From Patescibacteria group bacterium (GTDB lineage: Bacteria; Patescibacteriota; Minisyncoccia; Minisyncoccales; JAHCRE01): a stretch of 49,596 nucleotides of DNA. Positions 1-49,596 of the stretch are shown piece after piece. Both the position numbers and the translations under genes were made by a program. How positions within the stretch are numbered: position 1 is the stretch's first letter; every line of letters begins with the position of its first letter. Below the pieces are notes generated by a model, which did not search any database, had not been told where the DNA came from, and saw only the letters and a program-made list of their open reading frames with translations. Location of the stretch: NCBI GenBank assembly GCA_020148055.1, contig JAHCRF010000004.1:1-49596 (forward strand). The letters are read 5' to 3'.

Positions 1-69
1 GATGCCGAATGCTGAGACTTAAAATAAAACAGGCCGAATTGTAGGTTTTTACTTTTCGGCTTTTTTTGT

Positions 70-795
70 TTATCTTATCTGACAGAGTTCGAAAAAGGGG
101 GCTATAGCATTACGAATTTCGATTAACTTTTCTTGAGGATAGGGTTTTATTTTCTCAAATTTTGGATTAATTGTTTTTTCTGGTCTAAAATTTTGTAAAA
201 AATATTTTCCTTGCCCTTCGAAGCCCTGGCGAAGACGGGTTGGCTCCGAAATCCAGCGAGCGATTTTTAAAATATCTTCTTTTTTGAGTAAAGTAGGAAC
301 TATTGTGGTTCGAAATTCAAAATCAATTAAGGAATTTTTTAAAATTCCTAATGAGTTTTCGATGTTTTTTATATTTATTTTTCTACCAACTAATTTTTCA
401 TATCTTTCTTTTGGGGCTTTGATATCTATGGCAACATAATCAATCAATTTCTTATCAATTAAATCTTTCAACATTTTAGGATTTGATCCGTTGGTGTCTA
501 ATTTTACTGAATAGCCCAATTTTTTTATTTTTTTGACAAACTTTGGTAAATCTTCATGAATGGTTGGCTCTCCCCCACAGATCACAACCCCCCCAATTAA
601 TCGTTTTCTTTCTTTTAAAAATCCAAAAAATTCTTTTTCTGAAATTTTAGGTTGAAATTTTATTTTTTCTGGTAAGACCAGCTCTGCTGAATAACACCAC
701 GGGCATCTAAAATTGCAGCCGATAGTAAAAACCGTGCAAGCTATCTTGCCCGGATAATCGATTAAAGTTAGTTTTTGAAGACCACCTATTTTCAT
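70..795 (-). CDS. nrdG: Anaerobic ribonucleotide reductase activating protein (radical SAM)
   Basis: CxxxCxxC (CNFRCPWC), GGEPT and DTNGS motifs; directly downstream of nrdD; carries a short palindromic insert (TRLRQGFEGQ). Confidence 0.9.
   Translation of the reverse strand: MKIGGLQKLTLIDYPGKIACTVFTIGCNFRCPWCYSAELVLPEKIKFQPKISEKEFFGFLKERKRLIGGVVICGGEPTIHEDLPKFVKKIKKLGYSVKLDTNGSNPKMLKDLIDKKLIDYVAIDIKAPKERYEKLVGRKINIKNIENSLGILKNSLIDFEFRTTIVPTLLKKEDILKIARWISEPTRLRQGFEGQGKYFLQNFRPEKTINPKFEKIKPYPQEKLIEIRNAIAPFFELCQIR
210..240. repeat. In-frame palindromic insert in nrdG
   Basis: cttgcccttcgaagccctggcgaagacgggt: GC-rich imperfect hairpin in an AT-rich gene. Confidence 0.65.
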
Positions 796-799
796 GGGA

Positions 800-2920
800 T
801 TATTTAGCCGCTACCGCTTTTGGCAATTTGAATTCCTTTCGCTGTTTAAATTCCTGTTGTTTTCCCAGATTCCATTGTTGTACGGGGCGGAGATATCCGA
901 CCACCCTCGAATAAACCTCGCAGGCTTGCTTGATTGTACATTTTGGACAGAAAAAATGCTCTCCTGCTAAATAACCATGGACAGGACAAATTGAGAAAGT
1001 AGGAGTAAGAGTAATATAAGGTAATTTGAAATTTTCAAAAATTTTCTTAATTAGATTTTTAACAGTCTGAATATCAGAGACTCGCTCACCCAAAAAGAGG
1101 TGGAGTACTGTGCCACCTGTATACTTAGATTGGATTTTATCTTGAAGTTTTAAAGCTTTAAAAATATCGTTAGTATAATTCACCGGCAGTATTGTCGAAT
1201 TTGTATAATAGGGCACTTTTTTTGTTCCGGCAGTAACAATATCTGGATATTTTTCTTTATCGATTTTTGCTTGGCGATAACTTGTCCCCTCGCCGGGGGT
1301 AGCTTCTAGATTATACAAATTACCAGTTTCTTTTTGATATTTTATTAATCTTTGTCTCATAGAATCTAAAACTTCAATGGCAAATCTTCTTCCTCGGCGA
1401 GAGGCAATATTTTCGCCAATAAAATTTAAAAGGGCTTCGTTCATTCCTATTAACCCAATTGTTGAGAAGTGATTTCCATAATAGGAATTTCTTAATTTTT
1501 TAACTGGTGCTAAATAGTATTTTGAATAGGGATAAAGGCCTTTTTCCATAAAATTTTCTAAGGCCTTCCTTTTAATTTCCAAACTCTCTTTAGCTAAATC
1601 CATTAAACGAACTAATCTTTCAAAAAATTCTTTTTTAGTTTTAGAAAGGTATCCAATTCGAGGAATATTTATGGTTACCACCCCAATGCTGCCGGTAAGA
1701 GGAGCTGAGCCAAATAATCCTCCTCCTCTTTTGTAAAGTTCTTTATTTGACAATCTCAATCTACAACACATGCTTCTAAAATCTTCTGGTTTCATATCTG
1801 ATTGAATAAAATTTTGAAAATAGTTTACGCCATATTTTGCTGTTGCTTCCCATAACGGATTTAAAGCCGGGTTATTCCAATCAAAATCTTTAGTGATGCT
1901 TACGGTAGGAATAGGAAAGGTAAAGGGCCGGTTTTTAGCATCGCCTTCTATTAATATTTCATAAAAAGCCCGATTAAATGTATTCATTTCTTCCTGAAAT
2001 TCGCCATAGGTTTCCTTTTGAGGCTTTCCTCCAATAATTACTGCCTGATTGGCCAAAAATTCTGGCGACTTAATATCTAAGGTCACATTTAAGAATGGGG
2101 TTTGGAAGCCCACCCTTGTTGGCACCATGCAGTTATACAAAAATTCTTGCATTGCCTGTTTGACTTCTAAATAATTTAATCTGTCATAACGAATGAATGG
2201 GGCAAGCAAAGTATCAAAATTTGAAACAGCATTAGCTCCTGCTGTCTCGCCCTGGAGCGTATAAAAGAAATTCACCAATTGACCCAGAGCTGTGCTAAAA
2301 TGTTTTGCTGGTCGGCATTCCAACTTTCCTGTAACTCCGCCAAAACCACGCAAAAGTAAATCATATAGATCCCAACCCATACAGTAGCAAGCAAGGGTTT
2401 CTAAATTATGGATATGAAAATCCTCGTTAGTGGCGGCTTCCCTTATTTCTTTTGGGTAGACTTTATTCAGCCAGTATTTTTTAGCAATGGCTGCCATTCC
2501 ATATTGATTTAATCCTTGAAGGGAATAGCTCATATTGGCATTTTCATAAACTTGCCAGTCGAGCTCCTGTAAATAGCTATCAACCATCTCTGTTGATTCA
2601 TCAACAATTGCTGTTGCCTCCCTTATTCTTCTTCTCTGTTCTCTATATAAAATATAGGCCTTGGCAGTCTCAACCAGGCCTTCTAAAATTAAAATTTCTT
2701 CAATAATGTCTTGGATCTGCTCGACATGAGGAATTTCATCTTCCTTAAATCTTCGATTTAAAATCTTTACTATCTTATTAGAAAGTCTTTTTGCTCGCTT
2801 TCCATCACCTTTACCGGTAGCTGTTAAAGCTTTAAAAATTACATCAATAATTCTTGTCTCGTCAAAATCAACAATTGTTCCGTCTCTCTTTTGAACTTTA
2901 GTAATGTTATTTTTTACCAT
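800..2920 (-). CDS. nrdD: Class III (anaerobic) ribonucleoside-triphosphate reductase with N-terminal ATP cone
   Basis: ATP cone (VQKRDG...FD), SMCCRL, EATPGEG, zinc site CPVHG...CPKC, glycyl radical motif YSRVVGYLRP. Confidence 0.95.
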   Translation of the reverse strand: MVKNNITKVQKRDGTIVDFDETRIIDVIFKALTATGKGDGKRAKRLSNKIVKILNRRFKEDEIPHVEQIQDIIEEILILEGLVETAKAYILYREQRRRIREATAIVDESTEMVDSYLQELDWQVYENANMSYSLQGLNQYGMAAIAKKYWLNKVYPKEIREAATNEDFHIHNLETLACYCMGWDLYDLLLRGFGGVTGKLECRPAKHFSTALGQLVNFFYTLQGETAGANAVSNFDTLLAPFIRYDRLNYLEVKQAMQEFLYNCMVPTRVGFQTPFLNVTLDIKSPEFLANQAVIIGGKPQKETYGEFQEEMNTFNRAFYEILIEGDAKNRPFTFPIPTVSITKDFDWNNPALNPLWEATAKYGVNYFQNFIQSDMKPEDFRSMCCRLRLSNKELYKRGGGLFGSAPLTGSIGVVTINIPRIGYLSKTKKEFFERLVRLMDLAKESLEIKRKALENFMEKGLYPYSKYYLAPVKKLRNSYYGNHFSTIGLIGMNEALLNFIGENIASRRGRRFAIEVLDSMRQRLIKYQKETGNLYNLEATPGEGTSYRQAKIDKEKYPDIVTAGTKKVPYYTNSTILPVNYTNDIFKALKLQDKIQSKYTGGTVLHLFLGERVSDIQTVKNLIKKIFENFKLPYITLTPTFSICPVHGYLAGEHFFCPKCTIKQACEVYSRVVGYLRPVQQWNLGKQQEFKQRKEFKLPKAVAAK

Positions 2921-2961
2921 ATTTATCCGATAAAAAAACCTTTTTTAATAAAGATTAGTCT

Positions 2962-2990
2962 ATTCTAACTCAAAAGAAAAACAGGGTCAA
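2962..2990 (-). promoter_or_regulatory. sigma70-like promoter for nrdD
   Basis: TTGACC-17 bp-TAGAAT on minus strand; perfect DnaA box (TGTGGATAA) at 3011-3019 just upstream. Confidence 0.55.
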
Positions 2991-3029
2991 ACCCCGCCAA
3001 ACGCAATAATTGTGGATAACTCCTTTTAA

Positions 3030-3962
3030 TTAGAATCCGGTAGCAATAACTGTTACTTTTATTTCTCCTTTTTTCAATCTTTCACTCTGGACCGCTCCAA
3101 AGATCACTTTGGCTTCAGGATTTATCTCCTGAGTAATAACCTTAGCCACCTCATCAATCTCAGAAAGACTAATATCTCTTCCACCCGAAATATTAAACAA
3201 AACTCCTTTTGCTCCTTTACAAGACATATCAAGTAGAGGGGAATTAATTGCTCTTATGGCAGCTTCTTCAGCTCGCTTTTGACCTCGAGCTCGGCCTATT
3301 CCAAATAAAGCTGTGCCTGAATTTTTTAGAACTGCTTTCACATCAGCAAAATCAACATTGATAATACCGGGAAGTAAAATTAAATCGGAAATTCCTTGAA
3401 CCGCCTGCTTTAAAATATCATCGCAAATCCAAAAGGCATTTGAAAGAGAAATATTTGGGTCTAAAACTGAAAGAAGTTTATCATTAGAAATAGAAATTAA
3501 ACTATCAACTCTTTCTTTTAGTTCTTTGAGACCAGCTTTTGCAATATTCTTTCGAAAAATCCCCTCAAAAGAAAAAGGTTTAGTTACTACCGCCACAGTT
3601 AAAGCCCCTTGTTTTTTGGCAATCTCAGCAATAACCGGAGAGCCTCCGGTTCCGGAGCCGCCACCCAGACCGCAGGTAATAAAAACCATATCTGTGCCTT
3701 TTAAAATCTCAGAAATTTCTTTCCCTTGCTCCTCAGCCGCTTTCCTACCAATTTCTGGATTCATCCCTGTCCCTAAACCTTTAGTTAAATTCTTCCCAAT
3801 TCTGAGTTTAAAGTGGGCCCGAGTTATTTTAAGATCCTGAAGGTCGGTATTCATGGCAATCAAATCTACTCCCTCAATTTTAGATTTCATCATTCTTGTA
3901 ATGGCATTAGAACCTGAACCTCCTATTCCAACTACTTTAATTTTTGTTTTAATTTTTCTCAT
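3030..3962 (-). CDS. ftsZ: FtsZ, lacking C-terminal linker/tail
   Basis: VVGIGGSGSNA, GGGSGTG tubulin signature, NVDFAD T7 loop; ends at VIATGF. Confidence 0.92.
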   Translation of the reverse strand: MRKIKTKIKVVGIGGSGSNAITRMMKSKIEGVDLIAMNTDLQDLKITRAHFKLRIGKNLTKGLGTGMNPEIGRKAAEEQGKEISEILKGTDMVFITCGLGGGSGTGGSPVIAEIAKKQGALTVAVVTKPFSFEGIFRKNIAKAGLKELKERVDSLISISNDKLLSVLDPNISLSNAFWICDDILKQAVQGISDLILLPGIINVDFADVKAVLKNSGTALFGIGRARGQKRAEEAAIRAINSPLLDMSCKGAKGVLFNISGGRDISLSEIDEVAKVITQEINPEAKVIFGAVQSERLKKGEIKVTVIATGF

Positions 3963-4014
3963 AATTTGAGCGTTAGCGAGAAATATCCCTAGAGGTATAA
4001 TTTTATTTGAAGGA

Positions 4015-6153
4015 TTATTTTCTTTTTCCTTCTATTATTTCTTGGGTTATATTGTCCGGTATCTCTTCGTAATGATCGAATTCCATGGTGAAGGTTCCTC
4101 TCCCTTCAGTTAAAGAACGTAAAGCAGTAGCATAACCAAACATCTCAGCCAAAGGAACTTTAGCATCAATAACTTTCAGATTTATTCTATCCTTAGTTTC
4201 TTCGATTTTTCCTCGCCTAGCCGCCAAATCCGAAATAATATCTCCAAAAAATTCTGAGGGAATAATCACCTCTAATCTCATAATTGGCTCGAGTAAGACC
4301 AATTTTGCCTTCTTGGCAGCTGTCTGAAGAGCTGCCGAACCAGCAATTTTAAAAGCCATTTCTGAAGAATCAACCTCATGAAAAGAACCATCATAGAGGG
4401 TTACCTTCATATCGACCAGAGGGTAACCTGCCAAAATTCCTTTTTCTAAAGCTTCTTTTACACCTTTCTTAACTGCCGGAATAAACTCTTTAGGAATGAT
4501 TCCTCCTTTAATTTTATCGACAAATTCAAACCCCTCCCCTCGTTTTTTTGGCTCAACTTTTAACCAAACATGGCCATATTGACCGCGACCTCCCGATTGC
4601 CTGATATACTTTCCTTCAGCTTCCGATGTCCTTTTTATTGTTTCTTTGTAGGCAACTTGGGGTTTACCAACATTGCTTTCGACTTTGAATTCTCTTTTCA
4701 TTCTATCAGTAATAATTTCAAGATGTAACTCACCCATTCCAGAAATAATTGTTTCCCCAGTTTCTAAATCCTGTTTAGTTTTAAAAGTTGGGTCTTCTTC
4801 AGAGAGTTTTTTTAACACCTGGCTCATTTTTTCTTGGTCTTGTTTAGTCTTTGGCTCAATTCGGACAGCAATGACCGGTTCAGGAAAGGTAATCTTCTCA
4901 AGTAAAACTGGATGGTCCTCACTACAAAGAGTGTGACCAGTAGAAGTTTTTTTCAAGCCAATGGTGGCTCCAATGTCTCCGGCAAAGAGCTCTTGAACTT
5001 CCTCTCTTTTGCTAGCATGCATTCTTAAAATTCGACCTATTCTTTCTTTCTCCCCGGCAGTCGGATTCAAGACATAAGATCCTCTTTTTAAACATCCAGA
5101 ATAAACTCGAAAATAGATCAGGGTGCCGATATAAGGGTCGGCTGCAACTTTAAAAACCAGGGCAGAAAATGGTTCTGAATCTGAAGCTTTTCTCTCAATT
5201 TCCTGACCGGTTTTAGGATCAACCCCCTTAACTGGAGGGAGATCAACAGGATTAGGAAGAAAATCACAAACTCCATCTAATAGTGTTTGAATTCCTTTGT
5301 TTCTTAAGGCTGCTCCGCAAAAAACGGGAATAAGATTATATTCTATCGTTGCTTTCCTTAAAGCTTTTCTCAGTTCATCAACTGAAAATTCTTTTTTTGC
5401 CAAATATTTCTCTAAGACCTTTGCGTCTTCGGCTGCAATTTTTTCAACTAATTTTGCTCTCCACTTTTTAGCTTTTTCTAAGTGCTCCTTGGGGATCTCC
5501 TCAGCTTTAACTATTTGACCAAAATCACCTTCAAATCTTAACGCTTTCATCTCTAAAAGATCAATCACTCCCTCAAATTTATCTTCCTCGCCTATTGGTA
5601 ATTGAAGGGCAAGGGCCGCTGGCGATAATTTCTGCAAAATTGATTTAAGGCTTTTCTCAAAAGAGGCACCAACCCTATCCATTTTATTAATAAAGCAAAT
5701 TCTGGGTACTTTAAATTTATCTGCCTGACGCCAGACGGTCTCTGACTGAGGTTCAACTCCTGCTACTCCATCAAAAACCACTACTGCTCCATCCAGGACT
5801 CGCAATGACCTTTGAACTTCAGCCGTAAAATCAATGTGACCAGGAGTATCAATGATATTAATTTGACATTCCTTCTCTTTTCCGCCTTGTTTCGCCTGTT
5901 GCTCTGTCTCTCTTCGCCTACCGACGTAAGTCGGCACCCAGAAACACGTAGTGGCAGCAGCAGTAATAGTAATCCCCCGTTCTCTTTCCTGAATCATCCA
6001 ATCCATAATTGCCTCTCCATCATGAACTTCTCCCATCTTATGAGAAACTCCAGTGTAAAACAAAATCCGCTCAGTGACGGTTGTCTTGCCAGCGTCAATA
6101 TGGGCGATAATTCCGATATCTCGATATTGTTCTATTGGATAAATACGTGGCAT
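4015..6153 (-). CDS. fusA: Elongation factor G
   Basis: [33 protein letters not shown]. Confidence 0.98.
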
Positions 6154-6203
6154 ATCTCCTATAAATTACGAATAAGGGTCTTTAAGCGAGGGAAGTAATT
6201 TTT

Positions 6204-6264
6204 ATGGACAGGGGCCCGCGAAGCGGGAGGGTGGTGGGTGGAGTCCCGACCCCTCCTGTGCCAT
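6204..6264. repeat. GC-rich structured intergenic element between rpsG and fusA
   Basis: Outer pairing atgg-acagg/cctgtgccat enclosing cccgc-gaa-gcggg and aggg...ccct hairpins. Confidence 0.5.
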
Positions 6265-6270
6265 TTTGCT

Positions 6271-6738
6271 TTACCAAGCAAAATGGGCGAAGGCACGATT
6301 AGCTTCAGCCATACGATGCATGTTAATTTTCTTTTTTATTGCTGCCCCAGTATTATTCGAAGCCGCAATTAATTCCTCGGCTAATTTCTCTCTCATTGGT
6401 CTCCCTTTTCTTGATTTGGCTGCCTGGATTATCCAACGTATGGCTAAGGTTAATCTTCTCTCTCCTCTAACTTCTCTTGGAACCTGATAGGTTGCTCCTC
6501 CAATCCTTCTTGGTTTTACCTCAAGGAGAGGAGCAGCGTTTTTTAAAGCTAAATCAAAAATCTCCAAAGGATCTTTTTTGGTCTTTTCTTTAATAATGTC
6601 AAAGGTTCGATAGACAATTTTTCTAGCAATAGTTTTTTCACCCCGTCTCATCACTTGGTTAATGAATTTGGCTATAGTGACATTATCATAAACTGGATCA
6701 GGAGGAATATTTCTTTTTGTTTTCTTTTTCTGGCGCAT
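6271..6738 (-). CDS. rpsG: 30S ribosomal protein S7
   Basis: [24 protein letters not shown]. Confidence 0.98.
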
Positions 6739-6746
6739 AATTTTTA

Positions 6747-7157
6747 TTATTTTTCTTTTTTGGTTCCATATTTTGATCTCTCCTGTTTCCTTCCTTCAAC
6801 CCCACCTATGTCTAAAATTCCTCTCACTATATGATACCTCACTCCTGGCAAATCTTTAACTCTTCCTCCTCTAACTAAAACCACTGAGTGCTCTTGTAAA
6901 TTATGACCTTCCCCGGGAATATAAGCAGTAATCTCCATTCCATTGGTTAATCTTACTCTGGCTACTTTTCTTAAAGCCGAGTTTGGTTTTTTTGGAGTAA
7001 CAGTAAAAACTTTTAAACAAACGCCTCTTTTAAATGGAGAAGAATATTTTATCTGTCGATTTTTTAAAGGATTAAAACTAAATTTCAAAGCCGGCGTTCT
7101 GGCACGCTTTTTAATTTTTTTTCTACCTTTTTTAATAAGTTGATGAATGGTTGGCAT
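6747..7157 (-). CDS. rpsL: 30S ribosomal protein S12
   Basis: [20 protein letters not shown]. Confidence 0.98.
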
Positions 7158-7198
7158 ATCAAATTACAATTTAACACAAATAAATTCGAAAGTCAATC

Positions 7199-7828
7199 CT
7201 AAAAAAACGGCGCTGGCACACCAACAATTAATCGGAAAATCCAACTTAACAGTTTAAAGATTAATGGCCATATCAATTGAAGAGAAAAAATTAAAAAAAA
7301 TAAAACAAAAAGCCAGTACTGCCGCAGGAAAATTTTGATATTCTCCATCGAACGAGGGAGTAAAGCAAAAATTACGTGAGAACCATCCAAAGGAGGAACA
7401 GGTAATAAATTAAATATTGCTAAAAGTAAATTTATAGTGACGATGTAGCTAAACATTAAATAAAAGCCAGGAAAGGCAGATAGCGCTGGAAAAAACCGTA
7501 TTACTAAACCAAAAAATAAAGCTATAAAAAGATTTGCTCCTGGGCCAGCTAAAGCAACCTTAACTCCATCGTATTTGGGATTTCGAAAATTATATGGATT
7601 TATCGGAACCGGCTTTGCCGCCCCAATTGGGAAACCAAAAAGAAAATAGGTTATTAAAGGTAAAATAATTGAGCCAAAAAAATCTAAATGTCGAACGGGA
7701 TTTAAAGAAAGGCGACCAGCATATTTGGCTGTTGGATCTCCTAAATAATCTGCCATTACTCCATGAGAAACTTCATGGATGACAACTGAAAAAAGTAGAA
7801 TAATCAGGGAAAAAATAATGGTTTCCAT
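7199..7828 (-). CDS. Site-2 protease (M50 family)
   Basis: HEVSH, AGPGAN, NLLPVPPLDG, hydrophobic segments. Confidence 0.9.
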   Translation of the reverse strand: METIIFSLIILLFSVVIHEVSHGVMADYLGDPTAKYAGRLSLNPVRHLDFFGSIILPLITYFLFGFPIGAAKPVPINPYNFRNPKYDGVKVALAGPGANLFIALFFGLVIRFFPALSAFPGFYLMFSYIVTINLLLAIFNLLPVPPLDGSHVIFALLPRSMENIKIFLRQYWLFVLFFLIFSLQLIWPLIFKLLSWIFRLIVGVPAPFF

Positions 7829-7892
7829 TTTTTTACTATAACATACCCAAAAACCTTGCCAAAATTTTAAAAAAATCTTAAAATTAAATAAT

Positions 7893-8114
7893 ATGGCGAA
7901 GCAATGCGCTATTTGCGGTAAAAAATCAAGATTGGTCTGGAGATTAGTGAAACTCCGGGGAAAATATAACCCTACAATAAAAAGGAGGGTTTATCCTAAT
8001 TTACAATGGGTTCGAATTCCTCCTAATGTAAAAAAAGAATCTTATCGGAAATTTGCCGGTAAGCGAATTTTAGCTTGCACTAAATGTATTAAAGCTCTAT
8101 CAAAAAGAAAGTAA
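7893..8114 (+). CDS. rpmB: 50S ribosomal protein L28 (zinc-binding type)
   Basis: MAKQCAICGK...RRVYPNLQ...CTKCIK; promoter TTGCCA-17-TAAAAT at 7856-7884. Confidence 0.85.
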   Translation: MAKQCAICGKKSRLVWRLVKLRGKYNPTIKRRVYPNLQWVRIPPNVKKESYRKFAGKRILACTKCIKALSKRK

Positions 8115-8117
8115 AAT

Positions 8118-8193
8118 CGGGGTGTGGTGTAACGGTTAACATACGCCCTTGGGGTGGGCGTGATAGCGGGTTCAACTCCCGCCACCCCGACCA
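8118..8193 (+). tRNA. tRNA-Pro(GGG)
   Basis: Acceptor CGGGGTG/CACCCCG, anticodon arm CGCCC-TTGGGGT-GGGCG, T arm GCGGG-TTCAACT-CCCGC, encoded CCA. Confidence 0.95.
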
Positions 8194-8197
8194 TAAA

Positions 8198-8339
8198 AGC
8201 CCTGCCTTCCTTTCTAGAGAGTCTTCTGGAAAAACAAATCAGGTGGGTGTCAAAGGTGCAGCCCACGGGCTACACTCATTTCAGACTCCCTGTGAAACGT
8301 ATTTGTCCCAGAATCAACTAGAAAGAATTTAGCAGGGCT
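8198..8339 (-). ncRNA. Rod-shaped ncRNA, probable 6S RNA homolog
   Basis: Nested helices agccctgc/gcagggct, tttctag/ctagaaa, ttctgg/ccagaa, acaaat/atttgt; CAGGGAG and CACCCACCTG motifs recalled from 6S RNAs; TTGACA-16-TAATAT promoter at 8346-8373. Confidence 0.5.
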
Positions 8340-8414
8340 AATTTAATATTAGCTCTTTAAAAAAGATTGTCAAGTTCCCAAAACCCTTTCGTCTCTCTAA
8401 GATATTCACAGTCC

Positions 8415-9485
8415 TTAGAGATTTAAAACATCTGCCATTTGTTTAATTAAAGAAACTGCCACCGGCTGAGGCAACAAACTGAAAGATTGATTCCCTTTAT
8501 CATCTAAGACTATCCAGGGTTTTTTGATTATTTTAACCTTTTTACTTTTCTCGTCCCACTGATAATTATATTCTGGAGTAATTTCATAATCATCAACATA
8601 ATCTTTTGCCAATTCTATCGGAACTGAATTTCTCAAAAGAATTTTTGGGATTCCATAGAGTGAGAAAGCTTGCTTTATTAATTTCTCGTCCATCTCCAGA
8701 CGTTCTCTTATTGGCTCTATTCCTAACTTATCACCCTCTTTTGAAACCATTTTTCTTCCTTTACAATCAGGGTTATCACAGATCAAATAAAATTCTCCCT
8801 GTTTTTTATCGAAACCTATTTCTTTTGTCGGAAATAACTTCAAATTTCTGGGGGCTTGACAAAGGGGACAAACTACTCGATGTTTCATTCTTTCGTCAAT
8901 CACGGCCTCAGGGACATCAATAAGAATAAAAATATCTGGATCCTCTCGGTAATCGATGAGGTCTCTAAAAAATAGTGAATATGATATTTGATCTAAACCT
9001 CGGGGAAAACCATCAATAAAAAGAGCCTTTCTTCCTATTTTACTTATTTTTCTTTTAACTAAAGCTAAGATGAATTCAGTTGGCAAAAGTGTCTCGGTGT
9101 TTCTGCTCAAAAGAGCTTGGATTGCCTGGTCAATTGAAATATAACCCCGGTAATTCTCTGACAGCCAATCGATTAATTCTCTTTTTTTACTCTCCTCTAA
9201 TATTTCCTGGTGAACATTCCTGACAACATCACCAATTGAAACATGATTCGCTCGCTGAGGGTCAATTATTCCTATAAATAATTTAGAATAAGTTCCTTTA
9301 CCAGAACCTTTTTTTCCTAAAAGATGAGCAATAAAAGTGTTTTTTCTTAAATAGTCTCTTAATTTTCTAATTTCCGCTCCAGCTTTCAGCTCAAAATATT
9401 CCCTACATTCTTTAGGATTAGATAAATCAAATAGGCGAGAAACGCCTTCGATCTTTGTTTTAAAAATTGGAAACTGCTGTTTCAT
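8415..9485 (-). CDS. Adenylate/nucleoside monophosphate kinase-like protein (extended)
   Basis: P-loop GKKGSGKGT, FIDGFPR, zinc lid CPLC...CDNPDC. Confidence 0.75.
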   Translation of the reverse strand: MKQQFPIFKTKIEGVSRLFDLSNPKECREYFELKAGAEIRKLRDYLRKNTFIAHLLGKKGSGKGTYSKLFIGIIDPQRANHVSIGDVVRNVHQEILEESKKRELIDWLSENYRGYISIDQAIQALLSRNTETLLPTEFILALVKRKISKIGRKALFIDGFPRGLDQISYSLFFRDLIDYREDPDIFILIDVPEAVIDERMKHRVVCPLCQAPRNLKLFPTKEIGFDKKQGEFYLICDNPDCKGRKMVSKEGDKLGIEPIRERLEMDEKLIKQAFSLYGIPKILLRNSVPIELAKDYVDDYEITPEYNYQWDEKSKKVKIIKKPWIVLDDKGNQSFSLLPQPVAVSLIKQMADVLNL

Positions 9486-10347
9486 ACTTAAACCTTATTC
9501 CATCGCTAATTATTTTTATATCGCCCGCTTTATCTGTTCTTAAAATCTTTATAGCAAATTTTTCCAATCTCTCCAAGACTTCATAACTAGGATGACCATA
9601 TTTATTTTCTCCAATCTGCACAACTGCGATTTCAGGAAAAACTTTTTCTAAAAATTCTTCAGAGGTTGAAGTCTTGCTTCCATGATGTCCAACTTTTAAA
9701 ACATTGGAGCTAAACTTAACTCCTTTTTCTAGAAGTTTTTTCTCCACGGATTTATAGGCATCTCCGGTAAACAAAAAAGAATTTTCATTAAAAACTAATT
9801 TACCAATAATAGAAGTATTATTAGTATTTTTAACAATTTTACCTTCTAAATTTTCTAAGGGAAACAAAATATCAATATATTTATCAACAAAACCTGAGCT
9901 CCTGGAAAGAATTACCCTTTGATCAGCTTGAGCAATTTTTATTTTAGCTTTTTCCTCTTTAATTAATTTCTCCCACTCCTTGAATTCTGAAGTATCCCTC
10001 AGAACTCCAGTCCATAAAATATTTTCAACTTTATATCTTTTTAAAACCTCAATCAAACCAGAAATATGATCGTGCTCAGGATGAGTTAAAATTATTAAAT
10101 CAATAGATTTATCCCAAAACGGCATATTTTCTCCCAATTTTTCTAAAATTTTTGAACTGGGGCCTCCATCAATTAAAATTTGATGACGGGTGGGAGTTTC
10201 AATAAAAATACTATCTCCCTTGCCAACATCAAAAAAATTAACTTCAAGAAGCTGGAGTTTACTTAAATCATAAATAGCAATCCAAGTCAAAATATTTAGG
10301 CAAAATAAAAAAGCTAAAATAATAAGAAAACTATTATGTTTTTTCAT
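9460..10347 (-). CDS. ComEC/Rec2-related metallo-beta-lactamase domain protein
   Basis: FFDVGKGD, LTHPEHDH, GHHGSKTS, NKYGHP; N-terminal TM helix; start placed at ATG 10347 because the longer start lies within a hairpin. Confidence 0.85.
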   Translation of the reverse strand: MKKHNSFLIILAFLFCLNILTWIAIYDLSKLQLLEVNFFDVGKGDSIFIETPTRHQILIDGGPSSKILEKLGENMPFWDKSIDLIILTHPEHDHISGLIEVLKRYKVENILWTGVLRDTSEFKEWEKLIKEEKAKIKIAQADQRVILSRSSGFVDKYIDILFPLENLEGKIVKNTNNTSIIGKLVFNENSFLFTGDAYKSVEKKLLEKGVKFSSNVLKVGHHGSKTSTSEEFLEKVFPEIAVVQIGENKYGHPSYEVLERLEKFAIKILRTDKAGDIKIISDGIRFKYETAVSNF

Positions 10348-10367
10348 TGATTTTATTATAAAAAATA

Positions 10368-10396
10368 ACCAAAACCACAAGACTTGTGGTTTTGGT
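10368..10396. terminator. Perfect palindrome, likely terminator
   Basis: accaaaaccacaag-a-cttgtggttttggt downstream of the small Zn-ribbon gene. Confidence 0.6.
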
Positions 10397-10423
10397 CTAA
10401 AATAAATTTTTGTTTCTCAATTT

Positions 10424-10579
10424 TTAAGCTTTTCCTAAAATTCTAAACATCTTTGTCCCACAAACAGGACAAATCCCGGTGGCAGCTCTTCTCTTTGATT
10501 TTCCTTTACCTTTCATGGTTATCTCCTTTTCATTTGTCATCTCTTGCTTTTGTTTACACTTTACACAATAAGCTTTCAT
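10424..10579 (-). CDS. Small basic zinc-ribbon protein (DUF5679-like), absent from the ORF track
   Basis: Hand translation MKAYCVKCKQKQEMTNEKEITMKGKGKSKRRAATGICPVCGTKMFRILGKA (51 aa), two CxxC; own promoter and terminator. Confidence 0.85.
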   Translation of the reverse strand: MKAYCVKCKQKQEMTNEKEITMKGKGKSKRRAATGICPVCGTKMFRILGKA

Positions 10580-10669
10580 AATATTTTATTTATAACGGCC
10601 TTCGGCCGATATATCGCACTTTGTGCGTTATAAGTTTTAAAATTTTTACAAAGCCGACCTTTCCATAAC

Positions 10670-10730
10670 CCGCCCAACTTTCGCCACGAAATTAAGAGGG
10701 CAAAAGTTATCCACAGCGAAAGTTAGGTGG
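10670..10730. repeat. Intergenic inverted-repeat element (CCGCCYAA family) enclosing a DnaA box
   Basis: ccgcccaactttcgc (10670-84) / gcgaaagttaggtgg (10716-30); TTATCCACA at 10707-10715. Confidence 0.65.
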
Positions 10731-10802
10731 ACACAATCTTATTTTACCTTAATTTAAGCAAAGATGGTAGTCAAGCCCTCTTACCAGATTTTAACGTAAG
10801 AA

Positions 10803-11093
10803 TCATCTCTTAATTTTCAGGCTTTTTATCTTAATCGCCTTACCTTTAATTAGAGCTTCGGCTACTTTTTTACGAGCTGAAGTCAAAATTCGACCCAAAG
10901 TACTCTGAGAAATTTTCATTTTCTTAGCTGCCTTGATTTGAGCTAAATTTTTAAAATCACAAAGTCTTATTGCCTCTAATTCATCAATACCTAAATCTAC
11001 CTCCTCCAACATCGAAAGAGGTATTGCTCTCGGTTTAAAATAGGTCACATCTGGTTCAAATAAAACTCTTCTTGGTTTTATAGGTCTTGGCAT
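10803..11093 (-). CDS. DUF134 family DNA-binding protein
   Basis: MPRPIKPRRV...YFKP...ELEAIRLCD...SARKKVAEAL. Confidence 0.88.
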   Translation of the reverse strand: MPRPIKPRRVLFEPDVTYFKPRAIPLSMLEEVDLGIDELEAIRLCDFKNLAQIKAAKKMKISQSTLGRILTSARKKVAEALIKGKAIKIKSLKIKR

Positions 11094-11106
11094 ATATCTC
11101 TACGAA

Positions 11107-12015
11107 TTACGAATTTTTACGAATATACGAATTAAGATTACTGTAAATTCGTTTAATTTCTCTTTTGGCCTCTAAATTTGTTTCCAGAATTGGAATTAAA
11201 TTTGAGATGGCTTTAAAAATTTTTTTATCATAAGATATTTTACCCAGCACCATTCCTTTGGGAAAAGTGGTGCTAGGTTTACCTAAAAATTTCCTACCGG
11301 CCCATTTCTCTATTTTATCACTTAATTGAGAATTTATATCCCACTTATTTATCACTAACCCCCAGGAAAGCTTAAAATGATTAACAACTTTTAAAACTCT
11401 TTTTAAATCAGAAAATGCCGAAGGCGTTGGCTCAGTAATTAAAATAGCAAAATTTGCATCTTGCAAAGCAGCAATAACCGGACAGCCGGTTCCCGGAGCC
11501 GAATCGATTAAGATTATTTCATGTTTAAATTTTTCCGCTTTTTTTTTAATTTCAGTAATCACTTTACCAGAACCAGTTTCCCCTGGAAAAAGATTTCCTG
11601 AAACCAAAATAAAACCATGTTTTGTTTTTTTAATTTTAATTTGTCCATTTTGAACCGGTTTTAATTTGATTGCCTTTTGAGGACAAATAACTTCACAAGC
11701 TCCACAGCCTTCGCATAAAAAATTGTTGATTGTTAACTGTTGATTGTTAATTGATAAACTTTCAAAACGACAGTTTTTTACACATAACCCACAGAGGTCA
11801 CATTTTTGTTGATTAATTTCTGGCTTTGCTGAAGCGATCACTGGCAGAGTTCTATCCCATTTTTTTATTCCTCCTAACCAAATAGCTAAATTCGGCGCAT
11901 CAGCATCACAATCTACCGCTACTATTCTCTTAGTTTCTGCGAAAAGCATCGCCAAAGCCGAAGTCAACATACTCTTTCCGACTCCTCCTTTCCCCGATAA
12001 AACAACTAATTTCAT
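11107..12015 (-). CDS. MinD-superfamily P-loop ATPase with inserted ferredoxin domain
   Basis: SGKGGVGKS, DCDADAPN, two CxxCxxCxxxC, PGTGCPV, TEPT. Confidence 0.9.
   Translation of the reverse strand: MKLVVLSGKGGVGKSMLTSALAMLFAETKRIVAVDCDADAPNLAIWLGGIKKWDRTLPVIASAKPEINQQKCDLCGLCVKNCRFESLSINNQQLTINNFLCEGCGACEVICPQKAIKLKPVQNGQIKIKKTKHGFILVSGNLFPGETGSGKVITEIKKKAEKFKHEIILIDSAPGTGCPVIAALQDANFAILITEPTPSAFSDLKRVLKVVNHFKLSWGLVINKWDINSQLSDKIEKWAGRKFLGKPSTTFPKGMVLGKISYDKKIFKAISNLIPILETNLEAKREIKRIYSNLNSYIRKNS
11239..11283. repeat. 39-bp in-frame palindromic insert with 6-bp direct repeat
   Basis: tttacc at 11239-44 and 11278-83; IR acccagcacca/tggtgctaggt; protein reads LGK-PSTTFPKGMV-LGK. Confidence 0.8.
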
Positions 12016-12470
12016 AAATTTTTAATCTTTTTTATTTCTTTTTCTGTATACACCTTAATTCCTTCTTTTTTCAGAAGGGCGGCGAAGATACCATCACCAT
12101 CGATTAATCTTCCCGAAAAAGTACCATCATAAATTTTTCCAGAACCACAAGAAGGAGATTTTGATTTTAAAATAGCTTCTTTACAATTAACTAACTTAGC
12201 AAGTTTTAAAGCTTCCTTTGCCCCTTTTCTAAATAAATCAGTCACATCTTTACCGCTTTTAGTAAATACTTTATTTCTTCTTTGTTCTGCTGGCTCTCTG
12301 GGGGTAGATAAACCACCCAATTGTTCAGGACAAATAGGAATGACTTTCCCTTCCTTTACTAACTTAACCACTTTCTTATAAGGCCTTGACCTTCCATCCC
12401 ATCGACATTTTATTCCAGCCAAACAGGCACTAACCATTATCATTGGAAGTTTTTTATTTCGCATTTTCAT
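12012..12470 (-). CDS. DUF523 family (2-thiouracil desulfurase TudS-like)
   Basis: VSACLAG..CRWDG, CPEQLGGL.TPR, LKSKSPSCG. Confidence 0.88.
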   Translation of the reverse strand: MKMRNKKLPMIMVSACLAGIKCRWDGRSRPYKKVVKLVKEGKVIPICPEQLGGLSTPREPAEQRRNKVFTKSGKDVTDLFRKGAKEALKLAKLVNCKEAILKSKSPSCGSGKIYDGTFSGRLIDGDGIFAALLKKEGIKVYTEKEIKKIKNL

Positions 12471-12634
12471 ATTTTTATTATTTCAACTCTAACAAAAATT
12501 GGTTTTCCAACTTTTAAAACTAAAAGATAAATTCTTTTCACGTTTAAAATTTTTTTACCAAAAAAATATTTTCCTGCCCTCTTGCTCCGCAAGACGAAGC
12601 GGACGGGCATTCTACCAGTATTTTTCTAAAGAGT

Positions 12635-13219
12635 TCATTTAAATTTTTCCAGAACTTTAAAGTCTTTTTCTAAAATTTCTTTCATATTTCGATTATAAGT
12701 AGCAACTGCTGGATGATAGAAAGGGATAATTTTGATTGATTTAAATAAAGTTTTGACTTCAAAAACTTTTCCATGAATTTTGCTAATTCCCTGAATCTGA
12801 TTTTTTAATCCATATTTCTCAAAAATAAAGACTGTTGAATAGTTTCCTAAGGCACAAACTACTTTTGGCTTTATAATCTCAATTTGTCTTTCTAAATAAG
12901 GGGTGCAGGCTTTGATTTCTTCTGATTTTGGTTTACGATTTTTTGGAGGTCTACATTTTAAAATATTTGTAATATAAACTTCCTTTCTTTTTATTCCAAC
13001 TGATTCTAAAAGTTCATCTAAAATCTTTCCGGCTGCCCCACAGAATGGATAACCGGTTCTATCTTCATTGAACCCCGGCCCCTCGCCACAAAAAAGGATT
13101 TTTGCCCGATGGCTCCCCTCTCCAACAACGGGATAAGTTCTTGTTTTATAGAGAGGACATTTTTTACAATTCAAAACTTCATTTTTGATTTCTTCGAGTT
13201 CCTCCTTCACTTTTTTCAT
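12635..13219 (-). CDS. Uracil-DNA glycosylase family 4 (Fe-S)
   Basis: CKKCPL, GEGPG, KCRPP, HPA. Confidence 0.92.
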   Translation of the reverse strand: MKKVKEELEEIKNEVLNCKKCPLYKTRTYPVVGEGSHRAKILFCGEGPGFNEDRTGYPFCGAAGKILDELLESVGIKRKEVYITNILKCRPPKNRKPKSEEIKACTPYLERQIEIIKPKVVCALGNYSTVFIFEKYGLKNQIQGISKIHGKVFEVKTLFKSIKIIPFYHPAVATYNRNMKEILEKDFKVLEKFK

Positions 13220-13304
13220 AGTTACATTTCAATTATTTTCTCCACACCGTTTCTAATAAAATCTTCTTGATATCTATTTCTTCAAAAGAACAGACTTATA
13301 CCAA

Positions 13305-13625
13305 TTAGAGATACGAATTTAGTTTGTCAACTAAAAATTGTTTTGGTCGGGCTCCGATTATTCTCTCTATTTCCTGACCATTCCTAAAAATGATAAAGGT
13401 AGGAATCGCTCTGACTCCATAACCTCTGGCTATTTGTAGATTTTCACTGACATTTAATTTTCCAACTTTTATCTTTCCCTCAAATTCTTTTGCAATTTCT
13501 TCAATAATAGGTCCCATCACCAGACAGGGGGCACACATCGGACTCCAAAAATCAACCAAAACTGGTTTATCACTCTTTATAACCTCCTGTTCAAAATTTT
13601 GATCAGTTAAAGTTAGCTCTGCCAT
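13305..13625 (-). CDS. trxA: Thioredoxin
   Basis: VLVDFWSPMCAPC, IPT. Confidence 0.88.
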   Translation of the reverse strand: MAELTLTDQNFEQEVIKSDKPVLVDFWSPMCAPCLVMGPIIEEIAKEFEGKIKVGKLNVSENLQIARGYGVRAIPTFIIFRNGQEIERIIGARPKQFLVDKLNSYL

Positions 13626-13626
13626 A

Positions 13627-14886
13627 CTATTTCTTCATTGCTTTAGCTACCCGATCCACAGCTAAAAGATAAGCTGCTTTTTTGAGATTTACCTTTTCTT
13701 TTTTAGCTAAATTCCAAACTTCTTCAAAAGCTTTTTCTAGAACTACTGATAATTCATGTAATGATTTTTCTCTCTCCCATTTCTTTTTTTCTTTTGATTG
13801 TAACCATTCAAAATATGAAGCCGTTACTCCTCCGGAATTAGCTAAAATATCGGGAATCGAAACAACACACTTTTCTTCTAAAATAATCTCTGCTTCCGGG
13901 GTAACCGGGCCGTTAGCCATTTCAATAATATATTTGGCTCTAATTTTAGAAGCGTTCTCTTTAGTAATAACATTTTCAACAGCGGCTGGGACCAAAATAT
14001 CAACCTCCATTTCTAAAAGTTCATCATTGGTAATTTGTTTTCCATAATTTAAATCGCAAACTGAACCCACACAATAACACTCAGCAATTTTGCCTTTTTC
14101 TTCTCTACAACGAAGGGTCTCTTCAGGATTAAGACCTTTTTTGACATAAATTCCTCCTTCACATTCAGAAGTGGCTATAATTTTGTAACCTTCGCGGAAA
14201 GCAAAATTGGCAAAATTATAACCAACATTTCCGAAACCTTGCACAGCTAAAGTTGTTTCTCTTGGTTTAAAACCAAATACCTTTTGTAATTTTTTAAGAA
14301 TCACTACTCCCCCATATCCGGTCGCCTCTTCTCTACCTTTTAAACCCCATAGTTCTGGAGGTTTCCCAGTAAAAGCAGCTGGAGTATCTTTACCCTTTAA
14401 TTTAGAATATTCATTAACCATCCAAGCCATAATCTGGGCATTTGTATTGACATCCGGCGCTGGAACATCAATATCAGGTCCTATGTAAGGAAAAATCCCT
14501 TTAACATATCCTCTGGAAAGCCTCTCTAATTCCCCTTTACTTAATTTCCGAGGGTCTACAATCACTCCTCCTTTTCCGCCACCAAAAGGCAAATCCACCA
14601 AAGCACATTTCCAAGTCATAAGCATTGATAAGGCTTTAATTTCATCTTCAGATACTTCTGGATGAAAACGAATTCCTCCTTTATAGGGACCAAGAGTATT
14701 ATTGTGTTGGGACCTAAATCCAAAAAAAATCTTGACTTTTCCGTTGTCCATCTGAACCGGAATTTGAAATTTAATCAATCGATGGGGCTCTTCTAATTCT
14801 CGAAGAATTTCAGGTTTTATTTTTAAGATATTGGCAATTTCTTTAAGTTGTTTTTGGCTATCTAAAAAGAAGTTTTGACTATCCAT
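13627..14886 (-). CDS. gdhA: Glu/Leu/Phe/Val dehydrogenase (glutamate dehydrogenase)
   Basis: GPYKGGIRF, GGGKGG, PAPDVNT, QGFGNVG, EMANGP. Confidence 0.92.
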   Translation of the reverse strand: MDSQNFFLDSQKQLKEIANILKIKPEILRELEEPHRLIKFQIPVQMDNGKVKIFFGFRSQHNNTLGPYKGGIRFHPEVSEDEIKALSMLMTWKCALVDLPFGGGKGGVIVDPRKLSKGELERLSRGYVKGIFPYIGPDIDVPAPDVNTNAQIMAWMVNEYSKLKGKDTPAAFTGKPPELWGLKGREEATGYGGVVILKKLQKVFGFKPRETTLAVQGFGNVGYNFANFAFREGYKIIATSECEGGIYVKKGLNPEETLRCREEKGKIAECYCVGSVCDLNYGKQITNDELLEMEVDILVPAAVENVITKENASKIRAKYIIEMANGPVTPEAEIILEEKCVVSIPDILANSGGVTASYFEWLQSKEKKKWEREKSLHELSVVLEKAFEEVWNLAKKEKVNLKKAAYLLAVDRVAKAMKK

Positions 14887-14888
14887 AA

Positions 14889-15779
14889 TTAAATAAAAAA
14901 ATTAAGCAATTTTCCTTGAGAATAAGCTTTAACTAGTTTTTTTGAATAAGGAATTTCTTTATCTATCTTAATTTTATACTTTTTAGTAATGTTTTCAATT
15001 TCAGTTTTGTCTCCTAAATTGGCTTGGTTTAAAATTATTTTAGTTTTTACTTTGAGTTTTTGGCATAAATCTAAAATCAAATTTAAGTCATGGGCTCCCA
15101 TTGGAGTGGGTTCAGTAACAGCATAGGCTAAATCGCAATCCAAAATAGCTGAAATTACTGGACAATGAATACCCGGAGCGGTATCAAACAAAATATAATT
15201 TGCCTTATTTTTTTTTGCTAGATTTAAGGCAAATTTTTTTGTCTGACTTACTATCGGGCCGGTTTCTTCCAAGCCTGGTTTTGCCGAGCCGGTGATTAAC
15301 CAAAAATTATCTTTTATTTTATTAACAAAAATTTGGCCAACTTCTTCTTTCTCCGGTTCAATAGCTCCATGAGGACAAACAATCCAGCAAGCTCCACAGC
15401 CAGAGCACAAATCTTTGATAAATACTGGATATTTTCCCGGAGGTTGAAAAATGGCATTATTTCTACAAGTTTTTGCACACAATCCACATTTTTTACATTT
15501 TGTTTTATTTAATTTTGGGAACTCGGCATAAACTTTTTTTTGAGGTTTTTTCAATTTCTGGCCCAATAATAAATAATCATTTGGGCACTCAACATCACAA
15601 TCGCAGAGAATAACTCCGCCTCCTCGGCGGGTCGCCGAAGAGGCGACTTTTTCTATTTCTTTAACTAATTTATTAGCAAATAAAATAGCAATCGTACTTT
15701 TCCCAGTGCCCCCTTTTCCTCCAGTTATAGCAATTTTAATTATTTTTTGATTGTTGATTTTTGATTTTTGATTTCGCAT
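14889..15779 (-). CDS. Second MinD-superfamily P-loop ATPase with ferredoxin domain
   Basis: GGKGGTGKS, DCDVECPN, two ferredoxin motifs, TEPT. Confidence 0.9.
   Translation of the reverse strand: MRNQKSKINNQKIIKIAITGGKGGTGKSTIAILFANKLVKEIEKVASSATRRGGGVILCDCDVECPNDYLLLGQKLKKPQKKVYAEFPKLNKTKCKKCGLCAKTCRNNAIFQPPGKYPVFIKDLCSGCGACWIVCPHGAIEPEKEEVGQIFVNKIKDNFWLITGSAKPGLEETGPIVSQTKKFALNLAKKNKANYILFDTAPGIHCPVISAILDCDLAYAVTEPTPMGAHDLNLILDLCQKLKVKTKIILNQANLGDKTEIENITKKYKIKIDKEIPYSKKLVKAYSQGKLLNFFI
15615..15650. repeat. In-frame double-hairpin insert in ATPase gene
   Basis: ccgcc-tcctc-ggcgg followed by gtcgcc-gaaga-ggcgac; encodes VASSATRRGG. Confidence 0.75.
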
Positions 15780-15856
15780 GTACTATTTTTACTTGCCTCG
15801 TTGCCGTAAAAAGCGGCTTTGCGGGGCCGCCGGTAATAGTGATTCCAATGCTTTAT

Positions 15857-16180
15857 TTATTTTAGTTTTCCTGCTTTAAATTTATCCAGGGCTTCCTTTG
15901 CAGTTCCTGAAATTCCAGAAATTACTTTAATTCCAGATTGCTGTAACGCTGTTAAAGCATTTGGGCCAATCTTGCCCACAATCACCGCTTCTACTTTTTC
16001 ACCAGCAACGATCTGAGAGGCAGCAATTCCTGCCCCCCTCATAGCCTCTCTAGCTTCATTGTCTATTACTTTAAATTCCTCTGTTTCTTTATCAACAATT
16101 AAAAAATAACTGCATCTACCAAAAACTTGATCTATTGGAAAATTCAAATCTGGACCGCTTGTGCAAATACAAATTTTCAT
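15857..16180 (-). CDS. NifB/NifX family protein
   Basis: FGRCSYFLIVD, GAGIAA, IGPNA. Confidence 0.88.
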   Translation of the reverse strand: MKICICTSGPDLNFPIDQVFGRCSYFLIVDKETEEFKVIDNEAREAMRGAGIAASQIVAGEKVEAVIVGKIGPNALTALQQSGIKVISGISGTAKEALDKFKAGKLK

Positions 16181-16185
16181 AAAGT

Positions 16186-16398
16186 TTATCTAACCCTGGT
16201 CATTTTAGAGCCACACTCTGGGCAAACCTCAGTATAGCAAGGTACTCCTCTCTTATGAGGGATTTTTGTCTTACATCGCGGGCATACACAAAAATCTCCA
16301 GGTCCTAAACCAGAACCGCCAGGCTGACGGCCACGGCCACCTCTCCCAGGTGCTCTAAATCTACCACCAGGAGGAATTGAAGGGATTCTTTTTGGCAT
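16186..16398 (-). CDS. Small Gly/Arg-rich zinc-ribbon protein
   Basis: GPGDFCVCPRC...HKRGVPC...CPECG; typical companion of NifB/NifX operons. Confidence 0.75.
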   Translation of the reverse strand: MPKRIPSIPPGGRFRAPGRGGRGRQPGGSGLGPGDFCVCPRCKTKIPHKRGVPCYTEVCPECGSKMTRVR

Positions 16399-16399
16399 A

Positions 16400-16714
16400 T
16401 TATTTTTTCCCTTTTTTAGTTTCTAATTCTTTCAATCTTTCTTCAATGGCTTTCATTTCTTCTCGCAAAGTTTTAAGCTCTTCAGTCAATATTTTTTTCT
16501 CTTCCTTTGGAGCAGGTTGCGGTGGATAGGGATAATCTTGTCCATATTCAGGATAAGTCCACCACCAGCGAGGGAGCCAGGGAAACCTAAAACATCGACC
16601 CCAACCTCTCCCCCGGCCCCTTCCCCATCCTCTTCCCCATCCCCAACCTGGACCATATGGTGGCCAGTAAGGAGGATTATATTCGGGAGGATTAGTTTTA
16701 TTTGAATTAGCCAT
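16400..16714 (-). CDS. DUF5320-like protein
   Basis: GWGRG repeats, C-terminal coiled coil (IEERLKEL). Confidence 0.7.
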   Translation of the reverse strand: MANSNKTNPPEYNPPYWPPYGPGWGWGRGWGRGRGRGWGRCFRFPWLPRWWWTYPEYGQDYPYPPQPAPKEEKKILTEELKTLREEMKAIEERLKELETKKGKK

Positions 16715-16753
16715 AATAACTTTTTATTTAAAATATTATTCGACCTTTTTATA

Positions 16754-16788
16754 TTATGAGTATATACCCATAACTATAGACCTGTCAA
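16754..16788 (-). promoter_or_regulatory. Promoter with palindromic operator over the -10
   Basis: TTGACA at 16783-88; near-perfect 20-bp palindrome ttatgagtatatacccataa at 16754-73. Confidence 0.6.
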
Positions 16789-16798
16789 GTGCTTTTAA

Positions 16799-17905
16799 TC
16801 AACAGGGGCCAATAATTATTCCCCCACCTAAAACCTCCTGATTTTTGTAAAAAACTACTGACTGGCCAGGAGTTATTGCTCGCTGAGGTTTGTCGAATTT
16901 TAGATGATAGATATTAGATTTTAGATAATAGACGGTTGCTGGCGAGGCTCTGTGTCGATATCTTATCTTAGCTTTTATTCTCAATGGTAATTTTGGAGCT
17001 TTTCCCGAAATCCAGTTAACATCTTTAGCCAAAAGTTCTCTTTTATACAAATCTTTTTCATTTTTAGTAACAATTAAAAGATTTTCCTTTTGATTTTTAT
17101 CTAAAACATAATGAGGACCACCAGGAAGTTCTATTCCTTTTCTTTGGCCAATAGTGTAAAAACATACCCCCTGATGTTGCCCAACAATTTTTCTTGCCCC
17201 GTAGTGAACTTGTTCTACTATGGGGCCTGGTTTTGCTTTGAGATGCTGCTTTAAAAAATCATTTACTGTTGTTTTTATAAAACAAATTTCCATGGATTCT
17301 GGAATATTAAGAACTGGCAACTTTAACTTTTTTGCCAATTTTCTAACTCTATCTTTGGTATATTCTCCAATTGAAAACAAAATATGCTTTAATTGATTTT
17401 GATTTAACATCCAAAGAAAATAAGACTGGTCTTTATTTTCATCTTTTGCTTTTAATAATTTGTAATTTTTGCTTTTTGCTTTCTGATTTTTGATTTCGTG
17501 CTTTAGGGCGTAGTGGCCAGTTGCTACATAATCTGCTTCCAAAGCCAGGGCTTTTTCCAGCAGGATCCCAAATTTTATTTTTTTGTTACAAACAACGCAG
17601 GGATTTGGAGTTCTACCTGTTTTATGTTCTTTTAAAAAATAATCGACAATTCCTTTTTTAAATTCTTTTTCAAAATTAAAAACATAAAAAGGGAGACTCA
17701 AGATTTTAGCTACTTGTCTTGCTCTTTTTTCAGCTTCTGGAGAACAACACCGGTTCCAGGAACCCCTCAGGTCGGCTTCTGACCAAAACTTCATAAAAAT
17801 TCCAATAACATCAAAACCAGCCCTTTTTAAAAGGGCAGCAGCTACTGATGAATCGATACCGCCAGACATTGCCACTATTACTCTTTTTGATCTCAATTTT
17901 CTCAT
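16799..17905 (-). CDS. mnmA: tRNA 2-thiouridine(34) synthase
   Basis: SGGIDSS, PNPCVVCN, ATGHY, KDQSYFL, TIGQRKG, TPGQ. Confidence 0.95.
   Translation of the reverse strand: MRKLRSKRVIVAMSGGIDSSVAAALLKRAGFDVIGIFMKFWSEADLRGSWNRCCSPEAEKRARQVAKILSLPFYVFNFEKEFKKGIVDYFLKEHKTGRTPNPCVVCNKKIKFGILLEKALALEADYVATGHYALKHEIKNQKAKSKNYKLLKAKDENKDQSYFLWMLNQNQLKHILFSIGEYTKDRVRKLAKKLKLPVLNIPESMEICFIKTTVNDFLKQHLKAKPGPIVEQVHYGARKIVGQHQGVCFYTIGQRKGIELPGGPHYVLDKNQKENLLIVTKNEKDLYKRELLAKDVNWISGKAPKLPLRIKAKIRYRHRASPATVYYLKSNIYHLKFDKPQRAITPGQSVVFYKNQEVLGGGIIIGPC
17196..17226. repeat. In-frame palindromic insert in mnmA
   Basis: gccccgtagt-gaacttgttct-actatggggc hairpin; encodes PIVEQVHYGA. Confidence 0.75.
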
Positions 17906-18411
17906 TATTTCTCTAGAATCTTCTTTTCCAAATTAACATATTCTTTATATCTCTCTTCTATTATTTTTAGATGTTTTTGGATTTTCTTATGCCTTTCTTG
18001 AAGTTCTTTTGGGATTGGTAATTTATTTTTAAAAAGATAGTCAAATATCGATTCATGTAAGGCATCATCAGCAAGAATCGAACAATGCACTTTAATTAAG
18101 GGTAACTTTCCACTCATTTTCAAAACGTCATCTTTTGTAATTTTAAGAGCTTCTTCTAAAGTTTTTCCTTTAGCTAGAGTGGTTATTATACTGCTAACAG
18201 CGATAGCAACAACGCAGCCGAAGGTTTGAAATTTCAGATCAACGATTTTTCTCTTTCCGGTTTTCTGATCTTCTTTAACTTTAATGTAAAGCCAGATAAC
18301 GTCACCGCAAATTAAATTACCCACCTTTCCTACCCCATCGGGATTTTCCATTTTTCCCATGTTCTTAGGGCTCTTAAAATGTTCCATTATTTTTTTAGAA
18401 TAAATATCCAT
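17905..18411 (-). CDS. iscU: Fe-S cluster scaffold IscU/NifU-like
   Basis: HFKSPKNMG, CGD, FGC, KVHCS. Confidence 0.9.
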   Translation of the reverse strand: MDIYSKKIMEHFKSPKNMGKMENPDGVGKVGNLICGDVIWLYIKVKEDQKTGKRKIVDLKFQTFGCVVAIAVSSIITTLAKGKTLEEALKITKDDVLKMSGKLPLIKVHCSILADDALHESIFDYLFKNKLPIPKELQERHKKIQKHLKIIEERYKEYVNLEKKILEK

Positions 18412-18413
18412 GT

Positions 18414-19604
18414 CTAGATTTCAAAATTTTTTTTAAAAGGAGAAATTTTTCTTAATCTTTTTATTATTTTTGGTAATATTTTTAGGATATGGTTGATGTC
18501 TTTCTCTTTTGTCCATCTTCCCAAAGTTAATCTCAAAGAACCGTGAGCTTCATAAGGTTTTAAACCTATTGCTAAAAGACCATGGCTGGGCTCTAATTTG
18601 GCTGAGGAACAGGCAGATCCAGTTGAGGCTGAAATCCCATGAAGATCGAGTTGAATAACCAAGGATTCTCCTTCAATAAAAGAAAACCAAAAGTTGGTAT
18701 TATTTGGAAGCCTCTTTTTTGGATGACCATTTAAATAAGATCCTTCAATGTTCTCTAAAACTCCTTTTATCAATTTATCTCTTAAGTTTGTCAATCTCTT
18801 TTCTTCTTTTTTCATTTCTTTTTCGCAAATTCTGGTTGCCTTGGCAAAACCAATAATTGCTGGAATGTTAACTGTACTTGATCTCAATCCAAATTCATGA
18901 CCACCGCCGTGCAAGATTGGCTCAATTTTAGTCCCTTCCCTAATAAATAATAAGGCTGCCCCTTTTGGGCCATACATTTTGTGGGAAGAGGCAGATAATA
19001 AATCTATATTCATTTTATTTACATCTATTGAAACTTTTCCAAAACTTTGGGCACAATCTGTATGAAAATAAACACCTTTTTCTTTACAAGTCCTTCCAAT
19101 CTCTTCAATTGGCTGGATAGTCCCTATTTCGTTTGAGGCGTGGATTATTGAAACTAAAATGGTATCTTTTTTTGTTGTCTTTTTAAGATCATTAAGATTA
19201 ATCAGGCCATATCTATTAACTGGCAGTTTAGTTATTTTAAACCCCTGAGTTTTTAACCATTTTGCGGTTTCCAGAATACAGGGGTGCTCAATTTTTGAAA
19301 TTATAATATGTCTCCCTTTTTTTTGATTGGCAAGGGCGATTCCTTTTAAAGCCAGATTATTACTTTCAGTTGCTGAGGCCGTAAAAATTATTTCTCTTGG
19401 CTTAGCTTTTATCAAACTAGCAACGGCTTCTCTGCTTTCTTCCAAAGCCTGTTTAGCTTCCTGACCAAAACTATGCAAAGACATGGTATTGCCAAATTTC
19501 TCTGAAAAATAAGGTAGCATGGCTCTAATGACTTGAGGATCAACTGGCGTTGTAGCAGCGTAGTCAAGGTAAATTCTTTTAATTTTTCTTTTCATATTGT
19601 TCAA
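18414..19604 (-). CDS. iscS: Cysteine desulfurase
   Basis: YLDYAATTP, SSHKMYGPKG, GSACSS; ATG start probably at 19595. Confidence 0.93.
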   Translation of the reverse strand: MNNMKRKIKRIYLDYAATTPVDPQVIRAMLPYFSEKFGNTMSLHSFGQEAKQALEESREAVASLIKAKPREIIFTASATESNNLALKGIALANQKKGRHIIISKIEHPCILETAKWLKTQGFKITKLPVNRYGLINLNDLKKTTKKDTILVSIIHASNEIGTIQPIEEIGRTCKEKGVYFHTDCAQSFGKVSIDVNKMNIDLLSASSHKMYGPKGAALLFIREGTKIEPILHGGGHEFGLRSSTVNIPAIIGFAKATRICEKEMKKEEKRLTNLRDKLIKGVLENIEGSYLNGHPKKRLPNNTNFWFSFIEGESLVIQLDLHGISASTGSACSSAKLEPSHGLLAIGLKPYEAHGSLRLTLGRWTKEKDINHILKILPKIIKRLRKISPFKKNFEI

Positions 19605-19619
19605 ATAAAAAAGTGAAGA

Positions 19620-19832
19620 TTAAAATTTCTTTATTTTCTCGTTCAATTCTTTAAGCAAATTACCAAGATCAATTCCATAGATTTCGCAGATATCTCCAAT
19701 TTTTAAATTCTCCATTTCGTATTTAACAAAAGGACAACCCAAACAGGGTAAATTATATTTTGCTAAAATTTCCTTAGCTTCTGGAAATTTAAAAATCTCA
19801 GTCAAGGTTGTATCCTTTGTAATTTTTGACAT
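19620..19832 (-). CDS. DUF1858 domain protein
   Basis: ITKD...FPEA...CLGCP...LLKELN. Confidence 0.8.
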   Translation of the reverse strand: MSKITKDTTLTEIFKFPEAKEILAKYNLPCLGCPFVKYEMENLKIGDICEIYGIDLGNLLKELNEKIKKF

Positions 19833-19863
19833 ATTTCCCCCTTCTGACTTTTAATATTGTCTT

Positions 19864-20943
19864 TTAAAGAAGAATATTAAATATGTATCCCAAAATCAGA
19901 ATCTGTGGAACTGTTATAAGTGGGAGCCACAAAGCAGCTCTCTTACCAATGTTAGACCAAATCAATCCTATCTCTGTATAATCTGTTGCTACCCCTGCCA
20001 TCAAGAATACAAAAGAATTACCAAAAGCCCCTGTCTGTCTAAAAATTTCAAATGCCATTGGTGATGAACCCTCTGAGCATACCTCTATTATTGTTGCTAA
20101 GATCAGTGTTATTAATAGACCGAGTAAAGTCGGGCCCATATAATTCATAAAGAAGTCCTGAGGGATATATGCTCTCGCGACTGACGCCAAAAACATTCCA
20201 ATCAAAATCCACCATAAAACCATCCTTGTCAATTCCCAGGAACCTTTTAGAATACCAATACTATCTTTCTTCAAGTTATCTGGAGTAAACTTATATCCCT
20301 TCCATCTTCTTTTGATGTCTTTTAAAATTGAGAAGTCTTCCTCAATTTTAACCCCGTGTTTATTACATTCTATCAAACCTCTTCTATCTAATATTTGATA
20401 AATCAAACCAGTAACTATAGCAATAATAATTGCGAAGCCAATAAAAAATAATGCTTTAACGCCAAAGAATCCAAACAATATGATCGTGATTGGTAAATTA
20501 GCCCATGGAGAAGCTAATAAAAAGGCAATAACTGCTGGGGTAGAAGCACCTTTTTTATAAAGTTCCATTGATATAGCAAGAATTCCATGTGAACATGCAG
20601 ACATCAAAAACCCAAAACCAACAGAATAAAATATGGTGCTCTTTTTATGCTGGGCTAAATATTTTGAAATGTATTTTCTTGGAATGAAATGATCGATAAA
20701 TCCTCCAAGAAGCAAACCAACTATAATAGCCAACCAAATCATCTTAACATAGTCATAGAAAGAAAAAATCAAGTCATGAAGGATGGTTATACCAAAATAA
20801 TCAAGAATAAAATGGGTTATTTGAATTACAACTAAACCAAAGACGACCAAGAAAATTTTTTCTCTGTACCATCTTCCAGGTTTAGCACTACAAACCTCAC
20901 TACAAAAAGGGGTTCTTTTATTCACACCACTTTCGTTTCTCAT
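19864..20943 (-). CDS. DUF318/ArsP-like permease
   Basis: Multi-TM; SACSHG, FLLASP, EVCSEG. Confidence 0.8.
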   Translation of the reverse strand: MRNESGVNKRTPFCSEVCSAKPGRWYREKIFLVVFGLVVIQITHFILDYFGITILHDLIFSFYDYVKMIWLAIIVGLLLGGFIDHFIPRKYISKYLAQHKKSTIFYSVGFGFLMSACSHGILAISMELYKKGASTPAVIAFLLASPWANLPITIILFGFFGVKALFFIGFAIIIAIVTGLIYQILDRRGLIECNKHGVKIEEDFSILKDIKRRWKGYKFTPDNLKKDSIGILKGSWELTRMVLWWILIGMFLASVARAYIPQDFFMNYMGPTLLGLLITLILATIIEVCSEGSSPMAFEIFRQTGAFGNSFVFLMAGVATDYTEIGLIWSNIGKRAALWLPLITVPQILILGYIFNILL

Positions 20944-21257
20944 TTTGTCTCTTTATCAATCCATTTTAAAAATTTTGGATAACCTTTTTCGATTGATAAT
21001 GAAATTATACAAGGGATATCATAAGAATGTAATTCTTTTGCTCTTTTAATAACTTTATCAACCAATTCATCTTTTGTTTTAACTATCAGGGCTACTTCAC
21101 CTTCTCTTTGAATTTTTCTTTCCCAGCGATAAATCGATTTTATAGGGAATATATTAACACATGCTGCCAATCTTTCTTCAACCAATACTTCAGCTATTCT
21201 CTTGGCCTCTTTTCCATCAGTAGTTGTGATATAGATTAATTTATACATCCTATTCAA
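20940..21257 (-). CDS. cutA: Divalent-cation tolerance protein CutA
   Basis: LAACVN, SIYRW, HSYDIPCI; start may be 21248. Confidence 0.9.
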   Translation of the reverse strand: MNRMYKLIYITTTDGKEAKRIAEVLVEERLAACVNIFPIKSIYRWERKIQREGEVALIVKTKDELVDKVIKRAKELHSYDIPCIISLSIEKGYPKFLKWIDKETK

Positions 21258-21753
21258 ATGCTTTGGATATTAAATTACCGAGCCAATGGGAAATGACAAT
21301 GACAAATAGGGCTAATAAAATATGCTCAGAGATGAGTTTTATTGGACGCTCAGCCTTGATTTTAGCAATATAGAAATTCAAAACTATCAGGAGTAATACT
21401 CCCCACAAAACAGCAACAAAAATAGCAATTTTTAAAGGAAAAAGTAAAACAGGGATAGCAAAGGTTAAACTAAATCCAGAAACTGAGAGAAAAGCAAAAA
21501 GAGTGGTGAGCCAAACTTCCTTTGGAGCATGCTTTGATCTTCTTTTCTCGATTTCTGATTCTTCAACCAGATGTAAGCCCATAGCATCAGATAATCCGTC
21601 AGCTATCGCTATAATTATAATTCCAGCAACAACTGCTAATTTTGAGGAAGTAGCAGCAGATAATCCAACAATCATCCCTAAACTTGTAATCACTGCTGAA
21701 GTCAAACCAAAAGAAATTCCCGTAATTAATTGATGAGAATGTTTTTGAAGCAT
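21250..21753 (-). CDS. VIT1/CCC1-like membrane protein
   Basis: FGLTSAVITSLG, AIADGLSDAMG.H..EE; ATG at 21753 preferred. Confidence 0.7.
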   Translation of the reverse strand: MLQKHSHQLITGISFGLTSAVITSLGMIVGLSAATSSKLAVVAGIIIIAIADGLSDAMGLHLVEESEIEKRRSKHAPKEVWLTTLFAFLSVSGFSLTFAIPVLLFPLKIAIFVAVLWGVLLLIVLNFYIAKIKAERPIKLISEHILLALFVIVISHWLGNLISKAFE

Positions 21754-21757
21754 TTTT

Positions 21758-21900
21758 AGCCGTAATGAGCGAGGCAGCAAGACTCAAAGTAGCTTTCGCA
21801 GGCTTGTCAGTATGGTTCCGCTGAAGGCGGATGACAAGCCGAGAACGCAGGCTGCCGAATCTCGCTGGGATTCGGACAGCTGATACTTTGAGGATTGGCT
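21758..21900. repeat. Highly structured GC-rich intergenic element (REP/MITE-like or ncRNA)
   Basis: Nested IRs ctcaaagta/tactttgag, ggcttgtca/tgacaagcc, ccgc/gcgg, ccgaatc/gattcgg. Confidence 0.65.
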
Positions 21901-21917
21901 GCCGAGCAATTATCCTG

Positions 21918-22679
21918 CTATCCAGCAAGCCAACCGCCGTCAATAACCACTGTAGAGCCGGTCATATAAGAACTTTCTCCTGAGACTAAAAACAAAACTA
22001 AATTGGAAACCTCTTCTGGTTTTCCAACTCGGCGCATTGGAAGTCTGGCCAACATTGCTTCCATTGTTTTTGGGTCTTTTCTCACTGGATCAATCATTGG
22101 GGTCTCAATCATTCCCGGAGCAATAGTGTTAACTCGGATATTATAAGGAGCTAACTCTACTGCTGAAGCTTCGGTCATGGCTGCAATTCCTCCTTTTGAA
22201 GCGCAATAGTGAACAATATTGGGGAAACCAATTCCTTGCTGTCCCATGGCCACTGAAGCAATATTTATAATTACCCCTGCCTTTTGCTTTGCCATTTCTT
22301 TGGCTACTGCCTGGGTACACAAAAAATATCCTTTTAAATTGATATCCAAAGTCCTGTCCCAATCTTCCTCGGTTAACTCCAAAAATGGTTTGAATTGACA
22401 AATTCCGGCATTGTTTACCAAAATATCTATTTTGCCAAATTTCTCAATTGTTTTTTTAACCATCTCATCCACTTCTTCTTTTTTTGAAACATCACATTTT
22501 ACAGCAAGAGCTTGACCTCCTTCTTTTTTAATTTCTCCTACTACGACTTTACAATCTTCTTTTGAAATATCCGAAACCACTACTTTTGCTCCGGCTTTAG
22601 CTAAAACCAAGGCATGACTTTTACCCATCCCTTGCCGAGCACCAGTAATAATAGCTACTTTATCTTTTAGTTCAAACAT
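21918..22679 (-). CDS. Short-chain dehydrogenase/reductase
   Basis: TGARQGMG, NNAG, YCASK, IRVN. Confidence 0.92.
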   Translation of the reverse strand: MFELKDKVAIITGARQGMGKSHALVLAKAGAKVVVSDISKEDCKVVVGEIKKEGGQALAVKCDVSKKEEVDEMVKKTIEKFGKIDILVNNAGICQFKPFLELTEEDWDRTLDINLKGYFLCTQAVAKEMAKQKAGVIINIASVAMGQQGIGFPNIVHYCASKGGIAAMTEASAVELAPYNIRVNTIAPGMIETPMIDPVRKDPKTMEAMLARLPMRRVGKPEEVSNLVLFLVSGESSYMTGSTVVIDGGWLAG

Positions 22680-22737
22680 ATAGATTTTATTTTACTTATT
22701 TTTAAATTTTGGTTCGACCTTTGGCAAATTTTTAAAG

Positions 22738-23880
22738 TCATCCAAACATCAAAAGTTCGGGTTTAAATATTAGCAAAACTCCTAAAATAAATATTAATAA
22801 TCCTCCAATCAAAGTGGCCCAATAATTGTATTTTTCAGTAAAATCAACCCTACTCAGAGTGATCATTGCCAAAGAAAAAATTATTAAATCATCTAACATA
22901 AAAACAAAAGTATAAAGTAAAAGATAGAAATAATAACTAAAGGTGCTTAAGGAGTTAACGGCTAGGATTCGAGTATAAATAGCTGGCAAACCGGCTGAGC
23001 AAAAAAATTCAACCAAGTTTACTCCTAAAGCTAAAATAATTAATCCACCTATCATTGCCAAAGTAAATGGAGATGTAACTATTTTTTCGGCTCTTTCCTT
23101 TAATCCGTACTCAATTCTTGATTTCACCCCTAAAACTTTACAAACGCCGGGATGATAAGTAATAAAATTTTTAATTTGCCAAACTCCTACTCCAATTGCC
23201 AAGATTCCAATTAAGATTCTGGTTAAATTTACATAACTTATTGCCAAGAATAAATTTAACCAAGCAGTTAAAATCAAGTAATAGACAATACCAGAAGCTG
23301 CAATAAATATTCCTCCTACCAGCCACATTTTCTTTCGAGATCGAGTATTTATTAGAAGGGCAATTAAAAATAGCAAAACCCACATGGCACAGGGATTTAA
23401 TCCATCTAAAGCTCCTAAAACCACAGTAAGAGTTGGTAGAGATAATTGGAAAAGGTCAATTTCACCAAAAAAGGGAATTTTAATTTTATGAGAAATTTCT
23501 CCCTCCTGTCCTAAACACTCTTTCAGACAATTTTCGATGTTTTCAGCAATCTGCTGACTAAAACCAACGAAATATCTAGTAGGGGTAAAGGTTACCGGCA
23601 CCCGTCCTTGTTCTCCTTTTAATACTTGATATTTTTCATAAAAATTTTTTAGAATTTTTTGATTTTCCGGATAGCGAGTTACTTCGTATTGTTTTATCTC
23701 AATTTCTGGATATTTTTTCTCTAATTCCTCTAAAAATATTTTTTCTTCGGCACAATGAGGGCAAGTAACACTATAGAAAAAATGAATCTCAATTCGATTT
23801 TCTTGAGCCAGAATTAAGTCAACTTTCATTAAAGAACTTAAGAAAAAGATGGTGAATAATATCAAGAAAAATTTTTTCAT
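22738..23880 (-). CDS. Glutaredoxin-domain multi-pass membrane protein
   Basis: Signal peptide, CPHC, DGLNPCAMWVL, VEFFCSAGLP. Confidence 0.8.
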   Translation of the reverse strand: MKKFFLILFTIFFLSSLMKVDLILAQENRIEIHFFYSVTCPHCAEEKIFLEELEKKYPEIEIKQYEVTRYPENQKILKNFYEKYQVLKGEQGRVPVTFTPTRYFVGFSQQIAENIENCLKECLGQEGEISHKIKIPFFGEIDLFQLSLPTLTVVLGALDGLNPCAMWVLLFLIALLINTRSRKKMWLVGGIFIAASGIVYYLILTAWLNLFLAISYVNLTRILIGILAIGVGVWQIKNFITYHPGVCKVLGVKSRIEYGLKERAEKIVTSPFTLAMIGGLIILALGVNLVEFFCSAGLPAIYTRILAVNSLSTFSYYFYLLLYTFVFMLDDLIIFSLAMITLSRVDFTEKYNYWATLIGGLLIFILGVLLIFKPELLMFG

Positions 23881-23902
23881 ATTTCAAATTAATAAAATAT
23901 TC

Positions 23903-24319
23903 TTATTTTTTCACTAAATCGGCTAAGGTGATGGAATTTAAAGTTAAATTTAGGTTATCTTGAATTTTCTGCCAGACATTTTTTGTTAAACATATTTTTC
24001 TTCGCGGACAAAAAAATCTTTTTTCTTTTTCTTTTGCTATACAAAAAACCGGAGCCATTGTTCCCTCTAATATCCTTATTATTTCACCTACTTTAATTTT
24101 TTTAGGCTTTCGAGCTAAAAAATATCCTCCCTGAACACCTTTTTTGGCCTTAATCAAACCGGCCTTTTCCAATTTTGAGAATATCTTTTCCAAAAAATCA
24201 AAAGGGATCTCTTCCTCCTTTGAAATTTTTCTCAACGAACAGACTTCATCCTTTAAACGAGGATCTGCTAAATAGACCATTGCTCTTAGACCATATTGAG
24301 ATTTTTTTGAAACTCTCAT
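23903..24319 (-). CDS. Rrf2 family regulator (IscR-like)
   Basis: YGLRAM, KGVQGGY, three Cys; heads the iscS/iscU cluster. Confidence 0.9.
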   Translation of the reverse strand: MRVSKKSQYGLRAMVYLADPRLKDEVCSLRKISKEEEIPFDFLEKIFSKLEKAGLIKAKKGVQGGYFLARKPKKIKVGEIIRILEGTMAPVFCIAKEKEKRFFCPRRKICLTKNVWQKIQDNLNLTLNSITLADLVKK

Positions 24320-24360
24320 AGTTTGTGGTTTCTAAATTCGCAAAGCGAATTTGGAGTATT

Positions 24361-24414
24361 AATACCGACAATTATAGTCGGTTTTAATATAGCAGAGCCG
24401 AAATACTGTGTCAA
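24361..24414 (-). promoter_or_regulatory. Promoter plus IscR type-1-like operator
   Basis: TTGACA-17-TATATT (24386-24414); palindrome accgac-aattata-gtcggt (24364-82). Confidence 0.7.
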
Positions 24415-24517
24415 ATTTCTCTTTTATCTAGTAGTCTTTTTAACTTTTTAAAAATTAAAAAAATCGCTAAGCAATTTCGGAAGCTATATCATAATTATAA
24501 GGTATTTTAAAAACATT

Positions 24518-24543
24518 AAAAAACCCCGAGAAAAACTCTCGGG
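24518..24543 (-). terminator. Intrinsic terminator downstream of degV
   Basis: cccgag/ctcggg hairpin followed by a T-tract on minus; near-copy at 25598-25616. Confidence 0.6.
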
Positions 24544-24627
24544 CAAACGAGCTCCGAGGGACGGACGATGTTAGAATCTGTCTGATGATAGTTAATCCAG
24601 GACTCCCTATAGTTGACTAACACATAA

Positions 24628-25560
24628 TCATATTGCATGCCAGCCAGCAACTAAACTGCCTGGACCTAATCGAGAACCAACCAGGGTACAGACCAAGTTA
24701 GTGAAAGCAACTTCCGCATTTATTTTTTCTTTTAATATATTTTTTAATTTTTCAGCTCCTTCGGAATTATCGGCATGGACAATCACTATCCTAATTTTTT
24801 TACCTTTTTTTCTAATTTTTTTACTCTCCTTTTCGATTTTTTTGAAAAGAGCTTCGGAAATATCTTTTGCAAAAATTGAAAATCCCCCCTTGGTTATGAT
24901 GCCATTTTTTATCTCCATCAAAGGCCTTATTCCTATTTTTTTCATCTTTCTTATCCAATTTGCCTGAGAAGAGCTAATTCTTCCAATCGCCTCTACCCAT
25001 TTTGGATCTTCAAAAAGTAGATAAGTGTGAATTTTGGGAATTAAACTTTTGAATTCTTGAATAATCCCATCGATTTCTCTTTGTTCTCGAATTAATTCAA
25101 TTGCCCGCAAGACCAGAAGAGCTTGCCCAGCAGTAGCAGTTAGAGAATCGAGGATATAAACCTTAGAAGAATCATCTAACATTGTCCTTGCCTGATAGGC
25201 TGAATTGTAACACCCTGAAAGTTTTGAAGTAACGGTGATACAAAGAACTTTTTCGAATATTCGGAGTTGTTTTTGGAAAACTTCAAGATATGCTTTTGGA
25301 GAAGGTTGAGAAGTTTTTCCTAATTCTTTAATTCCTCTTTTTTCGGCTTCTCGCATCTTTTGATAAATATTTTCGCCCGGCAAATTAACTACTTCTGGCC
25401 AATCAAGGATAGCAGGAACTTCTTCAATATGATATTTTTCTACGATTTTTTGTGGAAGATCAGCAATATCTTCAACAACAATGCCAATGGGAACTTTGAC
25501 AGCAGGGTTGTTGTATCCTTTCTCTTCATCAGAAATATTGTTAATGCCTAAAAAATTCAT
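24628..25560 (-). CDS. DegV family fatty-acid-binding protein
   Basis: KTSQPSP, SKLSGCYNSA, LDS, VHAD, LGPG. Confidence 0.88.
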   Translation of the reverse strand: MNFLGINNISDEEKGYNNPAVKVPIGIVVEDIADLPQKIVEKYHIEEVPAILDWPEVVNLPGENIYQKMREAEKRGIKELGKTSQPSPKAYLEVFQKQLRIFEKVLCITVTSKLSGCYNSAYQARTMLDDSSKVYILDSLTATAGQALLVLRAIELIREQREIDGIIQEFKSLIPKIHTYLLFEDPKWVEAIGRISSSQANWIRKMKKIGIRPLMEIKNGIITKGGFSIFAKDISEALFKKIEKESKKIRKKGKKIRIVIVHADNSEGAEKLKNILKEKINAEVAFTNLVCTLVGSRLGPGSLVAGWHAI

Positions 25561-25675
25561 ATTATCAATTATATATCAATCGCAGGCAAAATAAAATCCC
25601 AAGAAAAACTCTCGGGGTGGCGGATGAAAATAAAAAAATCGATTTATTTAGTTTTATGCTTCTTTAAAAATTGTT

Positions 25676-25873
25676 TTAAATTTTCTTGATTTCTTTTTTG
25701 TATTTTTTCTTCTTTCTTTTTTGGACCTGCCACACCTTTAAAACTTGATTTGCGATTTCGTAAAGACAATAATAAACCTCTGGATCATAATGATCATAAT
25801 CCTTTTCTAATATCTTATCATAATAATCCCTCTCTAACATTTTCATTATGGGCCCTTTTCGTTTTAGATTCAT
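25676..25873 (-). CDS. Small hypothetical protein
   Basis: 65-aa ORF with an upstream extended -10 (TGGTAGAAT) and a downstream terminator-like hairpin. Confidence 0.5.
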   Translation of the reverse strand: MNLKRKGPIMKMLERDYYDKILEKDYDHYDPEVYYCLYEIANQVLKVWQVQKRKKKKYKKEIKKI

Positions 25874-26137
25874 AACGTTTTTTTATTCCTTTTTATTATT
25901 CTACCAAAAAACCGCCTTCTTGGCGATTCAATGCGGCTCGGTCGCTCGAACTGAGTACTAGCGTGCTCGGTCTAGCGGACGATTTTAGAACCTTTGAGTG
26001 GATAGATTTTATTAAATGTCCAGAATTAGCTTTAGCTCAAATAAATCAATTGCTCCAACTTGTCACACCTTAAAGACATTTCAGATATACCCTACTACTC
26101 ATTATTTCTTAAAAGACGGCAATTTGATTTATTTAAA

Positions 26138-26521
26138 TCATAATCTTTCTTTAACTCTTTTCACTAACTTTTCTAATGTCCAATTGGTTTTAATGAAATA
26201 ATCATACACTCTGCTTTCTAACGCCTCTGCTGTTTTTTCAGCAGCGCTTAGATTGGTTAAAATTACTACCCGAACATTTTTGCCCCACTCATCTTTCCGT
26301 AATTTTTTTAGCATCGTCATTCCGTCCATTTTTGGCATAATAATATCAAGTAAAATCAAATCAGGATGCTCTTTCAAGGCGAGTTTTAATCCTTCTTCCC
26401 CATTTTTTGCTTTAAGTACATGAAATCCTTCACTAGTAAAGGTATCAACCAGTGCTCGTAAGGTAGACACATCATCTTCAACCACTAAAATTGTTTTATT
26501 TTTCACTGATTGTTCTCGCAT
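26138..26521 (-). CDS. Stand-alone response regulator receiver
   Basis: LVVEDD, LLDIIMPKMDG, ILTN, K. Confidence 0.92.
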   Translation of the reverse strand: MREQSVKNKTILVVEDDVSTLRALVDTFTSEGFHVLKAKNGEEGLKLALKEHPDLILLDIIMPKMDGMTMLKKLRKDEWGKNVRVVILTNLSAAEKTAEALESRVYDYFIKTNWTLEKLVKRVKERL

Positions 26522-26556
26522 GTATTTATATTTTAGTCAATGATTATAAGAGTAAA

Positions 26557-28455
26557 TTAAATGCTCATCTTCTTACCCTTTTTCTTTCTCATTCCTTTCA
26601 AAGGAATTGTAACATAAAAAGTGGTGCCTTTATTTTCTTCTGATTCAAACCAGATTCTGCCACCAGATTGTTCCAGGACTGATTTTACAATATATAGTCC
26701 AAGACCAGTGCCATCTGGTTCTTTTTCAACTATATTGTCAGCTCGGAAAAATTTGGTGAATATTTGTGACTGTTGGTCGTTTGGAATGCCATATCCAGTA
26801 TCTGAAATTTTAATAAGTACATCGGATTTTCCTTTTTCCACTGAAACCTTCACTCTGCCTCCTTTAGGAGTATAATTGATAGCATTAGAAAGTAAATTTT
26901 GAAAAACAATATGCGTAATATTTGGATCAGTATTAACAATCAATGGTTTTTTGCCATAATCCTTTTCTAGTTTTAATTTTTTAGTTTTAATTTGTGGCAA
27001 AAGCTCTTTAAGGACAATATTCGCAATCTCGATAATGTTTATTGGCTCTGGCTTAATACCAAAAGTGCCAAGTTCTATTCTCGAGACATTTAAAAGAAGA
27101 TTTACCAATTGTACCAATCGTTGATTGGCGGTATAGATTTCTTTTAAATACTTTATTTGTTGATCATTAAGTTCGCCGGCCTTACCAAGAAGAAGCATTT
27201 CGGAATACCAATTAATATTAGTCAAAGGAGTGCGGAGTTGGTGAGAAGCTAAAGAGACAAACTCTGTTTTTGCCCGCTCAATCTTTTTGCGCTCAGAGAT
27301 ATCCTTTACTGTTGCGAAGTAGCTTATGACTTCTCCTTTCTCGTTTCTCAACCAGGATGGACTGACAATTACAGGAAAGCGTTCACCATTCTTTCGCATG
27401 AATATCATTTCAAAGTCTTCGAATTCTCCTCGTAATGTTTTTTTAAAAGCCTTTTGAATATTTTCATATTCTTCTGGTGCCCAATAAGGGTGGGGCGGCC
27501 CGACTCCAATCAGCTCCTCTCTAGTAAACCCTGTCATCTTACAAAGGGCCTCGTTGATATTAATATGAACACCTCGGCTATCAATTATAGAGAACCCATC
27601 CTTCATAGAAGCGATGAGGTTTTCTGCGAATTCTTTACTTTTCTTCAGCATCTCCTCTATCTTCTTCCGCTCAGTAATGTCGCGGATAACAGCTGCTATG
27701 CCTCTAACTCTTCCTTGAGTATCCTCAATCCTTTGTTTAACAACATGAAAGCACTTTTCACCAACCCATTCTTCTCTAGAGATAAAGCCAGATTTTAAAG
27801 CTTCTATGTCACTTCTCCTGCACCCTTCGGCAACTGTTTTTGGCATAAAATCAAAATCTGTCTTACCAATAATGTCTTTCACTTTGATGTTGAAAAGTTT
27901 CTCATGCGCTTTATTCGCGATTAAATATTTTAAATTTTTATCCTTAAGAAAGATAAGGTCGACTGATGAATTAACAAGTGATTCAATTTTCTTCTGATAG
28001 TTCTTAAGTTTTTCTTCTGCTTTTTTATTCTCGGTGACGTCTCTTACAATTACCAAAGAACCAACGATTTCCCCTTCACTTATAAATGGTGTAGTGATTA
28101 CCTCAACAATTATTCTCCTTCCATCTTTAGTAGTCCCCTCCACTTCATAATAAGGTGGAACTTTTTTGCCCCTTCGATCTTTTCTAAAATATTCAATGAT
28201 TTTTTTTCTATTTTCAGGATTAATGAATTTAATTTCTCTAAAATGGCGTCCCTTTATTTCTTTTGGACTAAATCCACTTATTTTTTTAACGGCGGGATTA
28301 ATATCAACAATCCTCCCTTCTTTATCAAGGATCACAATGACATCTCTTATGTTTTTAAATAAACTCCTGAATTTCTCTTCAAGTTTTTTTATATTCTTGT
28401 CATTTTTTTTGTCCCTCATCTTTATAATATCTATATTTGTAATTTGCATTTTCAT
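26557..28455 (-). CDS. Cytoplasmic histidine kinase with three PAS domains
   Basis: Three PAS/PAC repeats (RDVTE, RDITE, KDISE), SHQLRTPL, NLLSNA, DTGYG, GTGLGL. Confidence 0.93.
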   Translation of the reverse strand: MKMQITNIDIIKMRDKKNDKNIKKLEEKFRSLFKNIRDVIVILDKEGRIVDINPAVKKISGFSPKEIKGRHFREIKFINPENRKKIIEYFRKDRRGKKVPPYYEVEGTTKDGRRIIVEVITTPFISEGEIVGSLVIVRDVTENKKAEEKLKNYQKKIESLVNSSVDLIFLKDKNLKYLIANKAHEKLFNIKVKDIIGKTDFDFMPKTVAEGCRRSDIEALKSGFISREEWVGEKCFHVVKQRIEDTQGRVRGIAAVIRDITERKKIEEMLKKSKEFAENLIASMKDGFSIIDSRGVHININEALCKMTGFTREELIGVGPPHPYWAPEEYENIQKAFKKTLRGEFEDFEMIFMRKNGERFPVIVSPSWLRNEKGEVISYFATVKDISERKKIERAKTEFVSLASHQLRTPLTNINWYSEMLLLGKAGELNDQQIKYLKEIYTANQRLVQLVNLLLNVSRIELGTFGIKPEPINIIEIANIVLKELLPQIKTKKLKLEKDYGKKPLIVNTDPNITHIVFQNLLSNAINYTPKGGRVKVSVEKGKSDVLIKISDTGYGIPNDQQSQIFTKFFRADNIVEKEPDGTGLGLYIVKSVLEQSGGRIWFESEENKGTTFYVTIPLKGMRKKKGKKMSI

Positions 28456-28535
28456 TTTACCATCCCCAGGATTATCTACAAAACCCCGAAGAAAATTTGA
28501 GCGATAGCTCTTAAAAATTGATTTCCATCTAAAAA

Positions 28536-29030
28536 TTAAGATAACGGTTGGGACATAGGATAGTATTTAATTTCTTTAATCCTATAAATTATTTTTATTG
28601 GAGAAGTGATTATTATCTCATCGCCGGTCTTTCTTCCCAGAAGGGCTTTCCCGACTGGAGATTGAGAAGATATCTTTCCTTCGCTTGGATTGGCCTCTAA
28701 TGTTCCAACAATCATAAATTCATTGATTTTACCATCTTGTTCTTCTAAAGTGACGATTGCTCCCAGATTAACAATGCCCTGTTTTCCTTTAGGAGGAGTT
28801 TTAATTATCTTGACATTCTCTAATATGTTATCTAATTCAGCTATTCTAAACTCTAAACGGCTCAGATCTTCTTGAAAAGAAAGATATTCAGGGTTTACAT
28901 CTTGGGAGTGTAAAATCTTAGGCCTTGTGCCTTTAATTTTATTCAACCTAAGAACTTTAAGATCTTTATATTCTTTTTTTATTCTTTCTAATCCTTCTTT
29001 AGTTAGGTAAAATTTCTTTTTTTCTGCCAT
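28536..29030 (-). CDS. greA: GreA/GreB family transcription elongation factor
   Basis: YLTKEG, NPEY, IVGTLEANP..GKIS..SPVGKAL. Confidence 0.88.
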   Translation of the reverse strand: MAEKKKFYLTKEGLERIKKEYKDLKVLRLNKIKGTRPKILHSQDVNPEYLSFQEDLSRLEFRIAELDNILENVKIIKTPPKGKQGIVNLGAIVTLEEQDGKINEFMIVGTLEANPSEGKISSQSPVGKALLGRKTGDEIIITSPIKIIYRIKEIKYYPMSQPLS

Positions 29031-29044
29031 ATTATTTGGAATCT

Positions 29045-29300
29045 AAAGTGAAAGAACCTCCTGGATTTGGAGGTTCAGTAGTTTGTAAATTTTTTAATCT
29101 TTAGGGTTTTATCTTTCTCCTACTGAACCTCGCAAATAATTTTTTGGTAATGGTAATAAAGCACCAAACACCTCTATCAAGAATATGGCCAGTTAAGGAG
29201 TTTGAAAGATTAATTTTCTCTTTTTGCTTTCTCATTTTCTTAACTTTTTATCAATTCTCTCAACCGATTTCCATTATACCCGACCAAGAAACCCTGTCAA
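29045..29300 (-). promoter_or_regulatory. greA leader: promoter, 44-aa leader ORF, terminator/antiterminator
   Basis: TTGACA-16-TATAAT (29273-29300); ORF 29101-29235; terminator stem 29054-76; competing 12-bp helix 29070-81/29120-31. Confidence 0.6.
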
Positions 29301-29390
29301 GTTTTTCCAACTAATTCTTAGTTTAATGTGTCAAAATAATCTGTCAAGTCAACCTTTATCTTTCCATAAAGTTCTAATATAATTAAAATA

Positions 29391-29597
29391 ATGATTTCAA
29401 CAATTTTAGTTTTACTCTCTTTAGCCGCCATTTTATTTATGGCCATAATTGGAACAGTTATTTTTTTTCATTTTAAAAGATTCAGCGTTCCAAAAGATCC
29501 ATTTGCTAAGCGAGTTTTGAACATTTTTGAAATCGGTAGCTTATTTATTATTTTATTAAATTTTGTTTTGTTAGCCTTAAATCTTTTAAAAAAATGA
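29391..29597 (+). CDS. Small 2-TM hypothetical protein
   Basis: Two hydrophobic helices; stop overlaps the next start (ATGA). Confidence 0.7.
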   Translation: MISTILVLLSLAAILFMAIIGTVIFFHFKRFSVPKDPFAKRVLNIFEIGSLFIILLNFVLLALNLLKK

Positions 29598-30160
29598 TTA
29601 CCCTTCGCCCAAATGAAAAAATTTATCTAATTAAACGTCGCCATTGGCTCATCTTGATGAGAAGCCTTCTTCCTGAATTTCTAATCTTTTTAGCAACTAT
29701 TATCTTGATGATTACTCTTATTTTTATTCCCCTTCCCTCCTGGCCGAACTGGCTGACAAATTTTATTCCCTCTATTCTGGAACTTGAGATCCGTTATCTT
29801 TCATTATTCCTTCTTAGTCTTTTTCTCTTGGTTATCTGGACAATTAGCTTTTTGATTGTTACTAACTATTATCTTGACTGTTGGATTGTTACTAATGAAA
29901 GAACTATTCATACCGAACTTAGGGGACTTTTTAGCCGGATCTTTTCTAGTATCAACCATGACAAAATTCAGGATATTACAATAGAAATCCAAGGATTCTT
30001 CCCAGCAATTCTTCGTTTCGGTGATCTTTATATCCAAACAGCTGGTGAATTTCGAGAATTTGTTTTTCGCCAGATTCCCCAACCCCACAAAACAAGGGTA
30101 ATTATTTTTAAAGCTCAAAAAGAATTTTTGAAAAGGATGAAAAAAGATGGAGTTTTATAA
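29594..30160 (+). CDS. Bacterial PH-domain membrane protein
   Basis: EKIYLIKRRHW, two TM, WIVTNER, KIQDI, FGDLYIQTAG. Confidence 0.8.
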   Translation: MITLRPNEKIYLIKRRHWLILMRSLLPEFLIFLATIILMITLIFIPLPSWPNWLTNFIPSILELEIRYLSLFLLSLFLLVIWTISFLIVTNYYLDCWIVTNERTIHTELRGLFSRIFSSINHDKIQDITIEIQGFFPAILRFGDLYIQTAGEFREFVFRQIPQPHKTRVIIFKAQKEFLKRMKKDGVL

Positions 30161-30166
30161 AATATT

Positions 30167-30499
30167 ATGTCTTTTAAGCTACCAAAAAGCAATGAAAAGA
30201 TTTCCTGGACTAAACACGTTAAAGAAAAAATGAAATTTTATCAATTGAGCGAAAGGCGACTGAAGAGATTACTCCGCAACCCTAAAAGAATAGAAAAAGG
30301 AATTGTTCCCAGAACAATTGCCATTATGCAGCCGGCTGGAACTAAGAAACATCCAACTGAAATCTGGCTAATGTACCAAAAAATTGGAAAGAAAATAAGA
30401 ATTATCACTGCCTGGCGCTATCCCGGTATTAGCCCGATCAGAGAAGCGCCACCCGTTCCAAAGAATATTCTCAAGTATTTATGGAAATTAAAAATTTAA
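30167..30499 (+). CDS. Hypothetical protein, RelE/DUF4258-like RNase fold
   Basis: WTKHVKEKM...IITAWR pattern; basic. Confidence 0.5.
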   Translation: MSFKLPKSNEKISWTKHVKEKMKFYQLSERRLKRLLRNPKRIEKGIVPRTIAIMQPAGTKKHPTEIWLMYQKIGKKIRIITAWRYPGISPIREAPPVPKNILKYLWKLKI

Positions 30500-31020
30500 T
30501 AGTCGGTCCCATTTTTACAAATTGCTATTTGTTAACTTCAAAAGATGAAACAGCAGTTATTGATCCTGGAGGAGGGGCAGAAAAGATTCTAAAGGAAATT
30601 GAGGATAATAGAAAAAAACTAAAGTACATTATCTTAACTCACTCCCATTGGGATCATACCTCTGCCGCTTTAAAAATAAAAGGAGAAACTGGAGCTAAAA
30701 TTTTGATTCATAAAGCTGAAAAAGATTTTTTAAATTTTGAGGTTGATAAATTTCTAAAAGAGGGGGATAAAATAAAAATCGGAGATATTATTCTGGAAGT
30801 CATCCATACTCCCGGTCACACCAAGGGGAGTATTTGTTTGTTAGAAAAAGATTTTATCTTTACTGGAGACACTTTATTTAAAACAGGTTTCGGGCGGACA
30901 GATCTTCCCGGTGGCTCTTCAAAAGACCTTCAAGAATCTCTTGAAAAATTATCAAAACTTTTAAAACCAGGGATGAAAATCTATCCCGGCCACGGTGAAA
31001 TTTTCGAATATAAAAAATAA
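30481..31020 (+). CDS. MBL-fold metallo-hydrolase (glyoxalase II-like)
   Basis: THSHWDH, TPGHT, GDTLF, PGHG. Confidence 0.9.
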   Translation: MEIKNLIVGPIFTNCYLLTSKDETAVIDPGGGAEKILKEIEDNRKKLKYIILTHSHWDHTSAALKIKGETGAKILIHKAEKDFLNFEVDKFLKEGDKIKIGDIILEVIHTPGHTKGSICLLEKDFIFTGDTLFKTGFGRTDLPGGSSKDLQESLEKLSKLLKPGMKIYPGHGEIFEYKK

Positions 31021-31053
31021 GTTCTAACTGAATTAAAGATTTCTTTGATTTAT

Positions 31054-31080
31054 TCCCGCGCCGAAGGCGCGGGATTTTTT
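31054..31080 (+). terminator. Intrinsic terminator
   Basis: tcccgcgcc-gaa-ggcgcggga followed by TTTTTT. Confidence 0.75.
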
Positions 31081-31122
31081 ATCTTGTAGAAATTCGTTAA
31101 AAATGGTAAATTTAATTAAAAG

Positions 31123-31458
31123 ATGAAAAAAATTTCTTTTGACGAAGAATTGTATAAAGCCAAATCAATTAATAATTTAATTCTTTTTGGTATTTATTCA
31201 ATAATCGAAAAAAAAGAAAAATGCACCTTCGAAAAATTAATCAAAGAATGCTTCACTCTATTCCCAAAGGCCTTTAGCTTTTCCCGACATCCTCGATGGC
31301 CAGATTCCCGTAAATTAGACCGGCCCCTCAGAACCCTTAGAAAAAGAAAATTAATTACTGGCAACCCAAAAACCTCTTTTTCTCTAACAAAACCGGGAAA
31401 GAAAATGGCTGAAGAAATAATCAAAACATTTAGGCAAAGAAAATTAAAATTTAAGTAA
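31123..31458 (+). CDS. Hypothetical protein, winged-helix-like
   Basis: Basic 111 aa; ...SLTKPGKKMA wing-like ending. Confidence 0.6.
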   Translation: MKKISFDEELYKAKSINNLILFGIYSIIEKKEKCTFEKLIKECFTLFPKAFSFSRHPRWPDSRKLDRPLRTLRKRKLITGNPKTSFSLTKPGKKMAEEIIKTFRQRKLKFK

Positions 31459-31461
31459 ACT

Positions 31462-31785
31462 ATGATAGAGGAAGTTAGGGCTCACCCGCCTAAATTTTCA
31501 AAAGAAAAATTTGGGCGGGCTCATATTTTTGTTTCAGGAAGGGTTCAGGGAGTTTTTTTTCGAGAAAATACTCGCGAAAAGGCCGAGGAATTAGGAGTTT
31601 TTGGCTGGGTTAAAAATTTAGCCGATGGCCGAGTTGAAGCAGTTTTTGAAGGAGAAAAAGAAAAAGTCGAGAGCTTGATTGAATGGGCTAAAAAGGGGCC
31701 CGAAATTGCCAGAGTAAATGATATTGATGTTGAATGGCAAGAATACAAAGGAGAGTTTAAAAATTTTGATATTAGATATTCTTAA
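31462..31785 (+). CDS. acyP: Acylphosphatase with N-terminal palindromic insert
   Basis: [23 protein letters not shown]. Confidence 0.92.
31478..31523. repeat. 39-bp in-frame palindromic insert with 7-bp direct repeat
   Basis: gggctca at 31478-84 and 31517-23; IR cccgcctaaatttt/aaaatttgggcggg; protein reads [16 protein letters not shown]. Confidence 0.85.
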
Positions 31786-31790
31786 AAACT

Positions 31791-31991
31791 ATGAGTAAAG
31801 TTTCTCGAAAAAGGAGACAATTTAAAATCAAAAGAAAGGGTAAGAGGAAAAAGAAATTAAGGAAATTAAAAGAAAAATATTTTGCCAGTAAGTCAAAGAA
31901 AGAGAAAGAAGAAATTATCGAGAAAATGAAAAAAACTTCTCCTCATTCACCAATCGAGAAGATCTTGGGTATTAAAAAAGAAAAGGTATGA
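31791..31991 (+). CDS. Small highly basic protein (DUF6800-like)
   Basis: Lys/Arg-rich, ...IIEKMKKTSP. Confidence 0.6.
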   Translation: MSKVSRKRRQFKIKRKGKRKKKLRKLKEKYFASKSKKEKEEIIEKMKKTSPHSPIEKILGIKKEKV

Positions 31992-32188
31992 AAATCAAGT
32001 GCTTGATCGGGATAGCTCCCCGAACACTAAATTCTAGGCGAAATCTCATCAGTTTCGCTTTTTTGTTGACTTTTTCAGAAAATCGGCTTGAAAAAGCCGA
32101 TTTTTATGCCAAAAAGCCCGTCGCTGGGCTGTTTTTTTTCGCCAGGAAGGCGATTTTTTGGTAGAATAAGTTGATAAAATAAAATCTT

Positions 32189-32380
32189 ATGGAATGTAGA
32201 CAAAAAGAAAATTTAAAAACTTGCCCTTGTACTTATCCTGGATGTCCCAGGAAAGGAATTTGTTGTGAGTGTATAAAGCATCATTGGGAAAAGAGAGAGC
32301 TTCCTGCCTGTTTTTTTTCAAAAGAAGCAGAAAAAACTTTTGACCGCTCAATTGAAAACTTCATTAAAGATCAAAAGTAA
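32189..32380 (+). CDS. Small Cys-rich protein (DUF6485-like)
   Basis: CPCTY..CPRKGICCECI..H...LPACFF. Confidence 0.75.
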   Translation: MECRQKENLKTCPCTYPGCPRKGICCECIKHHWEKRELPACFFSKEAEKTFDRSIENFIKDQK

Positions 32381-32440
32381 CCAACCCTGAAGTAATCGCC
32401 CAAGACCCACTCTTTTTTTGGAATAGAATAATTAAAATCT

Positions 32441-33082
32441 ATGTTTCCTCTTTATGACGAATCAGCTAAATCTTTAAAACCTCCTTATCTGACAATTCTT
32501 TTGATTTTCATTAATGTCTTGATATTCGGATTTACTTTTTTTAGTGGAAATTTTGAGGAGATAGTTTTAGAGTATGGAACAATCCCAAATCAAATTTTAA
32601 AGGGGGGAGGTCTTTTAACTTTGTTAACATCAACATTTTTGCATGCTGGCTTTTTGCATTTGATAGGAAACATGTGGTTTCTCTGGCTTTTCGGAGATAA
32701 CTTAGAACATAGCTTGGGAAAGATAAGATTTATTATTTTCTATCTTCTGGTTGGAATTATAGCTAGCATTATCAATGTCTATATGGCCCCTTTTGAACAT
32801 ATGGACATCCCAACCATTGGAGCTTCAGGAGCAATATCGGGACTATTAGGAGGATATGTAATTCTTTTTCCAAGAAATAAAATCCGAGCTTTTATGATGA
32901 TTTATTTCAGGCCAATTCTTTTTTATGTCCCGGCCTATATTTATGTGGGGGTCTGGTTTTTATATCAGTTATTGTATGCTGGTACGCCCACTTCTGTTGC
33001 CTACATGGCCCACATAGGAGGATTTATTGGAGGGATGATTCTTATTTTATTGTTAAGAAAGAAGAAAATCAGAAAAGATTAA
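32441..33082 (+). CDS. Rhomboid intramembrane serine protease
   Basis: FLHAG..HL.GNM, GASG, AHIGG. Confidence 0.92.
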   Translation: MFPLYDESAKSLKPPYLTILLIFINVLIFGFTFFSGNFEEIVLEYGTIPNQILKGGGLLTLLTSTFLHAGFLHLIGNMWFLWLFGDNLEHSLGKIRFIIFYLLVGIIASIINVYMAPFEHMDIPTIGASGAISGLLGGYVILFPRNKIRAFMMIYFRPILFYVPAYIYVGVWFLYQLLYAGTPTSVAYMAHIGGFIGGMILILLLRKKKIRKD

Positions 33083-33161
33083 TTAGGTGGGTTGCAAGAA
33101 GTTCTAGTGGTGAAATTAAAAGTGGCGATTTTTTGTTATAATTAAAATATAAAATGGTATT

Positions 33162-33374
33162 ATGGAACTACAATTATATGGTTTAATCCTTGATTTCTTT
33201 GGAACAGTATTGCTATTGTTATTTTTAGATCCTTTAGCGGTGGAAAAGGAAATCCATAACGAGAAAGGAATCTCAGAAAAGAAGATTATTAGAAAATACT
33301 TGATGAAAAGATATTTTGCCTTAATTATTATTATTTTCGGTTTTATTATTCAAATCATATCCCTATTGTTTTAG
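33162..33374 (+). CDS. Small 2-TM hypothetical protein
   Basis: Two hydrophobic segments; upstream TGTTATAAT. Confidence 0.6.
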   Translation: MELQLYGLILDFFGTVLLLLFLDPLAVEKEIHNEKGISEKKIIRKYLMKRYFALIIIIFGFIIQIISLLF

Positions 33375-33384
33375 CAATAAAAAA

Positions 33385-33711
33385 ATGATTAATTTTGAGG
33401 AATTTAAAAAAATTGATTTGAGAGTAGCGAAAGTCATTACAGCGGAAAAGGTAGAAGGGGCCGAGAAGCTTCTAAAGTTGCAGATAGATTTGGGCGATGA
33501 AAAAAGACAAATTGTTGCTGGAATTGCCCAGTTTTATCAGCCAGAAGATTTAATCGGAAGAGAAATAATTGTGGTTGTAAATTTAGAGCCGAAAGTTGTC
33601 TTTGGTTTAGAAAGTCAAGGAATGCTTCTGGCAGCAGAAGACAAAAACCAAAAAGAACCAGTGCTTTTGATTCCTGATAAAGAAGTTCCACCTGGCACTA
33701 AAATTTGCTAA
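33385..33711 (+). CDS. tRNA-binding protein (MetRS C-terminal/Trbp111/CsaA)
   Basis: FKKIDLRVAKV, RQIVAGI, NLEP, SQGMLLAA. Confidence 0.9.
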   Translation: MINFEEFKKIDLRVAKVITAEKVEGAEKLLKLQIDLGDEKRQIVAGIAQFYQPEDLIGREIIVVVNLEPKVVFGLESQGMLLAAEDKNQKEPVLLIPDKEVPPGTKIC

Positions 33712-33813
33712 AAACAGTTAAGCCCGAGTTAGAAAAGGTCGAACCCTTGCACCAAGGCAAAGCTCGGTGCGGCTAAGGAATCTATTAGGAAACTTTAAAA
33801 TTAATAAACTAAA

Positions 33814-34141
33814 ATGTATATTCAAATTTTGATTGCAGGTTTCGGAGGAGGGGTTATTAGAGGATTGGTTGGTTTCATTAAACATCAATATTCTTACAAA
33901 AATGTTGGTTTTCGTCTGCCTTATTTTTTTTAATATGATGTTTTTTTCTGGTATCATTGGACTTTTGGCTGCTGTCGCCACAAAAGAATTAGGAATTACT
34001 TTTTTGGGAGTAAATTATATTTCACCAGCCCTGGCTCTTATTATCGGATATGCCGGTGGAGATTTTATTGAGAATATTTATAAGACAATAGTTAAGAAAC
34101 CTTCCCTTTATTCTCTACCAGAGGATTTAAAGAAAAAATAA
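33814..34141 (+). pseudogene. Membrane protein gene frameshifted at a T8 tract
   Basis: ATG 33814 gives MYIQILIAGFGGGVIRGLVGFIK...PYFF* (TAA 33931-33); removing one T joins it to NMMFFSGIIG... in the tracked ORF. Confidence 0.7.
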
Positions 34142-34170
34142 AAGGCGATAATAAAAATTGGTAAAATATT

Positions 34171-34656
34171 TTGATTGATAAATTAATGGAAAAAAATTTA
34201 AAAAGATCTAAAAAAGTCGTTATTGGGGGAACTTTTGATATATTACACGATGGACATAAAGCTCTATTGAGGAGAGCTTTTGGATTAGGCGAGGTAGCTA
34301 TTGGCTTAACTTCCGATATTATGGCTAAAGAAATCAAAAAGAGAAAAATCGAAGATTTTGAACAAAGAAAAAAAGAGTTAGAAGATTTTATCACCAAAGA
34401 ATTTAAAACTAAGCCAGAAATCGTAAAAATTGAGGATAAATTCGGCTTTACTTTAGCAAAAGATTTCGATTATATTGTTGTTTCTCCGGAAACCTATGAG
34501 ACAGCCCAACTTATCAATGTTGAGCGCCAAAAAAGAAAGAGAAAGCCAATAAACATTGTTAAAATAAAGTTTGTTTTGGCTGAAGATGAAAAACCGATTT
34601 CAGCTAAGAGAATATCAAGAGGAGAAATAGATAGAAAAGGAAGGCTGTTAAGATAG
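34171..34656 (+). CDS. coaD: Phosphopantetheine adenylyltransferase, archaeal/eukaryotic type
   Basis: GGTFDILHDGH, GLTSD, IVVSPET, ISAKRI..GEID. Confidence 0.85.
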   Translation: MIDKLMEKNLKRSKKVVIGGTFDILHDGHKALLRRAFGLGEVAIGLTSDIMAKEIKKRKIEDFEQRKKELEDFITKEFKTKPEIVKIEDKFGFTLAKDFDYIVVSPETYETAQLINVERQKRKRKPINIVKIKFVLAEDEKPISAKRISRGEIDRKGRLLR

Positions 34657-34757
34657 CTATTTAAAAATTTCTTATTTCACCAATTTTGGGAGGGGTTTAG
34701 AGCCTTCTTTTATTTAGAATAAAAAGGGTATAATGAAAATATCCTAAAAAGAAATTT

Positions 34758-36005
34758 ATGAAATTTATAGCCGATTTTCATATCCATAGCAAATACTCTC
34801 GGGCAACCAGTAGAAACACAGATTTAGAAAATTTAGATAAATGGGCAAAGATTAAAGGAATTAAAGTCTTGGGCACAGGAGATTTTACTCATCCCGAGTG
34901 GTTTAAAAATTTAAAAGAGAAACTAACACCTGCTGAACCAGGTTTATACAAATTAAGAGGTAGCGATTCCGAGATCCGTTTTATTTTAACTAGTGAAATT
35001 AGTTGTATTTACTCCAAAGGTGGTAGAGTTCGAAAAATTCATATTGTTGTTCTTGCTCCCTCTCTAGAAATCGTTGAAAAGATTAATGTTCATTTGAGCT
35101 GGATTGGAAATCTAAAAGCTGACGGAAGACCAATTTTGGGATTAGATGCTAAAGAGTTAGTAAAAATTATTTTGGGAATTTCCAAGGATTGCTTAATTGT
35201 TCCCGCCCATATCTGGACTCCCTGGTTCAGTCTCTTCGGTTCAAAATCTGGTTTTGATTCTATTGAAGAATGCTTTGAAGATCATTCAAAATATATTTTT
35301 GCATTAGAAACCGGACTATCTTCAGATCCGCCGATGAACTGGAGACTATCTGCTCTGGACAGAATTACTTTGATAAGTAATTCAGATGCACATAGCCCTC
35401 AAAAAATAGGCCGGGAGGCTAATGTTTTTGATACAGAATTAAGTTACCCGGCAATCATTGAAGCGATAAAGTCAAAAAATCCTCAAAAACTTCTTTATAC
35501 TATTGAATTTTTCCCTCAGGAAGGTAAATATCATCATGATGGTCACCGGGATTGTGAAATTAATTTATCTCCCCAAGAATCAAAAAAATACAACAACATT
35601 TGTCCTGTTTGTGGAAGACCTCTAACTATTGGAGTTTTAAATAGAGTAGGAAAGTTAGCTGATAGGCCAGAGGGTTTCAAACCAGAAAAAGTAATTCCAT
35701 TTAAAAGTTTAGTTCCTTTGAATGAAATAATCGCTGAGAGTTTAGGAGTGAACACTGGGACAAAACAAGGAGAGATAGAGTATAAAAATCTAATAAAAAA
35801 TTTCGGTAATGAATTGAAAATTTTACTCGAAGTTCCTCGAAAAGATCTGGAAGCAGCTACCTTGCCAGAAATCGCTGAAGGAGTTATAAGGGTTAGAGAA
35901 GGAAAGGTTTATATTACACCAGGTTTTGATGGAGTTTTCGGAAAAATAAGAATTTTCTCTCGGGGAGAACAAAGGGTCTTGTCAAAACAAGGAACGCTTT
36001 TCTAA
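34758..36005 (+). CDS. Endonuclease Q family (PHP domain + zinc finger)
   Basis: DFHIHSKYS, PAHIWTPW, SNSDAHS, GKYH..GHRDC, CPVCG; C-terminal QGTLF. Confidence 0.88.
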   Translation: MKFIADFHIHSKYSRATSRNTDLENLDKWAKIKGIKVLGTGDFTHPEWFKNLKEKLTPAEPGLYKLRGSDSEIRFILTSEISCIYSKGGRVRKIHIVVLAPSLEIVEKINVHLSWIGNLKADGRPILGLDAKELVKIILGISKDCLIVPAHIWTPWFSLFGSKSGFDSIEECFEDHSKYIFALETGLSSDPPMNWRLSALDRITLISNSDAHSPQKIGREANVFDTELSYPAIIEAIKSKNPQKLLYTIEFFPQEGKYHHDGHRDCEINLSPQESKKYNNICPVCGRPLTIGVLNRVGKLADRPEGFKPEKVIPFKSLVPLNEIIAESLGVNTGTKQGEIEYKNLIKNFGNELKILLEVPRKDLEAATLPEIAEGVIRVREGKVYITPGFDGVFGKIRIFSRGEQRVLSKQGTLF

Positions 36006-36012
36006 ACTAAAT

Positions 36013-36939
36013 ATGACTATTGGTATTCCTAAAGCTTTATTTTACTGGAAAGAGCCTTTTTCAACCGGAGCTCACATAGGTCATTTTTGGGAGATTTTTT
36101 TTGAAAGTTTAGGAGTAGAGGTTATTTTATCTCCAGAAACTAATAAAGAGATTGTTGAAAGGGGAGTAAAGGTATCTGATCCTGAATTCTGCTTTGCGAC
36201 AAAAGTATTTTTAGGTCATATTTTATGGTTGGAAGGAAAAGTAGATTACATTTTTGTTCCAAGACTAAAAACAAATGAAGAAAAACTTGAATATTGTCCT
36301 AAATTTTTTGGCTTGCCAGATTTAGCAAAGATTCTGGTCAAAACTCCAATTTTAACTGAAACTTTTGATATGAGAGAGGGAAAAATTGAGACAAGTCTTG
36401 AAAAATTAGGAAAAAAGTTAGACAAAAACGCAATAAAAATAGAAAAGGCAATAAATAATGCTTTTTTAAAAGAAAAAGGGTCAAAAAAGAAACAAGAACA
36501 AGATTTTCTCAAAAAGATAAAATCTGACAAACAAAGGATCGTTTTAATCTCTCACCCCTACAATTTATATGACGATTATGTTAATGTCGGGATAAAAAAG
36601 AAATTAGAGAAATTAGGTGCTGAGGTAATTTTCATAGATGAAGTCCCAGTTAAGAGACAAGAGACAAGAGCCAGAAGCCAGAAATTAGATTATCCGGAAT
36701 TTCATTGGGAATTTGGTAAAGAGATAATGGAAAAAATTGAAGAGATTTTAAAGTATACCTTTTCTGGCGCTATCGAGATTTCCTCTTTTCTATGTGGTTG
36801 CGATGCGGTATTAAAAGAATTTGTAGAAAAAGCATTTAAAGGAAATAAAATCCCATTTTTATATTTAATAATTGATGAAAACACTGCCGACGCTGGTCTT
36901 CAAACAAGATTAGAAGCATTTATGGATACCATACAATAA
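36013..36939 (+). CDS. Acyl-CoA dehydratase activase-related protein (DUF2229-like)
   Basis: IGIPKAL, EFCFATK, YCPKF.GLPD, HPYN, F.CGCD, TRLEAF. Confidence 0.8.
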   Translation: MTIGIPKALFYWKEPFSTGAHIGHFWEIFFESLGVEVILSPETNKEIVERGVKVSDPEFCFATKVFLGHILWLEGKVDYIFVPRLKTNEEKLEYCPKFFGLPDLAKILVKTPILTETFDMREGKIETSLEKLGKKLDKNAIKIEKAINNAFLKEKGSKKKQEQDFLKKIKSDKQRIVLISHPYNLYDDYVNVGIKKKLEKLGAEVIFIDEVPVKRQETRARSQKLDYPEFHWEFGKEIMEKIEEILKYTFSGAIEISSFLCGCDAVLKEFVEKAFKGNKIPFLYLIIDENTADAGLQTRLEAFMDTIQ

Positions 36940-36970
36940 AATTCTAAATTCTAAATTCTAAATAATATTT

Positions 36971-38050
36971 ATGAAAATAACTTTTCCTTATTGGGGGAAT
37001 TACACAATTGCTTTTAAAGCCCTATTCAAAAAATTAGGCTTGTCTATCGTTCCTCCAGAAAAAACTAATCCAAGAGCAATTGAAAATGGAGCTAAAATTT
37101 CTCCTGAAATGTATTGTCTCCCATTAAAAATAAATATTGGGAATTATTTATCAGCTATAAAAAGAGGGGCTGATACTATTTTTATGGTAACCAGCCTTGG
37201 GGGTTCCTGCCGCTTGAGATATTACGGGGCAATCCAAGAAAAGGTTTTATCAGACGCAGGTTACGATGTTAACTTTATTGTCTTTGATCAGACCCCAAAA
37301 GATATTTACAAAAAAATCAAAGAAGTTTCCGGAGCTTCTTTTTGGCAGATAATAAAGGCTGCTTGGTTTTTCTATGAGAAACTAAGATTAATTGAAAAAT
37401 TAGAAAAGAAGGCAAATTATCTCAGGCCAAGAGAAAGAATAAAAGGAGAAACTGATAAAATTCTAATGCAGGCCTTTTTAAATCTCGACAAGATAAATAC
37501 AAAAAAAGAATTGGCTGAATTTAAAGAGGGGATTAGCCAAAAAATCTCAGAAATTAAAATCGATAAAAATAAAGATGTCCCAAAAGTAGGCCTGATAGGA
37601 GAAATATTTACAGTATCTGATGGGGCAGTAAATTTTGGGATTGAGGAAAAATTAGGAAGAGAAGGGGTTGAAGTTCATCGAGAAATGGACATCACCTATC
37701 ATTTAAAAAAGAGGGTTTTCCCTTGGAAAGACTGGTGGATTCAAAAAAAGATAAATCATTATTTAGGTTCCACTGTAGGAGGACACGGCCGTGATGCAAT
37801 TTACGAAATGTTAGAATATGTTAAAAAGGATTTTGACGGGGTAATTCAATTACTACCCTTCGGCTGCATGCCGGAGACAACTGTTCGACCAATTTTGCAG
37901 AAAATTCATTTAAAAAGCGGCATTCCTTTTTTATCCTTATCTCTGGATGAACAAGTGGCTGAAGCGGGAATTAATACTAGAATTGAAGCTTTTGTTGATG
38001 TAGTAAAAAATTATTATCAAAAAAAATATGAAAAATTATCTGGGCATTGA
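36971..38050 (+). CDS. 2-hydroxyacyl-CoA dehydratase/CoA-activase-related subunit
   Basis: PEMYCLPLK, GSCRL, IGEIF, PFGCMPE, TRIEAF. Confidence 0.8.
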   Translation: MKITFPYWGNYTIAFKALFKKLGLSIVPPEKTNPRAIENGAKISPEMYCLPLKINIGNYLSAIKRGADTIFMVTSLGGSCRLRYYGAIQEKVLSDAGYDVNFIVFDQTPKDIYKKIKEVSGASFWQIIKAAWFFYEKLRLIEKLEKKANYLRPRERIKGETDKILMQAFLNLDKINTKKELAEFKEGISQKISEIKIDKNKDVPKVGLIGEIFTVSDGAVNFGIEEKLGREGVEVHREMDITYHLKKRVFPWKDWWIQKKINHYLGSTVGGHGRDAIYEMLEYVKKDFDGVIQLLPFGCMPETTVRPILQKIHLKSGIPFLSLSLDEQVAEAGINTRIEAFVDVVKNYYQKKYEKLSGH

Positions 38051-38981
38051 TGTAGGGTCACTCACTTGTAAATTTGTCTTAATCAATGAAAAAAATGAAA
38101 TAACTTTCTCCAGCTATTTTCGTACTGAAGGAAATCCAATTCAATCTGTTCAGAAAGGATTGAGAGAACTAAAGAGCCAAATTTCTAAAAATACTGAGAT
38201 TATGGGGGTAGGAACAACTGGATCGGCCAGATATTTATCTGGAGTAATCACTGGAGCAGATTTAATAAAAAATGAAATCACAGCCCATGCTAAAGGGACT
38301 ACTTTCTTTATTCCCGATGTTAGAACAATAATAGAGATTGGAGGTCAAGATTCAAAAATCATAATCTTAGAAAATGGAGTAGCAGTCGATTTTGCCATGA
38401 ACTTATTGTGTGCAGCCGGAACAGGTTCCTTCCTTGATGCTCAGGCTTTTAGAATGGATATTCCAATAGAGAGATTCGGGGAGCTTGCCTTAAAATCAGA
38501 AAACCCAACAACGATTAGTAGTCGTTGTACAATTTTTGCTGAGTCGGACATGATTCATAAACAACAAGTTGGTCACAAGACTGAAGATATTGTAGCTGGC
38601 TTGTGTGAAGGCCTTGCTCGAAATTTCCTATCAAATGTTGCCAAAGGAAAAGATATAAAACCACCAATTGTTTTTCTGGGCGGAGTCTCTGAAAATGTAG
38701 GAATGAGGAAAGCATTTAAAGGTGCCTTAAATCAAAAAATTATTGTTCCACAATACAACACCGTAATGGGAGCATTTGGAGTAGCTCTTTTAGTTAAAAA
38801 ATTGGGTCTTCCAAAAAGTAAATTTTTTGGTTTTGAAATCTCTGATAAAGATATTAGATGTACTTCTTTTATATGTAAGGGTTGTCCGAATCAGTGTGAG
38901 GTGATTGAAGCCAGAATTGATGGAAAGGTAATTGCTCGCTGGGGAGACCGCTGCGGAAAATGGTCAAACCTCAATCCTTAA
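38028..38981 (+). CDS. Acyl-CoA dehydratase activase (HgdC/BadF/BcrAD ATPase)
   Basis: GIDVGS, IGGQDSK, CAAGTGSF, RCTIFAES, C-terminal CKGCPNQC. Confidence 0.9.
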   Translation: MKNYLGIDVGSLTCKFVLINEKNEITFSSYFRTEGNPIQSVQKGLRELKSQISKNTEIMGVGTTGSARYLSGVITGADLIKNEITAHAKGTTFFIPDVRTIIEIGGQDSKIIILENGVAVDFAMNLLCAAGTGSFLDAQAFRMDIPIERFGELALKSENPTTISSRCTIFAESDMIHKQQVGHKTEDIVAGLCEGLARNFLSNVAKGKDIKPPIVFLGGVSENVGMRKAFKGALNQKIIVPQYNTVMGAFGVALLVKKLGLPKSKFFGFEISDKDIRCTSFICKGCPNQCEVIEARIDGKVIARWGDRCGKWSNLNP

Positions 38982-38999
38982 TAATTTTTAAAAATAAGA

Positions 39000-39533
39000 A
39001 TGATAAGTTTCTTAGATATGTCTCTTTTAAAAATAATTAAAGAAAGAAGAAGCATTAGAAAATTTCAGCCAAAACCTATTCCAGAAGAAATTATTAATAA
39101 ATTAATTGAAGCTTTAATTTGGGCTCCTTCTGCTGGAAATTTACAGTCAAGGAAGTTTTATTTTGTTTTTGATGACGAGATAAAAGAAAAATTAGCTGTT
39201 GCAGCTTTTGGTCAAAGCTCTATTGCTCAAGCTCCTTTGGTTGTTATTGGTTGTGCAGATGATAAAATTAGCCAGCGATACGGAGAAAAAGGAAGAAAAC
39301 TTCATTCAATCTGTGATGTCTCAGCTTCTATCCAAAATATGATGCTTCTTATCCATGAACAAGGTCTTGGCAGCGTCTGGATCGGTGGCTTTGACAAAAG
39401 AGAGATAGTTAAAATTTTAAATTTACCAGAAAATTTACATCCTATCGCCATTGTTCCTGTTGGCTATCCGGCCGAGAAACCTTTGGCTCCACCAAGAGTT
39501 TCAAAAGACGAAGGAATTAAATTTTTAAAATGA
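39000..39533 (+). CDS. Nitroreductase family protein
   Basis: RRSIRKF, APSAGNLQ, GLGSVWIG, VGYP; start may be 39018. Confidence 0.9.
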   Translation: MISFLDMSLLKIIKERRSIRKFQPKPIPEEIINKLIEALIWAPSAGNLQSRKFYFVFDDEIKEKLAVAAFGQSSIAQAPLVVIGCADDKISQRYGEKGRKLHSICDVSASIQNMMLLIHEQGLGSVWIGGFDKREIVKILNLPENLHPIAIVPVGYPAEKPLAPPRVSKDEGIKFLK

Positions 39534-39892
39534 TAGAAGAATATCATTTTGGTTCAATCACAATTAATGGCAATACCTATAATTATGATGTTGAGGTTCG
39601 CTGGACAGATGAAGTTTTAAAGTGGTGGCGAAAAGAAAGCCATGTTATTGATGTTGAAGATATCCAGCGGGCAATAGAACAAAATCCTGAAGTAATCATT
39701 ATTGGAACGGGTGAATCAGGATTAGCAAAGGTTACTGAAGAGACTAAAAATTTTATAAAAGAAAAGGGGATTGAATTAATTATTGATAAAACCGAAGAGG
39801 CAGTAAAAACTTTTAATATAATTAAGGAAGGATCGATTGAGGAGGAGGGAAAACAGAAAAAAGTAATTGGCCTTTTTCATTTAACTTGTTAA
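39530..39892 (+). CDS. Mth938/AAMDC-like protein
   Basis: YHFGSITING, IIGTG.SG, FHLTC. Confidence 0.88.
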   Translation: MIEEYHFGSITINGNTYNYDVEVRWTDEVLKWWRKESHVIDVEDIQRAIEQNPEVIIIGTGESGLAKVTEETKNFIKEKGIELIIDKTEEAVKTFNIIKEGSIEEEGKQKKVIGLFHLTC

Positions 39893-39915
39893 ATTGTGAA
39901 TTTAGAAAGGAGAAC

Positions 39916-39967
39916 AGCCCACCCCCTCTGGGGTGGGCTTGATAATTTTTCTTTGGCCATTTATAAT
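39916..39967 (+). promoter_or_regulatory. 10-bp GC hairpin abutting a sigma70 promoter
   Basis: agcccacccc-ctct-ggggtgggct, then TTGATA-17-TATAAT. Confidence 0.55.
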
Positions 39968-39996
39968 TTAATAATTAATAATTAATTTTTAAAAAT

Positions 39997-41412
39997 ATGA
40001 AAAAACAACTTTTTTATTTTTTAATAATTTCTTTAATTTTATTAATTCCTGGTTTCATTTTGGCTGATGGTGGAATGATAATCTGGCCTCCCGAAATTCA
40101 TTTAGATCAGTCAGCTCAAAATGCAATTGTCGCCTGGAACGGAGAAGAGGAAATAATAATTCTCTCTAATGATGTAGAAAGTGATGCCGAAGCTATTGTT
40201 CTAAGAATTATCCCTCTACCTTCCAATCCTTCTGAAGTTAAAGAAGGAAGTTTTGATTCTTTTGAGAAATTAGTGGAGATAATGAATGAGAAAACAGAAG
40301 AAATGAGAAATCAATGGATGGCAGCGGGTAAAGATTTAGAAAAAGCACCAGCTGCTGGAGTAGAAATTACCTTTCATGAGAAAATCGGAGCTCATGATAT
40401 AACCATAGTTAAAGTAAATGACTTGGATTGCTTTTTAGATTGGATTAAAGATTTTGCAACTGAAAAAGGACTGGAAGTAAAGGAGATTTCTTCAGAATTC
40501 AAAGAAGGAGTTAAAAATTATTTAAAAAGGGATATAAAATATTTTGTTTTCGATGTAATTGATACTAAAGAAGGAAAAGAAAGCATAAACCCCTTGATTT
40601 ATCGGTTCGATTCTGATTCTCTGTATTATCCCCTAAAAATGACCGCTATTTCTGAAATAGGTTCTAGTCTCGGAAGAATTAATATGTTTTTGATTGCAAA
40701 AGAATTTGTTGGAGAAGACTTCAGATATTTATATCCAGTTGAGCTTACCAAAGAAGAATTAAAAGAAGTAAGCGAAGAGATAGCTTCTTTATTTGAATCA
40801 AATGTAAAAGCAGTAAAATTTGATTATTCTGGAAGATTAACTGAATTTAATAAAGACTTCATTTTACTCCCTGTCGATTTATGGACAAGGAATCTAAATT
40901 TAGGAAATTCAGGAAAGGATGTAAAAACTCTCCAAAAAGTACTTATTAATACGGAATTATGGGAATCAGAAGTTGAAGCTACCGGTTTCTTCGGACCAAT
41001 TACTCAGGAAGCTTTGATAAAATTTCAAGAGGAAAATGATTATTATATTTTAAGACCCTTAGGATTAGAAAATGGAACCGGATATTTTGGCGAAAAAACT
41101 AGAGAATTTTTCGAAAAGCTTTCAGTAAAAACAGAGGAAGAAATAATTGTAAAATGGACCCGTAATCTATTTTCAGGAACAGAAGGTGATGATGTAAAAG
41201 CTCTCCAAGAGTTATTAATCCAAGAAGGAGTATGGGAGAGACCAGATATTGAAGCCACAGGATATTTTGGGCCAATTACTAAAGAAGCAGTAATTAAATT
41301 TCAAGAAAAATATTCTGAAGAAATTCTCGAGCCTCTTGAATTGGAAAAAGGAACCGGTTTTGTTGGTCCCTCTACCAGAGCTTATTTGGAAAAATTCAGT
41401 GAGTCCTTCTAA
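39997..41412 (+). CDS. Secreted DUF2330-like protein with two peptidoglycan-binding domains
   Basis: Signal peptide (..LADGG), two repeats of G.DVK.LQ..L...TG.FGPIT..A.IKFQ. Confidence 0.75.
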   Translation: MKKQLFYFLIISLILLIPGFILADGGMIIWPPEIHLDQSAQNAIVAWNGEEEIIILSNDVESDAEAIVLRIIPLPSNPSEVKEGSFDSFEKLVEIMNEKTEEMRNQWMAAGKDLEKAPAAGVEITFHEKIGAHDITIVKVNDLDCFLDWIKDFATEKGLEVKEISSEFKEGVKNYLKRDIKYFVFDVIDTKEGKESINPLIYRFDSDSLYYPLKMTAISEIGSSLGRINMFLIAKEFVGEDFRYLYPVELTKEELKEVSEEIASLFESNVKAVKFDYSGRLTEFNKDFILLPVDLWTRNLNLGNSGKDVKTLQKVLINTELWESEVEATGFFGPITQEALIKFQEENDYYILRPLGLENGTGYFGEKTREFFEKLSVKTEEEIIVKWTRNLFSGTEGDDVKALQELLIQEGVWERPDIEATGYFGPITKEAVIKFQEKYSEEILEPLELEKGTGFVGPSTRAYLEKFSESF

Positions 41413-41492
41413 AAAATTGAGAGAAGGTTCTCAATATCAATATACTTTACAAAAAGTCCGACTTAAAGCGGGCTTTTTGTTATAATAGAATA

Positions 41493-42395
41493 ATGCTTCC
41501 TAGCTATTTAAATCTTCCAAAAAAAGAATTGAAATCAAGAATTGAAAAACTTTTTAAGATTTTAGAAAATTGTGAAATCTGTCCAAGAAAATGCCATGTG
41601 AACAGGTTAAAAAGAAAAGAAGGATTTTGTAAATTAGGTTTCCTGCCAATGATTTCAGCTTCCCATCCCCATTTTGGCGAAGAATCAGTTTTGGTCGGAG
41701 AACATGGTTCTGGAACTATCTTCTTTACTTCCTGTAATTTAGCCTGTGTTTATTGCCAAAATTATGAGATCTCTCAATTAAGAATAGGAAAAGAAATTTC
41801 CTTTGAAAAATTGGCTGAAATAATGATTAGTCTTCAAAATAGAGGTTGCCACAATATTAATTTAGTTACTCCTAGTCCCCAGGTTCCTCAAATTATGAGG
41901 GCTCTCTTGATTGCCATAGATCAGGGTTTAAAATTACCTTTAGTTTACAATACCAGTGCCTATGACTCAGTTGAAACCCTAAAATTACTTGATGGAATTA
42001 TTGATATCTATATGCCTGATACCAAATACAGTGATGATAACATTTCCTTAAGATATTCTAATGCCCCAAATTATTTTAAAATTATGAAATCAGCTATTAA
42101 AGAAATGCACAGACAGGTCGAAGATTTAATTATCGATAAAGAAGGTATAGCTACTCGGGGTTTGCTAATCAGACATTTGGTTTTACCCAATAATTTAGCT
42201 GGTTCTGAAAAAATTTTTGAATTTTTGGCAAAAGAAATTGGACCTGATACTTTTTTGAATATTATGAATCAATATCATCCTCATTTTAAGGCTTTTGAAT
42301 TCCCTGAACTTTCTCGGAGAATCACAACTGAAGAACATCGGAAAACAATCAAATTAGCTAAAAAAGTCGGTCTAAAACGGCTTCATCGAGAATAG
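41493..42395 (+). CDS. PflX-like radical SAM protein
   Basis: CEICPRKC, CNLACVYC, HNINLVTP, RHLVLP. Confidence 0.88.
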   Translation: MLPSYLNLPKKELKSRIEKLFKILENCEICPRKCHVNRLKRKEGFCKLGFLPMISASHPHFGEESVLVGEHGSGTIFFTSCNLACVYCQNYEISQLRIGKEISFEKLAEIMISLQNRGCHNINLVTPSPQVPQIMRALLIAIDQGLKLPLVYNTSAYDSVETLKLLDGIIDIYMPDTKYSDDNISLRYSNAPNYFKIMKSAIKEMHRQVEDLIIDKEGIATRGLLIRHLVLPNNLAGSEKIFEFLAKEIGPDTFLNIMNQYHPHFKAFEFPELSRRITTEEHRKTIKLAKKVGLKRLHRE

Positions 42396-42401
42396 TTTAA
42401 A

Positions 42402-43433
42402 ATGATAAACCTAAAGACTAAAAACCTATTTTCTCTTTTTTTATTAGTAGGATTATTATTTTTAGTAATTTTATTTTCTATTTATGTTTATATTATTAAC
42501 AAAGAAATCAGTTCTCTTTACCTAACAGCAATTATTGGCAGGCCTTTGATTCAGAAAGAAGAAACTTCATTACCAAAACCAATAACTCTAATGTTTGTCG
42601 GAGACATCATGCTTAATCGAGGAGTAGAATTGATGGTTCAAAAATATGGTAATAGTGATTGGAAATGGCCATTCTCGAAAATTGAAGGTTATTTGCAACA
42701 AGCTGATATTTTATTTGGAAATTCAGAAGGACCAATTTCTGATAAGGGAATAAAGGTTGGTAGTATCTATTCATTCCGAGCAAATCCAAAAGCCATCGAA
42801 GGTTTGACCTATGCCGGTTTTGACATTCTCTCAGTTGCCAATAACCATATCTTTGATTATGGCCGAGAAGCAATGGAAGATAATTTTTTGAGATTAAAAG
42901 GAGCCGGGATAGATTATGTTGGCGGTGGATTTAATGAAATCGAAGCTCGTTCTCCTATAATAAAAGAAATCAACGGCACAAAAATCGCTTTTTTAGCCTA
43001 CACTAATTTGGGTTCAGAATATTGGTCAGCTAAAGAAAATCAATCAGGAATCGCCTGGTTAGATGATAAAATTGTAAGGGATATCAAAATGACAAAAGAA
43101 AAAGCCGATATAGTAATAGTTTCAATGCATTTTGGTGAAGAATACCAGTCGCAAGCAAGTTCAGAGCAGAAATATTTTGCCCACCTTGCTATTGATTCTG
43201 GAGCCCATTTAGTAGTAGGTCATCATTCCCATGTTGTCCAAAAAGTTGAAAGATATAAAGACGGTCTCATTGCTTATTCCCTCGGAAATTTTATTTTTGA
43301 CCAAGGATTTTCTGAAAAAACCATGGAAGGACTTTTATTAAAAGTGATCATCAAAGATAATAAAATAAAAGAACTAATCCCAATTGAAATCAAGATTAAC
43401 AAATTCTTCCAGCCAGAGATTACAAATGAATGA
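42402..43433 (+). CDS. CapA family metallophosphoesterase
   Basis: GDIML, ANNH..DYG, H.GEE, GHHSH, YSLGNF; N-terminal TM. Confidence 0.88.
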   Translation: MINLKTKNLFSLFLLVGLLFLVILFSIYVYIINKEISSLYLTAIIGRPLIQKEETSLPKPITLMFVGDIMLNRGVELMVQKYGNSDWKWPFSKIEGYLQQADILFGNSEGPISDKGIKVGSIYSFRANPKAIEGLTYAGFDILSVANNHIFDYGREAMEDNFLRLKGAGIDYVGGGFNEIEARSPIIKEINGTKIAFLAYTNLGSEYWSAKENQSGIAWLDDKIVRDIKMTKEKADIVIVSMHFGEEYQSQASSEQKYFAHLAIDSGAHLVVGHHSHVVQKVERYKDGLIAYSLGNFIFDQGFSEKTMEGLLLKVIIKDNKIKELIPIEIKINKFFQPEITNE

Positions 43434-43480
43434 TCTCTAATAGCCAAATGCTTTCTACTTTTCGGTTTTTAAAGTAAGAA

Positions 43481-44005
43481 ATGAAAATAAAAAATATTTT
43501 TATTACTGGAAAGCCGGGCTGTGGGAAAACTAGTTTGATAATGGAAATTTTAAAAGAACTCGATTTTAATGCCGGTGGGTTTTATACAAAAGAAATTAGA
43601 GAAAGCGGGATAAGAAAAGGGTTTAAAATAACTAATCTAAATGGCAAAGAAGGAATTTTAGCCCATGTAAATATTAAAAGTCCTTACAAAGTTTCGAAAT
43701 ACAAAGTAAATACAAAAGATTTGGAAGAAATTGGAGTAAAATCAATTCTCAACGCTTTAAAAGAAAATAAAATAATCCTAATTGATGAAGTGGGAAAAAT
43801 GGAAATGATGTCTGAGAAGTTTAAAAAGACAGTTAGAACTGCTTTAAATAGTAAAAATAAAGTTTTGGGAACAATAAAAATGACGCCTGATCCCTTTACA
43901 AATAAGATTAAGGGCAGAGATGATGCAAAAATTTTTTATTTAACTAGAGAGAACCGAGAAAAAATTAAAAAAGAAATAATCAGGTTATTGAGTCCAACTA
44001 ATTAA
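43481..44005 (+). CDS. THEP1/NTPCR-type nucleoside-triphosphatase
   Basis: TGKPGCGKTS, GGFYTKEIR, IDEVGKME. Confidence 0.88.
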   Translation: MKIKNIFITGKPGCGKTSLIMEILKELDFNAGGFYTKEIRESGIRKGFKITNLNGKEGILAHVNIKSPYKVSKYKVNTKDLEEIGVKSILNALKENKIILIDEVGKMEMMSEKFKKTVRTALNSKNKVLGTIKMTPDPFTNKIKGRDDAKIFYLTRENREKIKKEIIRLLSPTN

Positions 44006-45025
44006 AGTTTCTTTCATTTTAAATTTTCCTTCAATAAATTTCTTGATGACCCAAATGTTTGTTTTGCAATGATTTGTGATTTCAGAAACGAAAACTTCAC
44101 TTTTGCCTTTAGTTAAAGCTAAAAAAGGTAAAATTTGATCAGCTAAATGTTTATCTAAACAGGCTTGAGTTTTTTGTTCCCTTAATAATTTTAAAGCTGC
44201 TTCTTTTCCGACATCTTCAGCCCTTTTTCCTAATTTTCCTAGATTATCAGTGCCAATGATTGTATTTTCAAATTCAGCTATCAGACAAATCTGGCTTCCC
44301 GGACATTGAGTTTGATAATATTCGATTCTCTCTTCAACTGGTAATTTTAACTTTCCTAAAACTTCTCTAACTCCAGCGATTTGCCTTCCAGCTACTTTTT
44401 TATTTTTTAAAAATTCTGAAGCTCCAGAAATTATCAAAATTTTTTGAAGATTACCTCTTTCTAAAAGATTGAGGTTTTTTAGTTTGGATGGACATATCTT
44501 CACCTCAACGTTTGCCCCACCTTCTGGATAATAACCTCTCTTAATTATATCAATCTCAATAGAGCGAGAAATGTTCTCGCTCTGAATCGGGATCATTTTT
44601 CCTAAAATTTTTAGAAAAACATAACGAAAATAGTCAATAGTTGGAGAGAAAAAAGTATCGGTAGCCCCGCCATTGAAAACAATCTTTATTGGTTCTGGGG
44701 CAAAAAGGGCCGGTATTATTAAGGTCTGTAAAACTAAAGTAATGCTTCCAGCGGTTTCAATTTTGATATGGAGATCCTTAGCTTTAATTTCTTCTGGCCA
44801 AAATTTAATTTCTTCTGAACCCAAAAAATCTCCTTCCAATCTTCCGTTGCAAAGCTTAGCTAGAGCCTGAATTCCCAAAAGATGTTGAGGCATTAAACCC
44901 GGCTTTGATCTTTTTTTCCGAATATTGAAAATAAAACAAGGTTTTTTAGTGACTGCCGAAAGTGCCGAAGCCACTCGAAGTATCCCCCCACCGCCCTCAA
45001 ATTTTGAACCGTCAATTTCAATCAT
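43985..45025 (-). CDS. rtcA: RNA 3'-terminal phosphate cyclase
   Basis: IDGS..EGGG.ILR, PGL..QH, RGYYPEGG, HLADQ. Confidence 0.92.
   Translation of the reverse strand: MIEIDGSKFEGGGGILRVASALSAVTKKPCFIFNIRKKRSKPGLMPQHLLGIQALAKLCNGRLEGDFLGSEEIKFWPEEIKAKDLHIKIETAGSITLVLQTLIIPALFAPEPIKIVFNGGATDTFFSPTIDYFRYVFLKILGKMIPIQSENISRSIEIDIIKRGYYPEGGANVEVKICPSKLKNLNLLERGNLQKILIISGASEFLKNKKVAGRQIAGVREVLGKLKLPVEERIEYYQTQCPGSQICLIAEFENTIIGTDNLGKLGKRAEDVGKEAALKLLREQKTQACLDKHLADQILPFLALTKGKSEVFVSEITNHCKTNIWVIKKFIEGKFKMKETLISWTQ
44561..44593. repeat. In-frame hairpin insert in rtcA
   Basis: Perfect agagcgagaa-atg-ttctcgctct followed by gaatcgggat; encodes IPIQSENISRS. Confidence 0.65.
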
Positions 45026-45890
45026 ATTTCTGAAGAGTATTTAAAATTAGATCAGTTATATCTATATTTGATTCTTTTTGATTTATCGTATTTGTTAAAT
45101 AAAGTTTAGAATATTTTTTCTTTATTTTTGAGATACCAATAGGTAAAACTCCATGAGTAATCAAAGCAATGACTTTTTTAGCTCCAGATTTTTTGGCAAT
45201 TTCATAAAATTTCAAAAGAGTTCCCCCTGTTTTAATCATATCATCAACTACTCCAATTACTTTTCCTTTTAAATTTATTTTTGGAGAAATTATTTTTACT
45301 CGATAAGAATCTATCCTTTCTTTTTTCATTCCTGAAATTTTAATCCGTCTTCTTTCTCCAAAATCTGGCGATAAAAACAAAATATTCTCGCCAAAATCCT
45401 TTTTAACTTCTTCAATCAAAATCGATGCAGCTGAGATATTGATAATTGGATACTTTTTAACCCATTTTCTTCCCCAAAAATGAGCATCAACTGAATAAAT
45501 TTTTTTAACTTTATAATAATTTATTAATTTCTCAATTAAATTTTCGGCAACATTAGTTTCTCCTTTCTCAAAAACTTTGTCTTGCATCCCGTAGGGAAAA
45601 TAACTAAAGAAAATCCCGGGTTTTACATTATTGTCTCTCAAAATTTGTAAAATCAATTCTAACTCTGTTAATCCTTCGTTTGGCTTTGGCGCTCCTGAAT
45701 GTAAAATTATAACTCTCTTTCCTCGTAATCTATTTACATTCAGAATTCGCATATAAATCTCTCCGTCCGGGAAATATCTTTTTCTATCTTTGTTTAGCTC
45801 AGGGAAAATAACTTTAAAAACTTTTGTTTTTGCTGAGATCTTTTTTCCTAAATGCTCGGCTTGAGATGTCGGGATAATAAAAGTTCTCAT
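45018..45890 (-). CDS. prs: Ribose-phosphate pyrophosphokinase (divergent)
   Basis: FPDGE, PYGMQDK, SPD.G, VDDMIKTGGTL, THG. Confidence 0.85.
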   Translation of the reverse strand: MRTFIIPTSQAEHLGKKISAKTKVFKVIFPELNKDRKRYFPDGEIYMRILNVNRLRGKRVIILHSGAPKPNEGLTELELILQILRDNNVKPGIFFSYFPYGMQDKVFEKGETNVAENLIEKLINYYKVKKIYSVDAHFWGRKWVKKYPIINISAASILIEEVKKDFGENILFLSPDFGERRRIKISGMKKERIDSYRVKIISPKINLKGKVIGVVDDMIKTGGTLLKFYEIAKKSGAKKVIALITHGVLPIGISKIKKKYSKLYLTNTINQKESNIDITDLILNTLQKYD

Positions 45891-45896
45891 ATTAAT

Positions 45897-47042
45897 TTAT
45901 TTTAAATAATAAAATATCTGAGAGATCGCTCCAAGAATAAAAATTACCATTAAAAAATAGATCAAAAATGAGGGAACTTTTAAACTATATTCAGGTTCTC
46001 TATCGCCAAGTTTTTTAATTTTAGCAAAAATTAATAAAATCACTATTCCTTCAATCATCCCCAAAATTGTACCAACAAAGCCAATCACTCCGATAAAACT
46101 CCGAAAACCAATAAAAAATAAAATCAGGGGCAGACCAGAAGAAATAGAGAAAGCTAAAACCTTTGGAAAGTGATAATCATAGATTAGGGTATTGCTAAAA
46201 TAAAGACAGATTATTAAGAAAGAGTCGGCCAAAGTGATTGCTCCAAATAATGCTCCTAAAATAACAATTTTTTGACCCAAAAATGGAACTAAGCCCGAAA
46301 GGGCTTCAGAAGAAGTATTTTCACCACTTACCCCGACAACTGCCAAAGAAAAAAGAAGATATAAAATTATTACAATTGCGGATGCAGCAATAATTATTTT
46401 TTTAAAAGATTTTCTTTCTTCAGAAGTTCTCAAAACATCAGCTATTTCCGGTATAGCCACCAAGCCCATCAAAGAAAACATAATTACTCCGTAAGGTAAA
46501 AAAACATATTCTGGGTTAATCAGGTTAAAATTTTCTAAATTGATTTTTGGAAGTAAAAAACAAAAAACAACAAAAATAATAATAAAAAATGCCGAATTTG
46601 TGAAAATTTCAGCTGGGGCAATTAGTTTTATTCCCTTAAAAACAAGATAAGTTAAAATTACCCAAAAAAACAAACTAAAATGAGAAGGAGAAAGATTAAA
46701 AAGAGGAGAGAATATTATTTTCAAGAATTCTCCCCCAATAATAAGATAGGCCAAAAGGACACCGGTTATCCCCAAAATTGTTGAGATGGTAATTAAAATT
46801 TTTCCCCATTTTCCTAAATATCTCTGGGAATAGCCAATCAATCTATGTTTTCTTTTTGTCCGCAAGACAATTTCTCCAAAAAATAGATGTAAAAGTAAAA
46901 CCGCTCCACCTAAAATCAAAAAATACAAAAAGCCGGGAATGATCCCGCTTTTTGCAATAACATAGGGAATTCCAAAAATTCCCGCCCCAATGATTACTCC
47001 TATTAAAATAGCCAAGGCCGGAAAAAATTTCTTATCTCTCAT
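45897..47042 (-). CDS. Aromatic amino acid transport family permease
   Basis: G.IIGAGIFGIPY, multi-TM, LPYG. Confidence 0.82.
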   Translation of the reverse strand: MRDKKFFPALAILIGVIIGAGIFGIPYVIAKSGIIPGFLYFLILGGAVLLLHLFFGEIVLRTKRKHRLIGYSQRYLGKWGKILITISTILGITGVLLAYLIIGGEFLKIIFSPLFNLSPSHFSLFFWVILTYLVFKGIKLIAPAEIFTNSAFFIIIFVVFCFLLPKINLENFNLINPEYVFLPYGVIMFSLMGLVAIPEIADVLRTSEERKSFKKIIIAASAIVIILYLLFSLAVVGVSGENTSSEALSGLVPFLGQKIVILGALFGAITLADSFLIICLYFSNTLIYDYHFPKVLAFSISSGLPLILFFIGFRSFIGVIGFVGTILGMIEGIVILLIFAKIKKLGDREPEYSLKVPSFLIYFLMVIFILGAISQIFYYLK

Positions 47043-47500
47043 GAACTCTCAGGTCCTTTAGTTCTTAAAAATTTCTCTTCTAACAATCTAAAACCAGCTA
47101 AAATTAGAATAGTTAAAAAGCTCACAAAAATTGCTAGAAAATAAAATTTTGCTCCTATAGCTACTCCAATGGCTGCAGCTACCCAGAGGGCGGCGGCAGT
47201 AGTTAGACCCTCAATTCGAGCTTGCCGAAAAATAATTAAACCCGCACCCAAAAAACCAACTCCCAAGACTATCTGGCCAATTATCCTTGAGGGGTCAAAG
47301 GCTATTCCCGGTTTTCCTATTAAAAAATCAGAGGCTTTAAGAGCTATTGAGGTAAATGAAGTCGCACCCAAACAGACCAAAGCGAAAGTTCTTAAACCGG
47401 CTTCCTTTTTTATGAACTCTCTTTCCAATCCTACTAGTCCTCCTAAAATAATACTCAAAAATAATTGAAAAACAATTTCGAAATTGCAAAAGGTGCTCAT
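47039..47500 (-). CDS. MgtC/SapB family protein
   Basis: GLERE, AGLRT, GVGFLGAG, GLTTAA. Confidence 0.9.
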   Translation of the reverse strand: MSTFCNFEIVFQLFLSIILGGLVGLEREFIKKEAGLRTFALVCLGATSFTSIALKASDFLIGKPGIAFDPSRIIGQIVLGVGFLGAGLIIFRQARIEGLTTAAALWVAAAIGVAIGAKFYFLAIFVSFLTILILAGFRLLEEKFLRTKGPESS

Positions 47501-47522
47501 AAATCTTCGAGTTTTTTATTAA

Positions 47523-47798
47523 CTATAATTTGTAAACCTTATATCCTTCCCGAACTTTTTGATCGACTTTAAGCCCAATTGAATCACCGGCCTTAGCCTC
47601 ATCAATTTTTTTATGTTCAATCTCCATTGACTCTATCGTCTGAGTGAAATCAGTTGTCCCACCAATAATTCTAATAGTATCGCCAACCCTTAAAGTGTCT
47701 TCCAGTTCAATAACTGCCACTCCAATTCCTCCAAAATAATGAGTGATTTTCCCGATTAATTTCCCTTCCTCGGGAACTGGAATTTCTTCATTTGGCAT
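47523..47798 (-). CDS. Translation-factor domain II-like beta-barrel protein
   Basis: IGKITHYF..IGVA, GD.I.I.G..TDF.Q.IESM. Confidence 0.75.
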   Translation of the reverse strand: MPNEEIPVPEEGKLIGKITHYFGGIGVAVIELEDTLRVGDTIRIIGGTTDFTQTIESMEIEHKKIDEAKAGDSIGLKVDQKVREGYKVYKL

Positions 47799-47841
47799 AA
47801 TTATAACTCCGCTTTTGCCTCAGCAAAAGCAGAAACCACGA

Positions 47842-48408
47842 TTAATTTTTTTCGACCTTTTTAAAATGAATTTTTTCTTTTTTTATTAAATTAATCAGTT
47901 TTTTTACCAATTTTTTAGGATTTTTGTCATAAATAACCTTTTTTACTCCTCGATAGGGACCGGTAGCAATAATTTTTATTTTGTCAGCGGTTCCACCTGA
48001 GCCCTCCAACACCCCGATGGGTTTTTGGTCTTCAAAGGCAGTGGTAAATTCGTTGAGAGTGCCCATTCGACCACAGATAATAATTACTCCGTCTGCAGCA
48101 TTGGTCATTAAAAGATTTCTCCCTGTATAATCAAAACCGGTGTAAACGATAATATCAAAGCTATCTGTAGGAAGTTTATATTTCCTCAAGTGAGCGGCTT
48201 CAGAAGTTGCTGGAGAAAAACCAATGCTAAATCCCCCGACCTCCTTGCAGCCCTGAGCGGAAAAATAAGGAACTCCAGTTGTGGCGCCAGTAATTAGAAT
48301 ACATTTTTGACGAGCAATTTCTCGACCAACTTCTTTAGATAATTCCTTAATTCCTTTTGCACAATGGCTAACCCGAGCTGCACCCGAAACTGCAATCTTG
48401 TATTTCAT
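47842..48408 (-). CDS. LOG/Rossmann-fold nucleotide-binding protein
   Basis: ITGA, GRN, GRMGTLNEF, GSGG. Confidence 0.82.
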   Translation of the reverse strand: MKYKIAVSGAARVSHCAKGIKELSKEVGREIARQKCILITGATTGVPYFSAQGCKEVGGFSIGFSPATSEAAHLRKYKLPTDSFDIIVYTGFDYTGRNLLMTNAADGVIIICGRMGTLNEFTTAFEDQKPIGVLEGSGGTADKIKIIATGPYRGVKKVIYDKNPKKLVKKLINLIKKEKIHFKKVEKN

Positions 48409-48437
48409 ATATTTTATTATAGCAGAATTTTGTCAAA

Positions 48438-48468
48438 CTAAAAATGGGTGATTATCACCCATTTTTAG
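48438..48468. terminator. Perfect palindrome/terminator
   Basis: ctaaaaatgggtgat-t-atcacccatttttag. Confidence 0.65.
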
Positions 48469-48601
48469 CGAGGGGGGGACGGACCTAACAATCTTAGTTT
48501 AACCTTTAAAGCGTGGCTGGACATTGGCCAAGGAAGCTTCTTTGACCTCCATCATTAAGTACCGTTTGTCCCTAGAGGATCTTACCTCGCACCCCCTCGC
48601 T
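48467..48601 (-). ncRNA. Candidate structured small RNA
   Basis: Terminal 10-bp IR agcgaggggg/ccccctcgct; TTGACA-16-TAATAT immediately upstream (48606-33); terminator immediately downstream. Confidence 0.5.
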
Positions 48602-48647
48602 TCTTATATTAATTTACCAAAAATTTTTGTCAAGATTTTTTTCCACA

Positions 48648-49415
48648 TTAGTTTTTTAGAAGATTTTTAAGCCATCTTACTGTATTTTGAATCAGCCTCT
48701 TTTGAATGTAATAATTTTCGTCAAATTTATGGCCAGCTTTTGGAAGGGCTATTAACTTTATGTTTTTGTAATCTTTAACTAATTGTCTTGAAAACTTTAT
48801 TGGAACTGTCTCATCTTTTTTTCCATGGATTATTAAAATAGGAATTTGAACCTGAGAAAGTAAAGGAGTGTAATCCTTCTTTTCATTCTCTTTTAGATAA
48901 CCAATCCCAAATTTTTTGTCTTTTCTGATCAAATATCCTCGTTTTTTCCATTTCTTTAAATCATTTTTGGTATGCCAAAAAGGAATCAACTTCTTCTGGT
49001 AAAAAGCCGGGCTCCAAAAAACTAAAGTTTTAGCTGAAAAATTATTTTGAACTACGTATTTCAGAACGACTACTGCTCCAAAACTTTCGGCAATAAAACC
49101 CATCCTCTTTTTATCAATATTCTTTTGTTTTAAAACATAACCTAAGGCTAAATCTAAATCCTGAGTCTCATTTTCCACAGTGGCTATTTCAAGCTTTCCT
49201 TCTGAATCGCCACATCCTTCAAAATCGAATCGAAAACTCGCGATCTTTTTTTTAGCTAAAACTCGAGCCAATCTCACTAATCTCCTTCGAGTTTTTGTCG
49301 CTCCAAATCCATGACAAATAACAACCAAAGGAAACTTCTTTTTTCCTCTTGGAATATGTAAAATCCCTATTAATTGCTTTCCTCTTTTATTTTTAAAAAC
49401 AACCGGCTTTTCCAT
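48648..49415 (-). CDS. Alpha/beta hydrolase
   Basis: CHGFG, FDFEGCGDSEG, ESFG nucleophile, IHGKKD, AGH. Confidence 0.88.
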   Translation of the reverse strand: MEKPVVFKNKRGKQLIGILHIPRGKKKFPLVVICHGFGATKTRRRLVRLARVLAKKKIASFRFDFEGCGDSEGKLEIATVENETQDLDLALGYVLKQKNIDKKRMGFIAESFGAVVVLKYVVQNNFSAKTLVFWSPAFYQKKLIPFWHTKNDLKKWKKRGYLIRKDKKFGIGYLKENEKKDYTPLLSQVQIPILIIHGKKDETVPIKFSRQLVKDYKNIKLIALPKAGHKFDENYYIQKRLIQNTVRWLKNLLKN

Positions 49416-49428
49416 AATTTAAATCTTG

Positions 49429-49596
49429 TATCCCCGGGCTGATTTTCACCCCGCACCAAATTTTTGTGCCCCCAGGAAGAGTCGAACTTCCACTTTAGTC
49501 TCCGGAGGACTACGTTCTGTCCATTGAACTATGGGGGCGTATTTTGGTGCGGGGCGGGCAGCCATCCTCAGCTCCGGAGGCTGATGCTTTATCCAT
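49429..49596 (-). tRNA. Interrupted tRNA-Arg(CCG) (outer; 5' end outside window) with a 110-bp insert at 49449-49558
   Basis: ..ATGGATAAAGCA, TCAGC-CTCCGGA-GCTGA, GGAT, GGCTG [insert] TGAAAAT CAGCC CGGGGAT A. Confidence 0.7.
49467..49538 (-). tRNA. tRNA-Arg(CCG), intact (inner)
   Basis: GCCCCCA/TGGGGGC acceptor, GTTC/GAAC D stem, TAGTC-CTCCGGA-GACTA, GGAAG-TTCGACT-CTTCC; no encoded CCA. Confidence 0.93.

Follow-up and report, generated by a model that had tools for sequence, protein, structure and literature searches.

All seven coding sites at which short palindromes had been suspected (7/7) carry lineage-specific in-frame insertions of 4 to 13 codons, as seen in orthologue alignments combined with a codon view, and hairpins are present in this DNA above chance levels. 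Families of such hairpins, with covarying stems and common ends, occur at unlinked loci and across genomes. We consider it probable that they are non-autonomous hairpin-forming repeats, resembling REPs, MITEs and the Rickettsia palindromic elements (RPEs), that have spread through an order of small-genome Patescibacteria. Their mobility we infer, and a RAYT-like HUH (Y1) transposase, present in many relatives, is the candidate mover.

The window, that is, the whole stretch of 49,596 nucleotides analysed here, comes from a genome (G000) with 34% GC that is 92% complete in a 14-contig assembly. The stretch is contained in two DNA sequencing runs, none listed as RNA; one of these has 0.63 of its words in common and thus represents a near strain. 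Each protein was compared with 13 to 15 orthologues drawn from 40 related genomes; the alignment for the first MinD/ferredoxin ATPase (Fer1) held 10 orthologue and 4 paralogue rows. Hairpins were evaluated by folding the single-stranded DNA against 200 dinucleotide shuffles, which gave a z-score and the number of shuffles folding equally well. The inserts, missing from 12 to 15 of the 13 to 15 rows compared per site (four of them paralogues for Fer1), are as follows.

211..240, minus strand: NrdG activase insert TRLRQGFEGQ, +10 codons, GC-rich, ends CCC...GGGCAAGG
5881..5913, minus strand: EF-G G-domain insert, +11 codons, purine-rich, in frame
11239..11286, minus strand: insert in MinD/ferredoxin ATPase 1 (Fer1, gene 11107-12015), 13 codons, 39 nt
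15615..15647, minus strand: insert VASSATRRGGG in MinD/ferredoxin ATPase 2 (Fer2, gene 14889-15779), 11 codons, 33 nt
17188..17230, minus strand: MnmA insert, a family A element, net +4 codons
31477..31523, plus strand: AcyP insert after residue 5, +13 codons (31477-31515)
44561..44600, minus strand: RtcA insert, net +8 codons, with a perfect 10-bp stem and a 3-nt loop (44561-44583)

A preliminary description had read six of the seven sites, and possibly EF-G as well, as in-frame hairpins. The insertions hold throughout, and the indels coincide with the hairpins and have lengths divisible by three; the hairpin itself is significant at five of the seven sites. These are Fer1 (dG -12.4, z -4.0, 2/200 shuffles), Fer2 (dG -15.5 to -16.4, z -5.0, 0/200), MnmA (z -4.2, 0/200), AcyP (dG -12.9, z -4.5, 0/200) and RtcA (z -4.3, 0/200). 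The NrdG insert folds at shuffle level (z -0.4, 67/200), and the EF-G insert forms no hairpin (z -0.55, 56/200). The inserts in Fer1, Fer2 and AcyP are absent from every orthologue aligned (10/10, 14/14 and 15/15, respectively). That in RtcA is likewise missing from the orthologues, one of 15 having a 3-aa insert at the site. Fourteen of 15 NrdG orthologues lack the insert; in G037 the site holds another one, of 6 aa. In EF-G, where the site is a hot spot for indels, 13 of 15 lack it and the other two have inserts of 10-11 aa at this position that are unrelated to it; one orthologue has further inserts nearby. The MnmA insert is not unique to the source genome: it is common to G001 and G003 and missing from 12 of 15 orthologues, while G028 has an unrelated insert at the same site. 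In G001 a second family-A-like copy is nested in the loop. Two inserts were located in AlphaFold (AF2) models, and both (2/2) are placed in loops between secondary-structure elements, in keeping with the surface loops expected earlier: the Fer2 insert is predicted to lie at the end of helix 27-46 and in loop 47-55, and the RtcA insert in loop 143-155, with pLDDT below 50 at residues 149-153.

At five of the six hairpin-like sites both arms lie within the inserted segment, which indicates that the hairpin arrived whole; in Fer2, for example, this holds for both arms of a 13-bp stem. Since both arms are new there, these hairpins are not inverted copies of neighbouring gene sequence, and a local template switch from such sequence was rejected at the same five of six sites. 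A broader version of this idea dispenses with a mobile element altogether: each hairpin would be made de novo by mutation, through template switching at stalled forks, quasi-palindrome correction or slippage, with selection for those in frame. Near-perfect stems with freely differing tips would suit intra-strand templated correction. Direct repeats of 6-7 nt border the AcyP and Fer1 inserts; the latter consists of a 35-nt hairpin plus a bordering direct repeat of 4-6 nt (GGTAAA / LGK..LGK). A shortage of repair genes, commonly attributed to small-genome bacteria, would also count for this explanation, as does the lack of any BLAST relative of the Fer1, Fer2, NrdG and EF-G inserts in the source genome, in two entire related genomes or at the orthologue loci. 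The same BLAST comparison yielded relatives only for MnmA, RtcA (copies of 22-24 nt at C6:64012 and C1:6346) and, weakly, AcyP. Against de novo origin, the three families described below (A, B and C) have common ends and architecture at unlinked loci in up to 25 of 40 genomes, and the same element of about 90 nt sits in different genes in both orientations. We therefore regard site-by-site mutation as an unlikely source.

The excess of hairpins was established in several ways. Coding sequence was scanned in 45-nt windows at thresholds of -8, -10 and -12 kcal/mol against ten codon-shuffled controls, and gave 21, 7 and 3 peaks versus 5-13, 0-4 and 0-1. The controls stayed below the observed counts in 10 of 10 runs, so the proposed codon-shuffle check bears out the excess when energies are used. 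A count of perfect stems in the coding sequence of the window was not significant (7 versus 1-8 in 20 codon shuffles). Of ten peaks at or below -9 kcal/mol, four lie at inserts and the other six fall in conserved stretches that show no indel; the window's three strongest coding hairpins are all inserts. Across the source genome, perfect GC-rich hairpins number 57 versus 3-8 in local shuffles, and in two relatives 165 versus 6-18 and 96 versus 6-13. A census of 307 orthologue triplets (G000, G001 and G032) found z below -2 for 14/62, 19/52 and 40/113 lineage inserts of at least 5 aa, respectively. Lineage-specific inserts have a mean GC of 0.46-0.51, compared with 0.34 for the genome, and among clean own-lineage indels of at least 7 aa there are 21 insertions versus 4 deletions.

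Common ends recur among these hairpins. The motif GGGGCAAG occurs 13 times in the source genome (4.6 expected) and CGGGGCAAG seven times (0.8 expected). The 'cttgcc' start noticed earlier is real: on the opposite strand it reads as a GGG(G)CAAG end, and a CTTGCCC/GGGCAAG end does recur among the elements. At C10 of the source genome, the cleanest filled/empty pair, the empty sites are without CAAG, so that CAAG belongs to the element there; at one family B site CAAG is present in an empty orthologue. A two-ended 'superfamily', TTYACCC..GGGCARG, was dropped because it was barely enriched in the source genome (2 versus 0-1).

Three repeat families emerged. The preliminary description had foreseen several families of 30-45 bp; the families stand, and their sizes range more widely, from 23 nt to about 90 nt. 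Family A comprises elements of 33-50 nt whose stems covary and whose GGGGCAAG end is conserved. In an alignment of 18 copies, compensatory changes occur at 7 of 11 pairs; the tips differ between copies, while the base of the stem and the GGGGCAAG end are kept. CTAC (GTAG on the other strand) is found in 13 of the 18, inside the outer CCCC/GGGG stem. The MnmA element, with the layout CCCC..AGTAG-stem-loop-CTACGGGGCAAG and reading as GPIVEQVHYGAR, matches covariance model R1 with 49 bits (E 2e-8). The family A covariance model has 217 matches in 25 of 40 related genomes, with 0-38 per genome: 6 in G000, 19 in G001 and the maximum of 38 in G002. In three genomes about 15 of 32 copies lie inside genes with clear orthologues, in all three sense phases and on the antisense strand, and 23 of the 32 are oriented along the dominant coding strand (p 0.02). 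Copies also occur as inverted adjacent doublets (two cases) and nested within a hairpin loop.

The covariation in 7 of 11 pairs of family A could be taken to mean that the hairpins serve the cell, as mRNA stability or processing sites, translational pausing signals, protein-binding DNA sites or useful peptide loops, and have spread by selection and not by selfish copying. Related hairpins with T-runs look terminator-like after tRNA and protein genes, and NrdG residue 186, the EF-G G domain and MnmA residue 30 are hit repeatedly across lineages. However, the distribution is patchy (0-38 copies, and none at all in 15 of 40 genomes), the orthologues work without inserts, and the inserts fall in what are modelled as low-confidence loops. 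Nor is any peptide conserved, since copies of one element occur in all three frames as well as antisense. Retention for function thus seems to us rather improbable, slightly more so than de novo formation.

Family B comprises 18 loci, of which 12 are exactly 35 nt long, and at clean gaps four of five copies add exactly 13 codons. The AcyP insert is such a 35-nt element (31485-31519, by regex match), with CTCA on either side. At 5 of 18 loci the two 4-nt flanks are identical, and at 8 of 18 they agree in at least three of the four nt. These flanks come from a small recurrent set of words (CTTG, TTTA, TGAA), so that their origin is ambiguous: duplicated target sites, a preferred target or the ends of the element itself are all candidates. 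To our knowledge, HUH enzymes make no duplications. Family C, of about 90 nt, is found in frame and in both orientations in two genes of G000 and one of G001. The elements are palindromes from end to end.

The dimensions of family B allow a further reading, which we consider rather unlikely, namely that these hairpin elements are adapted to intragenic life and are moved in trans by a single-strand-specific HUH (RAYT-like) or unrecognised enzyme that has repeatedly been lost. A 35-nt palindrome plus a 4-nt duplication would add 39 nt, or 13 codons; being open in several frames and in both orientations, family B would make every landing frame-neutral where the genome leaves hardly any room between genes, and copies landing in the loops of earlier copies would give nested hairpins. 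If this is true, short coding palindromes would regularly supply Patescibacteria with new protein loops.

Related hairpins had also been reported between genes, at five positions. Two of them, at 47811 and 12573, fold significantly better than shuffles, while those at 10670 (z -1.7, 16/200), 33749 (z -0.6, 52/200) and 15792 (z +0.1, 99/200) do not. The two, together with a family C copy between the EF-G and S7 genes, are listed here.

47808..47833, minus strand: intergenic hairpin, 11-bp stem, dG -10.3, z -5.85, 0/200
12572..12610, minus strand: intergenic hairpin, ends CCC...GGGCAGG, z -2.2, 4/200
6200..6266, plus strand: internally deleted intergenic family C copy (EF-G/S7), z -2.2, 6/200

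The hairpin at 47808..47833 lies between two minus-strand genes and has no T-run downstream. The copy at 6200-6266, with a GC of 0.8 the highest island of the window, has blocks in common with full family C copies (5' GGGGCCCGCGAAGCGGGAGGG and 3' GGGTGG..GGAGTCC). Rfam identified two tRNAs alone in the window and had no match for the family C copies, so no known RNA family explains the hairpins. A GC stem followed by a T-run at gene 3' ends characterizes a separate CCCGAGAG family (24525 in the window) and many of the 37 intergenic hairpins. The coding inserts were ruled out as intrinsic terminators since they are sited inside genes.

The AcyP hairpin, lying 23 nt past the start codon with T-rich sequence after it, might nevertheless suggest that wrong gene calls, or errors of metagenome assembly or binning in a 14-contig assembly, produced the inserts. 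As a terminator of the upstream gene with a miscalled AcyP start it was rejected: the orthologues begin with M-x-E-(K/E) like the long frame, which past the insert has no further start codon. Moreover, all inserts keep the frame, and inserts of the same kinds are present in 39 genomes that were assembled independently, including one that is a single contig of 639,534 bp. An artefact is, in our judgement, very improbable.

As previously noted, no mobilising enzyme is encoded in the window, which contains no transposase-like Pfam domain. Genome-wide, the Y1 transposase (PF01797) was not found in G000, nor was it in G001, which is 96% complete. In the 40 relatives, RAYT-like Y1 genes are present in 22; they occur in 13 of 16 genomes with at least five family A copies, compared with 9 of 24 others (Fisher p 0.0097, relatedness ignored). 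The idea that hairpins of the same kind would flank a HUH/RAYT gene failed, there being no family A match within about 1.5 kb of nine Y1-like genes in relatives, and the Y1-like protein of G032, the sole one scanned, scores 43 bits versus the NCBIfam RAYT cut-off of 80. G032 encodes a RAYT-like protein of 189 aa. The earlier view that the elements are 'actively creating' loops finds no support in the source genome, where neither near-identical copies of the window inserts nor a Y1/RAYT gene were found.

On the explanation that we favour, non-autonomous hairpin repeats, elements of several families, from 23-nt hairpins to elements of about 90 nt and GC-rich in a 34% GC genome, would have colonised a whole order of small-genome Patescibacteria. 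A RAYT-like enzyme would act in trans on single-stranded hairpins. Because about 90% of these genomes is coding, many landings would fall inside genes. The genic copies would be the filtered remainder, those that add a whole number of codons, leave the frame in use open and sit in tolerant loops, and the survivors would be translated as loops rich in Gly, Ala, Arg, Pro and Ser. The copies in the window would then probably be immobile relics, some of which, such as that in NrdG, may already be in decay.

Such elements would explain part of the odd 'CPR-specific' insertions in conserved proteins, and they are a warning to annotators and tree builders that the insert loops are not homologous characters; covariance models are available for masking them. 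They also pose a tractable question, namely how a 0.5-Mb genome that is about 90% coding tolerates or filters mobile hairpins, and which enzyme moves them. Our literature search, which left supplementary files aside, found no paper joining REP, RAYT, MITE or coding palindromes with Patescibacteria.

REPs and REPINs share with the present elements their imperfect GC-rich palindromes of 30-40 nt in many copies, inverted adjacent doublets, and RAYT-like Y1 genes that occur in relatives and correlate with copy number when relatedness is ignored. The GTAG that REPs have beside the palindrome is an ambiguous likeness: in 13 of 18 family A copies it is seen on one strand near the stem base, but within the outer stem and not outside it. 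REPs are extragenic by name, in contrast to family A, about half of whose copies (about 15/32) are intragenic. Unlike a REP/RAYT system, the source genome is without a Y1 match and the nine Y1 genes of relatives are not hairpin-flanked. The GC clusters of yeast mitochondria are also GC-rich palindromic mini-elements that spread in a very AT-rich genome and occasionally lie in coding sequence; they differ from the patescibacterial elements in being organellar and in belonging to different sequence families.

According to excerpts of a published account, MITEs (Correia/NEMIS in the 107-bp form, ERIC, YPAL) are about 100-200 bp long, with terminal inverted repeats and TA duplications (PMC2229807). 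As far as those excerpts go, the likeness lies in small non-autonomous stem-loop repeats with open frames through the element and fusion to other frames, and possibly in the identical 4-nt flanks seen here at 5 of 18 family B loci. Unlike MITEs, the present elements are linked to no parent insertion sequence or DDE transposase in our searches (transposase domains in the window, PF01797 genome-wide). The mitochondrial coding palindromes of Nematomorpha are described, again in excerpts, as long and perfect, with both arms encoding conserved residues (PMC6649704). There too, on that account, hairpins lie inside coding genes of a compact AT-rich genome and are gained or lost between species; the patescibacterial ones differ from those so described in being insertions of repeat families, extra sequence that is missing from orthologues.

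The textbook case of selfish palindromes within housekeeping genes is Rickettsia. In the portions of the literature drawn on here, RPEs (Ogata et al. 2000) form several palindromic families in reduced, AT-rich Rickettsia genomes (PMC2229807, PMC6649704) and measure 105-146 bp (PMC2229807). The elements described here resemble RPEs, so far as those portions describe them, in being palindromes dispersed between genes and in frame in conserved housekeeping proteins, in forming several families with no mobilising enzyme identified, and in the decay of copies. They differ in being mostly 23-50 nt long, with one family of about 90 nt, in their patescibacterial host, and in tips that vary with compensatory changes while the stem base and the GGGGCAAG end are kept; the likeness drawn here is one of lifestyle. 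The Rickettsia-like palindrome lifestyle would accordingly extend to metagenome genomes of the Patescibacteria (CPR), with much shorter units; within one order, at least 25 of the 40 genomes have them.

All seven coding sites at which the preliminary description had placed palindromes are in-frame insertions, missing from most or all orthologues in protein alignments and in the codon view. Each protein was aligned with 13-15 orthologues drawn from 40 related genomes, with the following results:

NrdG, 211-240: +10 codons; 14/15 orthologues without the insert, the remaining one with another insert there
EF-G, 5881-5913: +11 codons; 13/15 orthologues without the insert, the other two with unrelated inserts in the same place
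ATPase 1 (MinD/ferredoxin type, gene 11107-12015): +13 codons; 10/10 orthologues without the insert
ATPase 2 (same type, gene 14889-15779), 15615-15647: +11 codons; 14/14 orthologues without the insert
MnmA: net +4 codons; insert common to two relatives, G001 and G003
AcyP: +13 codons after residue 5; 15/15 orthologues without the insert
RtcA: net +8 codons; missing from most or all orthologues

At five of six sites viewed by codon, both hairpin arms are new sequence. Hairpin units arrive whole, persist inside genes only in frame and belong to families patchily distributed across one order. The expectation that the inserts lie in surface loops was followed in two AlphaFold2 models. In the RtcA model (mean pLDDT 93.0, below 50 at residues 149-153 only), the insert lies in the loop that joins helix 130-142 to strand 156-162. 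That of ATPase 2 extends the end of helix 27-46 and makes loop 47-55 ahead of strand 56-60. Two ATPase 1 orthologues (L026 and L028, from G029 and G010) have a common 16-aa insert following the P-loop helix (NKNLP..RQNLDS.RI), at the same structural position as the insert in the paralogous ATPase 2.

We then folded each site as single-stranded DNA and compared it with 200 dinucleotide shuffles. Five coding sites are strong hairpins (z -4.0 to -5.0), in agreement with the preliminary description; its other two, NrdG (z -0.4) and EF-G (z -0.55), form no strong hairpin by this measure. Among its five intergenic hairpins, two are set apart from their shuffles (47811, z -5.85; 12573, z -2.2) and three are not. 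The predicted excess over codon-shuffled controls was found in the window's coding sequence, where 45-nt windows at or below -8, -10 and -12 kcal/mol give 21, 7 and 3 peaks, against 5-13, 0-4 and 0-1 in ten shuffled versions. Of the ten strongest coding hairpins, four are at inserts, including the top three, and six lie in conserved sequence. Two strong hairpins, at 6493-6535 (S7, -11.1 kcal/mol) and 46925-46955 (permease, -11.3 kcal/mol), fall in conserved coding sequence with no indel relative to two relatives and are possibly chance or mRNA structure.

The excess extends genome-wide. Perfect GC-rich hairpins number 57 in the genome holding the window (G000), against 3-8 in shuffles preserving local composition, and 165 (6-18) and 96 (6-13) in two relatives; 37 of the 57 are intergenic, many followed by a T-run. 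Orthologue triplets (n=307, 94,099 residues) were assembled from G000, G001 (same family, 788 kb) and G032 (complete, same order, 639,534 bp), and yielded 21 clean insertions of at least 7 aa private to G000 versus 4 private deletions. Among private inserts of at least 5 aa, 14/62 in G000 and 19/52 in G001 fold at z < -2 relative to same-letter shuffles, as do 40/113 in the unpolarised G032 set; the mean GC of private inserts is 0.46-0.51.

Several inserts belong to dispersed families. Family A, which includes the MnmA hairpin, consists of CCCC, a few bases, AGTAG, a variable stem-loop and then CTACGGGGCAAG. In an alignment of 18 copies from three genomes, 7 of 11 pairs show compensatory changes, and the covariance model built from it gives 217 matches in 25 of the 40 related genomes (0-38 per genome), with 6 in G000, 19 in G001 and 38 in G002, where one match sits precisely in the gap that splits an RtcA match. 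Three genomes together contain 32 copies, about 15 of them inside genes that have clear orthologues. These are read in each of the three sense phases (…YGAS, …PTGQA, …LRGKG) and sometimes antisense. Of the 32 copies, 23 are oriented like the dominant coding strand (p 0.02), and in family A GTAG stands at the stem base. G001 contains two inverted adjacent doublets, and its MnmA has a second family-A-like copy nested within the loop of the first.

Family B, to which the AcyP insert belongs, consists of CCCGCCCAAATTTT, a loop and then AAAATTTGGGCGGG. It occupies 18 loci, being exactly 35 nt in 12, and identical 4-nt flanks occur at five (CAAG/CTTG four times, CTCA in AcyP). At clean gaps, four of five copies add exactly 13 codons (35 + 4 = 39 nt), a layout seen in the ATPase 1 insert with a different sequence. 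Family C (~90 nt, two covarying hairpins, no Rfam match) was found by BLAST in 4/40 genomes; it lies in frame in two further G000 genes, one per orientation, and in one G001 gene, and an internally deleted copy occupies 6200-6266 between EF-G and S7. BLAST of G000, two whole relatives and the orthologue loci found no second copy of the ATPase 1, ATPase 2, NrdG or EF-G inserts. The "cttgcc" start noted earlier corresponds to the GGG(G)CAAG end common to families A and B, which is 2-9 fold enriched; a strict two-ended motif is only weakly enriched.

Other repeats were also observed. A 62-aa insert at residue 30 of MnmA in G032 (C1, about 443398-444718) is built from a repeating unit that reads VDELRSSSRFANARVF; the G028 MnmA (L053) contains a single unit of this kind in that position, and many other G032 genes have insertions of related units (GEEDKSSSLPFAAARV and similar). 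These units are a further hairpin family, absent from the window. A different hairpin, CCCGAGAG-aaaa-CTCTCGGG, followed by a T-run on the other strand, lies at 24525-24543, with further G000 copies at C2:57, C8:57, C14:15443, C5:57611, C14:14048, C14:10433 and C2:561. It is found after tRNA genes and a DegV gene and resembles a shared intrinsic terminator. The ends of three G000 contigs share a 76-nt stretch containing it, so assembly breaks at this hairpin. Three near-identical copies of family C in G001 are nested within hairpins of this type.

The window is an entire contig (C9) of a genome of 487,415 bp (14 contigs, 34% GC, 91.6% complete), whose relatives measure 0.3-0.9 Mb. It is ~90% coding, with ordinary housekeeping content: NrdD/NrdG, FtsZ, EF-G, S7, S12, two MinD-type ATPases with ferredoxin domains, MnmA, IscS/IscU, AcyP and RtcA. 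Three further features were noted:

8415-9485 (-): adenylate-kinase-like gene, 356 aa against 151 positions in the ADK profile; its Pfam match is split across residues 130-269, and therefore further insertions or an extension may be present
29000-29600: a sign reversal of GC skew (about -0.19 to +0.10) coincides with a change of every gene from minus to plus strand; apparently a replication origin or terminus
47523-47798 (-): 91-aa reading frame whose sole match is EF-Tu domain-2 (PF03144, E 4e-9), which is either a fragment of a gene or a small protein consisting of this domain alone

In line with the preliminary description's statement that the window encodes no mobilising enzyme, a domain scan of it found no transposase domain. 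The hairpin units are, or were, presumably mobilised in trans, and a RAYT-like enzyme, as suggested in the preliminary description, is a candidate mover with partial support. Y1 transposase (PF01797) matches occur in 22/40 relatives, in 13/16 genomes with at least five family A copies versus 9/24 others (Fisher p 0.0097; Spearman rho 0.42 with copy number; kinship uncorrected). This correlation, the GTAG at the stem base, the doublets and the orientation bias speak for such an enzyme; against it, a PF01797 search found no Y1 gene in G000 or G001, and the RAYT score of a G032 Y1-like protein, the only one scanned, falls short of the curated cut-off. The proposed flanking of RAYT-type genes by the hairpins was not borne out, with none beside nine Y1-like genes examined in relatives. 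A cut-and-paste enzyme would account better than a RAYT-like one for the 4-nt repeats flanking family B copies.

Our literature search, main texts only, found no link between such elements and Patescibacteria. Rickettsia palindromic elements are 105-146 bp long, with 19 cases of in-frame insertion into conserved genes (PMC2229807; also PMC6649704). They are the closest known system, followed by REP/REPIN elements and in-frame MITE fusions. The Patescibacteria elements work like all of these, yet lack defining features of each: they differ from the Rickettsia elements in length, from REP elements in both extragenic position and the flanked RAYT, and from MITEs in having no demonstrated terminal-repeat and duplication pattern or parent element. 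The reach of this hairpin insert system is of interest.

Follow-up and report, generated by a model that had tools for sequence, protein, structure and literature searches.

A tRNA-Arg(CCG) gene nested inside a second tRNA-Arg(CCG) gene of a 487-kb bacterial genome: a candidate mobile hairpin element with a replacement tRNA as cargo

In a bacterial genome of 487 kb, a complete tRNA-Arg(CCG) gene is located between the arms of a perfect 12-bp inverted repeat, and this insert lies within the T-loop-coding part of a second tRNA-Arg(CCG) gene, fragments of which remain on both sides. It is probable that a non-autonomous mobile hairpin element has disrupted the resident tRNA-Arg(CCG) gene here and that the tRNA carried by the element, hereafter the cargo, replaces the lost function. 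This reading is favoured by an empty syntenic allele in a relative, by the resemblance of the outer tRNA to resident tRNAs and of the cargo to those of another lineage, by decaying outer copies at related loci, and by the presence of the same arms at many sites other than tRNA genes. The locus was studied in the window, i.e., the whole stretch of 49,596 nucleotides that was analysed, which is one entire contig of the genome under study (G000); coordinates given without a contig label are window positions (Table 1).

Table 1. Features of the nested locus and its synteny anchor, in the order in which they are read on the minus strand
Feature	Position	Strand	Basis
Outer (resident) tRNA-Arg(CCG), 5' fragment, cut by the contig end	49559..49596	-	sequence
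Junction tetranucleotide CCCG (CYYG-type element end), in place of host T-loop positions 54-57	49555..49558	-	
Left arm CCCCGCACCAAA of the 12-bp inverted repeat	49543..49554	-	family-wide conservation
Leader ATAC (4 nt), from the arm to the cargo tRNA	49539..49542	-	sequence
Cargo, complete tRNA-Arg(CCG), 73 nt	49466..49538	-	ARAGORN; Rfam RF00005, 65.1 bits, 49467-49538
Short A-rich trailer, from the cargo tRNA to the right arm	49461..49465	-	sequence
Right arm TTTGGTGCGGGG	49449..49460	-	sequence
TGAAAAT, i.e., element end TGAA plus retained host T-loop positions 58-60 (AAT)	49442..49448	-	
Outer tRNA, 3' fragment: CAGCC (T-stem 3' strand), CGGGGAT (acceptor 3' strand), discriminator A	49429..49441	-	
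Alpha/beta-hydrolase gene, downstream synteny anchor	48648..49415	-	Pfam Hydrolase_4, Abhydrolase_1

The initial annotation, made from the sequence alone, had described a tRNA nested in a split tRNA on the minus strand, and a readout of the sequence agrees with this description exactly. The outer 5' fragment consists of a partial D loop (ATGGATA), the D-stem 3' strand AAGC followed by A, the anticodon arm TCAGC-CTCCGGA-GCTGA, the variable region GGAT, and the T-stem 5' strand GGCTG, with which CAGCC of the 3' fragment pairs. The contig ends inside the outer D loop, the partner strand of the acceptor stem is off the contig, and the outer tRNA lacks approximately 14-15 nt at its 5' end; none of the G000 contigs searched overlaps the window end at 49596. 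The inner gene is, as had been claimed, a complete tRNA-Arg(CCG) that both ARAGORN and Rfam recognise, and the perfect 12-bp inverted repeat that brackets it was confirmed as well. The Rfam search of the window matched two tRNAs and nothing else. Neither ARAGORN nor Rfam calls the outer tRNA in the window, and since its 5' end is off the contig, no tRNA was called in any of the 108 boundary variants from which the insert had been deleted in silico.

In the minimum free energy fold the two arms pair with each other, and the junction takes the form of the T-stem, an internal loop of CCCG versus UGAAAAU, and an uninterrupted 12-bp helix. The insert is approximately 110 bp long and contains no ORF, and its repeats are inverted rather than direct. 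The window holds 12 overlapping 12-mer inverted pairs, versus 0-5 in each of 20 shuffles, so that a 12-bp inverted repeat alone is not rare in it and the weight of the case comes from conservation. The likeness of the repeat to the palindromes at 11242 and 33749, which had been pointed out initially, is weak. As for the genome itself, G000 comprises 14 contigs, is 91.6% complete, and encodes a tmRNA and 42 tRNAs, among which the cargo is the sole Arg(CCG) gene found. The genes neighbouring the nested locus are housekeeping genes. Matches of 12-14 nt to the junction sequence elsewhere in G000 (C5:125513, C1:13718, and C7:14083) were set aside as chance or terminator matches.

When the locus was compared by BLAST with 60 relatives, the nested layout was also found in other families of the same order, namely, once in G025 (C7, 85% identity over query 16-156) and twice in G050 (C40, 78%; C1, 67% over query 1-180). 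The outer acceptor stems are complete at all three loci, and their strands pair (GCCTTTG/TGAGGGC in G025, GCCCCTG/TGGGGGC in G050). At G050:C40, outer and inner tRNA are both Arg(TCT), and after removal of the insert ARAGORN calls the outer one as tRNA-Arg(TCT) in 5 of 64 boundary variants; the corresponding number for G025 is 0 of 64. The uninterrupted allele that was looked for in relatives is present in G015, where an intact tRNA-Arg(CCG) is located directly upstream of the ortholog of the hydrolase gene (59% identical over 254 aa) and has a D arm of the GCTT...AAGC type, as in the outer fragment of the window. By BLAST, the identity of the outer 5' piece with the uninterrupted tRNA-Arg(CCG) of G048 is 94% (query 2-35); that of the cargo is 86% with the stand-alone Arg(CCG) gene of G027 (query 66-135) and 85% with the G025 cargo. 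Judged by these identities, the outer gene looks like the resident type and the cargo like a copy of the type of another lineage.

For the T-loop form, metagenomes were scanned with the pattern CCCG-arm...arm-TGAAA, by which CCCG is preset in the nine loci obtained; no locus near-identical to that of G000 was returned. All nine carry a tRNA as cargo, and in six of them the host was called with the anticodon of the cargo once the insert had been deleted (Val-TAC twice, Met-CAT twice with the same sequence, Pro-TGG, and Arg-TCT). The outer parts of L055 and L077 were likewise called as tRNAs of the cargo's anticodon after in-silico deletion. Pooling gave 13 distinct T-loop insertions (G000, G025, G050:C40, G050:C1, L044, L055, L077, L172, L174, L175, L176, L177, and L180). 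An anticodon arm is still present in 12 of these hosts, and by readings made partly by eye it shows the anticodon of the cargo in 10 of them; the other two differ by one C-to-T change, i.e., CTG versus CCG in G050:C1 and TTT versus TCT in L176; of the host 5' half in L177, just 11 nt are left. A cruder test on the flanks of 31 distinct tRNA-cargo elements returned a cargo of the same anticodon as the best match for 19.

The position of the insert is equally regular. At all 13 T-loop insertions, the host stem stops at position 53 and is followed by CCYG (CCCG or CCTG), and the right arm is followed by TGAA and then A-N-T, which equals the cargo's own positions 58-60 in 8 of the 13. Accordingly, the insert occupies positions 54-57. 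The initial annotation had proposed a mini-element that disrupts the resident isoacceptor at 53/54 and takes over its role; the element and the replacement are favoured by the present analysis, and the junction is corrected to 53/58. A second mode of insertion concerns the anticodon loop, in which the element has the opposite orientation (TTTCA-arm...arm-CAAG; L028, L048, and L054) and the cargo is still co-oriented with the host. The match between host and cargo extends across Arg-CCG, Arg-TCT, Arg-GCG, Val-TAC, Val-GAC, Met, and Pro-TGG. The carriage of a passenger tRNA does not by itself account for such a match across so many tRNA species. In L174 and L180, the acceptor stem is the sole difference between host and cargo, the interiors being identical throughout; import does not easily explain this, and it agrees better with copying of the target or gene conversion, either of which may play a part.

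The arms belong to a family that is spread widely but patchily. Scanning contigs of one genome per species with the pattern CCCCGCACCAA-N(70-100)-TTGGTGCGGGG yielded at least 119 exact arm pairs in many phyla, and 80 of these loci were analysed. The record titles among the matches listed include many candidate-phyla-radiation groups, Saccharibacteria, Planctomycetota, Omnitrophota, Bdellovibrionales, Elusimicrobia, KSB1, Cytophagia, Ignavibacteria, and others. In the order to which G000 itself belongs, the exact pattern was found in 6 of 400 genomes, or 4 of 328 when high-quality genomes are considered. The viral contigs scanned gave no match and thereby no vector. Arm-like 11-mers with at most one mismatch outnumber those of a reversed control in G000 (10 versus 2, with one full element), G053 (38 versus 8), G008 (40 versus 16), and two other genomes (17 versus 1 and 23 versus 6). 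Many of these matches are bare hairpins with a 3-nt loop, and they include a compensated variant, CCCCACACCAA/TTGGTGTGGGG, in which the pairing is kept. Single MAGs may contain several distinct copies of the element, and the stems reach 16-20 bp in many copies.

Each element has two ends, one of the TTCA/TGAA type and one of the CYYG/CRRG type, and is found either in the loops of tRNA, 16S, 23S, and RNase P RNA genes or between genes. With reference to the E. coli numbering and sequences, we take L085 to be at the tip of 16S helix 44, L078 to be in place of 23S helix 45, and the copy of L115 to be in P3 of the RNase P RNA. The cargo is a tRNA in 20 of the 80 loci and a module of approximately 90 nt in 18, and CAAG usually comes after the conserved core of this module, GCGCGGAG-UCGCCU-N-CGGCU; the other 42 cargos are varied, some being long hairpins and some a four-way junction with complementary loops. 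No Rfam family matched the non-tRNA cargo modules or the arms. Between the arm and the acceptor end of the initiator tRNA (CCCCGCAACAA at G000:C6:14678-14688), 10 of 11 positions are identical, and the arm presumably also resembles a XerC half-site, DNA-uptake sequences, and a retroviral primer-binding site; a likeness to the architecture of Y RNA is presumed as well. In a full-text literature search, judged from the listings and the beginnings of abstracts, nested tRNAs or the arm sequence were not found described.

Signs of mobility come from the flanks. Target duplications of at least 4 bp accompany 7 of 79 copies, versus 1.6% in a flank-swapping null, and are 4, 5, or 62 bp long (TCAA twice, TGAA, TAAA twice, TGCAA, and one perfect 62-bp repeat); the other 72 copies lack a duplication of this size, and 45 of the 79 have none at all. 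The perfect 62-bp direct repeat abuts both arms of L094, a copy located in the start of lepA. Where the 90-nt module is the cargo, the DNA to the left of the element duplicates, in diverged form, the upstream region and 5' part of an intact gene, and the intact gene itself lies 15-21 nt to the right. Such duplicated flanks were seen for tRNA-Asp (L067), tRNA-Cys (L049), and tRNA-Ser (L092), in mirror image for tRNA-Leu (L107), and, among protein genes, for the first 12 codons of gatB (L083) and of another ORF (L112). Every codon difference between the 12-codon duplicates of L083 and L112 is synonymous, and those in L065 are spaced at every third base. Such differences mean that the duplicates diverged as working genes, which points to an orthologous gene piece having been imported together with the element.

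Among the apparent ORF interruptions checked, no uncompensated break of a protein gene was found, and all are intergenic. The long ORFs that appear after in-silico deletion consist of adjacent genes in one frame (Sua5 and PheS) or lie upstream of a gene start; by eye, two more pairs of neighbours in one frame are presumably of the same kind, namely, ZnuC with a ZnuB-like protein and an acyltransferase with a GT2. Surviving insertions are therefore harmless or compensated. A Y1/HUH transposase was considered as the mobiliser and rejected. Y1_Tnp-like ORFs of approximately 250 aa are encoded in 4 of 5 element-bearing genomes (G000 is not one of the four) and in 28 of 60 relatives, which is no enrichment over the base rate. 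At none of the five Y1_Tnp loci is the gene flanked by arms on its two sides; a single arm-like match, approximately 1 kb away, was seen at L190 alone. No transposase or recombinase could be tied to the element, and no integrase is present in it or beside it.

Other explanations of the nested layout operate at the level of the RNA, the host, or the assembly. The initial annotation had offered, as an alternative to the element, an intron-like arrangement processed into two tRNAs. The primary transcript would then give both tRNAs, with RNase P and RNase Z cutting around the inner one and the 12-bp arm helix holding the outer halves, which would either be ligated by RtcB or act as a two-piece tRNA with a helical extension at the T-loop. 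RtcB is indeed encoded in G000, as is RtcA (43985-45025), which is notable for a genome of 487 kb; the outer tRNA is callable with the same anticodon in G050:C40, in the six metagenome loci, and in L055 and L077; and the remnant UGAAA would fit the T-loop motif consensus, U(G/U)NRA. The visible stems of the G000 outer tRNA are perfectly paired, too, which is compatible with a recent insertion as well as with retained function. However, the arm helix runs unbroken over 12 bp, and a bulge-helix-bulge (3-nt bulges flanking a 4-bp helix) was not found at the G000 junction, as the initial annotation had also noted. The EndA profile PF01974 had no match in the 91.6% complete G000, and the control matched in four archaea. 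Furthermore, the 5'-P and 3'-OH ends that RNase P and RNase Z produce are no substrates of RtcB, and the rejoined T-loop UGAAAAU would be without U55 and C56. Outer copies at other loci have decayed: in G050:C1 the anticodon is altered (loop CTCTGGA) and the acceptor stem contains two mismatches, in G025 there are many G.U pairs and a T-stem mismatch, and the copies of L176, L177, and L180 are mutated, truncated, or contain a further hairpin. In the contig of a relative, two changes in the T-stem 5' strand with an unchanged partner result in an A.C mismatch and a G.U pair. The same arms also occur in intergenic DNA, in some cases with target duplications, and elements with non-tRNA cargo have an intact gene copy alongside, which splicing would make unnecessary. 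Intron-like processing thus found no support, and we regard the production of two tRNAs from the locus as unlikely.

The arms could also be a hairpin signal of the host, i.e., a processing stem or a bidirectional terminator, in which case the nesting would have arisen by local tRNA duplication and later decay. It fits this reading that bare arm hairpins are common in relatives and that some are followed by T-runs near gene ends, that the compensatory variants preserve pairing, and that leader-trailer helices are the usual form in which rRNAs are presented to RNase III. A host signal would, however, hardly be expected as identical 11-mers across unrelated phyla and yet in so few genomes of its own order, inside the rRNA helices and the P3 noted above, or, in one copy, between perfect 62-bp direct repeats. 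Nor does it account for duplicated starts of protein genes whose synonymous-only differences place their divergence in separate lineages, and a terminator between the promoter and the sole Arg(CCG) gene would be harmful; this explanation is considered quite improbable. Lastly, the structure might be an assembly chimera in which a repeat has joined two tRNA-Arg loci, since the contig ends within it and unitigs of source-like runs break at 49520 and 49549. Against such an artefact, a single 898-nt contig, which stems from an unrelated DNA run, spans 49432-49596 with 11 differences and 1 gap, contigs of two further public DNA runs tile the locus with no joints, and the same architecture exists at no fewer than 13 distinct loci in independent assemblies. 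The suspicion of misassembly is contradicted by these contigs and appears very remote.

The insertion of a mobile element with a compensating cargo, the preferred reading, can be put together as follows. A non-autonomous element of approximately 110 bp from the CCCCGCACCAA/TTGGTGCGGGG family would have entered the T-loop-coding part between positions 53 and 58, its hairpin loop holding a complete tRNA-Arg(CCG) of a different lineage type. The cargo, as the only Arg(CCG) gene that the cell now has, would take over the function, and for this reason the insertion into an essential single-copy gene would be tolerated; the two outer halves would be relics that erode over time. Transcription of the cargo may start at the resident promoter and run through the outer 5' half, and the arms may form a 12-bp leader-trailer helix from which the cargo would be freed by RNase P and 3' processing. 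Selection for expression and replacement would then account for the co-orientation and the identical anticodon. The matching cargo would either have arrived with the element or have been copied from the target when the element inserted. A more far-reaching possibility, to which we give tentative and clearly lesser credence, is that the insertion mechanism itself produces the nesting: a mobile hairpin without a protein of its own, crossing between phyla, would copy its target or bring an ortholog of it into or beside the hairpin. Each insertion would thereby be self-compensating, which amounts to an alternative to splicing at the DNA level.

Mobile DNA in an essential gene normally either splices out, as introns and inteins do, or rebuilds the end of the gene, as tRNA-targeting islands do. 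Here, a single-copy tRNA gene of a very small genome is interrupted midway by an element of 110 bp that has no genes, and the cell would survive by way of the full spare tRNA inside the element. The pattern recurs in at least seven tRNA species, and related elements with other cargo likewise leave an intact copy of the struck gene alongside. If confirmed, this would be a distinct strategy for the harmless invasion of essential genes, and it would offer a route by which tRNA genes of ultra-small bacteria are replaced horizontally. The tRNA pseudo-halves and contig breaks that occur in metagenome assemblies and that tRNA finders miss would be explained as well. An arm sequence common to many phyla points to a widely distributed enzyme or host factor.

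Several known systems share part of these properties. Integrative elements that target tRNA genes, e.g., tyrosine-integrase islands and prophages, also insert in the T-loop or the anticodon loop, sublocations reportedly distinguished by K. Williams; they too bring tRNA sequence that keeps the function and leave a displaced resident fragment, and their imported and resident copies differ as orthologues do. In contrast to these, the present element is only approximately 110 bp long, has no ORF, no direct att repeats, and no integrase, and places a whole tRNA between inverted arms with resident fragments on both sides. MITEs and REPINs are palindromic mobile DNA that is not autonomous and depends on enzymes acting in trans, e.g., RAYT/Y1 transposases. 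The element resembles them in its small size, lack of an ORF, conserved inverted ends, long hairpin, and patchy distribution, and perhaps also in that some hosts have several copies and that short target duplications occur occasionally. It differs from them in ends that are identical across many phyla, in the preference for loops of structured-RNA genes, in the structured or tRNA cargo in its own loop, and in long or diverged target duplications; unlike REPINs with their RAYT, it has no cognate transposase that could be found, the Y1_Tnp loci being without flanking arms. Intervening sequences of bacterial rRNA genes, e.g., in 23S helix 45, are removed by RNase III without religation. The likeness to these concerns other family members rather than the copy in the window, namely, L078 and L085, in which the tip of an rRNA helix (23S helix 45 and 16S helix 44, respectively) is replaced by a long hairpin. 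Intervening sequences are not known for one conserved end sequence across phyla, for sites in tRNA genes, or for tRNA cargo.

Non-canonical and mobile tRNA introns of archaea, and split or permuted tRNA genes, are similar in that a small insert occupies a non-canonical position with a conserved junction helix, and related copies of the mobile introns occur in different tRNA genes. Unlike these systems, which depend on the bulge-helix-bulge and EndA, the present case has a bacterial host, neither of these two components, a full tRNA as the insert, and an outer gene that decays. Group I introns of bacterial tRNA genes likewise interrupt a tRNA gene in a viable cell, but the 110-nt insert is too short for one, has no Rfam group I match and no ribozyme core, and is located in the T-loop instead of the anticodon loop. 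The attC sites of integrons have the R''/R' core sites RYYYAAC / GTTRRRY, to which the element ends CCCCGCACCAA/TTGGTGCGGGG do not conform. In summary, the nested locus is related in kind to tRNA-targeting mobile DNA that restores its gene, to MITE/REPIN-like elements, and to the intervening sequences of rRNA, and there is a fair chance that the mechanism itself is new.

Some arm elements, i.e., elements bounded by paired inverted-repeat arms, carry cargoes other than tRNAs, and copies occur beside protein genes as well as within structured-RNA genes. At four loci with non-tRNA cargo (L083, L112, L065 and L094), the start of the adjoining protein gene (gatB, lepA and others) is duplicated at the element flank, and the differences between the duplicates are confined to synonymous or third-codon positions. 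At L094, the duplicates form a perfect 62-bp direct repeat that touches both arms.

A longer variant of about 170 nt was found at L160, L161, L162 (in G053), L027 and L029, with CCCCGCACCTA as its arms. Its cargo is predicted to fold into a cloverleaf-like four-way junction, in which two hairpin loops are mutually complementary (GAAUA/UAUUC, AAAUAG/CUAUU) and the hairpin CCGCC-GAAG-GGCGG is conserved. ARAGORN detected no tRNA in the cargo of this variant, and an Rfam scan of two of its members, L027 and L029, gave no family match.

Features located in the own genome (G000) and in other genomes
Feature	Location	Strand	Source or remark
Arm element, non-tRNA cargo	L083:175-289		genome contigs
Arm element, non-tRNA cargo	L112:83-194		genome contigs
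Arm element, non-tRNA cargo	L065:1720-1828		genome contigs
Arm element, non-tRNA cargo	L094:5014-5131		genome contigs
Arm element, ~170-nt variant	L160:126-294
Arm element, 16S rRNA gene	L085:3256-3356
Arm element, 23S rRNA gene	L078:7280-7391
Arm element, RNase P RNA gene	L115:6863-6966
Cargo tRNA-Arg(CCG)	L022:320-392		nested copy, G050:C1
Initiator-like tRNA-Met	G000:C6:14680-14751		3' end overlaps arm-like match
Arm-like match	G000:C6:14678-14688
tRNA-Ile, anticodon TAT	G000:C5:60374-60447		ARAGORN
RNA 3'-phosphate cyclase RtcA	window 43985-45025	(-)
RNA ligase RtcB	G000:C13:19928-21220

The arm CCCCGCACCAA is identical at 10 of 11 positions to CCCCGCAACAA, which in the initiator-type tRNA gene of G000 spans the 3' strand of the acceptor stem and the trailer, and GCGGGG, the 5' strand of that acceptor, is contained in the other arm. 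In the nested copy on contig C1 of the relative G050, the cargo tRNA-Arg(CCG) has the anticodon loop CCCCGGA, with C rather than the near-universal U at position 33.

Within G000, ARAGORN predicts a tRNA-Ile whose anticodon, TAT, is seldom seen in bacteria; no tRNA-Thr(TGT), Ala(TGC), Ile(GAT) or Gln(CTG) was detected on the assembled contigs. RtcA and RtcB are both retained despite the genome size of 487 kb. The assembly is a cut-up graph: several contigs, including the window (1-77), share 77-nt end-to-end overlaps, e.g., the 3' end of C4 with the 5' end of C9, or C7 with C10. No G000 contig overlaps the 3' end of C9 in this way.

Y1_Tnp-matching ORFs of about 180-290 aa, with the HUH motif HIHLL and YIHxNP, are present at loci L188-L192 and in 28 of 60 relatives. 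They are frequent in these tiny genomes, often in one or two copies.

Two of the three elements in rRNA and RNase P RNA genes occur in one Phycisphaerales MAG. Judged against E. coli sequences, the insertion sites are assigned to the tip of helix 44 in 16S rRNA and to P3 in RNase P RNA, and the 23S element is taken to replace helix 45, which is the classical IVS site.
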